A DNA stretch of 62,879 nt, the filler included, from Kipferlia bialata (Eukaryota): NCBI GenBank assembly GCA_003568945.1. It is 6 parts of 6 records of this genome, joined end to end, with 100 filler letters (N's around TTAATTAATTAA, not from the genome) between each part and the next. Parts side by side here need not be neighbours in the genome. Positions count along the whole stretch, not along the records: positions 1 to 12,787 come from BDIP01001032.1; positions 12,888 to 25,656 come from BDIP01001033.1; positions 25,757 to 38,521 come from BDIP01001034.1; positions 38,622 to 51,361 come from BDIP01001036.1; 2 more parts are not named here. One strand, written 5' to 3'. Below the pieces are notes generated by a model. The model was given only the letters and a program-made list of their open reading frames with translations. It did not search any database and was not told where the DNA came from. The translations under genes and the position numbers were made by a program. Each line of letters begins with the position of its first letter. Position 1 is the first letter of the stretch. Shown in pieces: positions 1 to 62,879 of this stretch.

Positions 1-98
1 CCTCGCGGGGGGGGGGGAGCCCCCCCCCCCCCCCCCCCCCCCCCCTCAAACGCAATCCCTGGATATATCATCACTCTCTTGCACTCCTCTCACCCCAG

Positions 99-1427
99 GC
101 CGCCCCTCTCGGTTCATGCCCATGTCTGCCAGAGGGCCTGTGATCAACCGCTCTGGCTACTTTAGGTGAGGCCACTCCGTTTCAATTCAGTATCGTAGAC
201 ATTCAATATATATGGACCTCCACTCCCCCTTACCTTCTCCCCTCTGCCTGAGACTGACACCCCAGGGACCATGACCTTCCGGGGGGTAGGCGGAACTCCA
301 GCGGGAAATGGGACTCTCCGGTATGGGATAATATATATGATATATTCAATATGATAGAGGGCAGCGTTATTGTATGTGTGTGTTGTCTTTCCCCGGCAAG
401 TGTCCCTCTCACTCCGTCAGACCTTCCGACTGGTCCACTCTGAGCCCCCTCCCTACAAGCCCCTCTTTGGCACAGAGAGTGGGGACGTGGTCATGAACGG
501 CAACAAGGTATATATATATATATCCTTTGTATATCTTCAAGCAAGTTTGCATACTTACCCTCTTTCATTTTGAACTGCTTGTATTCACCCCTAGGTACAG
601 TACATCGGTGCCCTCGACACCACTGTGGAGGCACTCACAGTCACAGACCCAGACATACAGGTGGGTAATATAGTAGTAGATAGCGATACATAAGACCATA
701 CCTGTCTGTGGTGTCCCTCCCTTATCTTGTTAGTCTTCTCCCTTCTCACTCCAGTCAGGAGCTGTAGTCTTTGTGGGCCGTGCCCCTCTCTCACTCTACG
801 AGGGTCCAGGTTAGTGTACCCACACTCACATGATCAATGCGAAGTTACCTCTCACCCCTATACGTATCATGTCTCCCCCTAGTAGCCCCGTCAGTATATA
901 CCAACCACAATTAGACAGAGAGCCACCCCTCATCAATAGAGAGTGCCACCAACAGTGCCTCCCCTAGCAGACCAGACACGGGTAGGGAGGCAGACGCTGA
1001 GAGGGCCAGGAACAGAATGGGTCCTAGGGACTCACCAATGACAGCCAGGTACTATGGAGTATGTATATAAGTACTATACCATGTTGATATCTCTACCCCC
1101 CTTACCACTCCTCTCCCCTTACACCAGGGGTCCGCGGCCAGATATGTCTCTGTACCTGGGAAGACTCACATCGGAGAGGGGGCTGAGGTCAGGGGGTGTT
1201 TGTACCTACACAACTCCATTCTGATACTCCTGCTAGTATCTCTGTGTATGTATGTCTCTTCTCACCCCAGGGACATTGAGGAGGAGAGAGACGGGTCAGC
1301 GGATGGCCCCCCCACCCCTGCTGGTCTGTACAGTGGCCTCAGCCTCGCACAGCTATCCCTTACACCCTCCAGCAGAAAGACTGGGGGAGAGGGAGAGGGA
1401 GAGGGAGAGGGGCAGCCAGCAACATAA
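99..1427 (+). CDS. 3' part of a multi-exon hypothetical protein (5' truncated)
   Basis: GT-AG bounded exons 421-507 (TFRLVHSEPPPYKPLFGTESGDVVMNGNK), 595-660 (VQYIGALDTTVEALTVTDPDIQ) and 754-809; last exon ends GEGEGEGEGQPAT*. The exon near 880-1048 could not be phased cleanly. Confidence 0.55.
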
Positions 1428-2071
1428 CTGCAACGGTGGTTTAGTTGTTCGTGTGTCTCTATCGCACATGCCCTCAGACTTATGTCTGGTGAGAGGGTGG
1501 CACAGTGGCCCTTGGCCCATGCTTCCCTTGGGGAAGGCCAAGGGGTTGCTACACAGTGTATCAGCCACCACAGTGCGTCCGTGGTACCTGTCATGCTATC
1601 TAGACATTACATTGTGTCCTGGCCATTCTTTTGTTACCATTGCAACCGTCCTCTCGGCAACTTTGATGCCCAGTCAATGTGTGCCTTGGGTACCTGGGTG
1701 TAGGATGGTATATCCCTAATGGTATAATCCTTGTACCATGGGAAAGGCACAGGGGTGAAAGGTGTCTCTTTCCACTGCCTGTCACGCCCTGTGACTGTGT
1801 CCCCCACCTGTGACATGTCACCCAGTATGGCATACTATATGTCACAGTTTGGGGACATCGATGAGACTTGTTGTAGGTGGTCTTTCCCTCATGTGTGACA
1901 GACATCGAGTGGTGGCAATGTCGTATTGAATGTGTAATGATCAAGTCATCACTGAATCTTGAGAGAGAGGAATAGAACACGTAGTATCAGAGGTTGATCT
2001 GGGTCCACGTAAGAAGTAAGCTATGCTCTATTTCCTATTTCAATCTATGTTGTTACAATCCAGAGTGCCTC

Positions 2072-5000
2072 TCACTCCTCCTGCCTTCCCCTCCCTGCCG
2101 AGGCAGAGCGCTGAGGGGTAAGAAAGGGGGGGGGGGGGGGGGGTCAATTCAGAGTATGGTTGTGTACGATGTATAATTGTCAAATATGCAGTGTATAATA
2201 CTTGTAGATGTAGACGCAACCATACCTGAGTGTATGAGCTCCTTCTGCTGGTGACCAGGGCGTGTCTCTGCCTCTGGATGTAGTGGGCTATGTCCTCGTG
2301 AGGTAATAGCCGCCTGATACCCTGCAGGGGCCTGGCTCTGCTGCTGTCTCTCTCCCTCTCACCTCCGCTCTCCCTCCTGTTGACAGTGCCTGTTGTGGCA
2401 GATAGGGCTGACATACTGATACCAGGTGACACTGACACAGAGGCGGTGCGGGCAGGGGCACTTCCCTCACCCCTAGAGGAGGCAATGGGTACAGAGGGGA
2501 TAGATGGTACAATAGGGGCAGGAGAGGCAGAGCGCACACTCCTGGCCACTCTCTCTCTCTCTCTCGCCCTCTCCTTAGAGGCACTGCGCCGCACAGGCAC
2601 TGCCAGGCTCTGGGGGGAGAGGGACTCGCGACGACGGCTGACACTCCTCTCCCTCTCTCTCTCCCTGTCCCTCCCGGCCCTGAATGCATCGACCTCACCC
2701 CTCAGGAAGGCAACCTGGGGTGGGAAAAGGGGCAGAGAGTACACAGAGCTACACTCAGAAACACATACACCATGCCCATACCTCTGACTGCAGTGTAGCT
2801 GTGGTCTCCCTCATGTCTGCCAGGTCCTGCTCTAGGGACAGCTGCACAGTGACCTAGGGGGTGAGGGGGGGGGGGGATAGGTATCCAATCACACTATAGC
2901 ACATCTACACCCAGTCCCTACTACCGCACCCACCTTCTCCCTGAGCTGTGCCTCCAGAGACGCCTCTCCCTCCCCCTCTCCCTCTCCTAGCAATACAGAG
3001 GCGTCAAGGTCCAGGACAGATGCGTCTAGGCAGGGCTGCGTGGCCATCTGCTCTCTCTCCCTCTGTCTCTCCTCCTCCTCCAGCTCTCTAGCCAGGGACA
3101 CCTTCTCTCTCTCTGCCTCCAGAGCACGGATCTGGAGTCAGATACAGATACATATACACTAACATAAGCCATATACAATCTACACCTCACCTGCATGTGC
3201 AGCCTGTCTCTCTCTCGGGCCTGGATGGTGGCTTCGGCAGCCAGTCTCTCTCTCTCTCTCTCTCCCTCTGCCTCTGTCTGGGCCAGAGCCTCCACGGCAC
3301 CGTCTCTCTCCTCAATGATGGCGTCTCTCTCTCTCTCCACCCTGTCTCTCTCCCGCTGCAGTCTCTCTCTCTCCCTCTCCCCATCAGCCAGCTCCACCTC
3401 GAGCCTCTCGAGCTGGGCCTCTCTCTCAGCTGTCTCCTCTGCCTCTGCCTCTCTCTGCCTCTCCCTCTCCACCTCTGTCTCTGCCAGAGTGTTGTGCAGT
3501 GTATCACACTCCGAGGACAGGGAGGCACGGGCAGCAGTCAGAGACGCAATCTCATCAGTGGCTGGGGTGAGAGGGGGTTCGGGATATCACCCTTGTCATG
3601 TACAATGCATTCCTCTTCCTCTCTCTCCACCTGCATAGAGTTCTTGGGACATACAACACAGTCGTCTATATAATTACAAACACACATATATATATACCTA
3701 TATCTATGTCCCTACCTGCGTCGAGTGCCTGGGACATGGCACACACCTCAGACAGGGCAGCGTCGGCCTAGAGGGTAAGGACAGGTGAAGGGAAGAGAGA
3801 GCGACACACACACACACAGTACAGTCCACAGTCATTAGTTCCCGTACCCTATCCCTTGCCTCTCCCAGCAGCCCCTCTGTCTCTATCTGTGTCTGCCCTG
3901 CCTTCTCCAGGTCAGCCCTCAGCATCGCCTCAGCCTCCCTGGCCTGCCTCTCCCCCTCAGACAGCCTCTCTCTCTCCTCCTGCCACTCTCTCTGGGCACT
4001 CTCCATCCTAGTACGGGCACCCTCCTCAGCCTCTCTCATCTCAAGGGTGTGGGCAGCATGAGTCTCTGCAACCTGGGCAGCATGGGCAGCCTCTGCCTCC
4101 CTCGAGGCCTCCTGCAGAGTGGACACCTGAGCACGAAGCTCACTAAGGTAGCCCTCGGCCTGGGTGAGACGGGGGGAGTAAAACCTAACCATGAATATAA
4201 TCCCACAGACTACCCATCTGCACCCACCTCCTCGAGTGTCTCCCCCATGGCTGTCAGGGCAGTCTCCCTCTCGACTATCCTGGCCTGGGCCTGGGGGTAA
4301 GGGGGAGGGGGTACTTATGCAAAACATAATAAACACTCTGTGTGCATACATACACTATATCTACATATACTATACATAACTGTATACATAAATACACTAT
4401 ATACACTATATACATATATATACATACAATATGTAATCCTATATCGCCCCTCACCTGGGCCAGTGACTGTGTCAGTGCCGCCATCTCAAACTGGACTGAG
4501 GCATCTCTCTCGCGGAACTTCCTGGGAGGTGAGGACAGACATCTAACTATACTACTCATATATAACGTGGTGTCCCTGAGAGACACCATACCTGAGAATG
4601 TCGAGCTCCCTGAGTCCCTCCTCCCTCATCTCGCTCCTCTCTCTCTCCCTGGCCTGTCTCTCATCCTCCACAGCTGACTCAAACATGGCGCGCTCTGCCT
4701 CCCACTCCCTCTCTCTCTCGGCCTCCCTCGCTGTATGGGCAGCAATCAGTCTCTGCTTGTCTGCCTGGGCCTCCTCCGCATCTCTCTCTCTCTCCTCCTG
4801 CAGAGTCTGTCTCTCAAGGGCGTGTCTCTCTCTCTCCTGCTCCCTCTCTCTCTCCATCTGGTCAAGGGTCTCCTTAAGCTGAGCCGCCTCCCTCTCTCTC
4901 TCCTCCTGTGTCACCTTCTCTCTCTCCTCAAGGGTCTCCCTAAGCTGAACGGCCTCTCTCACACTCTCCTCCAGCCTCTGCCTCAGGTCAGCCACCTCTC

Positions 5001-8000
5001 TCTGTGTTTCGGCCTCTCTCTCCTCCTGCTCTCTCTCTCTCTGCCTCTCCCTCTCTCTCAGCTGTGACACCACCTCAGTCTCGGTGGCCAGGGTGGACAC
5101 TATGGACACACGCTCCTCATCAGCAGCAGCCCTCTCACGCTGCCTCTCAGCCTCAACCTCGGCACGCTCGGCCTCCCTCTCTCTCTCCCACTGCTCTCTC
5201 TCCCTCTCCCTCTCTGCCCTCAGGCTAGACAGGGCCTCCTCATGCTGCACCCCTAATGCAAGGGTGGCAGCATCAACAGCCGCAGAGACAGCGGTCCGGT
5301 GCTTCTCAGCCTCAGCCTCTCTCTCCCTCTCTCTGTCGACCTGTTCACGGGTGCGAGTACCAGCGGCATCCTGCCTCTCCCTCTCTCTCTCCTCCTCTAT
5401 CTGTCTGATAGCCTCCTCTAGTGACCCCATCGAGGCAGAGGCCTCCTGGACATACAGCTGGGTGAGACAGGGGGAAACACACATAGACACACATATCCAT
5501 ACAGCTACAGATCCACACAGTCAGTGTATTGAATGGACACCCACCTCATGGTCCTCCTTGGCCTGGTCGAGTGCCGCCAGCAGGTACTGTCTCTCTCCCT
5601 CCCCATCAGACAGTCTCTGCAGGGCGCTGTCTCTCTCTCTCTCTGCGGCCTCCACTGCAGCCTGCCTCTCTCTCTCCGCCCTCTCCATCCCCTTCACTGC
5701 ATCCTCTCTCTCCTGTACTGCAGACTGGGCAAGGGCCTCAGCATCCACCACACGCCGGTCATCCCTCTCGACGAGGTCCTTGCGCTGCCGCTCCTGCGGT
5801 TAGAGAAGTAGCGACAGGACTCTTTTGCATACAATGAGGATCGACACTATAAGCATACCTTGTCTTTGAGTGCCGATAGCTCTGACTGGACCTTGGAGAG
5901 CTGCTGGGGGTGAGGGGGTCTATCATGCATATCTATGACATACATACACATACATACATATATACACACATATGTTTACATACACATGCCTGAGTAGTGG
6001 CCGAGAGTGTCTGGGAGAGCTGGTCAGAGCGGGCATTGAGCTCAGTCACAAGGTTCCTGGTGGGTGAGAAGGGACACGAAGGAATGTGCCACATACACAC
6101 ACATATATACATATAGGATACCTGTGCCGGGCCCTCTCTGCCTCTCTGTCCTTCTGGGTCTCATCCACCATGCCACGCAGACGCAGGATCTCCTGCAGAT
6201 AAGGGATATGTATGGTATACAGATACGCTAGACACAGTCTCCCCTACCTTGTCCCTGGCCTGTCCCTGGTCGGAGAGTGTAGACACCCTTCTAGTCAAGG
6301 TTAGGTTGGCACCTCTGGCTACAGTCTCCTCCTGCTGGCGCTGCCTCTCTCTCTCTCTCTCCCTGATGCCAGCCAGTGACTCTGTAGACTGCACCCTGTC
6401 CAGCCCACTACTATCTACCGCACCCCCCTCCTCCATGGGTATCTGACCCATGGCCTGCATGGACAGGATAGACACAGGGGCACCCCCCTCGCCCTGGGGC
6501 ATGGCAATCTGGGGGGCCTGTCTGGTCAGAGAGAGAGACCGCCGGCCCCTCTCTCTCTCCATCTCTCTCTCTCTCTCCCTCTCCCTCCTCTCCATCACAG
6601 CTGACACTGGCGACATCTCCTGTGCCTGCGTCTCCTGATACTTATGATCACGGGTCTGGGCCTTGGCCTCCTCCTTAGCAGGAGCCACCTCTCCCCCCAC
6701 CTCCAGCATTCTGCCCAGAGACAGAGACCGAGCCACACGCTCCACCTCCTCCTGCCTATTGGCCTCAGTGTCTCTCTCTCCCTTGGCGTGGGTGGGTGCC
6801 TCTACCCCTGCCTTGGGTGCTGTCACACGCTCTAGGGATCCCCCCCTCGCTGTCTCCTCGAGGTCAGCCTGGGGTGAGGCAGATCTAAGGTACACAGATG
6901 CCAACACACACACACACATACATATATATATCACACATACAAATATATATATATCCAAACCTGAGCCATGACAAGTGCCTGTCTCAGCTTGGCCAGTGGC
7001 TTGGAGGGAGTAGCAGCTGCAGGGCCAGAGAGGGTGCTGAGCCTATCTCTATCCCTATCTGTGACAGGCCTCAGCCTAGGAACCACCCTGGTAGGGGTAT
7101 CAGAGGCATCAAGCAGGTACTCACTCCCTGTCGCCCTCTCTGTCTCTGCCTCTATGCATATCTCTGGGGTGTCGGCAGCCTGGGGGCGCCTGATGTCCAC
7201 AAGGCCTGGAGAGTGAGGGGGGAGCAAGAGCAAGGGTCATACACCCAGAGACATGTCATCACTATATACAGTTATCCATACCTGGCGACACCACCACTGC
7301 CACCCCCGCTGCCTCACCCTCATCACCATACCTCAGGGCTGGGGGTCAGGGAAAGGAGGGAGTCACGACACTGGCTATATATATTAACATCCACTAACAC
7401 TGAACTCCCCACAACTACTCATCCTGCCACTAACTATATATGTTACTATATATACTAGGACAGCACTCACCCTGGCCGTTGGAGGGGTGTGGGGTGGGCT
7501 GGGGGGGAGGCGTCAGCATGTAGAGAGAGTGCTCCCTGGGGCTCTGACCGGACTCAATCCCATTGGCAGCAGCAGCAAGTCGCCCGGCCACTCCTCTAAG
7601 AGGTAAGGAGGGGATGGGAGGGGAAGATCCTACAGTATGTATACACTCTGACTGATGGAATCGTAGTATTGTCCATACCTGCAGTCCTCCACAATGGCTG
7701 TGAAGAGCTCTCTCTGTGTCTCCAGTCCGTCCTGCACCATGTCAACATCAGTGGACAGATACTCCAGCCTGGGGGTGAGGAACGACATGCAATATCAATG
7801 CATGTGTGTTGTGCTACCCACACCCACCTGGCAAGTGGTATCCTGAGAGGGTCTGATGGATCAAGGGCATCACTGCAAGCGAGGGGGGACAGGCCACCTG
7901 AACCCTGGGTGTCAGATACATGTAGAGTTAGACACACTCACCACCTGCACTATAGTAGAGGTAACAAAACTCACCTTAAGAGTGGCTATGTGCTGTGTGA

Positions 8001-8586
8001 GGGTAGGTCTGAGGCCTGTGATGTCGGAGAGGGAAGAGGTGATCCATGGGATGCGGGCCTCAGCCTCAGCCTCGATATCGGCCAGAGTGTCCTGGGCAGA
8101 AGCCCTAGGGTGAGTGAGGTACGGGATTGATCAATGGGGTTAGAGGATATGTGCATAGTTATAGGGAGAGAGAGAGAGAGAGAGAGAGAGACATGGGAGT
8201 AAGAGTCACACTGGGGGTACACGGACAACACTATTAAGATGATCCATTGAATGTCGACCAGTGGAAAACACTATCACATTGCACCTCGAACAAGTGTGTA
8301 TTGGTATCATCCTAAAATGAATATATCGGCATATCCCCACCTGTTGTATGCCGTGACCATGTCTGTGTGGTCGGCAGACACAATCTCATTCACACACTGG
8401 GGGTGAGGGAGGAGTAAGGATAATAGTGGTATAGTATAGGTAGTATATGCAAGTACCTGAACAAATGCCGGTAAGAGCATTGCCGCGCACTGGGACACCC
8501 ATGTCTTACCCACACACTCATGGGAGTTGAGGACACAGTGCACCCCAAAGGTGAGACAGGCTGCAATACTGAGGGGTTAGACATTC

Positions 8587-8635
<49 letters not shown>

Positions 8636-9262
8636 AGGACAAAGTGCACACTAAAGGTAAGACATCCAGCCATACAGGCGGTATGAGAGTAGTACATACC
8701 CGTGTGCAAACCCTCTGTTTGTGTCTGTGAGGGACTGGGGACAATAGTAGAGTACAGTGTATATATATACACATACTGTATACTCTATAATACTACCATT
8801 ACCCGTGTGCAAACCCTCTGTTTGTGTCTGTGAGGGACGGGGGCAGGTTCCACCGGGGGTGGGTCATCAGGAAGTCCTAGGTGTAAGGGTACATATAGAG
8901 AAAGAGATATAGATGGGTGGTACATCAGGAAGTCCTACACATTGAATGAGAGAGAGAGAGAGAGCACCATACCTGCGGCACTATTGGGTCTCTGAGCCTA
9001 GTTGATCTGACTGTGTCTCCCTCGGGGTCATAGCAGATGATACCAAAGGGGGCGGGCTCAAAGTCTGGAGGATGAGTTATGTATTCACAATATCTTAATA
9101 GCAATTGGACACATATGTTAGCATACCTTCTGGGAACATTGCCTTGAGTGCCTCGTCAGACACAATCACACTATCTCTATATCAACATACATCATACACA
9201 ATGTATGTATATATATATATATATATATAACACATACCTTCTGGGAACATTGCCTTGAGTGC
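2072..9262 (-). CDS. Large multi-exon E/R-rich coiled-coil protein (C-terminal part)
   Basis: Long minus-strand exons (e.g. 4592-5457, 6250-6868, 2226-2715) with heptad-like E/R/A-rich sequence and GT..CCCCAG introns; terminal exon RSASAGRGRQEE* with stop at 2072-2074. Confidence 0.75.
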
Positions 9263-10162
9263 NNNNNNNNNNNNNNNNNNNNNNNNNNNNNNNNNNNNNN
9301 NNNNNNNNNNNNNNNNNNNNNNNNNNNNNNNNNNNNNNNNNNNNNNNNNNNNNNNNNNNNNNNNNNNNNNNNNNNNNNNNNNNNNNNNNNNNNNNNNNNN
9401 NNNNNNNNNNNNNNNNNNNNNNNNNNNNNNNNNNNNNNNNNNNNNNNNNNNNNNNNNNNNNNNNNNNNNNNNNNNNNNNNNNNNNNNNNNNNNNNNNNNN
9501 NNNNNNNNNNNNNNNNNNNNNNNNNNNNNNNNNNNNNNNNNNNNNNNNNNNNNNNNNNNNNNNNNNNNNNNNNNNNNNNNNNNNNNNNNNNNNNNNNNNN
9601 NNNNNNNNNNNNNNNNNNNNNNNNNNNNNNNNNNNNNNNNNNNNNNNNNNNNNNNNNNNNNNNNNNNNNNNNNNNNNNNNNNNNNNNNNNNNNNNNNNNN
9701 NNNNNNNNNNNNNNNNNNNNNNNNNNNNNNNNNNNNNNNNNNNNNNNNNNNNNNNNNNNNNNNNNNNNNNNNNNNNNNNNNNNNNNNNNNNNNNNNNNNN
9801 NNNNNNNNNNNNNNNNNNNNNNNNNNNNNNNNNNNNNNNNNNNNNNNNNNNNNNNNNNNNNNNNNNNNNNNNNNNNNNNNNNNNNNNNNNNNNNNNNNNN
9901 NNNNNNNNNNNNNNNNNNNNNNNNNNNNNNNNNNNNNNNNNNNNNNNNNNNNNNNNNNNNNNNNNNNNNNNNNNNNNNNNNNNNNNNNNNNNNNNNNNNN
10001 NNNNNNNNNNNNNNNNNNNNNNNNNNNNNNNNNNNNNNNNNNNNNNNNNNNNNNNNNNNNNNNNNNNNNNNNNNNNNNNNNNNNNNNNNNNNNNNNNNNN
10101 NNNNNNNNNNNNNNNNNNNNNNNNNNNNNNNNNNNNNNNNNNNNNNNNNNNNNNNNNNNNNN
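9263..10162. other. Scaffold gap (900 N)
   Basis: Run of N without a linker. Confidence 0.99.
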
Positions 10163-10174
10163 NCATAAACACAC

Positions 10175-11113
10175 CTGAGTTGATTGAGAGCACCGAGTCG
10201 TGTAGTGATGTCTGCCATAGTTGTGTATATGACACTGGAGTAGTCACTCTGGAGACTGGCCAACACGGCAAAGGAGGAGTAGACAACACAGAAGGCCTCC
10301 ATGAACAGAGCGACCTAGAGGTTAGAAGGAGGCAGGTAGACATTACACTCTCTGTATAGTAGATATGTCTTTACTCAAGAATATAATAATAGAAAGATCA
10401 GAGAGAAACAAACGCCACACTCACCATTGGACCATGCTGTGAGCCCTTGCCCAACAGACCCAGGGCACGGTCAGACATCTGGGGGTGAAGGAAACACTTT
10501 CTGTATATACACATACCAATACTCATATGCTAACTCAAGCGTACGTATATACACATATATCCATATATCCATCCCACCTTGACCGCGATGGCACTGTGCA
10601 CGTTGGGCAGAAAGTATATTATAATGCTACTCATATACACTTGTATACATATAATACATATATATATACATGTATACATATCCGTGTATACATATTACTC
10701 ACCTTGACCGTGATGGCACTGTGCACGTTGGTCATATAGCATTCATTCTATACAACTTACTCATGTATAAATATATACATACATATATTCATCATATATA
10801 TATATATATGTATATACATATATACATCCCCACCTTGACCGTTATGGCACTGTGCACGTTGGGCAGAGAGTATATACCCTCGGAGGGCTGGGGGATGGAG
10901 ACCTCAAACACAGTCTGGGGTGAGACGCATAACCACCACAGAACATACACACTCTTACATACTATAAGTGCATTGTACCTTCTCCTCCGTGTTGATAGAT
11001 AGTGATGCCGGTCTGAGTGTGCATATGCCCCTCTCTGCCAGTGTCCACAGGATGAGGGCATGCAGGAACTGGCCCTCAGAGTCAAGGAGAGAGGCATCAA
11101 GGCCCTAGAGTGA

Positions 11114-11151
<38 letters not shown>

Positions 11152-12787
11152 GCATGCAAGAACTGGCCCTCGGAGTCTAAGAGAGAGGCATCTAGGCCCT
11201 AATGTTAGTAGTATATACATATATATTTAGATAGAGAAATACAGACATCACTATATATGTCCCATCCAAGCCCTGGAGTTAGTAATCGCAAATCATAAAT
11301 ACACAGAACATTTCACAACAATTACACGGATCGAGGGACGGTGCGCGTTCAGGTCCAACAGTTAGTCTAGTATTCACACCTTCGTGAATATATTGATATA
11401 GAGAGAGAGACAAACTCCATTTCATGTACCTGCAGCACAATCTCGCAGAACCTGGCCAGCATGCCCACAAAGAACTCGGCCCTGGGGGTGAGGGAGATAT
11501 ATAGAGTATTATATACAACAGGAATGAATAAGAAAAGACACGGTAACATACCTATCGCTACTAGTTGTATCAGGTGACACCCCTGTGCTTGTGTGCAGCA
11601 TGGCGGCACAGGCCTTGGAGGGGTCGAGGAGACCATCGTTTATGACAAGGGTGGGGACCTGGAGTCAACTAATACATTATGTATAATATATCAATATAGA
11701 GGAATAATGCAGTATGAGAGAGAGGGGTATCGCAGCGAGAAGAGGAAGACATGCCATCGTTACTCACAAGGGTGGGGACCTGGAGTATGTTGAGGAAGAG
11801 AAAGAAGAGAAAGAAGGAAGAAAGAGACGAAGAAACTATCTGTATCCTACCTGGAATGCGTTGTGGACTGGGAGCTCACTGAACACAAACACAAACTTGG
11901 GCATGACTGTGATATGGGTGGAAGACATCAGGGAGTCAAACATCTGGGAGACTAGGGTGCCCTCTCTAGTGGTAAGTCAAAAAGGGATGTAGAGAAAGAG
12001 AAACATAGAGATATTGTAGTTTGTATACACATCCTCACCTGTCGAATGTCATGTCGACCACCACCCAGATGCCCTCGTCCTTGAGGTCATCCACACCTGG
12101 GGGGTGAGGGGGGTATACACATGTACATATATGTGTGTGTGTGGAAGGTAGTATATTGAGACACCTACGTGTTGCTTGACAAATGGGGTGAGAGGGGTAT
12201 TCATGTATACAAATACATATATGTGTAAATATATGTGGACACACACCCGTGCTGTCTGGTCTATGCCTCTCTCTATGCACCAAGGGGATGGGACACATAG
12301 TGCATATATAGATATATACAAATGTGCATATATACATATATTACTATATCGATACATACCTCCGTGCTGTCTAACGTATGCCTGCACCATACTAGGGTGT
12401 GATACATACTGATACATATGTATATATCTACGTATACACCACTATGTACCTCCGTGCTGCCTGATGTATGCCTGCACCATGTTGGGGTGTGACACATAGT
12501 GCACAGAGGCCTTGGAGTAGGCAGCGGCCTGAGTGTGAGTGAAGGAGATAAATATATATATATATATGTGTGTGTGTGTACATGCATATACACTGTGTAC
12601 CTTCTCCACTAGATGGTGCGCACTGACAGGGGTGTCAGACTGCACAACAAGGGCATGCTCCTTGGACCTGGGGGGTAAGGTTACACACCATACATACATA
12701 TATATATATGAGGAGAGAGATAGAGAGAGAGAGGGGGGGGGGGGGGGGGGGGGGGTCAGACTGCACCCCAAGGGCATGCTCCTTGGT
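10175..12787 (-). CDS. Multi-exon hypothetical protein; possibly the upstream part of the 2072-9262 gene
   Basis: Phase-compatible exons: SKEHALVVQSDTPVSAHHLVEK | AAAYSKASVHYVSHPNMVQAYIRQHGG | VDDLKDEGIWVVVDMTFD | ... | GLDASLLDSEGQFLHALILWTLAERG | TVFEVSIPQPSEGIYSLPNVHSAITVK. Same strand as the gene across the gap. Confidence 0.65.
10576..10866 (-). repeat. Donor-side exon-edge echo, 3 copies
   Basis: CCAACGTGCACAGTGCCAT(A/C)(A/G)CGGTCAAG|GTG at ~10830 (exon), ~10699 and ~10576. Confidence 0.9.
12163..12510 (-). repeat. Donor-side exon-edge echo, 4 copies with graded decay
   Basis: ..CAGGCATACATCAGGCAGCACGGAG|GT at ~12450 (exon), ~12358, ~12247 and ~12163. Confidence 0.8.
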
Positions 12788-12887
12788 NNNNNNNNNNNNN
12801 NNNNNNNNNNNNNNNNNNNNNNNNNNNNNNNTTAATTAATTAANNNNNNNNNNNNNNNNNNNNNNNNNNNNNNNNNNNNNNNNNNNN
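12788..12887. other. Artificial contig-joining spacer
   Basis: 44 N + TTAATTAATTAA (stops in all six frames) + 44 N. Confidence 0.97.
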
Positions 12888-13269
12888 TTTTTGAAGTGGT
12901 CAATTCCCCCCCCCCCCCCCCCCCCACCTATTATTGCATCCCACTTCATCCACATATGTATTGCCGACACTATGATATGGGAAGCGCATACAATACCTCC
13001 AAAGGAGGAGATATACTGTGGTGACAATCAATAATACATTCTATCTGAATCTCCCCCCCCCCCCCTCCCCCCCCACAATATTTCTCAAGAAGTACTAGTA
13101 ATGCTATATTGTTACAATTCCCTGTACGTGTCTCCATCTAACCCCCCCCCAAATCGTGACAGCCTAAAGAGTATTCCCAATCACTACAGTAGCATGTACG
13201 TCTCTCAAGTTACACGTATCTATTCACTCTAAAGTAATATTCATCTCTCTCATTGCAGGTGTCTCCTCC

Positions 13270-14621
13270 ATGTCCACCGCTACCAGAGATGCCCAGTGGG
13301 GTCGGATAGGCCTAAAGACCCTGGTAGTAGCACCCTCGGCTGTAGTCAAGATATCACAGAACCAGGTGGCTACTGTGGGGGCTCTCCCCACTAGTCAGGC
13401 TGCTGTGCCTCCGTATATGCAGACACTTAAGATGACCTTAGTGATGGAGGGCCGTGCACCACGTGAGGCAGAGACTATTGTCTGTATGATCGTGACCAAG
13501 CGGAGCGATGGGTTCTTTTCCCAGGAGGTGATACCCCTACCCTTCAGTGACCGTGCCGTCTATAACGGTGTGGTCTATCACGCTGGGAAGCTCTATATGC
13601 TGCTGTGTGACCCCAAGACCGACGAGCACTACGAGCCTGACAGCATATACCTGCCATTCTCATCCAGGGGAAGTGTGGCTGTTCTCTCCCTCGACACTCA
13701 GCAGTGTACAGTCCTGCCTGCCACTGATCTACCATGCTCACTATTCACACGCTGCTCATTCATGCTGGGTGACACCTGGTACATCGCAGGTTGGATGTGT
13801 ATGTAATGACAGTATATATATACATATATATGTATACGTAGTATAGCATATATATGATGTATACACTCCTAGTATATCGCAGGTTTGGATTGGGGGCACC
13901 TTGCTTGTATTCATATATATATGTGTATATACTTGGTACATCGCAGTTACGGTTACCAGTCTCTATGCAATATGTACGAGATTACGTGCCGGTTTGACAC
14001 TGTCTCTTCTGCTACTATATGTGAATATATATATGACTTGAAATGTAAGTTGAGGTTATCGGTATTGGCACAACCCTAAAGACACTTTCTCCTATCAGTG
14101 TACCATTAACCACAGGATGGAACGCCAAGAGAGCTCCGATCCTCTTGACCTACCAGCCACTCTCCAACAGGTGGGGTAGAGGGGAGTCAGGTGTCTTTGG
14201 AAACATGACCCCAACGCTCTCCAGTACAGTGGTAGGCGATGTTGCATACCTCATGTGTGAAGATTCAGAGTTCTATCCCTATGTGGCATCCTTCACTGAG
14301 GAGAGTGGCTTTCGCTCTGTAGCGAGACTTCCTAAGACTTCTGATGCGCTACAGATGTTCTCGATCGGCAGACACCTCTTTGTGTATGATACAGACACGA
14401 CAGACGAGCCAATAGTCTTGCTGAGTTACAACACAGTGTCTGGGGAGTGGGTAGAGTACCCATCTGCTGTCAGACTCTCTGTGGGCTGTGTTGGAGAGCA
14501 CATTGGAGATGGAGTCCTGATACTGTTTACAGGTCAGAGCATCTTCTACAGGGAACCAGAGTGTCTGTACCTCACCCTGTCTCTGCCCCCTGGCGACGAC
14601 AATGTGTCTCTTGGGCTGTAA
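13270..14621 (+). CDS. Kelch-like beta-propeller protein, 2 exons (13270-13789, 14116-14621)
   Basis: Phase-1 intron joins WYIA-G-WNAK. Kelch-like segments: GVVYHAGKLYML, SFMLGDTWYIAGW, STVVGDVAYLM, FSIGRHLFVY, LSYNTVSGEW. Confidence 0.7.
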
Positions 14622-14933
14622 CCTACACCGTGTAAGTGGTAGAGTAAAACGAAGGAGTATTGGTATTTGTGGCCACTCATCAAAACGAGGAGCCAGGCGA
14701 ATAGTGTCCATTTAGTGTCTCTTTCCGGAGTATCACTCAATCGTTAGCTTAATACTTGATACATAGAATCCTGACTCATACAGTTTGAGTCATACTGCAT
14801 GATACTCTGACGTTGAGCAATCATCCCGATATGGTCTCAAGGTGAGATTCTCACCACACACTCGTATTTGAACAGTAAAATGATACACTCATCACGCAGC
14901 CACGATAACCGTCCGGGTGGTGACTAGTAGTCA

Positions 14934-15571
14934 ATGACTACCCTCTCTACTGCCAGTGTCCCCACCATCTTGACCGTGTCAAGTTGACACTACTTACCGG
15001 CGAACCATGTAATTGCAGACCCTGTCCATTGACGGAGTGATACCCCTTCAGCGACATGCATTTATAGCCGCAGGAGTTAACGCTGGTACCAACAGGGTTT
15101 TGCTATGGCGAGCCGGCCACCGTGAGAGCGAGTCTCCCCTTGTGATTCTGTCTGTCTCCTTCGACGACAATGGCGCCATCCGCCCCATACGTGTCTGAGA
15201 GTAGGGTGATTCCCTCACCCCTCGGTGACAAGAGAGTGTTTCAGACCTCCATGACTACAGTGGTTGCGTATATACTGACTGTAATTCGTGTACTAATCCA
15301 CAGAAATCTGGGCGGCTGGTCAACGTTTCCGAGCAGTTCGAGAGACCAAACCCCGACCATCTTGAGTACCCTACACATATGGGACCCCGTGAGTGGTCCA
15401 CTTACGGTGAGTGGAGAGTGGGACAGACTGGTATTTGTAGCTCCCCTCCTGTGCCGGGCACTAGATACATCCCTGTCATCCTCAATGGCACAACTTGCCT
15501 GTTCCTGTACCAAGCTGGCTCCTAGTAGGACTCCTACTAGTAGTAGGAGCCTCCTACCTCACTGTCAATGA
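14934..15571 (+). pseudogene. Degenerate kelch-family-like gene relic
   Basis: Frame-broken segments LVILSVSFDD / ESRVIPSPLG..SMTTVVAYIL / LHIWDPVSG..GEW parallel the VIPNPF..MSATRIGDYVY..LHTFHIPTERW layout of the neighbouring kelch gene. Confidence 0.45.
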
Positions 15572-16040
15572 AGCGTTTTCCTTGACTATCTATGTCTACA
15601 CTTAGGTCTGCGTTTTATAGAATCGTTAATCTGACGTTGGGCACTGTTCGCGGATAGTAAGAGTGTTGTGGTCCCATGTACATATCTCATTGAAGGATGC
15701 TTCGTGTCATATAAAACAGGTTCGAACAGAAACCACAACCAAAGGCAGTAGAAGTACACGTGTAGAACGGTTAGCAATGCCTGTGTGAAATTCTTCAAAG
15801 TAGACTAATCTGTGGAGCACGTTCACCGGTGCTCTTGACACAGAACTGCACGTATTCTAGAAGTGAGCCTTTGACTCCAACATTACCAAGTTCTTATCAC
15901 CTCTAGAGTGTTCCTTGCTGTTACGGGTAAGAATTTTGCATATATTTACTGTCAAAATAGTGTGTTACGACTTAAATTTCTCAATAGTCATCCATCATGG
16001 AATCCATAAAGGATGACTCATCTATGTACCAGGTGCCAAC

Positions 16041-17124
16041 CTAGTACTCCCACTCCACCCACTCAGTCTCCATCTCCTGTGTCCCAGACCACACCGGCAG
16101 AGTGGTAAATGGAGCAACGTCGTGTCCAAGGGAGAGAATAGACGTCCCGCTGTCATTCAGTAACCTCCTATGCGGCCCCTCCCTCCACGTTCTTGATACT
16201 GTATCATACACATGTAACGACTTGGGCTCATAGAGCCAGAGGTCAGTACCGCGCACCCGCAAGTTACAAAACCTGAAGAAGTCTAGCTGCTGGTATTGTG
16301 CCTGCCACCCGCTCGTGTCTGTGTATGTATACAACAGAGTAGCCGACTCGCTGTCTTTTGCTAATATCAGGTAAAAGACACCATTGACAACAGCACCACC
16401 AGAGTACGTCGAGCTTATAGGGTACTGCTAGAGGGGGGTAGCTGGGACTACCTCCAAATAGTACTGGAGAGTATCCACCTAGGACATGCAGTCTCCCGTC
16501 CAGTGCAAATGCCACTTGTTCATATCTTGCACATGGCCACTTTCCCCCCTTTGGTGTCTGCCCCCACCGCTCCGTGGGTATGTGGAATGTGTGGAGGGTG
16601 TCTGAGGCCGCAAGAGGTCCCGGTGTACTGTCAAAACTTGTGAACCCACCGTACACGTACACATAGTCCCCTATCCTTGTCGCAGACATCGAACCTAGCA
16701 GCTGAAAGGGGTTTGGTATCACCGCTACTGTTACAGTCTTGGACACCGGCTCAACAGTCACAATCTGACACTCAACGAACCCAGTGAGACTTGTCTCCGT
16801 CTCTGTCTGTGTGTGTAACGACATCACAAGTAGTGCATATGGTTCAGTCGGGTGCCAGAACTCTGGTATGCCACCCTCAGGGGTCAAGGGTCCAGTGTAT
16901 ACACACGTGGGGCACTGGCCAAACCAGTTGGCCCTAAGTATGCAGTGCTGCATGGATACCATATGTAGAGTGGCTGGGAGCTGTGCTGCCGCCAGGAAGG
17001 CTGTATCAGTTGCAAAGACTTTGCAACTTTGCAACTTGCAAAGTTGCCTCTCAAAGGCTCCTGTCACAGAGTCGAAGGGTGGCCTGTAAAATGGCACCGC
17101 ATTAGATAGGTCACGAATCGCCAA
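16041..17124 (-). pseudogene. Kelch-repeat gene with an apparent frameshift near 16410 (pseudogene or sequence error)
   Basis: SATRIGDYVYVYGG, LHTFHIPTERW, WPCARYEQVAFALDGRLHVLGG; kelch-like GAVVNGVFYL..LHVYDTVSRTW continues in another frame, and no intron was found that restores the frame. Confidence 0.65.
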
Positions 17125-17954
17125 ACAGCTGATATGCCCTCTCTACAGAAGGTTTCAGTGTTTCAAGAGCTGTTCACTGTTAAAGGTCATTGCAATTCTG
17201 TGTCTACTGTTACTCTGTATACTGTAGAGTCCCTGCCCAACCGCAGAAGTGCGGGCACCTCTTCGCACCTATTGCTGTATGGTACATCACCGGAAGAGAG
17301 CAACGCGTTCCCAGTAGCAAGTACAATGCCATTACAAGTTGTAATTTACAACCATTGCCAGTTGGGCGAATTTGTTTCTTGTCAACAGTGCAACAGTGCA
17401 GAGACGCGTGTATATTATCTAGAGTCAGTCCACCCCCGGTGATGACACTGTTTCTCTCCTCTTGGTGTAGTTACCTTCGTATATGGAGAATAGAACCATC
17501 CTTTGTAGCAAAAGACTCTTGCTTCAGTTATCACACTCACTCTGTTATCGGCTGTGCCGCTGTGATACAGGGGACTGAGTAACACTATCAGGTTGAATTG
17601 CTACTTCTCACATATAGAGTCTCTTTCGTCAACGTAAAGAAGTGTTTCGTTTGAGGGTCTCAAGTCGCCCATTATCTATCGCAGGAGGTATCTCAACAGT
17701 ATCAAAGACTTGCCCTTCGTAAGATCCCTTAATACTTCTCCTGTTTTAGACAGCATCACATGGGCGGCTATCCGTACTACCAGAGCAGCAGTGAGGACGA
17801 GGTATGTAGAGTGGTCAATGACCATGCTGCGAAAGTAACGAAACACATTGTACCTATTTGGTACTGGCAAACAGATTCATCGTCCATATGGTAAAGAGTA
17901 TTAGATATGTGAGACCAGTATATCTATTATGAATAGTAAGAGTTTCTCTCCTCA

Positions 17955-20871
17955 ATGCTTCTCAAGCTCCCCAACGCCGTGAGAGCAGACCACCCAAGGG
18001 TAGAGCGTATATACTATGCGTATTATGTGTACATGTGTGTGTGTCTCCGTGTACGTCTTACCTGTCTAGGACGAGACCCCTCTTCGAGAGCGCCAGATAC
18101 TGGCAGAGATGGATGAGGACGCTGTCTACCTCATGAATAGGTGGGACTCGCGTCTACAGTATCTAACACAATATGTGCCGTGTGCCATATGAAAGAGTAT
18201 TCCTGATGGATAGGGAAGAAGTCTTACCACTGGCTACCAGGGCCTTGCGCCAATTCCCAGAGTCCAGAGAGGTAAACATTAGACAAATCATTGATGAGTT
18301 ATGAATGTGAAGAATCATGATATACAGATGTAGGAGATATTCCGCTATAGTATGATACGGAGACACTGAATCAGGTGAGAGGAGAGGAGAGGAATCAAAG
18401 GACCTAATTACAAACTCTTCTCATTGCTGATCCAAAACCATTGTCATTTAGTCATGTACACTATTCTACATGTTTGTTAGGTATCCCTGTTATTATATAC
18501 CAACACACAATAGTGCAAATTGTACCAGAGTATAACAAACATATAGATTTGTCATATACTAATCCACCTCAGATATGTACCAGAGCGGCAGGACTTCTCA
18601 GCGATCTGTTGACAGGACGAAAGGGTAGGGGGCAAGTATCTGAAGTTGGGGAGATACGTTCTGCTCCAAACACTCTGATGTATAGGAGTATCCAACCTGG
18701 AGGACAAAAATTCGTAAACTACGTATCGTAGACTACGACTCGTAGTAACATCCCAATAATTCTTTCGCATTGCTAATATCTAGCAGACCTGCCTCAAGAG
18801 GGCCTTATCACTGCCTTTGAGCTCATCATTAGCAGCTATCAAGAGGTAGAAGCTAAGCTCTTAGAGCTTGCTACTAGCAACCTATATCCGCATAGCCAAG
18901 TATTCTCTCTGATACTGTGTGTCATATTATCATATATGTTGAATCATCTATATGGGCGCTCTCCTCTCTCATGATCTGGTCACATGGTTCTACACACTTA
19001 CCCAGTGGGGGTATAGCTCCGTAGCTATGATCATCAACACTTTTGGGGCAATTGCCGGGTACTGTAAGGGATACATGACATGCGTACTCCCAGGTAATGG
19101 CGATTTCTTGGCCATAAGTTCCTTGCATGTGTGTTAGTTCAATACTAGGCTGGGTTATGCAAACAGAGGTGATGTCAGACACGAATGTTTGTAGTGCAAT
19201 AATGCTCTTAAACAGGTCGCTGTTCCCCTGAGTGACTCACTTCAGATGTATTCTTTCTCAGGTCCCACTTGTTGGTGAATATCATACCTGCTGTGGTCAG
19301 CTTCGGCAGAGAGAGAGAGAGGGTCTCAGAGAGACAGGCATACCAGGTATGCCATACCTAGTTACTCGCTACAATAGTAATTTTCTATTAGGAAGAGAAC
19401 CTCACACATACTGCTCATCTCAGATATGTACGCTAGCGTCTGAGATCGTGCCAGTTCTTATCGAGAACCGTAAGTGTACCGTCTCTGCTATAGTGCATTC
19501 CACTGCTATATGCTGTCTCATTAGAAGTAGTATTGTCTCCGCTCTTCTAGGTTGTTGTCCTGGAAGACATTCTAGCACATTGCCATCTTCACCGACATCA
19601 ATCTGACGCGTAGAGAGAGGAGTGTGGTCTTGCCCTGCTGTGGTAAGAGTCTTCATTGACACCTTGAGAGAGTATTCTGACGAGCCACATTTGGTAGCGT
19701 GGGCACTTCGCATGTTGGATGACTACCAGTCGGGAGAAGGTATCTTGAACAGGGGCTCTAACTCTAACTTCAAGATTACTTCGTGCTGGAAGAAGAATGA
19801 CACATATGTCTAGCCTGTTTCTTATCATCAGGATTGGATATGTTCCATAGCCTTCTGGGGATTGACACTGTAGTGTCGGCACTTAACAACAGCGGAGACA
19901 CTGATACGGTGCACACTCCCCTAATCGCCCTACATGCTCTCGGTGTCCTGAGGCAGGTTGCCGAAAACTCAGGTACTTAGCACTATGCTACGTTAGCATA
20001 CTACGGCCTGTGGCCTCTTGAGTATGGGGAAATCACACAAAGATCCCTATTGCATCAATATAGAGTGCATGACACCAGACAGCGACATTGCAATCATGCA
20101 ATCTCTAGGTGTGTGTGACACCACCTTACACTACCTGTGCCCAAGTGAAACCTGGCCTTCTAGGGTTCAGTACGCTGTTGCAGAGGAGAGCTGTCGTCTC
20201 TTGATAGTTCTGGCGAGAGGTGTGAAGCGATAGAAGCAATTCATTGAGAGACGTTTTCAGTAAGAAATATGTCTTCTCCACTTGTTTCTTTACATTTGTG
20301 AAGACTACATACACATCATAATGGACAATGCACTCACTATTCAGACTTCACATGCAGAGAGGAACTGTGCACCCCTGAGTCAGTAAATGTCCTGAGTAGC
20401 CAGTTAGTCGAGGTATGTATATGAAATGTTGTGTCGCCCATGACAAACCACGGGAATACTTGTGAGTGTCTCAATGTGTTACGTATCTAAACACATCCCT
20501 CTACACTATTAGGATAACATAGTATAACTAATGATACATCGATGCTAGCTATGACGTCAGGAGAGAATCCAGATGTGTAATACAAGCGACAGCTACTATG
20601 CGATCCCGCACTACCTTCTCCCTGTGCAGACAATGGTCAAAGCCCTGCTTGTCAATGGTGAGTGTGAGAAGTTCAAACTTAGAAGTCACTTCACAGTTGA
20701 GTTGATTGCTAGTGCGATATAGTCATCCTTCTCACTATAGCCAGGTCCCGGTTCCGAGCAGATCCTGAGAATCCTAGTTGCGTAGCTGTTGTGAATTCCC
20801 TAGAAGATGTACTGGAGAGGTTAGAGATGCTGCTTGGATCCTACGGACAGGAGCAGGAGGATTCTGGATAA
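17955..20871 (+). CDS. Multi-exon alpha-helical repeat (ARM/HEAT-like) protein, paralog A; start uncertain
   Basis: Exons DLPQEGLITAFELIISSYQE, LLVNIIPAVVSFG, GVWSCPAVVRVFIDTLREYSDEPHLVAWALRMLDDY, FHSLLGIDTVVSAL, IAIMQSLGVCDTTLHYLCP; stop at 20869-20871. One expected exon near 20510 has stops in all frames. Confidence 0.6.
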
Positions 20872-21058
20872 ATATGTAGTTTCTGTCATAACATGTTGTG
20901 TTTGCAGGTTAAAGTCAATGCCATCATGTGACATCTTGAGTCTCCTTTGCCGTATGTAGTATTACATACACTACTGCTCAATGTATTCTATGTATCTTGC
21001 AGCACGGCACCCGTCTCTGTTCAGACAAGAAATCAACCTTTTAGTGATACTCCTCCTT

Positions 21059-24000
21059 TCAATACCGTCTGTGGTTCTTTGCTTCTGCCTTATGGCTTCT
21101 CAGCATTTCTGTTCTTCTCCTAAAATCCTCAAACGCCTTAACCAATGCGTGGTGACCCATGTTATGTGGTTCTCTTTGCATGTGGGATTCTGCTGGGGTC
21201 AGAGACATGTGTCAGCAGTAAATATTGATAACAAATGATATGAAGGAGTGTGAGCCTGACGATGACAGACGAACCATTCACCAGAATGGCGTCAACAATC
21301 GCTCCGACGTAAGGTAGCGAAACGTTGCCCGCCCATGATAACTTAGAGCCCCGATACCACTCACTGATAGACTTCTGTGATTCAGCTGTGTATATCACGA
21401 GATGCAGTGAAAACCAGTAATTCACTAATACAAGTTCCAACGGTATAGGACTGAAAACGTATGCCATACGTCGTATGGTACGTGTAGCATGTGCGTTGAT
21501 TACATATCAATATACCTGCTTCTCCTGCCAAGACATGTCGGCACATAGAATATCCTCCTAAATATGAGGTTACACAAGAGAGTCCAAAAAGAATCTGGAT
21601 TCCAGATACTCACTTCTAAGCTATGGAAAAGAGTAAAATGAGAATACTTTTCGTTGAACCATGTATGTGTATTCCAATTAGGGAGGCATACCCTAACAAT
21701 CAGGTCACTAAGGGCAGCGGCAGTATCCAGATTGCACAAGGCCTCTCTGCAACAATAGTCTGGGTGTGAGGAAACGTCTATCTGACTATCAAGTTGTGAG
21801 TTTTGAGGAATAAATCTGTTTGCGGTTGTCATTGAAATGCATCACTACTATATCATGTGAATGATGCAGAGTTGCCTCCACCTGTTGAGTAAATCTAATA
21901 AATCCAACTTTCTGTGTCTAAAGAGGTTAGTAAGTAACGAAAGAACGAATTCAGTTGACACCGTCAGTACCTTTTACCATTGAAATCAGCAGGCCGAAAC
22001 ACTGCATTGACAATTCATTTCTAATGCGATCTGGAAACGACTCTTCGGGACACAGATAGAAGATGGCTTCTTCACACACTCCTAGAGCGCCAAGGATAGC
22101 AAGGCTACTTTCTGGCAAGTGAGGTTTTGTATGATACAATACTCCCTATTCTTGTATCTGACTTACTCACCTCAATACGCAGTCGCACTAGTCATAGTTT
22201 CCAGCAGTATTCATCCATATACCATGTTCATAGTGTGAACTTCATGCACTAACAAGAGTATATATGGGTATTGTCGTTTGTGTAGAGAAGTTCTTGGTGA
22301 TTAGTTCTACTCTGCTTCCAATACTAGATGCCAAGATTACTTAACTGAAAAGGTAACTATGAGAGAACAGATTATATCAGACATACATACCGGAGGTGGA
22401 AGCAACTCTTGCGATGGCCTTTATAGCACCAAGCGCGATAAGAGGGGTGTACACAGTACTGTTGTGTAATACTGAGGCGACAGTATCGATACCCAGAAGG
22501 CTGTGGAATTGGTATATTCCTGGAGGTCAGTCAAGAGTAGTCTCAAACACTTCCGATGATACCATTCATAAATTCCTTATCAGAGTCAAAATTTTCTCTG
22601 TTTCTAGTGCGAAAGCTACTTACTGACAGCAATGGTAAACTTTACGCAATACGGAAGGTATCCCCATACATTGTATAGGGATACCTTCCTCAATTAGGAT
22701 GTATGGTATACATGAGGGTTTCTCTTTAGTTGTATCGGCTACATACGTACTCTTCAGTCTAGTTTGTCAATGACAAGAGGTATGTTACTAGCGTTTCTCA
22801 CCTGGTCCAGTGGAGTAATCGTCCAGTAACCCAAGTGTCCACTGTACAACGTGAGGCAGGTCAGCATATTCTCTCAGTGTGTCAATAACGACAGAGACGA
22901 TGTCAACTCTGGTCCAAATGGCGTCATCTGTGTGAGTACAATGTAAATACACTGACTTCATACATAATACTATACTATATAACCTGATATCAAACACCGA
23001 CTGTATTAGACACCGACCTACTCTTGCTATAAATAACCTCAGACATACACGAAAATGGATAAGAGAGACTCTTTTAGAGCCAACGAGAACTTACTTCTCG
23101 CAGGCTATATATATCAATGAAACACTGAACCCTTTTCCTCCCTTGAGGGATACATATTGTTACATTTTGAGAATACAACGTACGCTGGGCGTTAAGACCA
23201 TAAACAAGGCCGGCAGCACGCTTTCTGATCTGGTTGTTAGAAAATGAACTATTTTAACAAATGCTACAATAACTTTGTAATTGCATTGGAATACAATTGA
23301 AGGACAATTGAGTTCACCTTCTTTGCATCGTCTTCAGAGATGTCGGTTGCTTCATCGCCAAACTTCACCACGGCGGAAATGATGTTAACCAGGATCTGTG
23401 GACTCAGGTAGACCGTGTATGTGGTGAGTGAGAGGACAAATACAATATTTGAAATATTAGTACCTTAGGACGAGTTTCTCTTCAAGACAGCGTAGCAGTA
23501 AGCAACACAACAACATGGTGTAACCGTGGAATAATGCATGCATGTATATATATAAGAGATATTCGAAGTTTCAACCTGAAACAGGATCCCGCAAGAATAT
23601 GTGAAATTAGAAGTGAAGAGAATGAATTAGTTAAGTATTCTGGAGGACAGAAACATTTAGAAAGAATTAGTTCATTGTGTCAGCTGTGTATCAGGCTGTT
23701 ACCGGTAAGCTAGCAGCATGTTACCTGACGGATGCCGGAGTACATTGCTACAGTATCCACTCAGTGCCCCAAGGGTGTAGGATGTCATCTCAAGATCGTC
23801 GAATCCCCACTGATGAGTTAGTGGTGATTGTTGGCGTCAAGGCTTCCTCTAATCGCATATCTGTGTACGCAAATATATATTAAAGCAGCACCATACCTCC
23901 TGGTAGCACTGTACCACAAGCTCACACGCAATGCGAATACCTTCTCGGGGCAGATTGACTGATGGTTTCAGGGTGGATAAGACATGATGCATCAAGAGGT

Positions 24001-25092
24001 AGTATTGTACTTAGTTACATGAATGTATAATCATGCCATGCATAATGTATGTTCAACATGCCGATATGTTGTTAAAGCAGTGCCTAAGTCATAGAATTCG
24101 GAGAGGACAGTGTGATCTATGATGACTCATCATAGCAAGTCTCAACTCCAACTTAGAGTCTCTAAGTTACTATGTAATCGAATACACTATAGTGTATATT
24201 TGTACGCATCATATTCTCCAACATATATTTACGTAGCTTGATTAATAGAATTCCTACCACCTCGGTATCACTTTACCCAGGATCATACGCCATATAGGAC
24301 CTATAGGCTCTTTAGGCTATGCATTGTACACTGAATACAGTATACACTATAATAGCATGTGATACTAACCTGCGTGACTCCACTCTGTCACAGAGCACAC
24401 GAGGGATGCAGCCCTGGAACATATCTGCTGTGACATATACAGAGACTCTATGTCATAGAGAGCTTGACGGAGAAGACAACACATTGCTTGTTGAAGTCAA
24501 CTATGTCTCACAATCAGTATATCTACAATCCCTAATAGACTAGTCTACACATGTACCTCTCTAGACTGTGGGAATGTACGTAGAGCTCTATTTGCAAGCT
24601 GGAGCCTCTCCTCACCACCGTAGGGGATGTTGCGTGTATCAAGCTGTCCCAGCATCTCTCTCTCTCTCTCTCTTGGCCTGTGAGCATACCAGTATCGTCC
24701 TGAGTTAGAGTCCTGGTTCCTGGTAGAATAATAGTTCAGATATGTTGGCTGTATTCAAGGGGGTCCTCATCATACTATCAACGTTCCCACATCTTCACCT
24801 CTACCTCTCTATACATCAATAGAACATTCATTGAACATACCCAATCAAATTGATAATTATTTACGGATTGAATCAATGTGCACTGCATGTACAAGGTGTT
24901 GCATTCTTCTTTAGAACTTTCCAGAAGTGTACGATGTACATGCACTTGAGTTCCCCCTTCGTTGCAAATGAACAGTGCTAGTGAAAGGATCGATTGAGTG
25001 TGGAAAGAACATAGACTCAACATCGCTCTATAATAGAGTCTCTCACTTACCTCATCTTCACTGCTGCTCTTGTCGTAGAATGGATGGCCCAT
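21059..25092 (-). CDS. Multi-exon alpha-helical repeat (ARM/HEAT-like) protein, paralog B
   Basis: Exons NLPREGIRIACELVVQCYQE, ILVNIISAVVKFG, AIWTRVDIVSVVIDTLREYADLPHVVQWTLGLLDDY, FHSLLGIDTVASVL, LAILGALGVCEEAIFYLCP; ends AKNHRRY* at 21059. Confidence 0.65.
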
Positions 25093-25656
25093 TGGTTACC
25101 AATGATTGGTATACTCCTTTAGGAGAGAGTGTGAGTGGAAGTTGACGGAGCGAGGTTGGGGTGAAGGTGAAACCCTCTCAAAAATACCCTCAGGAAGGGT
25201 AATGATACCCTCACATATACTGTTACAGTAATATACTGTAGTACATGTCGTGTTTTGGTAGTAACAACTGTGTGTTATCGTTCATACAGTTGTTGTCGGA
25301 AAAGGGTTTAATTGATATCATTGATTCGGTGTGGAACTCCTGGCCTTCTCTTTGACGACTCCATATAAATACCATATGCACACCGTAGAGGTGCCTGGTC
25401 TAAATGATGTGGATCATGAGTGTGTGGCAGTGTACTCAGGTATATACTATATATTTGAAGATATTCATATATATATATATGTATGAAATTGTCACTCTCT
25501 TTTCTTTTTCTCTCTCTCTTTGTGTGACTGCGTATTCGGGAATTAGTATTCAGGTATATATGTATTCTGGAGTGGGCGTGTGTAAAAATGATCCAACCTC
25601 TCTCTCTCTCTCTCTCTCTGCCCCCCCCCCCCCCCCCCCCCCCCTTCTTCCCTTTC

Positions 25657-25756
25657 NNNNNNNNNNNNNNNNNNNNNNNNNNNNNNNNNNNNNNNNNNNN
25701 TTAATTAATTAANNNNNNNNNNNNNNNNNNNNNNNNNNNNNNNNNNNNNNNNNNNN
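25657..25756. other. Artificial contig-joining spacer
   Basis: N44-TTAATTAATTAA-N44. Confidence 0.97.
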
Positions 25757-38353: not shown

Positions 38354-38521
38354 ATGATTGTGCGAGTCCTGGACAGTGCAGGTAACACTGTATGTACCGT
38401 AGGTGTAGCGGTATCAAGTGAGAGTGCCCCCCCAGGCTGTGTGTCTGTGACTGACCCTGTTGGTGCCCTGATACCTCTGGTGCACAAGGCCAGACAGGCA
38501 GTGCAGGCAGAGGGGGAGGGC
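38354..38521 (+). CDS. 5' fragment of a hypothetical protein, truncated by the contig end
   Basis: Open frame MIVRVLDSAG...QAEGEG with exon-like composition. Confidence 0.45.
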
Positions 38522-38621
38522 NNNNNNNNNNNNNNNNNNNNNNNNNNNNNNNNNNNNNNNNNNNNTTAATTAATTAANNNNNNNNNNNNNNNNNNNNNNN
38601 NNNNNNNNNNNNNNNNNNNNN
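38522..38621. other. Artificial contig-joining spacer
   Basis: N44-TTAATTAATTAA-N44. Confidence 0.97.
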
Positions 38622-38690
38622 AGCCCGTGCCCGGGGGGGGGGGAGGGGGGGGGGGGGGGGGGATATAGATGGTATATATATGGGGCGTAC

Positions 38691-39699
38691 CGTGAGGGCA
38701 TGCGTAGTGAGCACCCAGGAAGTCACAAGAGAACACGGTCTCGAGGGAGGGGACGTGGGTGAACCTGATGGTAAGGGAGAGAGGAATGATAGGGTGATAG
38801 AGCCGTGTACACATACACATACATTGTGTCCCCCCAGTGGAGCCATGGGGCCAGGTGGAAGTGGAAGTCGGTGCCGTTGACAGACAGCACATCACCCTTC
38901 TTGACCTGGGGTAAGCAGAAGCATACTTATATATAGAATCTACATACATAGAGAGATAGTGCACTCCTTCACTTGGAAGAGAGACAGAGACGTGTGTACC
39001 TGGTGCCTCTTGAATGTGTTGTCGTTGGAGATCTCCTTGAGGAAGTTGATGGCAGCCACTGTGCCGTGGATGGTGGCACCGGTGGCCTGGACAGTGAGGA
39101 TAGATGATACTACATATGTATATAGATGTGTATATATACGTGTATACATACTCATGATTGCGCTATACTCACCAGGGCCAGCTGCACAGCGGTGGAGGAG
39201 TGGTCGGGCTCGGTGTGGTTCAGAATGATGTGGGTGAGCTTCATGCCGGTGCCACCTGACAGTGAGACAGCAGAGACAAAGAGTGACATACTGTATACAC
39301 CCACCCATGACGTCCTCTATCCTGCCCAGGAGCTGGTCTGTGTGCATGGTCTTGCCCTTCACAGTCTCAATCAGCACAGCCTGGGGTGAGGACTATACAC
39401 ATAGAGACAGAGAGACAGAGACAGAGGGAGACACAGTCATGATATGCACACCCACCTCATCCCCGCACTTGACGATGTAGCTGTTGTAGGTGGTGCCAAA
39501 CTCAGTGTACATGACAATGTCAAAGACACGCAGGTTGGGGTCACTGTGGGGTGAGTGGGGGGGGGGGGGTAACAATTGGCGATACTGACAAATTATCAAT
39601 ACCATCACCGTCAGTCCATACACTCCCACCGTACCTAGCTCCGACCCATGACACTCTGTCGGACAGGGCAATGCTCTCGAGGGGTACGCTGTCGGCCAT
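38691..39699 (-). CDS. Flavodiiron protein (A-type flavoprotein, FprA-like O2/NO reductase), metallo-beta-lactamase domain; 3' truncated
   Basis: Spliced: SWVGA..DPNLRVFDIVMYTEFGTTYNSYIV, LIETVK, IILNHTEPDHS (H-x-E-x-D-H), APWLHWGDTMWF, VFSCDFLGAHY. Confidence 0.92.
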
Positions 39700-40058
39700 C
39701 TCTGTTGTATTCTATGGTCCTAAGAAAGATGTTAGAGAGTACTCCCACCCTTAAGCACTCTCACCCTCGGCCACCAATTGTGGCCACGGGATCCAACCAT
39801 TTCGTTGGAGCATTTCAGCCGTTTCAGAAAAGTGAACACTTTGAGCCGGAGAGACAGCATAAGACTGGGGTTATCCACGTCCACTACTATGTGTGTTGGT
39901 GTATGACGAAGGTATTACTAGTGTGGCCTTCTAGTAACCGGTGTCTGCATTGATATAGGTGGACACTGGAAATAGAGACAGTAGCGACAAGTGACGTTTC
40001 AATCATCATGCATGTCAATGTAGATCGGGACGTGAGGCCTTCTCTCTTCGTGTACAGT

Positions 40059-43000
40059 ATGATAACACATGCAGTAGAACCTACAGTGTGGGCATATGCC
40101 GGTATCACAGCGTGAAGAAGTGGTCAGTGGAGTGTGTGTGCCTGTCCTCCATACACCCCTGACCAGTCACAATGTATGCGTCGACATCCATAGTCTCCCC
40201 CATCACGCTCTGTCTGTTTGTACTGGCCACCCTGGTGTCTCTGTGCCTACCCTACAGACATGTGTCCATCCTGTGTGCAGGGTGTCTGTACCTGGACTCC
40301 ACCTTCTGCCTCCTCTCTCTCTCCGTGATAGTGGGTGAGATCCTTGTCAAGGCCGAGCCATCCAGCACGAGAGAGGACCAGTGGAGGGTGGACATGGGGG
40401 CAGACAGGGAGAAGGCAGGGGAGGGGAAGGGGGCAGAGGAGGGGGAGGGGGAGGCGGAGTCTGGGTGCTGTCAGGACTCCGATGCGGCCTGTGTGTCTGA
40501 GTCCTCTGGGTCAGTGGATGAGGGCACTGCAGATGCATGTCCCCCCCCTGCCCCCCCAGAGCGTGTGCCACACACAGACATCACAACACCCCTCAGACAG
40601 GTGGGGGCACTCACTGCTCTTGTATATAGCCTTGCAATACTATCTGAGTATATGTAAAAGTATCACCACCACAACCATATCTCATCTCTACTTGTGCTCT
40701 CCCTCCAACTCCCCCACCTCCCATGTCCAGATGATCATTGGCTGTGTTCAGAGAGCTGTCTCTCTCTCTCTCCCTCCTTTCCTATATTCCCCCCTGTCTC
40801 CGTCTCTATATTTGTATTTGTATCAACGCTATGTTTACACCTCTCAGTTGAGTGTCTCTCCCTCTATTCCCGTATATGGCACATTGTCTCTCGCCCACCC
40901 TCAGGTCCGCTTTGTGCTGATAGGCTCTATCCTCAATGCCCTTGGTGCCATCCTCTATGTATTAGCCCCATCCATCCCAGCTCTCTCCCTGCCCACCCCC
41001 CCACCCCCCCTCTCCCCCATGCTGTGGACTGACGGGTGTGTACCTGAGGCATACCAATGGGTGCCACGCATGGTCAGAGGGGTGTACAGGTGGGGTGGAT
41101 GGGTGGTGGAACGCATCATACACATGGATATACATACATGAGGATGGATACACACCTGACCCCTAGATCCCTCCTCACTCTGGGCACTCTACTGATAGGT
41201 GCTGGGGGTGTACTGACCCATGCCAGGCTGTCAAGGGCAGATTATGAGCAGGGTGCGTTACTAATAGTAGTGAATACTGTCATTCTGTATTTATGTGTAT
41301 GTAGAGCTCTTTTTCTCTTTCCGTTCATAGCATCTCCCCTCACACCAAGTGCAGCTGACCAAGTCTCTACATACTTAGGTGATGTATCTGCTTTTAGTAT
41401 ACATACCTCTCCATGACCCCCAGTGCAGCTGACGAAGTGTGCCATGCAGGCCAGGGGTCTGGACTACCTCATGTGCAGCAGGGTCACATCGAGGTGGGGG
41501 CAGGGGGTATATATTAGTGAGAATGACAATTGAGATATTTTGCCCATTTAGGCCTCACCACCCAGGCCGTGTGCCCATGCCCACTCCTTCATATCGGTCA
41601 TGGGGTCTGTGGCCAGTGGCTACATCCTCTCTCTCTCTCTCTCCCCCTCTGGGCTGGGGGTGCTACCTGACCCTGACCCATACCCACATGTCACAGACAG
41701 TGCAGAGGGTACGGGGTGTATGGGTATAGTCTAGTATACTCTTCGGATCAGACATACCTTGGGGTGAGAACATGTGTAGTACCCACCAATCCACACCGCC
41801 CACCCCCAGTGCTTCCCATGCTCCCCCTCTCCTATGTCGCTGTACTGGCCCCTCTATGGGTGTGTGTGTCACTGGTGTGTGTGGGCATACCAAGTGCAAC
41901 GGACCCAGTCCCAGCAGGTAAGGACATATGTCTATGTACCAGTGTGTAGAAGAATAGCTGCATTTTTGACCAACACCAGTATACACGTACCCAGCTGAAG
42001 ATACCTACATATATACCATACGAGGGTAAATATGTGTATGTGATAATATCACATGATATGTACTCTATTTATCAGTTTATCACCGTCCCTAACCCAGGGT
42101 TCTTTGGACTTGTGTTGGGTCTAGTGGACTATCAGAGGCAGGTACGTTGGTGCATGTGTGAAGGGACCATCCTGGTTTACATTATTATCCTTTCATAGCT
42201 TGGTGCTGGATCTGGTGGAGTATAGGAGACGACTGTCTATGACACCTATACATACACCTCACCCCCAGGTTGAGAGCACCCGTGAGCTGGGAGAGGAAGA
42301 GAGAGAGGAAGCCAGAAGGAAGGGAGAGAGAACCAAGGGAGGGGATGGTGATACTAGCACCAATGCTGCGCCCACCCGGCCCACTCCCATACCCACTGTG
42401 CAGCAGGAGAAGGAGACAGAGGAGCAGGAGGTACAGGGGGTATATCTATGTATATGGTTGAGGTATGAATATGCACATGGTAATCAATTGTCGTGGATAC
42501 ATATGTGTGGATATACATATAAGGGTACAAATCCACCTAACCCCTAGGCCGAGAGGCTGCAGGAGAGACACGATGTTGAACAGCTAGCACACTGGCTACT
42601 GTCACCCAGGCCCATATCCAACAGGAGGTGAGGGTCATGAATACATATATGCCAGTATCTATTATCCTATTTTGTATCCAGTCCCCCCTCACCCCAGGTT
42701 CACCCCCCTCAGGGCCGAGGGCCCAGCCGCAGACACCAGCACACCCTCGGTCACAGGGCAGTTCCCGCTGGCTAGGTGTGGTCAGTCTTCTATACAGTAT
42801 TCACTGCGAGCTGTGTGTCAATGTATCCCTTGTGTGATTGTGCTATAACCATATACCACTTCCAGTGGAAGTCTTCCACTGACCCTGTAGGCCAAGGGTC
42901 ATGTCCATGCTCTGTGCCTATAGCTCAAACAGACCACTCGCAGACAGAAGTACGTATCCACACCACATATTGTTTGGCATGACTACCTTCCTCACACCAT

Positions 43001-46000
43001 ACCCCTATATTATCCCCCACTGTGCCTCACTGCCAGTGCGTGACTCCCTTACTGCTGCCTCCCTGGGGTCACCCACCTCGACCCACCTGAGGTACAACTG
43101 CATTGTTCCTGAGTGTACTTGGATTGATGTGCTGATATGTAGAGTAGCGTGTGAAGTTGTTCTTCTACCTAACACATTCCCACATGTGATGTTGGTGAAT
43201 ACGGCCACCCCATGTAACCCTTGCATACCCCATCTCTCTCTCCATCCCCCCTGACCCCAGGGTTGCTCTTGTGTCCTTAGCACTCTGGGTATACCCCTAC
43301 CTTCCTGCTGTGCTACAGAGAAGGGTGGCAGAGAGGGTCGTGGGGGAGGGGGCCATGCAGAAGGTGAGAGTCTATAGTATATGCTGGATACATAACAATG
43401 ACGTGGAAGTGTGGATACGTGTGTACTCTAGTGCTGTATATGATGTGTATGTTGTACATACCCTACCCCCCCAGGTCCGTCTGTGGATGCGGGACAAGAG
43501 TGCCCTGCCCCAGGTCATGAGGACGGGTGTCACGGCTCCCATCCTGGCAGTCCCCATCACAGGTGGGGGGGGGGGGAGAGTGCATATGTATATGGGTGTG
43601 TATATGTATGGGTGTGATGTGGTTTCCATTCTTAAGTACAATACCTATTAATTGTGGTGGTAGATGTCACTGGATATCGTGTAGTAATCCCACCCCCAGG
43701 CCAGTTCTGCATCCACAACGGGGTGGGTCCCCTCATGCTGTGCCTCAGGTGGGGACTCACTGTTCATGTACTAGAATGCTTCTGTGGATATTGTCAGAAC
43801 ACAGTGGTTACTACATAAATCTGCATATATGTATGTATATATATTTAGCAGAGACCATTGTATACTCACACCCAGAGAGATCCTGGAGATTGACTGTCTC
43901 AAGGCCCATCACGACGCAGCCAGACTGGTATGTGAAGATAGTTTACTATTCTCGTAATACCAATGGTCCTACTGGCCCTGTTCCACCTTGTCATGGGACA
44001 TGTATGGTTCAGGTCTATCCACTTTGTCATGCATTACCTATATATATAAATTGGTATTAGGCACTACAACTCTTCACATATACCCCAATATCCCACCCCC
44101 AGGCCATGTTCCATCTGGTGTCAGGGCAGATACTAGCCAACAAGAGACAGACCTCATTCCCAGTGTACCCCAGGGACATAGGAGACTCGCAGGTGGGGCG
44201 CAGTATCGTGTAGAGTTCCAGCACTGAGTAGTCTACTGAGTGACTAACCCTTCAGTGGATCCCCCTCTCTGTCACGGCCAAGAGTGGCGAGCAGTACACC
44301 CCCTCCAAGCAGCTGATAGAGGACTGGAGCCACAGAGTGCCCCCCCCTCCCAGGGTGTTCCCAGTCTGGCCTCCCCTAGGTAGGGCGTCGGTGGCTGTGT
44401 ATCTGGTCTATATCGTTTCACACCTTGCTTAATACCCAGGTACCCCCCCTTGCTCCGTTCTGGCCAGAGCGTTCCAGACCATCTTTGTGCAGGTATCAAA
44501 TACACGAGCAATTGCTGCCTATATACTGATATCGTTCATATGTGTTGTCTTACCTTTATATTGTATTTCTGCCTCACCTGTCAGATTCTGCCCGATGGAG
44601 ATGGCCCTAGCTATGAGTACACAACGGCACAGTGGTTCAGACTGAGGTACGGGGTGGGGGTATACACGGTCAAACCAGGAGGATGTAGCTACCTTCTCTG
44701 CTTCTGACCCCAGGGGCCAGGAGGTTGACCCAGAGGGTGGGTGGGACAAGTGGGTGGGGACACTACTGCCAGACAGTAGGTGGGGGTGTATGTGTGTATA
44801 TATATGAATATGTGTATATAACATACTGGAACTACTGCCTGAGAGTAGGTGGGGGGTTGGAGTGTGTGGTGTAATTTGCCATATGAATGCAGACATGTAT
44901 CTCACAATCCTGTGTGGGATACTTCCATATACCTATCTGCAGGTTCTTGATAACCCCCCCACCCCCAGGCACCATCTGTTCGTGACCTCCCTGGCCCTTA
45001 TGCGACAGGACCCCAGACTAGTGAAAGGGGTGGTGTCGGAGAGTGCGGTGCTCGAGATGAGCCACAGGTATAGCATCTTCAGTATGGGTGACAGTTCATC
45101 TGTTATATTCAGTTCCACTGAGCTGTTATCTCATTTCTGAATTGTTCATGAAGTACTAGTCTCTCACCCTCTAGCGGTGGCCATGTGATCCCTGTTGGCT
45201 ACACCTGGTGGGTGGAGCAGAGGTACCCGTCAGGCAGGGCCAAGATAGTCAGGGGGTGCGAGACATTCTACAAGACACAGAAGCTGGCTAGGTGCGACAG
45301 ATACGAGGAGTAAACATCCGTAATACCATATATGTCAGACGTCCCTTCTTATGTCAGTGTTTGCATGAGAGGGGGCAGAGTACATGTGGTTATTTATATG
45401 AAATGTCCTACCTACCTCTTCCTACCTTCCCCTCTCACCTCAGGCTGATGAGGAGAGAGAGAAGGGTGCAGCGGAAGGGCAGGGAGGCCAAGCAGGGTAA
45501 GGGGGTAGACGTTGAATATTGGATTGAAGTGTCTTCAGATGCATCGCGTAAGTATGAGTATCATACCCCACCCCACCCCTCTGACCCAGTTGCTACCGAC
45601 TCCTCGGATGTCAGGGATGCCCATGGCAGGAAGGGGGTGCTGGAGTCCCTGACCGATGGCAGTGACGGGTCATCCCTCTCCCTGGGTCACTCCTCCTTTG
45701 ACCACTCCCTGTCCTTCTCATTCGACTCATTGATACAGAAGCCAGGTACGGGCAAGAGTGGCAATATACCTTCTCTCTTTGTGATATATATATCCATGGT
45801 GTGTGTTCCAGCAGTCTCTCACCCCAGGCCTCCAGGGTGTGTCCCTTAGGGAGATAGTGAGAGCACAGGGAAAGGACAAGGTATCAACCAGTTGTATATG
45901 TGTAATGTAGTAGATACTCCTAACCCCTAGGAGAAGGGTCGCAAGGGAACACCTGCTAGGGAGAGACAAGGGAAGAAGGCAGAAGATGAGGGGGAGGAGG

Positions 46001-49000
46001 AGGGAGAGAGAGAAAGGAGCAGGTTGGAGGGGGACGAGGACTCCAGCCTAGCCGATGACATACTGCTTAGGACAGAGAGGGAGAGAGAGAGAGGTGGCAT
46101 GAGTGCAGATAGGGATGGCACAGGTGTGACACCAGAGCCAGGGTTCTCAAGAGGGAGAGAGAGGGAGAGGGAGAGAGAGAGGACGGGTGTGCCTGGGTCG
46201 AGTGGGAGGTCCAGGGGGAGGAGTGTGAGGAGGAGCAGAGACAGTCAGGGGGATGCATACACCAGTGGCAGAAAGGCAAGGAGAGACAGCCAGACGGGGA
46301 GCTTCAGCAGGTGGGTGTCACTATGCTTACATATATGTATATTTCAATGCATAAATGACTCATGTTCTTCATATACATACAGTATCCATATGACTCCTCA
46401 CCCAGTGGCTCCACTAGACGGTCCACCAAGGATGAGTCGGTGGACCCCTTCTTCTCACTGGGGTATCTGCAGAGCATATGTGCCAGTCTGCCAGGTAGGG
46501 TGGCACAGTAGCGTACATGTGTCTACAGTGTATCCAAGTAGTGGTGTACCAGAAGCATTCGCATTTACTCCTATGGCTGGTTACCCTTGACCTTCCATAC
46601 ATATTACCTCCCCCACCCACCCCAGAGTGTCTGAGGCCCAGTCTGGCCAACAGACCCCGGCAGGTACGGGGGGATATGTGTGGGCATACAGACGTATAAG
46701 AACTGACTGACGTGATACTTCTCGATATTCTCACTCACCCCCTGACCCCAGATCTCCCTCCCCCACCAGCTGTTCAGACCATGCATACAGAGGGTGGGGT
46801 CAGGCAGACTCAAGGAGAGGTGGGGAAAACATGTGTGTCCTACATATATATATATAGGGATATATAGGCAGGCTCCAGGAGAGGTATACAATATAGACAT
46901 ATATGTAGATTCTAAATTTCACCGCATACGGAAAGTGGACAAGTCGAAGTAGAACACACGTATCTGTATCCAACCATCTTGAGAGATTGACTGCCTACCG
47001 TCCCACACCCAGCATCTTCCGGTACCAGGAGGCCCTTGCCTGCCCTGTGAAGAAGGAGGCCATACACAGGGCATCACGGCTGCTGGACTACAACTGTCAG
47101 GTGGGGTGACGCGGCATGTGTGTGTATGAAATATATATCATGGGAGGCAACATATCTCCATCCTCACCCCTCAGGAGCTGAACCGCGTCACTGACCACTG
47201 TGGCCTAGAGATCCTGAGTGCATATCTGTTTAACAGCACAGGGATAGACTCGACGGGTGGGTGGGCATGGGTTGTTCAACATTCCTGTTCATCGCTGTAC
47301 AAGATAGAATATGCTTCAGTACAAGTATACACATATATACATGTATATACGACTCCTATTACGACCCCTCACCCAGGTGTCTCCCTGGCCTCCTTTCTGT
47401 CCTTTGTGTTGACCATATCAGAGAGATACAGACACGACGTCCCATACGCAGGTGGGGTCATATGCATGGAGTGGTATAGTCTGAGTCATGTGTCTATGTG
47501 TGTACACTTACCACAGGGTCTCTGAATGCTCTGGACACTCTGCAGGTCACGCACCTCCTGTCACACTCTATCAGGTATGCTGTATATGTGTCGAGTGTAT
47601 AATGCAATGCATGATATCATAACCCCCACCCCCAGGTCATCCCCCATGGGCACCACGTACTTCCCAGCAGACTGTCTGCTGTTTGCATTCATGGGGGCAG
47701 TCAGGTGGGTGGGAGTGGGTCATGGAATTGATCAATAACTGTCAGGCTATTTGAACATATGCCAGTTATAGGTTATACACCTTACGTATTCGTAATTACG
47801 CTTCCATTCATTGTATTTCTGGCCCTGACCCCCCCAGCTACACGATTGAGGCTGGGGTGGCATGTCACACAGCAGCAGACGGGAGGGTGCACGCCGCTGG
47901 TATGTCAGTGTATTTGATGCGTCTATATTTCTGTCCGTCTCACCCCTAGGCAGTCTCCACAAGCAACAGTCCAGAAGTGCCCACTCCGCAGGTGGGGGTT
48001 TCTATATCCCCACATATGTATCATTTGCTAGTGCCCCTACCCACCCCCAGCTATGTGACTCATATGTATGTATAATTAATCATGTGTATGTAGAGTACTC
48101 AACCCCAGCCCTGTGTCTGATGGTTGCCAAGCAGACCAACATCCTCAGAGAGCTGCCAGTGGGGTCGTGTGATGTGATACGCTCACTCATATGCGCCACT
48201 TCACCCGATGACGTAGGTACAGTCACTGTATTGCAGTACTATATATATATATATATTGCCATCACTGCCTTCCCCTCCAGGCAAACTGATCCTCGAGTTG
48301 GAGGCCTATGCTGTGTGGCTGGAACAGATGACACAGGAGGAGAGGGAGAGCCTGTTCTCAATGTCGAGGCCAAAGGTATGTCTTTAGGCAGTACCGTATA
48401 CATCTACCTACACTACAGATATCTCACCCCCAGGTTGAGGAGGACCTCCCCGCCCTGATCTCTGTGCCCACCACCCCCCTTGCCACACTGCAGTCCCTGA
48501 TACTGAGGGCTGTATTGGTGGTGGCCAGTCTGTCATTCTGCGGCAGGAAGAGTGTGTACCAGGTAGGTATTTACAGGCTCTGCATCACAGTGTGTCAGTA
48601 GTGTGGCTTGGATTCGTGTACCTACTCTCAAACTTTAATCCCACCCCCAGGACCGGTCTGAGAGATGGAAGGCAGCCCAGACACTGGAGATGAAGGTCGA
48701 CAAGGCAACCTTCGGGTTCAGCAGAAACTGGGAGGGTGTGTGGTGCAAGTGGATGTATAGAGTTCTACCAGTCACTATATCAGCACCACACGTGTCAAGT
48801 ACTTGTCTGGCATACATCCCCCCCCTGACCCCCAGGCACTGAGGATGCCATGGTGTGTGCCCTCAGAGAGACGTGCTTCTATCCTCTGGTGTGCAGGTAG
48901 GGATAGAGTGGGCATGTGTATCTGGAACTCGATGCACAGTGATATACACAAGTATAGTTACTATACTGCCTCTGACCCAGGGTGCACTCCATCTCTGTGC

Positions 49001-49068
49001 TCATGGGCATCCCCTTCTTCACAGCCATGCTAGAGCAGCTCAGGGACAACGCAGCAAGCATTAAGTGA
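40059..49068 (+). CDS. Large multi-exon protein: N-terminal transmembrane segments and a C-terminal degenerate class I cyclic-nucleotide phosphodiesterase domain
   Basis: Hydrophobic exons (ITLCLFVLATLVSLCL, FVLIGSILNALGAILYVLA, LLTLGTLLIGAGGVL). PDE-like C-terminus LDYNCQELNRVTDHCGL..FLSFVLTISERYRHDVPY..NILREL..RSLICATSP..MLEQLRDN; stop at 49066-49068. Continuity of the whole span is inferred. Confidence 0.65.
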
Positions 49069-49571
49069 GGGGTGATTAATGTAAGAGGGGTAGTAGACTT
49101 CTGGTGGTTGACGGTCATCATAAAGACAGTTGTTATGGAAGAGATTCAATATCAGGTGATTACATGTGCGATATCTTGCCACACTTGCGGATGTTATATG
49201 TCACACAATGTAGGTGGATAGCCAGTGGCTCAATGGATTGGGTATAAAGTGTCAGAGGAATGTGAGTCTGTACTGGACTGAGGTCCATCATACATCATGT
49301 ACCGTCCAGGACCGGGTGTACAGCTTTGGCCTCAGAAGCCAATTGTTTCAGCTGGTTGAAGTTTTATGCCATTCCTTGCATTAGCCCGCTGTAATCGCTG
49401 GGCCTACCACAATGGATGGCTGCATATATCAATGTCCATGTGCTATAAGGCAGGAAGGCATGGTGTGACATTTATCATTCGTGAATGCGTCCAAAATCCC
49501 AAATCAGATGAAATGATTCTAGTCCAATGACCCGTTTTGATATCAGACACTGAGGCTCTCACCTCTCTCTT

Positions 49572-50314
49572 AGGCTGCCTACTTGGAGAGAGAGAGCGAG
49601 ACAGATGAACTATGCAATCAGTGGGGGAGGTATGGGCGTGTTCTAGCTTATATTGGCACCGTGCTCTGATTTGAATCTGCAAATATCAGTGTGATTGTAT
49701 TGGTTGTATGCATGTGTATATTTGTATGTGTATGTACCCCTGCCCCCAGGCATCCGCAGTGCCACCTTCAGCCTGGGTGTCATGAATGCTGCGATGGAGG
49801 TGGAGCAGATACTCGCCAGGGGGCACAGCAGAGATGCCTCCACAGACAGAGACACAGTGGCCAGGTCCAGGGTGTCCTCTGGGGGTGCCTCACCTGCCGA
49901 GGGCTCTGCCACTGTGTCCATGCCAGCACCCCTGGCAGACATAGCAGTGGCCCCGGTGCCTGTAGTCACGCAGGAGAGGGAGCGGAGGGAGGGAGGGGCC
50001 GCAGGGGAGGGGTGTGTGGCTGGGGTGAGCAGCGATGCTCTCTTCGAGGCTGCCTCCCCCTATGCTGACCCTGATGCCTCAGAGGAGATGTCCCAGCTCA
50101 TGTCACCCAGCGTGGACACCGACTTCTCGGACCTCCCCGAGGAGGTGGAGGCAGCCACGAGGTAGGGGCATGTGTCATGGGTCGGTCAGACCGATATCGG
50201 TGTGTGTGAGTACGTGTATATATATGCACCCCTGCGCCAGTTTGTGCAGTGCATTGTATCTAATAGTGCTCTTCACGTTGTGGTGTGCCCATATCCCTCT
50301 TTATACAGCATCTA

Positions 50315-50356
<42 letters not shown>

Positions 50357-51277
50357 TTCCCCGTTACCTGTCCACACATTGACATATGACTCCCTGTCTC
50401 ACTCCAGCTGACATTGACGACTACTCTTTGTTTGCCACGGGAGACGATGCCGGTAATGTCCAGTTCTGGTGAGTGCTGGATTACGTATAATGATGTTCAC
50501 TTATTGACAGTGTCAGTGCTTTGTGTATGGTATATAGTATAGAGCTCCTCTGCTTCTGACCTCAAGGGAGCTTGGTGCCGACCAGATGCTGAAGAAGGTG
50601 GGCGGGGACAGGCTGGGTGTGGGTGTGAGGGACATGCAGTTCACAGAGGAGAACCACCTGGTGGTGCTGAGGGAGACAGGTACGCTATACTAAGCAGTAT
50701 ACTCATCTATATTGCAGCATCTAGCTTGATTCTCTGACTCACCCCAGGTGCCTATGTGCGTGCCTTCATGGGAGACCCTGAGACGCCAGTGCCTTGTGAG
50801 GAGAGGGTCAAGAGGGTGGCTGGATGGTGAGTGGAAGATATATATATGCTTCTGTGGATACACACATCATATGGGAACTTGTCTCTTCCGTCTGTAACAT
50901 GTCTCTTATTCACACATATTCTAACCACCAGTGCCGAGGAGCCCCTTCTGTACCCAGATGCCCCCCTCATCTGTCTGTGCCCCACCAGTGGACAGGTACT
51001 ACATATAACATCATCAACCATATGTGCACATTGACACACTATTCATTTTGAGTGTGTGCATATCCTCTCTCACTCTAGGTCATCATGGCCGGTACCACCA
51101 AGGGCAGTCTGGTCGAGTGCATGCCCCAGGAGGTATGAGTGAGTCGATATATGTATATCCAATATATAAACATGTTGGATTCTCTTCACTCCTCACCCAG
51201 CCCGGTAATATTGCAGTGGAGCCTGTGCTCAACGGGTACACCATGGGTACAAGTGGAGGGCTCAAGCTGCACGAGGG
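49572..51277 (+). CDS. WD40-repeat-like protein, 3' truncated; start uncertain
   Basis: Exons LFATGDDAGNVQFW|ELGADQMLKK..VRDMQFTEENHLVVL and VIMAGTTKGSL. Confidence 0.6.
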
Positions 51278-51361
51278 TGAGTAGAGACACTGTCTCTGCA
51301 TATGTGTAGCACTCCGCCCCCCCCCCCCCCCCCCCCCCTCCCCCCCCCCCCCCCCCCCCCC

Positions 51362-51461
51362 NNNNNNNNNNNNNNNNNNNNNNNNNNNNNNNNNNNNNNN
51401 NNNNNTTAATTAATTAANNNNNNNNNNNNNNNNNNNNNNNNNNNNNNNNNNNNNNNNNNNN
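51362..51461. other. Artificial contig-joining spacer
   Basis: N44-TTAATTAATTAA-N44. Confidence 0.97.
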
Positions 51462-51525
51462 CCCTCTCTTTCTCTCCCCCCCCCCCCCCCCCCCCCCCCC
51501 CCGAATTCATATTCTCTCCCTACAG

Positions 51526-54500
51526 GTCTCCCATCTGCGCCAACAGCTAGAGGACACCGCCCCTCTGACCCATACTGAGGTTGGACACTCTGACTCAGAC
51601 TCCGGCATCCCTGGCCTAGGTGCCGGGTCAGCCTTTGCCCAGGATAGGATAGACAGTCTGATGGGGGAGATAGCCCATGTGTCTGAGAGACTGCGGCAGG
51701 CAGAGGCTGAGAGGGACACTGCCACCCTACAACTGCACCAGATGGAGTCGAGACACACCATGGAGGGCGTGGATACACAGGGGGGTAGGGGGGGAATGTC
51801 CGAGACCATCGAGATAGAGAGAGAGAGGGAGCTCGAGCAGCTCAGAACTGACCTGAGCGCCTGTGAGAGGGAGAGAGAGTCTCTGAGACGCACCCTAGAG
51901 GCTGAGAGGGAGACCTGGGACAGGTTGGGTCGGGACAGAGAGAGAGAGAGGGCTGACCTCGAGGCCAGGGTGCAGGGTGTGACTGTGGAAAGAGACTCAG
52001 CCCTGGCCCAGACCCTCATACTGCAGACGCAGCTCAATGCACAGCTGAGTGCATCTAATGTAACCCGCCAAGATGGAGAGGAGGCAGGAGAGGTTGCACA
52101 TGAGGCCACAGCCGAGGCTCATCCAGTGGGTGAGGTTGGGCCTACCCAATCCCACAGGCAAGTGGAGGAAGACCCAGAGCTCACCTCCATATCTCAGACA
52201 CTGGCTGCGGTGAGGGCAGAGAGAGAGAGACTGGCCGAGGAGAGGGAGAGGGGAGGCCCCTCCCTATCTGAGGGACCAACCATACCTACGGATGCGGCCC
52301 TATCCTCAGAGACAGGCCCTGTCCCTGTGTCTGTGTCATTGTGTCTGGAGGAGTGCAGAGAGAGACTGGTGCAGGCCGAGACACAGCGGGACAGGGCCCT
52401 AGCCCTGTACCAGGAGGCCCAGACCCAGCTAGCCTCTGCCCCCCCTGCCCCTTCTGCCAGTGTGTTTGAGACACAGGCTAGGCTGGAGGGTGCCAGAGTG
52501 GCAGCAGTGGAGAGGAGGGAGAGAGAGAGGGAGGAGGAGGTGGCAAGGCTGAGGGAGGATCTGGAGCAGAGGTCAAGGGAGCTGGCCGACACAAGAGACG
52601 CCCTAATAGCCTGTAGGAATAGGGTGAGAGGTACACCCAGTGATGCCCTGGGTATGGGTATGGATGCTGACAGTGAGTCAGAGCATGAACAGGGCTCAGC
52701 CGAGGGCATGTCTACCCCTCGCACTGCTATTGAGTCTTCCCTGAGTCGCAAGGGAGTGTCTACCCTCATTGACACAGTCAAGAGAGGCATAGAGACGGGA
52801 CTCACAAAGGACGGTGAGGGAGAGGGGGATGAGGAGGAGGACCCCCACACCATGAGAGAGTCCGCTCTCTCTGCTCTCCACTCCCTCAGGCACCTGGTTG
52901 ACAGACTGGCTGCTGTGCATGCAGGGGCTGTCCAAGAGACCAGGGTAGCACAGGAGAAGGCAGCCTCTCTGACTGGGAGACTGACTGCCAGTGAGAGGGA
53001 GAGTGCGCTAACCCAGACCGCCAATGACACCCTGAGGAGAGAGAGAGACAGGGCGAGTGCCGCGAGGGATACCCTGTCTGCTGAGGTGGCAGTGTTACAG
53101 GACAGACTGGCTGTGATGGAGGGGGAGAGTGCTGCCAGACCTGGTCTGCTCAGAGACATCCAGGCCTCAGTCACCCACTCACTGAGACAGGCGTCAGATG
53201 CAGCAGAGGCATACCTTAGCAGTGTCAGACCGGCCATGCTCATGAAGGGAGAGGGAGACAGAGATGGTAGTGCCAACAACCATGACACGTCTGGTGGTGA
53301 TGCCTCCCTAGTGGCCAGACTGCTAGACAGGGACAGACGGATACATGGTCTGACCTGGGAGGCAGAGTGTCTCAGGGTGAGGGTCGGGGTGGAGCAGACC
53401 CAGGCCCTGTCCCTGGCTGCGTCTCTGGTGGAGTGGGTGGGCAGTGCAGTATCCAGTGCCAGGGGCCAGGCCAGGCTGTTACACACCATGGAGGCTGGGA
53501 CACAGCACCGCATCTCCCTCCAGACAGACATAGTCCGGTCACTAAGGGAGAGGGTGAGGGAGGCCGAGATCGAGGCTGACGATGCCCAGTCTAGGTGCTG
53601 CACCCTTCTGGGGCAGATGGCTGCAGCCAGACAGAGACACCAGGACAGGCTGAGGGCAGAGAGAGAGACCTCCACCCGCATGCAGGCCACTCTGGTCCAG
53701 GCCTCCCACTGTCTGGCAAGGGGTGGTGCGGCAGGGGAGGTATACGAGCAGGTGCGGCAGTACCTGACGTCTCCGTCCCAGGTGCCACCACCCGAGGGCC
53801 TGGGCCTCTCCCTCCCCACCCCCCTCTCCCTGTCTACGGATGCCAGGGACAGTGTCAGGGCCAGGCTAGCGGGGGCAGCAGCACACAGCCAGGCCCTGCT
53901 ATGCCGCAACACAGCCCTAGTTGAGGTACTAGGGGATGTTCTGGGGACACAGGCTGCGGCGGCACCAGCTGCACATACTAGTGCCCCTGAGTGTGTGGAG
54001 GCAGAGTCTGCAGTGTCTGTGGAGGATGTGACCAAGGCCCTCAGTGCTGCCAGGAGGGGGGAGAAGGAGGCCAGAGCAAGGGCCAGACAGGCAGAGAAGA
54101 GAGTGCGGAGGCTGACGGCTGAGGTTGAGGCTGGGGACAGGGACAGGGGTCTAGTGAGAGAGGAGTGGGTCAGAGCAGTTGGTCAGGTGGGTAGGATGAG
54201 TGTTATATGACTTTAGTGTATACCAATTAACGTGTCTAACCCCCCCCCCCCCCTCTGACCCCAGACCGTGGAGAGTGTGCTAGGCAAGGTGCGGCACATG
54301 ACCCATGCCCAGACACAGGTGCAGAGGATGCTGGAGGGGGCCACGGCCTCAGTCAGGGCAGGGCAGGGGGCAGACTCGGTCACTGACGTGTCCACTGCAC
54401 CCAGCCTGACTGCTATTAGTGACCCCCTCTCCCATATCAATGGTACCCAGCCCATGCACCCTGTCCCTGTCTCTGTAGCTGCCGAGGTGTCTGCAGCCAA

Positions 54501-56382
54501 GGAGGCGGAGGTCCAGGCACGTGCTGCCCTGGCCTTCGAGCAGGAGAGGAGCAGTGCTTTGGCAAAGCTGGCCAGGGCGTACAGAGAGAGGGTGCGGGAG
54601 GGAGAGAGAGAGAGAGAGGCCATCCTGGCTGAGATGCCGGAGGGGGTGGAGGGTGGCACCCAGACCGTCCAGCCTCTGAGTGTGTCCAGAGGAGTGGACC
54701 CTGTTCTCTCCCCCCCTCCCCTCTACACTGCGACCACCCAGACCGAGGACTGGCTGGCAGAGGGTGACACCTGGGAGGCTGGGGTGCAGACGGCACTCAG
54801 CAGCTTTGTGTGTGGGACAAGTGTTGGGTGTGCTACTGAGACTGACTCAGAGGCAGAGGCAGAAGGGCAGGATGACGAGTATGCGTTCTCTGAGTCCACC
54901 CAGACATGCCCCGTTGAGCTGTCCATCTCATGGACCCAGACCACCCCTCCCCCGGACATGCTCCCCTATGCGGTGCAGACAGATGCCTCGATGCACTGTA
55001 GAGTGGCAGAGACACAGACACAGGGGGTGGAGAGAGAGAGCAGGGGGGTGCAGGGGAGTGGGCCAGAGGGGACGGTACAGCAGACCCAGACGGATACCCC
55101 TAATGCCTTCAACGCCCAGGTCCAGACGGAGCTGACAGCTGACCTCATTAGGGAGATTAGGGAGGAGCTAGCTGCCTGTAGGGAGGGTCTGCTGGATGAT
55201 AGTGTACAGCTAGTGGAACATGCGTCTCTGACAGGGAAGGTGTGCTACCTAGAGGCCACCCTGCAGACCACGAGACAGGAGCTGGAGGCCAGGGAGGTCG
55301 AGTGCTCCCACTGTACAGTGAGGCTGAAGGAGGCACAGGACGAGGTATCTAGACTGGAGCAGGCCCTAGCATTAGAGGAGGGGAGGTGTGGGCAGGAGAG
55401 AGAGAGGTCGGACAAGGCAGAGACCTCGCTGCAGAGGCTGAAGGATAGGCGTGGAAGGGCGGAGACCAAGAGGGACGCGGAACTGACTAAGGCACAGAGA
55501 CAGTTGGAGAGAGAGAGAGAGAGGGTGTCCCAGGCCCACAGAGACCTTGATACCCTGAGGGCACAGCTAGAGACTGCCGGTGCGGCACTGAAGGCAGAGA
55601 GGAAGGTGTCGGCTGGGCGCAACAGTGACCTCAGGAGCAGCAGACAGGCTGCAAAGCTGAAGACAGAGAGACTGACAGCGGAGGTGGCTGCAGCGACACA
55701 GAGAGCGGAGACAGCCGAGCAGAGGCTAAAGGAAGGGAAGGACGTGCTGAGGCGCAAGCAGAACGCACTGCAGGTGGGTTAATGTGCATATTTTGGTATC
55801 ACTCTGTACTTGTCTATATTGAGTGGTTACGACTTCTGCTGCTTGTTGACAGTGTACATTGTTATATATCCATTCTCCATCTATTGTGTCTCACCCCAGG
55901 CGAGGGGCATCGAGATAGAGGCGCTGAAGGAGAGGGAGAAGGAGCTTGAGCACTCTCTCTCTGTGTCCCAGGCTCGTGCTGAGGCTAGGGTACAGGCTCT
56001 ACCAGATATGACCATAGGCACCCACCCAGCTTCCTCTGCCGCTGCCTCTACCACCACTGTGCAGCACAGGCCTGGTGTGCCCTCCATCAGGTGGCACCCC
56101 AGGGTGGCTGGGCCCCCATACCCCTTGGCCCCCACCAACGTCAATGACATATCCCGCACCCCAGCACCGGAGTCTGAACCCCCCTCCCCCACCCCCCGGC
56201 AGAGGGCGAGGTGGGAGAGAGGCCCAGAGGCAGAGACAGAGGCAGAGGCAGAGGCTGTGCCCCATGGTGACGTGTACATTCAGGATGGATACTCTGGCCT
56301 CAACCTGTCCGACCAGGACTTGGAGTCCTTGCAGGGTCTGAACCTCACAGCTGAGGACCTGTCTGCCCTACTGCCTAGCTAA
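51526..56382 (+). CDS. Very large coiled-coil protein (5' truncated) with a TQT/VQT motif array; exons ~51526-54186, 54265-55773, 55900-56382
   Basis: 849-, 504- and 190-aa ORFs joined by short GT-AG introns; heptad-rich sequence. Confidence 0.8.
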
Positions 56383-57032
56383 TAGGTGTATGGGTATAGA
56401 CACACAGGGTTCAAACCCCAGGGTGTTCCCCTGTGTATAAGGACACGCGGCACCAGCCGTGTTACCATGCGTTATCCGTCGGTCATGCACCAGTATCATT
56501 GTGTGTATGGCGCCCTGCACTACCATGGCGTCAAGTCGGTGCCTTTCTTACCAGGGCTACCCTATGGGATATCCTGGAGGCGTCAATCGTGACATGTACA
56601 CCCATAGGTCACTCACTTAGTAGTATCAGGGCATCCAGTTGGTCACTGCACAGTGCCTCAGAACGATGTTCCTCTTCCGCGGTGTGACTCAGGGTCATAT
56701 ACTCTAGGGCATACCAATACCAGGATGGGTGGAACCAAGGCGGAATAGTCTTGCCATCAGCACCCCAGTGAGTTATGGTGTAGGTTGAGTTCCATGCTGG
56801 ATTTTATCAGTGGCCATTTTGTGCCAGTGAGAGAGGTCTCTAATAGACAATTGACGTCTAATCTTACATACGAGCCATCAATCACATCAAGACAACGATC
56901 TATGCCAGTGAGGCCATGACTATATACACATATATGTGATATCTGGTACCACACAGATGTATCAGGCACTATGGGCATGGAATACAAAAGAACTATGGAA
57001 CGAACGATAACAAAGCAACCTCAGCCTGGGCC

Positions 57033-59008
57033 TCACTCCTGGTCAGCACCCTTCTTCTTCTTGGCTCTCTCTGGGAACACCTTCCCTGCCCCAGCCTCCC
57101 TCCGTCTCTGGGCTCTGGTGCTCTTCTCAGGTACCTTCTGCTCCTTCTTGGCCCCTGGCTTGTTCTTAGCCCTGGTGCCCCTACCCTTATAGGCCTTCTT
57201 GACCTTCTTCTCCTCGGCAGCTGGGTCTGCTCTCTTGGCTATCAGCCTGATGGGGCCCTTGGCAGCTATCACAGCGGCAGACTCACTGGGGGTGGCCCTC
57301 ACAGGCTCGCCCCTCTCCCTGCTCTTCCTGGCGTTGGCCCTTGTCTTGTTCCTCTTGGCTCTCTTCACCTTCCTTGCGTGCTCCTTGGCCTCCTCCTCAG
57401 CCTGCACCCTCTCGGCCTCCTTCTTGGCCTCGATGCGCTTCTCTCTCTCCTCCCTCTTCTCCCTCCTGACGTTGAGCCTCACATTGGCCTCGTCCAGGAT
57501 GGCCTTCTTGGCGTCTGGGCTGGGCTGGTGGCACAGGAGGGCAGACACGGGTCTACCCCTCAGGAAGATGTCCTTGTCCACATACCCATCCAGGGTGAGG
57601 GCAACGTGGGGGACAGTCTCACCCTCCTCCTCCCCCTCAGCCATGGCCACATCAGCCTCTCCCTCTCCCTCTCCCTTCTCCTCCCCCTCTCCCTCTGCCT
57701 CAACCTCAGTCTCAGACTCGACATCGGCACTGCCAGCGGCATAGAGACGCACAAATGAGACCTGTCCGTCCGAGCACACACACCCTACCAGCACACCCTC
57801 GGCAGCACCCAGGGACACAGGGCAGATGCTCTTGATGCGGCGTGACTCCGTGGCCTCCTCGATCTCCTTGTCCGACGACCTCTCAATGGCTGACAGGAAC
57901 TGGTTGTAGCACTCGGTCAGGCCATACACACTGGGGCAGTCGTCGCTGGCCTGGGGGTCAGGAGGTTGGGTATTAGACATACTTCATAAGCGTAGTGAGA
58001 CTACAGAAAGCAAGAAGAAATCAAAAGAGAGTATGAAAGGTATCATAGACTGTGCAGTATTACATAGCATCAGCATATCTCCCCCCACCTTGGTGCCTGG
58101 TCTGGGCAGGAACTCTGGTCTCTTGGACACCGACCTGGCCACATTGACAGCCATGGGCTGGAGGGCAATGAGGCGTCCATCGTTGGTGCCCACCACGAGT
58201 ATCTCTGTCTCCTCCCCTGGGGCGTCCCCCTCCCCATCAGCAGAGAGGGTGATCCACCCCATACTGGCCACCTGTCTACCAACAGGGAGCTGGAACTGGG
58301 CAATGGCGCCAATGTCGTCAGTGCCGATGGGGTGGATGGCCAGCCAGCGGTCATAGGCAATGCAGAGCAGAGAGCCTGGGGGTGAGAAGGTGGTAGGTTG
58401 GGAGAGACACTTCACATATACACGAGGGAGGACATGTATACAGGAGAGCTAAGTGTATGACAGGAATGGTACGTACCGCTCTCACTGAGACTGCTCTGGG
58501 ATGGCCTGAGGGCCAGGGGCACTGACACCAGTCTCCTGAGGGACCGCATGTCCCAGATGGCCAGAGACTTGGGAGAGAGAGAGAGCATCAGCACACCGGA
58601 GGGGTGGAGGTGCAGCCCAATCACAGGCTGCTCCTGGGAGGAGTGCTTGGCCTTGCCTAGGAGCTCCCAGTCCCCAGCACGCAGCACAGCAATCTCTCCG
58701 CTCTGGTTGGATGTCACGACGTGCCTGCCGTGTGCCGATATGCACGACACAGGGGAGGTGTGCATGTCCAGCATCCCAGTGTTCCTGAGCCTGGCCACAT
58801 CGTACACACGCACCATCATGTCCTGGCCCCCAGAGAGCACCTCCCCAGACCCGGCCAGACACACACTGCGCACACTGCCGTCGTTGTCTGACACCTCAAA
58901 CATGGGGGACACAGACACACCGGAGGGGGACACATCGCACTTGAAGCCAGTCAGCTCTCCATGATAGCTCCCTGACACAAACCACAGGGGCGTCAGATCA
59001 CCTTCCAT
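57033..59008 (-). CDS. MAK11: MAK11/PAK1IP1-like WD40 60S ribosome biogenesis factor; exons 59008-58477, 58375-58089, 57950-57033
   Basis: FVSGSYHGELTGF, SGGQDMMVRVYD, GDWELLG, LHLHPSGVLMLSL..LAIWDM match the Mak11/PAK1IP1 pattern (GSYE..L.G; W..L; HPSGKLALS); K/R-rich tail. Confidence 0.8.
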
Positions 59009-59205
59009 GTGTGTGGGTAGGAGAAGCGATACGGAGTCATAGAACCCTTATGTGTCATACTTTTCTTCTTCCCTACACCCCTAACTGGCAAACACGGATT
59101 TCTTTATGATTTCGCTGTCAGTGGAGTGTCAGTGGAGTGGACCTGCATGCCTATCTACATTCAGAACTATTCTGGGAATTCCTTCCACTCGGAAGTAGCG
59201 GTACA

Positions 59206-59516
59206 ATGGCGGTGCCTATTGGTACTAGCTTCGCTGACTTAAGTACCAGATGCCAGGTCTGTATATATTGTTTCCTATGCTGGCCAGTATATTCAATTGA
59301 CTGACAATCCTTTGAGTGTGATATATCATATATATTCTCTGACTCTCAGCAGCTGAGCCAGCAGCAGGCTGTCCTTGATGAACGTATCGCAGAGCTGGAG
59401 AGTCAGCTCAATGCAAACCGGCAGGTAGAGTGCAGTGTTCTCTTCCTGTAGACCTATTCTAATTCTAATGTATTTCTGAGTTGATCAAATGCAGTGACCG
59501 TCTCTCTTCTCAGTGA
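59206..59516 (+). CDS. Putative 42-aa coiled-coil microprotein
   Basis: Exons 59206-59256 (MAVPIGTSFADLSTRCQ), 59350-59424 (QLSQQQAVLDERIAELESQLNANRQ) and TGA directly after a CAG acceptor at 59514; all junctions phase 0. Confidence 0.45.
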
Positions 59517-59558
59517 TGAAGGCTGGGGCGAATAGAGTATTCGAATATCTTCGGTTAG

Positions 59559-59609
<51 letters not shown>

Positions 59610-59709
59610 NNNNNNNNNNNNNNNNNNNNNNNNNNNNNNNNNNNNNNNNNNNNTTAATTAATTAANNNNNNNNNNNNNNNNNNNNNNNNNNNNNNNNNNN
59701 NNNNNNNNN
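59610..59709. other. Artificial contig-joining spacer
   Basis: N44-TTAATTAATTAA-N44. Confidence 0.97.
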
Positions 59710-59723
59710 TTGTGTGGGAAGAA

Positions 59724-59760
<37 letters not shown>

Positions 59761-59786
59761 GTGGGCACGACACACTTAGACCCCAC

Positions 59787-62700
59787 CTGGTATCTCTGGG
59801 ACATCGTGTAGCATCAGGAGCCTGGCCATGCTGAAGGAGAGGGCACTGGCAGACACAACAGCAGCGGAGCTGTATCCTGGGGCGTGAGAGGCAGACAGCA
59901 ATGGGGGATGGGGGTAAAGTATCAAATGCTGTCCGGTGTATAAAAGTGTGCAACCATACCCGGGTCTGGTGCTGCTAAGAGCAGCTCAGTGAAGAGGGGG
60001 CACACCCTGCTGGGCATGCCCATATAGCCCACAAGCACAGTCCCTGGGATGCCTGATAGTAAGGGGTATAGTAAGGGGGTATGTAAGAGGGTGGGATGGA
60101 CATCAGGGGGGAGAGGGAGGAGGAGGACAGAGACATCGACCCATACCGGCCAGTCCCTCTGACACTGCAGTGAGCATCTTAGTGGTCTCACTGTATGTCG
60201 GAGCATCCGTGCCCTGGGGCTGACCCAGCAGAGTGGCCCGACTGGCCTATGGTTAGGAGGTATACATGGGTACCAGTGTCATACCATACCCACCTCTCCC
60301 CTTACCTCAGGAGTGGCTGTCGGCATAGTGGACGGGTGGTACAGAGGGGGGGCGGTGCTGCCGGCCTCGCTCTCTCCCTCCCGCTCTCCCTCTGACTGTG
60401 TCTGGTCACTCCCACTGTCGGAACACAGAGCCTGGTACTCCCTACGGTGAGGTCAGACATATACAATAATAATATACAATAAATATATACATATTCAGAC
60501 ATGCACAATCAGAGATGAAGGCAGCCACTTGGAGAGGAAACAAGGAAAATAGCGACAAAATACTATGTGTAAAGACACTCACTTTGCGAGCATTGGCACC
60601 AGCACGTGGCGAACTGTTGTGTACATGATCTCCAAGAGGCCGAGCTGGGAGACAGAGACAGCAACGTCGCTGGGGGTGAGAGAAGGGTGTAAGAGACTCA
60701 GCAGGGGTGAGTCGAGTTGAGTGCGGATATTTTCATACGATATACACCCGACTCAAAGTACCACCAGTGAGTAAGAAAAGACACTGTCGAGAGGGGTGCG
60801 TGGTACCTATCCTCCTGGCCCCTGCTCTGCGGTCTGTAGCTGTCCCCACTCATGGAGGAGACAAAGGACTCATCGACGCTGGGGTGGGGGGAGAGGGCAG
60901 GATAAGGGGAAATAGAATCAGTCCGAAGTATCAATCCGATGTATGAGTCTCAGTGTTACAGTACCAATACGCGAGTAGTTGATATCAGTATTCATTTACA
61001 TAAATATATATATATGTACATTATATGTACAGGGGCACCCACCGTCTGTTCTCGGACTCGATGAATGAGGCACCGGCACTGTTGATGTCAACGGACACCG
61101 CCTGGGAGTGTTCCCTGGGGATGGGCAGGAGACTAACATACATAAGGGTCCATAAGTATAGTGCAATGTACCCCTACCCATTCCCACACATAGTGTACAT
61201 CACAGCTACACCCACCTAGCCGAGGCCCGACGGGAACTCCGGGCGCTGAGCCTCCCTCTGCTACTCTCCCTAGGGTCACACGCTTGTGAATGTGGTTCAA
61301 AGGACTTTCAGAGTTCAAGTGTGTATTGCATTGTATACGTTTGTACAGTATGTGTGCATTGTATGTATTGGGCGGCAGGTCCACTCTTGTTGACTGTGTG
61401 ACGAGGTATAGACATATGGATAGATTGCCCTACCATTCCACGACATCTCTTACTATTCACACCCACCTTCTCGAGCTGCGTGGCTTGGCCGAGCTGTGCC
61501 CCCTGCTCTGGTGATGCATCATGGTGGGCAGGGGCGGGATGGCATCCGAGGGCTTGTCAGCAAGAGAGGCATCCAGCCTCTCTTCCCTGGGGTCAGATGA
61601 GACAAATCCGTTAGCACGTACAGTAGACACATGTACCTCTCCCTGTCAAACGACAGGTGGGAGGCCGTGACTGAGGCCTGAGACTCCGATAGAGACCCCC
61701 TGCTCCTGGTGTCATCGTAGAAGATGTCTCTCTCCCCCTCCCCCTCAGACCCCTCTGAGTAGTCTGACCCACTGCCACTGACACTGTCACTGGATGTGGA
61801 GAGGGAGGGCAGGGAGAGAACGGCATCGGCAGGCTGGGCCACGGCCTAAGGGTCAGAGACAGGAGAGGAGAGCTCACCCACAACACGACAACCTTGTGTC
61901 ACATACACATCACACCGTATCAACCACACTACCTTGGCGAGAGAGAATGTGGCCAGTGTAACAGGCACCAGAGAGGTCGGGATGGGGAGGGAGGCGCCGG
62001 CTTCCTAAGAGTGAGACTATGGATGGAGGGAGAGAGACGAGGAGAGAGTCAACCACTGCGAGATGAGCATTAAAATTATATACCAATATATAACAATATA
62101 GCTGTAATGATGACATCTTACCTCCTCCCCTGGGCCACCCTCCTCGTCCACCTCTCTCTCCCTCTCTCTGCTCTGTTCGTGTCGTGCCTGTCTCTGACTC
62201 CTCAGAAGGGCCCCGAAGATAACCTCAAACCTGGGTAAGAAGGGGGTATATGCCCAGTATCTACCAAACACCACTGAAACAGCCCTGGTCCTGCATTGGA
62301 CCGTATTATATATATTGAGCACAAGCACTCACTACTTATTATTACTTACTTGTCTGCCGGGTTGTCCTTCCCTCCACTCTCAGGGCAGAGCTCAACAGTG
62401 GATACCTGGGGGTGGGAGGGAGAGGGAGACATAGGAAGACAGATGAATAGACAGCTTGATACACGGCCCATACCAGGGCCTGCCAGGCTGACTGCTCGAG
62501 GGTGATGTCTGAGTTGACATAGGCGGACAGGGAGGGCGACTGGACACTGGAGGTCAGACACTTGGGAGAGAAGGAGATGGCTATGACAGGGAGTCCACAG
62601 AGCCAGGGGTATGAAAGAATGAATGAATATCTACCTGTAGGGCAGGACAATTAGACAAACATAACCGAACCCCACTGACACCGACCAACCATATACATAT

Positions 62701-62826
62701 AGAACACACATCCCCACCTGCATGATAACACATGTGCCAGCAGTGCTAGCTCCAGAGACAGTACAGAGAGCAGGTCTCGCTGCCTGATCTCGTGGCCTGG
62801 GTGGGAGCACAGGTGCATCACTCCTG
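59787..62826 (-). CDS. Internal part of a multi-exon S/E/R-rich hypothetical protein
   Basis: Many short minus-strand exons bounded by CCCCAG/GT, e.g. AVAQPADAVLSLPSLSTSSDSVSGSGSDYSE and FEVIFGALLRSQRQ. Confidence 0.55.
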
Positions 62827-62879
62827 GGGTCATTGGTGGTGGGGGGGGGGGGGGGGGGGGGAATTTTGTGGGGGTATTT

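What the first reader, a model, noticed from the sequence alone, without database searches (positions are those of the whole stretch)
8698..44856. Window-wide splice-site-anchored 'exon-edge echoes' inside introns
Seen: about 20 introns in at least 6 unrelated genes on 4 contigs hold 15-50-nt copies of the neighbouring exon edge together with its splice site (e.g. 8698, 9122, 10576, 11151, 11752, 12163, 12752, 13872, 25912, 27156, 27645, 28296, 28612, 29143, 30446, 30845, 31098, 32276, 32703, 35981, 37216, 37526, 41346, 44831). The polarity is consistent: acceptor+exon-start copies lie upstream of the exon, and exon-end+donor copies lie downstream. Copies are separated by 50-100-nt intron-like spacers that are far more diverged than the exonic part, giving a repeat-spacer look. 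Inference: a recurrent process rewrites exon/intron junctions and stacks other versions in the intron, which could drive intron growth or gain. I do not know of a description of this, but I cannot search the literature.
Basis: partly seen in the sequence, partly recalled or inferred. Interest (0 to 1): 0.9.

Follow-up and report, generated by a model that had tools for sequence, protein, structure and literature searches.

The report
Stacked old splice junctions inside introns
In this protist about one intron in six holds spliced-out copies of the neighbouring exon edge with its splice site, and their pattern of differences suggests they are likely pieces of once-working versions of the same gene stacked there by recombination.

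Summary
The DNA is Kipferlia bialata. 25 of 159 modelled introns hold 42 copies of the adjacent exon edge (0.3% by chance), always in the stated polarity, spaced 58-139 bases apart; they make up 20% of intron DNA. Contigs from public reads span them at ordinary depth, so they are not assembler stacking. The main RNA skips them in all 6 echo introns that could be checked. They are not plain decaying duplicates: exon parts differ from the working exon mostly at silent sites (dN/dS 0.26), identity collapses just past the GT/AG, and the echo splice motifs differ at 43-54% of positions yet still fit the consensus. Each echo therefore likely worked as a real junction in a diverged allele or paralog. 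Best model (55%): a ~100-base duplication across a junction, then out-of-register recombination at exon homology between diverged versions. No intron gain was seen. Single junction-spanning repeats are known (human F7 intron 7, a potato gene), and this scan noted echoes in one sea-urchin gene; this frequency and the once-functional signature were not found in my searches. The source of the versions is unresolved.

The parts
3631..3660 (-). donor echo, one copy, decayed (intron 3562-3715)
8630..8740 (-). intron 8569-8802 holds a donor echo (8700-8740, 40 of 41 identical) and an acceptor echo (8630-8674, AG lost)
8915..8934 (-). acceptor echo (intron 8877-8972)
9127..9151 (-). donor echo, 25 of 25 identical to the copy that abuts the scaffold gap 9263-10163; that copy may itself be an echo
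10578..10742 (-). two donor echoes (10703-10742, 10578-10619) in intron 10479-10833
11150..11198 (-). acceptor echo, 16 codons, 5 base differences, same peptide as the working exon 10979-11104
11754..11779 (-). acceptor echo (intron 11659-11850)
12162..12411 (-). donor echoes 12360-12411 and 12245-12268 (with a stop codon), plus a third, sub-threshold copy near 12163, in intron 12097-12449
12750..12787 (-). probable acceptor echo of exon 12601-12667 at the contig end beside a poly-G run; uncertain, not counted
13865..13946 (+). two short donor echoes in intron 13790-14115
25757..29570 (-). LBP/BPI-family gene (PF01273, 367 aa, runs off the contig), 6 of 14 introns with echo arrays; has several close paralogs
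25911..26033 (-). two acceptor echoes in intron 25824-26085; RNA joint skips both; one DNA contig spans all
27155..27192 (-). acceptor echo, 35 identical bases, flank unalignable; RNA joint 27079>27277 skips it
27645..28097 (-). five acceptor echoes in intron 27582-28157 (two of 44-45, three of 27-28 bases); they carry the exon-start version of paralog transcripts, not that of the working exon; main RNA skips them
28291..28308 (-). acceptor echo (intron 28231-28477); a second, sub-threshold copy near 28366
28612..28702 (-). two acceptor echoes in intron 28527-28862; RNA joint skips both
29143..29283 (-). two acceptor echoes in intron 29067-29350, same breakpoint; the most alike flank in the window (58 identities, 12 mismatches, 5 gaps)
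29958..38015 (+). 1,059-codon gene, weak XPG_I_2 match below the curated cut-off (E 0.01); 6 of 31 introns with echo arrays
30445..30863 (+). intron 30393-30939: donor echoes 30445-30484 and 30691-30727, acceptor echo 30847-30863, and the gap 30512-30656, which one contig bridges at about 4.4 times the neighbouring depth (likely further near-identical units)
31093..31122 (+). donor echo, 29 of 30 identical, flank unalignable
32281..32483 (+). three acceptor echoes in intron 32144-32544; exon part 0 of 23 differences, intron part 13 of 52 (nearest copy)
32703..32916 (+). three donor echoes in intron 32635-33016, differing mainly at third codon positions
35977..36002 (+). donor echo; RNA contig length fits skipping
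37215..37251 (+). donor echo, 37 of 37 identical, intron part 13 of 56 different; RNA contig length fits skipping
37520..37626 (+). sub-threshold donor echo (near 37526) and acceptor echo (near 37617) in intron 37415-37675; not counted; RNA contig length fits skipping
41350..41364 (+). acceptor echo (intron 41253-41423)
44831..44848 (+). donor echo (intron 44780-44968)

Best explanation
The echoes are spliced-out units of about 100 bases (exon edge, splice site, part of an intron) that likely served as working junctions in diverged alleles or gene copies and were likely stacked into the intron by out-of-register recombination. Steps: (1) shown: the units exist in DNA, only in the polarity that leaves the protein intact, and the main RNA skips them. 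(2) Inferred: a first unit arises by a ~100-base duplication across a junction, either a plain tandem duplication or repair that copies from a homolog and is finished by polymerase-theta end joining. (3) Inferred: between diverged versions of a gene only exon sequence is near-identical, so the 15-52-base echo pairs with the other version's working exon edge; exchange there adds, replaces or removes units, keeps the old breakpoint, and leaves one version's junction buried beside the other's. (4) Shown: buried copies then decay (2 stop codons, 5 of 42 lost GT/AG, echo-to-echo differences look neutral). Use of an echo site would always give a stop or frameshift. Whether the incoming piece becomes the echo or the working copy is not resolved.
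For: Identity is 0.68-0.95 on the exon side, 0.86-1.00 at the GT/AG, and falls to about 0.3 within seven bases of the donor. Where the spacer aligns, the exon part has 0 of 37, 0 of 23 and 0 of 33 differences against 13 of 56, 13 of 52 and 12 of 70 in the intron part (Fisher P 0.0007, 0.005, 0.007; 3 clearest of 6 hand-picked cases). Flank score 0.27 against 0.71 expected if flanks had diverged only twice as fast as replacement sites. Nearest echo against working exon: dS 0.26, dN 0.07; silent share 0.49 (0.60 in trimmed cores) against 0.36-0.42 simulated for a plain duplication, and 0.55-0.63 for two functional copies. Echo splice motifs differ from the working site at 45 of 84 donor and 61 of 143 acceptor positions, yet score 1.67 and 3.73 (working 2.59 and 4.85; random changes -1.41 and -2.25; P<0.0005); cryptic GT/AG score -1.97 and -8.15; this holds without the paralog-rich gene, in the 29958-38015 gene alone and in single-echo arrays. 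Neighbouring copies share their length (mean difference 3.9 against 10.9, P 0.0004, 15 pairs). Two paralog transcripts carry the echo version of the exon start at 27582, and another genomic copy has that array with a different spacer and fewer units. A paper lists Spo11, polymerase theta and five Rad52 entries for this species, reports no Rad51A in fornicates and no classical end joining in metamonads, and the species is reported diploid.
Against: If the versions are alleles, silent diversity near 0.26 and intron differences of 17-25% or more exceed the record of about 0.2. No second strain was found, so allelic diversity is untested. The silent excess is not significant for full segments at a transition bias of 4 (P 0.107), in single-echo arrays alone (P 0.26 and 0.105) or in changes private to the nearest echo (6 silent, 7 replacement). 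Only 8 of 27 flanks are detectably homologous. Part of the motif difference comes from one-base shifts in C runs. Exchange within 15-50 bases of homology is short for homologous recombination (own knowledge). Near-identical units likely hide in gaps, so visible arrays are biased towards diverged ones.
Confidence: 0.55

Rival explanations
1. Plain ~100-base tandem duplications, with the exon part kept alike by gene conversion between echo and working exon on the same chromosome while the spacers drift.
For: Explains identical exon parts beside diverged spacers. In the 32257-32565 block duplication two dead echoes differ at only 1 of 23 bases, so some homogenisation probably occurs. A likely near-identical array hides in the gap at 30512.
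Against: Predicts dN/dS of 0.5 or more (observed 0.26). Predicts splice motifs either identical or randomly decayed, not different yet consensus-fitting.
Confidence: 0.2
2. Plain tandem duplications in a genome whose AT-rich intron DNA mutates several times faster than exon-derived DNA, wherever it lies.
For: Introns are rich in AT, CT and GA runs; slippage makes flanks unalignable quickly.
Against: Non-repetitive spacers differ by substitutions. Fast random change would erode the motif. It does not explain the silent excess.
Confidence: 0.1
3. Echo splice sites are still used, in stepwise removal of long introns or in unproductive splicing, and are conserved for that reason.
For: 37 of 42 keep GT/AG and score near real sites. 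The stretch between the far working site and the last echo has a normal intron length (median 100). The spliceosome is reduced (87 of 174 proteins). Joints at repeats were dropped by the tool, so minor use is unseen.
Against: No enrichment of regenerated sites: 4 of 22 acceptor echoes start with GT (background 19%), 13 of 20 donor echoes end in AG (background 70%). All 41 tested uses give a stop or frameshift. It does not explain silent-site bias.
Confidence: 0.1
4. Assembly artefact: two haplotypes of a diploid written one after the other.
For: Diverged introns with silent exon differences are what two haplotypes look like; the species is reported diploid; the DNA run may be the source of the window, so it is not independent.
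Against: Contigs built separately from public reads cross the echo-to-spacer joints with 0 differences at depth 477-508, like echo-free neighbours (463-482): 25782-26125, 27771-28231, 30682-31335, 31394-32375, 37225-38497 (5 of the 8 DNA pieces shown). Arrays hold up to six versions. Echoes begin in mid-exon.
Confidence: 0.03

Closest known systems
Human F7 intron 7 37-bp VNTR (PMC1557585; abstract and outline read)
   Same: Tandem units whose first element spans the exon-intron border; downstream donor pseudo-sites stay silent and the most upstream site is used.
   Different: One locus, pseudo-sites identical in sequence. Here 16% of introns, acceptors as well as donors, units near 100 bases, and units that are diverged versions.
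Tandem duplication across an intron-exon boundary in a potato RdRp gene (PMC4974935; passages) and internal gene duplication (Gao and Lynch 2009; not held, known only from citations)
   Same: A duplicate made of the 3' part of an intron and the 5' part of the next exon.
   Different: In potato a cryptic donor was activated and a new intron arose; here the copy is buried, no new intron was found, and the event recurs up to five times in one intron.
Tandem exon arrays made by staggered homologous recombination (Dscam; Lee et al. seen only as a reference title, PMC3236188 passages)
   Same: Arrays of exon-derived units separated by 100-200-base diverged introns; unequal exchange is the proposed engine.
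   Different: Dscam units are whole exons, alternatively spliced and selected to differ; echoes are half exons, skipped, and encode nearly the same peptide.
One-sided invasion repair (named in PMC9299229; passages)
   Same: One end copies a homologous template; completion by end joining (own knowledge) would give one homologous and one non-homologous joint, as a first echo has.
   Different: Described for engineered templates in plants; no natural genome-wide footprint at exon edges is known to me.

Membership tests
Junction-spanning VNTR (F7 IVS7 type) | First unit spans the exon-intron border | tested here: met
   27 arrays anchored at working splice sites
Junction-spanning VNTR (F7 IVS7 type) | Pseudo splice sites silent in the main RNA | tested here: met
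   6 of 25 echo introns checkable: 3 by listed joints, 1 by record positions, 2 by exact length; minor use not visible
Junction-spanning VNTR (F7 IVS7 type) | Units near-identical along their whole length | tested here: not met
   Flanks 17-25% different or unalignable; best pair scores 35 of 50. One likely exception inside the gap at 30512
Junction-spanning VNTR (F7 IVS7 type) | Copy number varies between chromosomes of a population | tested here: inconclusive
   Another genomic copy has fewer units; no second strain found
Intron gain by tandem duplication (Rogers model, potato case) | The duplication creates a new intron | tested here: not met
   Top score 7, equal to the null 99th percentile, among 159 introns; main RNA uses the outer sites
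Tandem duplicated, mutually exclusive exons (Dscam type) | Whole exons with both splice sites | tested here: not met
   Far exon edges 2 of 210, exon middles 1 of 105
Tandem duplicated, mutually exclusive exons (Dscam type) | Arrays grow by staggered homologous recombination | tested here: inconclusive
   Shared breakpoints fit it; no exchange was observed directly
Recursive splicing | AG directly followed by a regenerated GT | tested here: not met
   4 of 22 against 19%; 13 of 20 against 70%
Recursive splicing | Splicing intermediates at the inner sites | not testable with these tools
   Only assembled contigs were served

The most novel reading that the evidence does not exclude
K. bialata introns are a stacked fossil record of former alleles: in a lineage without Rad51A and classical end joining, recombination between homologs 20-30% diverged at neutral sites registers only on exon islands and captures whole working splice junctions into about one intron in six. 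One genome would then record hidden outcrossing at or above the highest diversity known in eukaryotes, and about a fifth of its intron DNA would have arisen this way.
Probability: 0.3. Interest if true: 0.88.

Novelty: new variant of a known kind. Interest (0 to 1): 0.7.

Why it matters
It shows a route of intron growth that accounts for 20% of intron DNA in this window, in the one intron-rich fornicate of the comparison read here. It supplies thousands of natural tests of splice-site choice if the rate holds for the reported 124,912 introns: good acceptors at a normal distance are passed over for the last one, which first-come scanning does not explain. If the versions are alleles, sex and diversity of an anaerobic protist can be read from one genome. 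Hidden near-identical units may also explain assembly gaps and false micro-exons in gene prediction (my predictor called several echoes as exons).

Tried and rejected
No whole genome was held, so nothing is genome-wide. No related locus in metagenome contigs for two proteins. Protein search did not return the paralogs seen in reads. Breakpoints at microsatellites: 11 of 42 junction windows against 27% of echo-intron and 47% of spacer windows; rejected. Alternation of only two versions within arrays: no consistent pattern in 10 arrays. Regenerated AG/GT sites and Rogers-type intron gain: rejected. cDNA-templated origin: echoes keep GT/AG and intron-like flanks and do not run into the next exon. 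Remnants of whole duplicated exons: would also leave the opposite polarity, seen 0 of 107 and 2 of 103. RNA contigs give no cover over several echo stretches; this alone is not used as evidence. The RNA label of run X2 is the tool's guess; its contigs join across GT-AG introns. Contigs drop rare variants, so absence of a second allele or paralog of the 29958-38015 gene is not shown. Literature: 10 searches found no description of this pattern; Gao and Lynch 2009 and Lee et al. were not held, and most subscription papers are not searched. The species' genome paper has 0 hits for 'duplicat' and 'tandem' in its main text; its supplements were not read.
Full report
Setting. The window joins six contigs with N spacers; two scaffold gaps (9263-10163, 30512-30656) both fall at echo arrays. 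A long exon is 100% identical to a Kipferlia bialata protein. No whole genome was held, so all counts are for this window. A self-trained gene finder and hand curation gave 171 exons and 159 introns; one model equals the database protein P0002. About 15.8 kb was not modelled.

The observation. Adjacent exon edges match their intron in 28 of 318 tests, against 2 of 210 far edges, 1 of 105 exon middles, 0 of 318 reverse complements and 0.19% of 7,808 non-adjacent tests. Units repeat every 58-139 bases (median 96), with 15-52 exon bases and a 38-109-base spacer; echo introns have median 247 bases against 88.5, and 18 of 23 introns of 190 or more carry echoes. The units fill 4,214 of 20,684 intron bases, 145 of them N, and are unevenly spread among genes (P 0.008). 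An annotation-blind scan found no intergenic or intron-only repeat of this period among 29. Polarity needs no special targeting: only a buried upstream acceptor copy or a buried downstream donor copy leaves the protein intact (inference).

Real DNA, skipped in RNA. Contigs of run X1 cross echoes with no differences at depth 477-508, like echo-free neighbours (5 of 8 pieces shown; 460 records were laid and most pieces were not shown). X1 may be the window's source, so this tests the assembly, not the sample. One contig bridges the gap at 30512 at depth 2,143, which suggests about four near-identical hidden units (depth is a rough guide). Run X2 joins 25822>26085, 27079>27277 and 28525>28862, skipping the echoes; record positions show the five echoes of 27582-28157 skipped; exon sums of 228, 154, 398 and 88 bases fit one 3,360-base record exactly and imply skipping at 35977 and 37215. 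That is 6 of 25 echo introns. Joints at repeats were dropped by the tool, so rare use is unseen. All 41 tested uses of an echo site give a stop or frameshift.

Not plain decaying duplicates. First, identity is high up to and including the GT/AG and then collapses; flank similarity (0.27) is nearer to unrelated introns (0.19) than to the 0.71 expected from the replacement-site divergence. Second, nearest echo against working exon gives dS 0.26 and dN 0.07. The silent share, 0.49 for whole segments and 0.60 for trimmed cores, exceeds the 0.36-0.42 simulated for a neutral echo beside a fully constrained exon (P 0.01 or less at transition bias 1-2; 0.107 for whole segments at bias 4; observed transitions 34, transversions 40) and, in cores, fits two functional copies. 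The excess is weaker in subsets. Third, echo splice motifs differ from the working site at 54% (donor) and 43% (acceptor) of the non-dinucleotide positions yet score near real sites and far above random change or cryptic sites; this holds in all four subsets tried. Motifs were not used to find the echoes. Fourth, echoes are dead now: echo-to-echo differences look neutral (silent share 0.30-0.35), the second copy has 11 private replacement changes and 2 silent ones, 2 copies hold stops and 5 of 42 lost GT/AG.

How it likely works. Echo and working junction look like two versions that both worked while they diverged, after which one was buried. Neighbouring copies share their length (P 0.0004), so one breakpoint is re-used, as out-of-register exchange between an echo and a working exon edge would do. 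In the LBP/BPI gene, which has at least three close copies at similar depth, two paralog transcripts carry the echo version of the exon start at 27582, and one genomic copy has the array with another spacer and fewer units. For the 29958-38015 gene no second copy was listed at 92% likeness, which points to alleles or lost copies but is not proof, since contigs drop variants. The first unit may be a plain tandem duplication or one-sided copying from a homolog finished by end joining (for the term; the rest is inference). The repair kit fits: no Ku or DNA-PKcs in metamonads, no Rad51A but two Dmc1 in fornicates (PMC8516963, section 8 read); Spo11, polymerase theta, Msh2 and five Rad52 entries for K. 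bialata (its Supplementary Data 2, rows seen); reported diploid (PMC5874029, passage). The main difficulty is the diversity needed, above the record of about 0.2 (PMC9305300, passage); hybridisation of diverged lineages or lost paralogs would ease it.

Comparison. The nearest described cases are single loci: the F7 intron 7 minisatellite with silent identical donors (PMC1557585, abstract) and a potato duplication across an intron-exon boundary that made a new intron (PMC4974935, passages; review PMC3443670, passages). Dscam arrays are whole, used exons (PMC3236188, passages). The echoes fail the defining tests for intron gain, mutually exclusive exons and recursive splicing and differ from a VNTR in that units are diverged versions. 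Ten literature searches found no description of the pattern (listed under Tried and rejected); Gao and Lynch 2009 could not be read and may cover part of it. This scan noted echoes in one sea-urchin gene (unchecked note), which led me to the F7 paper.

Verdict. A real, frequent and odd feature; a new variant of junction-spanning duplication with a once-functional signature. Mechanism 55% likely as stated; source of the versions open. Interest 0.7.

Noticed in passing
window 20-45, 12733-12755, 12906-12925, 25621-25644, 38645-38662, 51317-51361, 51476-51502, 59561-59609, 59724-59759: 10 of 13 runs of 15 or more G or C lie within about 55 bases of a contig end (an 11th near the window's end); contigs seem to break at G tracts.
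   Followed up: no
window 25757-29570: The LBP/BPI-family gene has at least three close copies at similar DNA depth and paralog transcripts at depth 10, 18 and 67 against 500-1,000 for this copy; the protein search returned only this one.
   Followed up: partly
window 17600-25150: Two facing, AT-richer, poorly modelled genes with longer introns and weaker acceptors than the rest of the window; the blind scan found no echo there.
   Followed up: no
window 38691-39699: Gene start that reads like a flavodiiron (A-type flavoprotein) N-terminus; label recalled, not confirmed by Pfam on two single exons. 0 of 6 introns have echoes.
   Followed up: partly
window 13790-14115: The modelled donor reads GTTGG, a poor fit to the consensus (score 0.7); not checked in RNA.
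   Followed up: no
window 12162-12244: The spacer before the third echo ends in an acceptor-like motif that lacks only its last G; one more base would have made the echo a new small exon.
   Followed up: partly
window, all acceptors: The branch-point-like motif sits directly against the 3' splice site, as described for diplomonad introns (PMC6679479, passages).
   Followed up: no
window 49065-49573 and 50162-50407: Gene model uncertain: a 509-base stretch that may be a gene boundary, and a frame break beside an internal poly-C run (50316-50356) that may be a mis-join; the second was left out of the intron count.
   Followed up: no

What the first reader, a model, noticed from the sequence alone, without database searches (positions are those of the whole stretch)
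11057..11202. Intronic echo encodes the same 16 aa with only silent differences
Seen (minus strand): exon start GGC CTT GAT GCC TCT CTC CTT GAC TCT GAG GGC CAG TTC CTG CAT GCC versus echo GGC CTA GAT GCC TCT CTC TTA GAC TCC GAG GGC CAG TTC TTG CAT GCC. There are five nucleotide differences and both read GLDASLLDSEGQFLHA; the echo then runs into a CT microsatellite with no donor. Neutral decay should give mostly replacement changes. Inference: the echo diverged while it was coding, for example captured from a diverged allele or lineage by one-sided homologous recombination (anchored in the exon, resolved non-homologously in the intron), or it is still spliced in.
Basis: partly seen in the sequence, partly recalled or inferred. 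Interest (0 to 1): 0.85.

Follow-up and report, generated by a model that had tools for sequence, protein, structure and literature searches.

The report
Dead exon-start copy inside an intron
In an intron-rich flagellate the first 49 bases of an exon are repeated in the intron just before it, and the one transcript seen splices over the copy; its five silent differences are likely the lucky tail of ordinary decay (the working exon keeps changing at silent sites while such copies drift freely), though a contribution from a different allele is not excluded.

Summary
Observation confirmed: 11198-11151 and the exon start 11104-11057 (minus strand) differ at 5 of 48 bases and encode the same 16 residues. 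The copy is intronic: the one RNA-type contig carries the exon's letters and joins the upstream exon straight to it. It is one of 37 splice-site-anchored copies on 25 of 294 exon edges, the 'mirage' type known from amphioxus; a source names the protein as Kipferlia bialata. Observed without the focal pair: 0.33-0.40 (P 0.03-0.29). In multi-copy arrays, changes private to one echo are neutral (10 silent, 28 replacement); changes separating the exon from its echoes are mostly silent (9, 3). The focal pair remains a tail event (P about 0.01 alone, 0.02-0.04 in the window). Unexplained: intron parts of the units differ 3 or more times as much as exon-derived parts, uncorrelated with them; allelic exchange in a diploid would explain that. 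Mostly ordinary, with one testable residue.

The parts
11150..11198 (-). Focal echo: 49-nt intronic copy of the exon start; 5 differences, all silent in the exon's frame
11199..11218 (-). Echo's copied acceptor (branch-like CTAAC and AG); weak by a matrix trained on this window (0.2 bits vs 10.1 for the working acceptor)
11116..11148 (-). (TC)16 tract between echo and working acceptor; no donor
10979..11104 (-). Working exon, 126 nt, phase 0/0; its letters are in the RNA-type contig with 0 other letters
11105..11429 (-). Host intron (325 nt, GT..AG) removed as one piece in the RNA-type contig
   Evidence: loose end behind 11106 is the end of exon 11481-11430
11430..11481 (-). Upstream exon, ends in phase 0
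11263..11272 (-). Possible older second echo, 8 of 10 bases after a branch-like motif and AG; below the scan threshold, not counted
10578..10742 (-). Two donor-side echoes of exon 10914-10834; skipped by the RNA-type contig
11754..11779 (-). Acceptor-side echo of exon 11658-11552, same gene
12245..12411 (-). Two donor-side echoes of exon 12528-12450; one has a stop codon
27645..28094 (-). Array of five acceptor-side echoes of exon 27581-27492 (four keep the AG)
32281..32916 (+). Exon 32545-32634 with three acceptor-side and three donor-side echoes

Best explanation
The echo is an intronic head-to-tail copy of the acceptor plus the first 49 exon bases that the transcript seen splices over, and its all-silent differences are likely a tail outcome of a dead copy drifting while the working exon changes almost only at silent sites. 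Shown: the copy, its skipping in one RNA-type contig, 36 more copies in the window, intron flanks more alike than unrelated ones (tandem geometry), neutral-looking private changes in multi-copy arrays. Inferred: birth by local tandem duplication (slippage, template switch or unequal exchange) of a unit about 100 nt long across the splice site; tolerance because only the last acceptor or first donor gives a complete exon; further multiplication by unequal exchange; fast turnover of the TA/CT-rich intron part. For the focal pair itself the direction of the five changes cannot be polarised.
For: RNA-type contig has exon letters, joint from 11430 to 11104. Echo acceptor use shifts the frame. 37 echoes on 25 of 294 edges, each beside its own exon edge; 8 of the 25 edges carry several. 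Private echo changes 10 silent / 28 replacement, i.e. 26% silent as neutral (P 0.52-0.65), including a stop; exon-vs-all-echoes changes 9 / 3 (Fisher P 0.005); replacement changes run GC to AT 32 vs 12 (P 0.004) and are no more conservative than random (BLOSUM P 0.40, 30 single-base changes). Edge-averaged dN/dS 0.33-0.40 on 24 edges without the focal one lies inside the simulated 95% range in 17 of 18 model-by-trimming cells for neutral-echo models plus both-coding, with P 0.028-0.29 for the five neutral-echo models. Intron flanks beat unrelated flanks in 16 of 35 exon-echo pairs at P<0.05.
Against: The observed dN/dS is below every neutral-echo median (0.46-0.63) and above the both-coding median (0.25), so neither model is rejected; with strict free-end trimming 0.24-0.29 and P down to 0.005 against 0.575. 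All-silent echoes 8 of 33 vs 4.2-5.3 expected (P 0.03-0.12) and the focal pair 0.018-0.037 window-wide. 'Shared' silent changes are also what allele capture followed by multiplication predicts. Intron parts differ 0.29-0.35 where alignable, exon parts 0.10-0.12, with no correlation (Spearman 0.05 and 0.02), e.g. 0 of 37 vs 0.26 at 37215-37251; a uniform clock does not give that. Exon models outside gene A1 are mine and are not RNA-checked.
Confidence: 0.6

Rival explanations
1. Allelic exchange: echo and working exon come from different alleles of a polymorphic diploid, either at birth (one-sided invasion or unequal exchange with the homologue) or later (exon-anchored allelic conversion refreshing the working exon while the echo stays hemizygous). 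Differences at birth would be silent, intron flanks already far apart, and neutral decay would be added later.
For: Sharp drop in identity at the splice site: exon part about 0.89, intron nt 6-10 0.68 (acceptor side) and 0.39 (donor side) ungapped, unrelated 0.40 and 0.28. Near-identical exon parts with unalignable flanks (8740: 1/41; 30727: 1/37; 31122: 1/30; 27192: 2/38). Pooled dN/dS below the neutral medians. Two-base Leu-to-Leu changes at the focal pair and at 27192. The K. bialata genome paper reports two k-mer peaks suggesting diploidy (PMC5874029 section 11).
Against: Fitted extra silent divergence is only 0.02-0.075 per site with P 0.04-0.33, far below the roughly 0.3 the focal pair alone would need. 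Several near-identical pairs have no silent difference at all despite far-diverged flanks, so introns must outrun silent sites in this model too. Echo-echo pairs show the same exon/intron contrast (0.116 vs 0.345). Echo flanks are rich in short runs (0.25 of bases vs 0.025 in echoes), which offers slippage as a plainer cause. No allele was seen; the DNA run laid nothing (may be a filter).
Confidence: 0.27
2. Former working duplicate: the whole exon was once duplicated and both copies were used (alternatively), then one was truncated.
For: All-silent pattern is likelier if both copies coded (0.16-0.18 vs about 0.01). One echo elsewhere (35976-36002) has AG, GT and an open frame.
Against: Echoes are 15-52 nt, median 30, always the edge next to their intron; no remnant of the other 77 nt of the focal exon lies in the 94-nt spacer; private changes are neutral.
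Confidence: 0.05
3. Assembly artefact: two haplotypes laid in tandem.
For: Diploidy is reported for the species; the focal junction runs through a 33-nt microsatellite; three echoes abut N gaps or a contig end (9262, 12786, 30484); no read-level bridge was obtained (laid no DNA contig).
Against: A haplotype would continue into the rest of the exon, not stop after 49 nt; arrays hold up to six distinct copies; echoes carry stops and indels; most echo-exon pairs have no long microsatellite between them. Run X1 holds 0.91 of the sampled words of 10164-12740, but it may be the very sample assembled, so this is not independent.
Confidence: 0.05
4. The echo is still spliced into a protein-coding isoform.
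For: It keeps AG and a branch-like motif; contigs drop rare forms, so minor use is not excluded.
Against: No donor; use adds 94 nt and leads to a stop after 33 codons; acceptor score 0.2; the RNA-type contig skips it.
Confidence: 0.03

Closest known systems
'Mirages' of amphioxus (minisatellite-like tandem duplications of exon-intron boundaries in Adh3, globins BflGb6/BflGb9, TnC, PGBD5; PMC3087553 passages, PMC3902484 one passage; the original Adh3 paper PMC117041 was not held)
   Same: Tandem units spanning a 5' or 3' exon boundary, many keeping AG/GT, arrays of several units, units 81-100% alike, normal splicing undisturbed.
   Different: Here a free-living fornicate protist with short introns; most edges have one copy (17 of 25); exon parts 15-52 nt; intron parts are far more diverged than exon parts. 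Length instability and haplotype differences, shown in amphioxus, could not be tested here.
Human F7 intron 7 37-bp VNTR (PMC1557585, abstract only)
   Same: First unit spans the exon-intron boundary; copied splice sites downstream stay silent.
   Different: F7 is a homogeneous donor-side VNTR; the focal case is a single diverged acceptor-side copy, where the last AG must be chosen.
Intron gain by tandem duplication of an AG/GY proto-splice site (PMC2891723, passages)
   Same: Short local tandem duplication touching splice signals, mRNA unchanged.
   Different: No new intron position is made here; an existing intron only gets longer.
One-sided invasion / homologue-templated repair (recalled; a search, listed nothing that links it to intronic exon copies)
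   Different: Template (sister or homologue) cannot be told from this assembly; no allele was found.

Membership tests
Mirage (exon-intron boundary tandem repeat) | Direct, head-to-tail copy that spans an exon-intron boundary | tested here: met
   AG plus 49 exon bases repeated 94 nt upstream; focal intron flank only weakly alike (P 0.026), 16 of 35 pairs at P<0.05
Mirage (exon-intron boundary tandem repeat) | Copies lie in the intron next to the copied edge; both 5' and 3' edges affected | tested here: met
   19 acceptor-side and 18 donor-side anchored echoes; 0 in 7072 foreign-intron controls
Mirage (exon-intron boundary tandem repeat) | Normal splicing not disturbed | tested here: met
   One RNA-type contig skips the focal echo and two donor-side echoes; rare forms not visible in contigs; the other 34 echoes not tested
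Mirage (exon-intron boundary tandem repeat) | Minisatellite-like multi-unit arrays | tested here: met
   8 of 25 edges carry 2-4 anchored echoes; the focal edge has one, perhaps a second worn one
Mirage (exon-intron boundary tandem repeat) | Copy-number instability between haplotypes or cells | not testable with these tools
   No raw reads or second isolate; DNA run laid nothing
Alternative (cassette or mutually exclusive) exon | Own acceptor and donor, frame-compatible, seen in transcripts | tested here: not met
   No donor, 94-nt frameshift, absent from the contig
Intron gain by proto-splice-site duplication | New intron position bounded by a duplicated AG/GY | tested here: not met
   Echo is followed by a TC tract, not GT; intron removed whole
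Allele-captured duplicate (homologue-templated) | A working allele with the echo's bases and flank exists | tested here: inconclusive
   RNA-type contig shows no other letters; DNA run laid 0 contigs; no relative in protein searches
Allele-captured duplicate (homologue-templated) | Silent divergence above the two-lineage neutral expectation | tested here: inconclusive
   P 0.03-0.29, 0.04-0.33, 0.03-0.12

The most novel reading that the evidence does not exclude
Mirages in this diploid protist are made or refreshed by exchange with the other homologue, so each echo is a fossil of a former allele: exon-anchored, resolved in an intron that alleles no longer share. Arrays would then be archives of population diversity readable from one genome, and would show recombination between homologues in a free-living fornicate.
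Probability: 0.25. Interest if true: 0.65.

Novelty: new member of a known kind. Interest (0 to 1): 0.3.

Why it matters
As it stands: it extends mirages from amphioxus to a fornicate protist at high density (25 of 294 edges), shows one way its introns grow, and is a caution that exon-versus-pseudo-exon dN/dS must be tested against about 0.5, not 1. Echo splice sites score as high as working ones in about half the cases, which bears on how this spliceosome picks sites and can mislead gene models. If the allelic reading holds, it would give sequence evidence for homologue exchange and very high allelic divergence in a lineage whose sexuality is little known (that last point is recalled, not from a call). 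No description of such repeats in Kipferlia turned up in searches for Kipferlia+intron+duplication (19 papers, 17 listed), Kipferlia+exon+tandem (4) or mirages+exon+intron (18), judged from listings; the genome paper has no 'tandem' or 'microsatellite' in its main text; subscription papers and supplements were not seen.

Tried and rejected
No whole genome is held, so pooling is limited to this window. Read laying over the echo itself was not obtained; what was laid covers the working exon and the next one only, and the DNA-type run laid 0 contigs there, which the tool says can be false; so physical linkage of echo and exon and the existence of an allele stay open. No run on record as RNA was listed; X2 is a guessed RNA run, but its contig is spliced at three joints. 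The search for related loci did not run on the 42-aa exon. Protein searches found only the protein itself; Pfam gave nothing for P0001; the Atlas gave AAA-family look-alikes at 0.91-0.92 with 154-166 shared features, a lead only. First pooled test (31 unanchored echoes of score 14 or more, gene J dropped for a faulty model) gave 0.39-0.53, but trims differences beside the splice site, so it was replaced by the anchored set. 'Best echo per edge' (0.26-0.31, P 0.000-0.032) was rejected as biased low, because picking the closest echo removes echo-side changes; 'unique changes over all echoes' (0.31-0.44) is biased high; edge averages are reported. Codon-usage asymmetry was not informative (echo codon rarer in 18 of 32). 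Two of 149 exon models were faulty (26634 has a stop and gave no anchored echo; the frame of the 13789 edge was set by hand). Earlier-findings look-ups by place and relatives were empty. PMC9860276 does not mention Kipferlia; PMC2812944 seen as outline only.

Full report
Setting. The window is a string of contigs joined by N-linker-N spacers from an intron-rich eukaryote: GT..AG introns mostly 55-250 nt, GC3 0.68, intron GC 0.43. The focal exon matches, 100% over 42 residues, a protein that its source names 'hypothetical protein KIPB_004713, partial [Kipferlia bialata]'. It has no Pfam family and no relative was found for residues 1-520; its function is open and does not bear on the question.

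Observation. On the minus strand the exon 11104-10979 starts after an AG; 94 nt upstream, 11198-11150 repeats its first 49 bases, also after an AG. Five of the first 48 bases differ, three at third and two at first codon positions (both Leu), and the peptide is the same. The copy runs into (TC)16 and the working acceptor, with no GT.

Is it spliced in? The one contig laid from the RNA-type run (9517 nt, depth 63.9) covers 10979-11106 with 0 other letters; its loose end is the end of exon 11481-11430, so the 325-nt intron with the echo is removed whole; it also joins 10834 to the exon at 10478, skipping two donor-side echoes. Contigs hide rare forms. Use of the echo acceptor would add 94 nt and reach a stop after 33 codons; it scores 0.2 bits against 10.1.

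How common? I built 149 exon models by hand and with a small parser trained on the window; those of the focal gene agree with P0001, the others are unchecked by RNA. A scan anchored at AG or GT found 37 echoes on 25 of 294 edges and none in 7072 foreign-intron controls. They are 15-52 nt, always copy the edge facing their intron, and 8 edges have several. Intron flanks are more alike than unrelated flanks, so the units are tandem duplications across the splice site. Passages of PMC3087553 and PMC3902484 describe exactly this in amphioxus as 'mirages' that do not disturb splicing; the F7 intron-7 VNTR is a human case (abstract).

The right null. Differences between echo and exon build up on two branches. 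The echo takes all changes; the exon takes mainly silent ones. Simulated through the same detection, a frozen exon gives dN/dS about 1.0, a living exon 0.46-0.63 depending on transition and AT bias, and two coding copies 0.25. Observed, averaging within edges and leaving out the focal pair: 0.40, 0.37, 0.33 for three trimmings; P 0.028-0.29 against the neutral-echo models and 0.045-0.155 from the other side against both-coding. Other trimmings of the unanchored set range 0.24-0.58. So 1 is rejected, and the data sit between the two serious models.

Polarising. In the 8 multi-echo edges, changes private to one echo (or a minority) are 10 silent and 28 replacement, the neutral ratio, and include a stop; changes by which the exon differs from its echoes jointly are 9 and 3 (Fisher P 0.005). 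Replacement changes run GC to AT 32 to 12 and are not conservative. Echoes therefore decay as dead sequence, and the silent surplus sits on the branch leading to the working exon or on the echoes' common stem. A model with an added silent term improves the fit only weakly (0.02-0.075 per site, P 0.04-0.33).

The focal pair. Same protein given five differences: 0.007-0.013 under the two-branch null, 0.16-0.18 if both coded. Among the 10 echoes with five or more differences, at least one all-silent has P 0.018-0.037; over the 33 echoes with any difference 8 are all-silent against 4.2-5.3 expected. It is a tail case chosen for being one, with a mild surplus left over.

What stays unexplained. Exon-derived parts differ by 0.10 (exon-echo) and 0.12 (echo-echo) where intron parts of the same units differ by 0.29 and 0.35, unrelated flanks by 0.45; the two do not correlate. 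Identity falls at the splice site itself. Candidates: slippage in run-rich flanks (0.25 of bases in short runs against 0.025 in echoes), conversion confined to the exon part, loss of perfect young units in short-read assembly, or exchange between alleles. The species' genome paper suggests a diploid nucleus from two k-mer peaks (section 11), so the allelic route is available in principle; no allele was seen here.

Earlier scan notes (same turn) report the same kind of copies and the same reading of silent bias in sea-urchin genes; they are unchecked AI notes and are not counted as support.

Verdict. Real feature; dead intronic mirage; silent-only pattern most likely a tail of ordinary two-branch divergence (0.6), allelic input a live rival (0.27). 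New member of a known kind; interest 0.3.

Noticed in passing
window 9262-9233 and 9151-9122 (minus): Two identical 30-nt copies with donors; the first abuts the 901-N gap. The deposited protein P0001 uses the second copy as an exon, while the RNA-type contig is 9517 nt, far longer than the 1855-aa model needs, so an echo may have been annotated as the exon and exons may hide in the gap.
   Followed up: no
window 35976-36002 (plus): 27-nt echo of the end of exon 35837-35906 with its own AG and GT, in frame and stop-free; my parser picked it as an exon. Candidate mirage turned cassette exon.
   Followed up: partly
all anchored echoes: Echo splice sites are not consistently weaker than working ones by matrix score (weaker in 11 of 19 acceptors, 8 of 17 donors); every use would shift the frame or meet a stop. 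Suggests exon definition or decay of mis-spliced RNA in a short-intron protist.
   Followed up: partly
genes at 10164-12787, 25757-29520, 30210-37800 vs the rest: Echo density is uneven: 18 of 106 edges in these three models, 7 of 192 in the other seven.
   Followed up: partly
window 37215-37251, 27192-27155, 8740-8700, 30691-30727, 31093-31122: Near-perfect exon parts (0-2 differences in 30-41 nt) beside intron parts that are 26% different or unalignable.
   Followed up: partly
window 29277-29251 (minus): Echo lacking 6 nt between two short direct repeats at the exon start; missed by the ungapped anchored scan.
   Followed up: no
window 17775-20900 (plus) and 21500-25077 (minus): Two diverged paralogous intron-rich genes facing each other, 72-84% alike in two exon stretches.
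   Followed up: no
window 38715-39543 (minus): Six exons that read like a flavodiiron (A-type flavoprotein) gene; label recalled from motifs, Pfam on two single exons found nothing.
   Followed up: no
window 32545-32634 (plus): The exon with six echoes has a weak XPG-domain hit (PF12813, E 0.01, below cut-off).
   Followed up: no
window 5990-5904 (minus): Intron with a GC donor, needed for frame continuity and matching P0001.
   Followed up: no
contig ends at 1, 12787, 25656, 38622, 51361, 59609: Most contigs end in or near poly-C/poly-G tracts of 20-50 nt, which probably break the assembly; the echo at 12786-12750 lies there and was treated as doubtful.
   Followed up: no

What the first reader, a model, noticed from the sequence alone, without database searches (positions are those of the whole stretch)
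47013..49068. Catalytically dead class I phosphodiesterase domain on a multi-TM protein
Seen after splicing, against the established class I PDE motif order: PYHNxxHAxD reads PYAGSLNALD; AAxHDxxHPG reads GAVSYTIEAG; ATD reads ATS; ADLS reads ASLS. The scaffold is kept (LDYNCQELN, FLSFVLTISERY, NILREL, YPL, MLEQLRDN). The catalytic His and the His/His/Asp/Asp metal ligands are all replaced, yet the frame is open over about 11 exons. Inference: a maintained pseudo-PDE acting as a scaffold or sensor. TM segments plus a C-terminal PDE domain recall the Giardia PDE layout.
Basis: partly seen in the sequence, partly recalled or inferred. Interest (0 to 1): 0.7.

Follow-up and report, generated by a model that had tools for sequence, protein, structure and literature searches.

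The report
Dead phosphodiesterase family in free-living flagellate
A spliced gene of the free-living flagellate Kipferlia encodes a likely membrane protein ending in a predicted cAMP-phosphodiesterase fold that lacks all eight metal-site residues; it is one of at least nine related degenerate genes in this species, likely kept as protein-docking modules rather than enzymes.

Summary
Confirmed and extended. Window 40172-49068 (+) is a 43-exon gene encoding Kipferlia bialata KIPB_004723, 1426 aa. An RNA-like run shows 15 of 15 modelled 3' junctions, including the one that gives S-Y-T instead of H-D; contig lengths tie the TM exons to the PDE exons. Pfam misses the domain, but a profile of Kipferlia paralogues alone hits PDE7A at E=1e-10, and a template-free model (pLDDT 77) matches class I PDE catalytic domains end to end (Z 27.9). 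It keeps 0 of 8 metal-pocket residues and has no Gln on the helix that carries the invariant Gln, so catalysis is very unlikely and nucleotide sensing disfavoured. New: 12 of 13 library hits are Kipferlia proteins; at least nine 23-54% identical paralogues keep fold positions while their catalytic positions vary freely. A PAS-like domain at residues 676-810 is a lead only (atlas yes; HMM, HHalign, fold inconclusive). Best reading: a membrane-anchored pseudo-PDE acting as a docking/regulatory module. Function and partner untested; orthology to Giardia PDE untested.

The parts
40172..49068 (+). Whole gene, 43 exons / 42 GT-AG introns, CDS 4281 nt, 1426 aa (P0001 = KIPB_004723)
   Evidence: RNA-like contigs cover 40134-40410, 40469-46145 (spliced length 2582 = model) and exon 27 to 49068
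40190..42132 (+). Predicted transmembrane segments, residues 7-25, 41-59, 146-164, 313-331 (KD 1.86-2.4) and weaker 203-221, 264-282, 332-350, with two long hydrophilic loops
   Evidence: Kyte-Doolittle scan; UniRef calls it 'Transmembrane protein'; no dedicated TM predictor was available
43262..43318 (+). Further candidate TM segment, residues 501-519 (KD 1.59)
43544..44480 (+). Family-specific conserved region (helical pair, then Pro-rich W-P-P motif), residues about 558-682, shared with P0003, P0004, P0006; fold unknown
   Evidence: BLASTP E 2e-15 to 4e-6 within the session's set, alignment
44460..45471 (+). Possible PAS-like domain, residues about 676-810 (lead only)
   Evidence: ESM Atlas rows with PAS families 0.91-0.92; shared with P0003 and P0014 (0 of 2000 shuffles each) and weakly P0004 (38 of 2000); HMM, HHalign and fold tests gave no match
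45472..46663 (+). Low-complexity Arg/Glu/Ser/Gly-rich linker, residues 811-1057, likely disordered
   Evidence: sequence; coordinates
47013..49068 (+). Class I PDE-fold domain without catalytic residues, residues 1080-1426, 13 exons
47442..47536 (+). Degenerate YHN..H motif: catalytic His -> Ala1161, metal His -> Asn1165
47839..47856 (+). Degenerate HD..H motif: Tyr1205, Thr1206, Ala1209; acidic residue of the structural salt bridge kept (Glu1208)
47976..47987 (+). Degenerate ENHH motif: Ser1234, Ser1237; structural His1236 kept
48304..48493 (+). Family-specific insertion between the ATD and ADLS motifs (68 residues apart vs 40 in PDE7A) with near-invariant W1287, R1304, E1308, P1312, Q1326
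48527..48538 (+). Metal Asp -> Ser1338; purine-contact Asn position -> Phe1341
   Evidence: register bridged through P0012
48836..48896 (+). Helix that carries the invariant Gln and clamp Phe in PDEs; no Gln here (Pro-anchored positions Val1384, Leu1387)
   Evidence: spacing Gln369/Phe372 from PMC12839185, distance to the Pro recalled and seen in P0012

Best explanation
This is a spliced, intact gene for a likely membrane-anchored protein whose C-terminal domain is predicted to keep the class I phosphodiesterase fold but has lost all eight metal-pocket residues, so it is predicted not to hydrolyse cAMP and likely works as a protein-docking (scaffold or regulatory) module. Shown: gene, splicing, residue losses, a family of at least nine degenerate paralogues. 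Predicted: fold, TM anchor. Inferred: an ancestral TM-linker-PDE gene of the Giardia type duplicated in the Kipferlia line; the copies lost the metal site and then the purine pocket, kept the helical core, and gained a conserved insertion between helices 12 and 13 that would supply a new surface. The domain would bind a partner at a membrane (most simply an active PDE or another cAMP-pathway protein, which it would place or damp as a prozyme-like or dominant-negative partner), possibly under control of the upstream PAS-like domain. No partner is identified.
For: Splicing and integrity: (15 of 15 joints; GC3 0.72 vs intron GC 0.45). PDE homology without using any PDE in the query: E 9.7e-11; PDEase_I 0.90; pLDDT 77, pTM 0.81 from 11 Kipferlia rows; 38 rows shown, all PDEs, TM 0.54-0.63 by query length; Z 27.9, rmsd 3.9, 292 aligned. 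Loss of catalysis: 0 of 8 residues listed for GlPDE in PMC5617230. Selection on fold, not pocket: mean pairwise identity 0.19 at those 8 columns vs 0.33 over 327 columns, while A1166, H1174, G1210, H1236, T1269 are invariant in the rows that cover them; the H-loop salt-bridge pair described in PMC5617230 is kept (E1208/H1236). Pocket positions differ between paralogues, which argues against a shared ligand or new chemistry there. Family.
Against: No activity, binding, localisation or partner data. Pfam PF00233 does not match this protein at E<=10. Only 2 of 5 AF2 models exceed pLDDT 75 and the H-loop (model 153-171) is under 50; rmsd to PDEs is about 4 A. The insertion is only slightly more conserved than average (0.375 vs 0.332). 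Most paralogue models are fragments with internal gaps and were not checked against RNA, so some may be mis-predicted or decayed. RNA evidence is one sample, probably the one the annotation rests on, and contigs hide minor isoforms. No active Kipferlia PDE was retrieved, so the proposed partner is not even shown to exist. No relative outside Kipferlia apart from one ordinary PDE fragment.
Confidence: 0.55

Rival explanations
1. The dead domain is a passenger: it is kept folded only for stability, or is slowly decaying after gene duplications, and whatever the protein does lies in the TM and PAS-like parts.
For: Paralogues are 23-54% identical with no invariant column over all 11 rows; many models are fragmentary; in Trichomonas expanded cyclase and PDE families shed pseudogenes (PMC2914791 abstract and table passage: 46% and 18%).
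Against: Full-length open domain over 13 exons at high divergence, strong GC3 bias, invariant surface-type residues (W1287, R1304, P1312, Q1326), all nine overlapping paralogues keep the domain.
Confidence: 0.2
2. The domain binds cAMP/cGMP or AMP without cleaving it and acts as a sensor or buffer, like degenerate bacterial EAL/HD-GYP receptors (recalled).
For: The pocket-forming helices are all present in the model; Tyr1160 of the YHN motif is kept; the related P0012 keeps a Gln-x-x-Phe motif and the Asn.
Against: In P0001 no Gln occurs in residues 1370-1406 whatever the register; Asn position is Phe; the metal site that holds the phosphate is gone; these positions vary between paralogues. 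Roles of Gln369, Asn321, Phe372 from PMC12839185.
Confidence: 0.12
3. The family has built a new metal or catalytic site from other conserved residues (His1174, His1178, Arg1181, His1228, His1236) and acts on another substrate.
For: These residues are kept in 5-6 of 5-6 rows that cover them.
Confidence: 0.1
4. It is an active PDE and the losses come from wrong splicing or assembly error.
For: L-H-D is readable at 47838 in another frame; an H-D dipeptide occurs at 1156.
Against: RNA-like contig fixes all 15 joints with no differing letters listed; DNA run shows no differences; 0 of 31 alternative joints give H-D; the losses are spread over five exons and recur in paralogues.
Confidence: 0.03

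Closest known systems
Giardia lamblia GlPDE (GL50803_14058) and Spironucleus SsPDE (PMC5617230; methods and results parts plus passages read)
   Same: Fornicate protein of like size (1371 vs 1426 aa): 8-9 predicted TM helices with two long loops in the N-terminal 573 aa (here up to 8 candidates in 519 aa), about 420-560 aa of unassigned middle, C-terminal class I PDE domain.
   Different: GlPDE keeps all eight metal-pocket residues and hydrolyses cAMP, is single-copy, and has lost the H-loop salt bridge; P0001 keeps 0 of 8, keeps the salt-bridge pair and has many paralogues. Sequence orthology was not tested: GlPDE was not returned.
Human PDE4/PDE7/PDE8 catalytic domains (PF00233)
   Same: Whole-domain fold match (Z 27-28, about 300 residues); near-ungapped register through the YHN, HD and ENHH motifs.
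   Different: 11-17% identity; catalytic His, all metal ligands, invariant Gln replaced; about 28-residue insertion between ATD and ADLS motifs; shorter loop before the Gln helix.
Toxoplasma TgPDE4 (PMC7720076, passages read)
   Same: Membrane-associated class I PDE said to show 'many substitutions' among the 16 signature residues: a partial precedent for a degenerate PDE on a multi-TM protein.
   Different: Single gene with an ion-transport-like domain, still detected as PDEase_I; which residues are lost is in a supplementary figure I could not see; no function shown.
Pseudoenzyme regulators: trypanosome prozymes (bioRxiv 10.1101/776112, search listing only), bacterial pseudo-phosphodiesterases (PMC13700151, listing only; degenerate EAL/HD-GYP recalled)
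   Same: Dead paralogue of a signalling or metabolic enzyme retained for non-catalytic use.
   Different: Other folds; their partners or ligands are shown experimentally, here none is.

Membership tests
Class I cyclic nucleotide phosphodiesterase (PDEase_I, PF00233) | Pfam PF00233 above the gathering cut-off | tested here: not met
   0 families at E<=10 for P0001 whole and for the domain alone; paralogues P0002 (28.8 bits) and P0012 (59.3) pass the 24.8 cut-off
Class I cyclic nucleotide phosphodiesterase (PDEase_I, PF00233) | Detectable sequence homology to solved class I PDE domains | tested here: met
   phmmer E 0.008, first 42 rows all PDEs; Kipferlia-only profile E 9.7e-11 over the first about 200 of 342 profile positions
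Class I cyclic nucleotide phosphodiesterase (PDEase_I, PF00233) | All-helical three-subdomain catalytic fold | tested here: met
   Predicted model only:
Class I cyclic nucleotide phosphodiesterase (PDEase_I, PF00233) | Eight conserved metal-pocket residues (H,H,H,D,H,E,H,D; list from PMC5617230) and the PS00126 signature at the HD site | tested here: not met
   A1161, N1165, Y1205, T1206, A1209, S1234, S1237, S1338: 0 of 8
Class I cyclic nucleotide phosphodiesterase (PDEase_I, PF00233) | Invariant purine-scanning Gln with Phe three residues on | tested here: not met
   No Gln in residues 1370-1406, which span the modelled loop and helix H322-349; exact register there rests on the conserved Pro and is inferred
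Class I cyclic nucleotide phosphodiesterase (PDEase_I, PF00233) | Hydrolyses cAMP and/or cGMP | not testable with these tools
   needs an assay
GlPDE-type fornicate transmembrane PDE | N-terminal bundle of 8-9 TM helices, unassigned middle, C-terminal PDE domain, about 1400 aa | tested here: met
   Layout only: 4 strong and 4 weaker hydrophobic segments in 1-519; one transcript inferred from abutting contigs
GlPDE-type fornicate transmembrane PDE | Sequence or tree evidence of orthology to GlPDE/SsPDE | not tested
   No Giardia or Spironucleus sequence was retrieved
PAS domain (clan of PF00989/PF08447/PF13426), residues 676-810 | PAS sequence profile or PAS fold | tested here: inconclusive
   For: atlas (9 of 10 best family rows in one clan, feature counts 120-137, under the 170 typical of true members); strand-strand-helix...three strands-helix order. 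Against: no Pfam hit, own 24-sequence PAS HMM no hit, HHalign score below shuffle mean, model pLDDT 34, Foldseek no hit at E<=0.001
Pseudoenzyme (expressed, folded, catalytically dead homologue) | Intact expressed gene, homologous fold, catalytic residues lost | tested here: met
   (transcript and prediction level; protein not detected)
Pseudoenzyme (expressed, folded, catalytically dead homologue) | Inactivity measured and a non-catalytic role shown | not testable with these tools
   needs bench work

The most novel reading that the evidence does not exclude
Kipferlia has evolved a family of ten or more receptor-like proteins (TM bundle, PAS-like sensor, dead class I PDE) in which the phosphodiesterase fold has been turned wholesale from an enzyme into a signal-output docking domain, with P0012 (3 of 8 metal residues, purine Gln/Phe kept) as an intermediate stage: a pseudokinase-style expansion for class I PDEs, which my literature searches did not find described.
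Probability: 0.25. Interest if true: 0.8.

Novelty: new variant of a known kind. Interest (0 to 1): 0.58.

Why it matters
Class I PDE metal ligands are treated as invariant, and my searches found no described family of class I pseudo-PDEs (closest is a remark on TgPDE4). An expanded, transcribed family that Pfam mostly misses (3 of 13 proteins match PF00233, one of them not Kipferlia) shows that such proteins can hide as 'hypothetical', gives a graded series from 3 of 8 to 0 of 8 residues for studying how a PDE becomes a non-catalytic module, and suggests that free-living fornicates have a larger cAMP-related signalling layer than Giardia's single PDE. It also points to a possible sensory domain in the unassigned middle of fornicate TM-PDEs.

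Tried and rejected
No whole genome is held, so paralogue loci, their introns and an active Kipferlia PDE could not be examined. Word-index searches found only P0001 itself or nothing (crowded by long candidates; weak evidence). No relative in metagenome contigs for P0001 (0 of 109 pattern matches). Bacterial PF00233 search to get a full active reference failed (7 weak partial matches in 401 genomes). Idea that residues 570-610 are a UCR2/PDE8-type dimer hairpin: not supported against a fungal-like PDE locus L001 (probability 0.3%) nor between P0001 and P0012 (1485 of 2000 shuffles). PAS tests by HMM, HHalign, PDB profile and Foldseek were negative or uninformative; the model behind one search has pLDDT 34, so that search says nothing. 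The H-D at 1156 starts a stretch that by eye fits PS00126 at all but one position; rejected as chance, since it aligns to the loop before the YHN motif and is not kept in paralogues. L-H-D-stop at 47838 rejected. The wide structural library and the complex predictor were not available, so no homodimer model exists; this is no evidence either way. The tree of 10 Kipferlia rows (fragments P0007, P0010, P0011 and the outside fragment P0013 left out) has no outgroup and is not used for direction. Earlier scan notes: nothing found.

Full report
1. What is there. The region is intron-rich eukaryotic DNA. One exon (48434-48562) retrieved a single protein, P0001, 1426 aa, named by its source as Kipferlia bialata KIPB_004723. 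It maps to window 40172-49068 (+) as 43 exons and 42 GT-AG introns, and the joined CDS translates to P0001 exactly. The finding's interval holds the last 13 exons. The gene lies on one contig between N spacers (38622-51361).

2. Splicing. Two public runs hold the stretch, both from one sample. Run X2 is only guessed to be RNA, but its contigs skip GT..AG introns and leave intronic bins at zero depth. One 1395-nt contig gives 15 joints from 46494 to 48981; 15 of 15 equal the model and the spliced length agrees (1240 = 1240). The joint 47704->47838 yields Ser-Tyr-Thr, not His-Asp. Of 31 alternative donor/acceptor pairs for that intron that keep the frame open, 0 give H-D. A 2622-nt contig covers 40469-46145; only six of its pieces were listed, but its span equals the model's spliced length (2582 = 2582). 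The two contigs meet inside exon 27 at a GA repeat, and the loose end of the 3' contig reads the end of that exon, so TM and PDE exons very likely lie on one transcript, though no single record spans both. Limits: one sample, probably the one behind the annotation; contigs drop minor isoforms.

3. Is it a class I PDE domain? Pfam gives 0 families for the whole protein and for the domain. Against PDB the single sequence gives PDE4B at E 0.008, with PDEs in the first 42 of 52 rows; the atlas gives PDEase_I at 0.90 with 162-169 shared features, borderline by its own scale. A search of 1.84 billion representatives with residues 1058-1426 gave 13 hits at E<=0.001: 12 of 13 are Kipferlia proteins, one is a metagenome fragment of an ordinary PDE. 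A profile of 11 Kipferlia rows, without P0012 and the outside fragment, hits PDE7A at E 9.7e-11 and all 60 rows shown are class I PDEs; the match covers only the part up to the ATD motif. AlphaFold2 on the same 11 rows, no templates, gave pLDDT 77, pTM 0.81 (other models 76, 58, 54, 52). Foldseek's 38 rows shown are all PDE catalytic domains and VIA-align gives Z 27.9, rmsd 3.9 A, 292 residues, spanning the domain end to end (a second look at Foldseek's list, not a search).

4. Is it dead? PMC5617230 lists eight strictly conserved metal-pocket residues. By the HMMER register and the bridge through P0012 for the last Asp they are A1161, N1165, Y1205, T1206, A1209, S1234, S1237, S1338: 0 of 8. 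[quoted passage not shown] PDE4 binds adenine through Gln369, Asn321 and Phe372 (PMC12839185); here the Asn position is Phe1341 and there is no Gln in 1370-1406, so the purine pocket is lost in any register (the exact Val1384/Leu1387 assignment is inferred from the conserved Pro; MAFFT did not itself put P0012's Gln on that column). Between the ATS and ASLS motifs lie 68 residues against 40 in PDE7A (counted).

5. A family. Nine Kipferlia models overlap around residues 1245-1290 at 23-54% identity (P0001-P0006, P0008, P0009, P0014), so at least nine genes; P0012 is a tenth, less degenerate relative; P0007, P0010 and a second locus for P0002 look like recent duplicates, P0011 covers another part. 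Canonical residues kept, of those covered: P0001 0/8, P0014 0/8, P0002 2/8, P0012 3/8, P0003 1/5, P0005 0/5, P0011 0/5, P0008 2/4, P0004, P0006, P0009 0/1, P0010 none covered. Mean pairwise identity is 0.19 at the eight columns, 0.33 over 327 columns, 0.375 in the insertion; five of seven PDE-wide structural columns checked are invariant, the salt-bridge acid column (0.10) and the Pro (0.48) are not. Most models are fragments with internal gaps; I could not check them against DNA or RNA. No close relative was found outside Kipferlia, which is limited by sensitivity and sampling.

6. Rest of the protein. Hydropathy gives four strong and four weaker segments in residues 1-519, with two long loops; peaks up to 1.8 also occur in the soluble domain, so only four are firm. 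Residues 558-682 are shared with P0003, P0004, P0006 and 676-810 with P0003 and P0014 (0 of 2000 shuffles each). The latter looked PAS-like to me by eye, and the atlas independently lists PAS families at 0.91-0.92 behind unnamed clusters, but a PAS HMM, HHalign, a PDB profile search and a fold search gave nothing and the model was unusable (pLDDT 34). It stays a lead. The layout matches GlPDE (1371 aa, 8-9 TM helices in 1-573, catalytic domain 997-1371), but orthology is untested.

7. How it likely works. Shown: intact spliced gene, loss of catalytic and purine-binding residues, repeated in a family. Predicted: PDE fold, membrane anchor. Inferred: because pocket positions drift while core and some surface positions stay fixed, selection acts on the fold and an outer surface, which fits a docking or regulatory role (0.55) better than a passenger domain (0.2), nucleotide sensing (0.12), a new active site (0.1) or a splicing error (0.03). 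The partner is unknown; an active PDE or PKA-pathway protein is the simplest guess and no complex could be modelled.

8. What is known. Searches: 'pseudophosphodiesterase' 0 papers; Kipferlia plus phosphodiesterase 0; some searches listed 20, 20, 15, 15 of 50, 52, 47, 56 papers, none by title or abstract start on a class I pseudo-PDE family. PMC7720076 notes 'many substitutions' in TgPDE4 (its supplementary figure not seen, and it may bear on novelty); PMC8809380 allows that some TgPDEs may be inactive. The library lacks most subscription papers. Seen: PMC5617230 two parts of the text plus passages; PMC7720076, PMC10865986, PMC8809380, PMC5874029, PMC12839185 passages; PMC2914791 abstract and passages; PMC13700151 and 10.1101/776112 listing only. 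Degenerate bacterial EAL/HD-GYP receptors and helix numbering are recalled.

9. Verdict. Real, correctly read by the first stage, and larger than reported: a lineage-specific family of class I pseudo-phosphodiesterases. Not a member of the active PDE family (defining residues tested, not met); a new variant of a known kind. Interest 0.58, held down by one species and no functional data.

Noticed in passing
window 12788-12887, 25657-25756, 38522-38621, 51362-51461, 59610-59709: 100-base N spacers with a TTAATTAATTAA core: the window is a string of joined contigs, so genes across them are not true neighbours. The gene's contig is about 12,740 bp, as for P0001's record.
   Followed up: yes
window about 38700-39700, minus strand: Head-to-head neighbour about 470 bp upstream: intron-rich gene with an H-x-E-x-D-H motif; one exon hits a solved flavoprotein (1vme, E 0.0011), probably a flavodiiron (oxygen-scavenging) protein. 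Adjacency to a possible PAS sensor may be chance.
   Followed up: partly
P0012 (KIPB_002431), not in the window: A second type of degenerate PDE: 3 of 8 metal residues, catalytic His lost, but Asn and a Gln-x-x-Phe motif of the purine pocket kept; the better candidate for a nucleotide-binding pseudo-PDE.
   Followed up: partly
P0002, P0007/P0014, P0005/P0010: One protein listed for two loci and two pairs at 88-89% identity: the family is still duplicating, or these are alleles.
   Followed up: no
window 49600-51340 and 51527-56380, plus strand: Downstream exons of another gene, cut by a spacer, and a long low-complexity coiled-coil-like ORF with very long exons; not identified.
   Followed up: no
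L001:900-3419: Metagenome contig with an intron-containing, apparently active class I PDE preceded by several hydrophobic segments (fungal-like by eye), showing that TM-PDE layouts are not peculiar to fornicates.
   Followed up: partly
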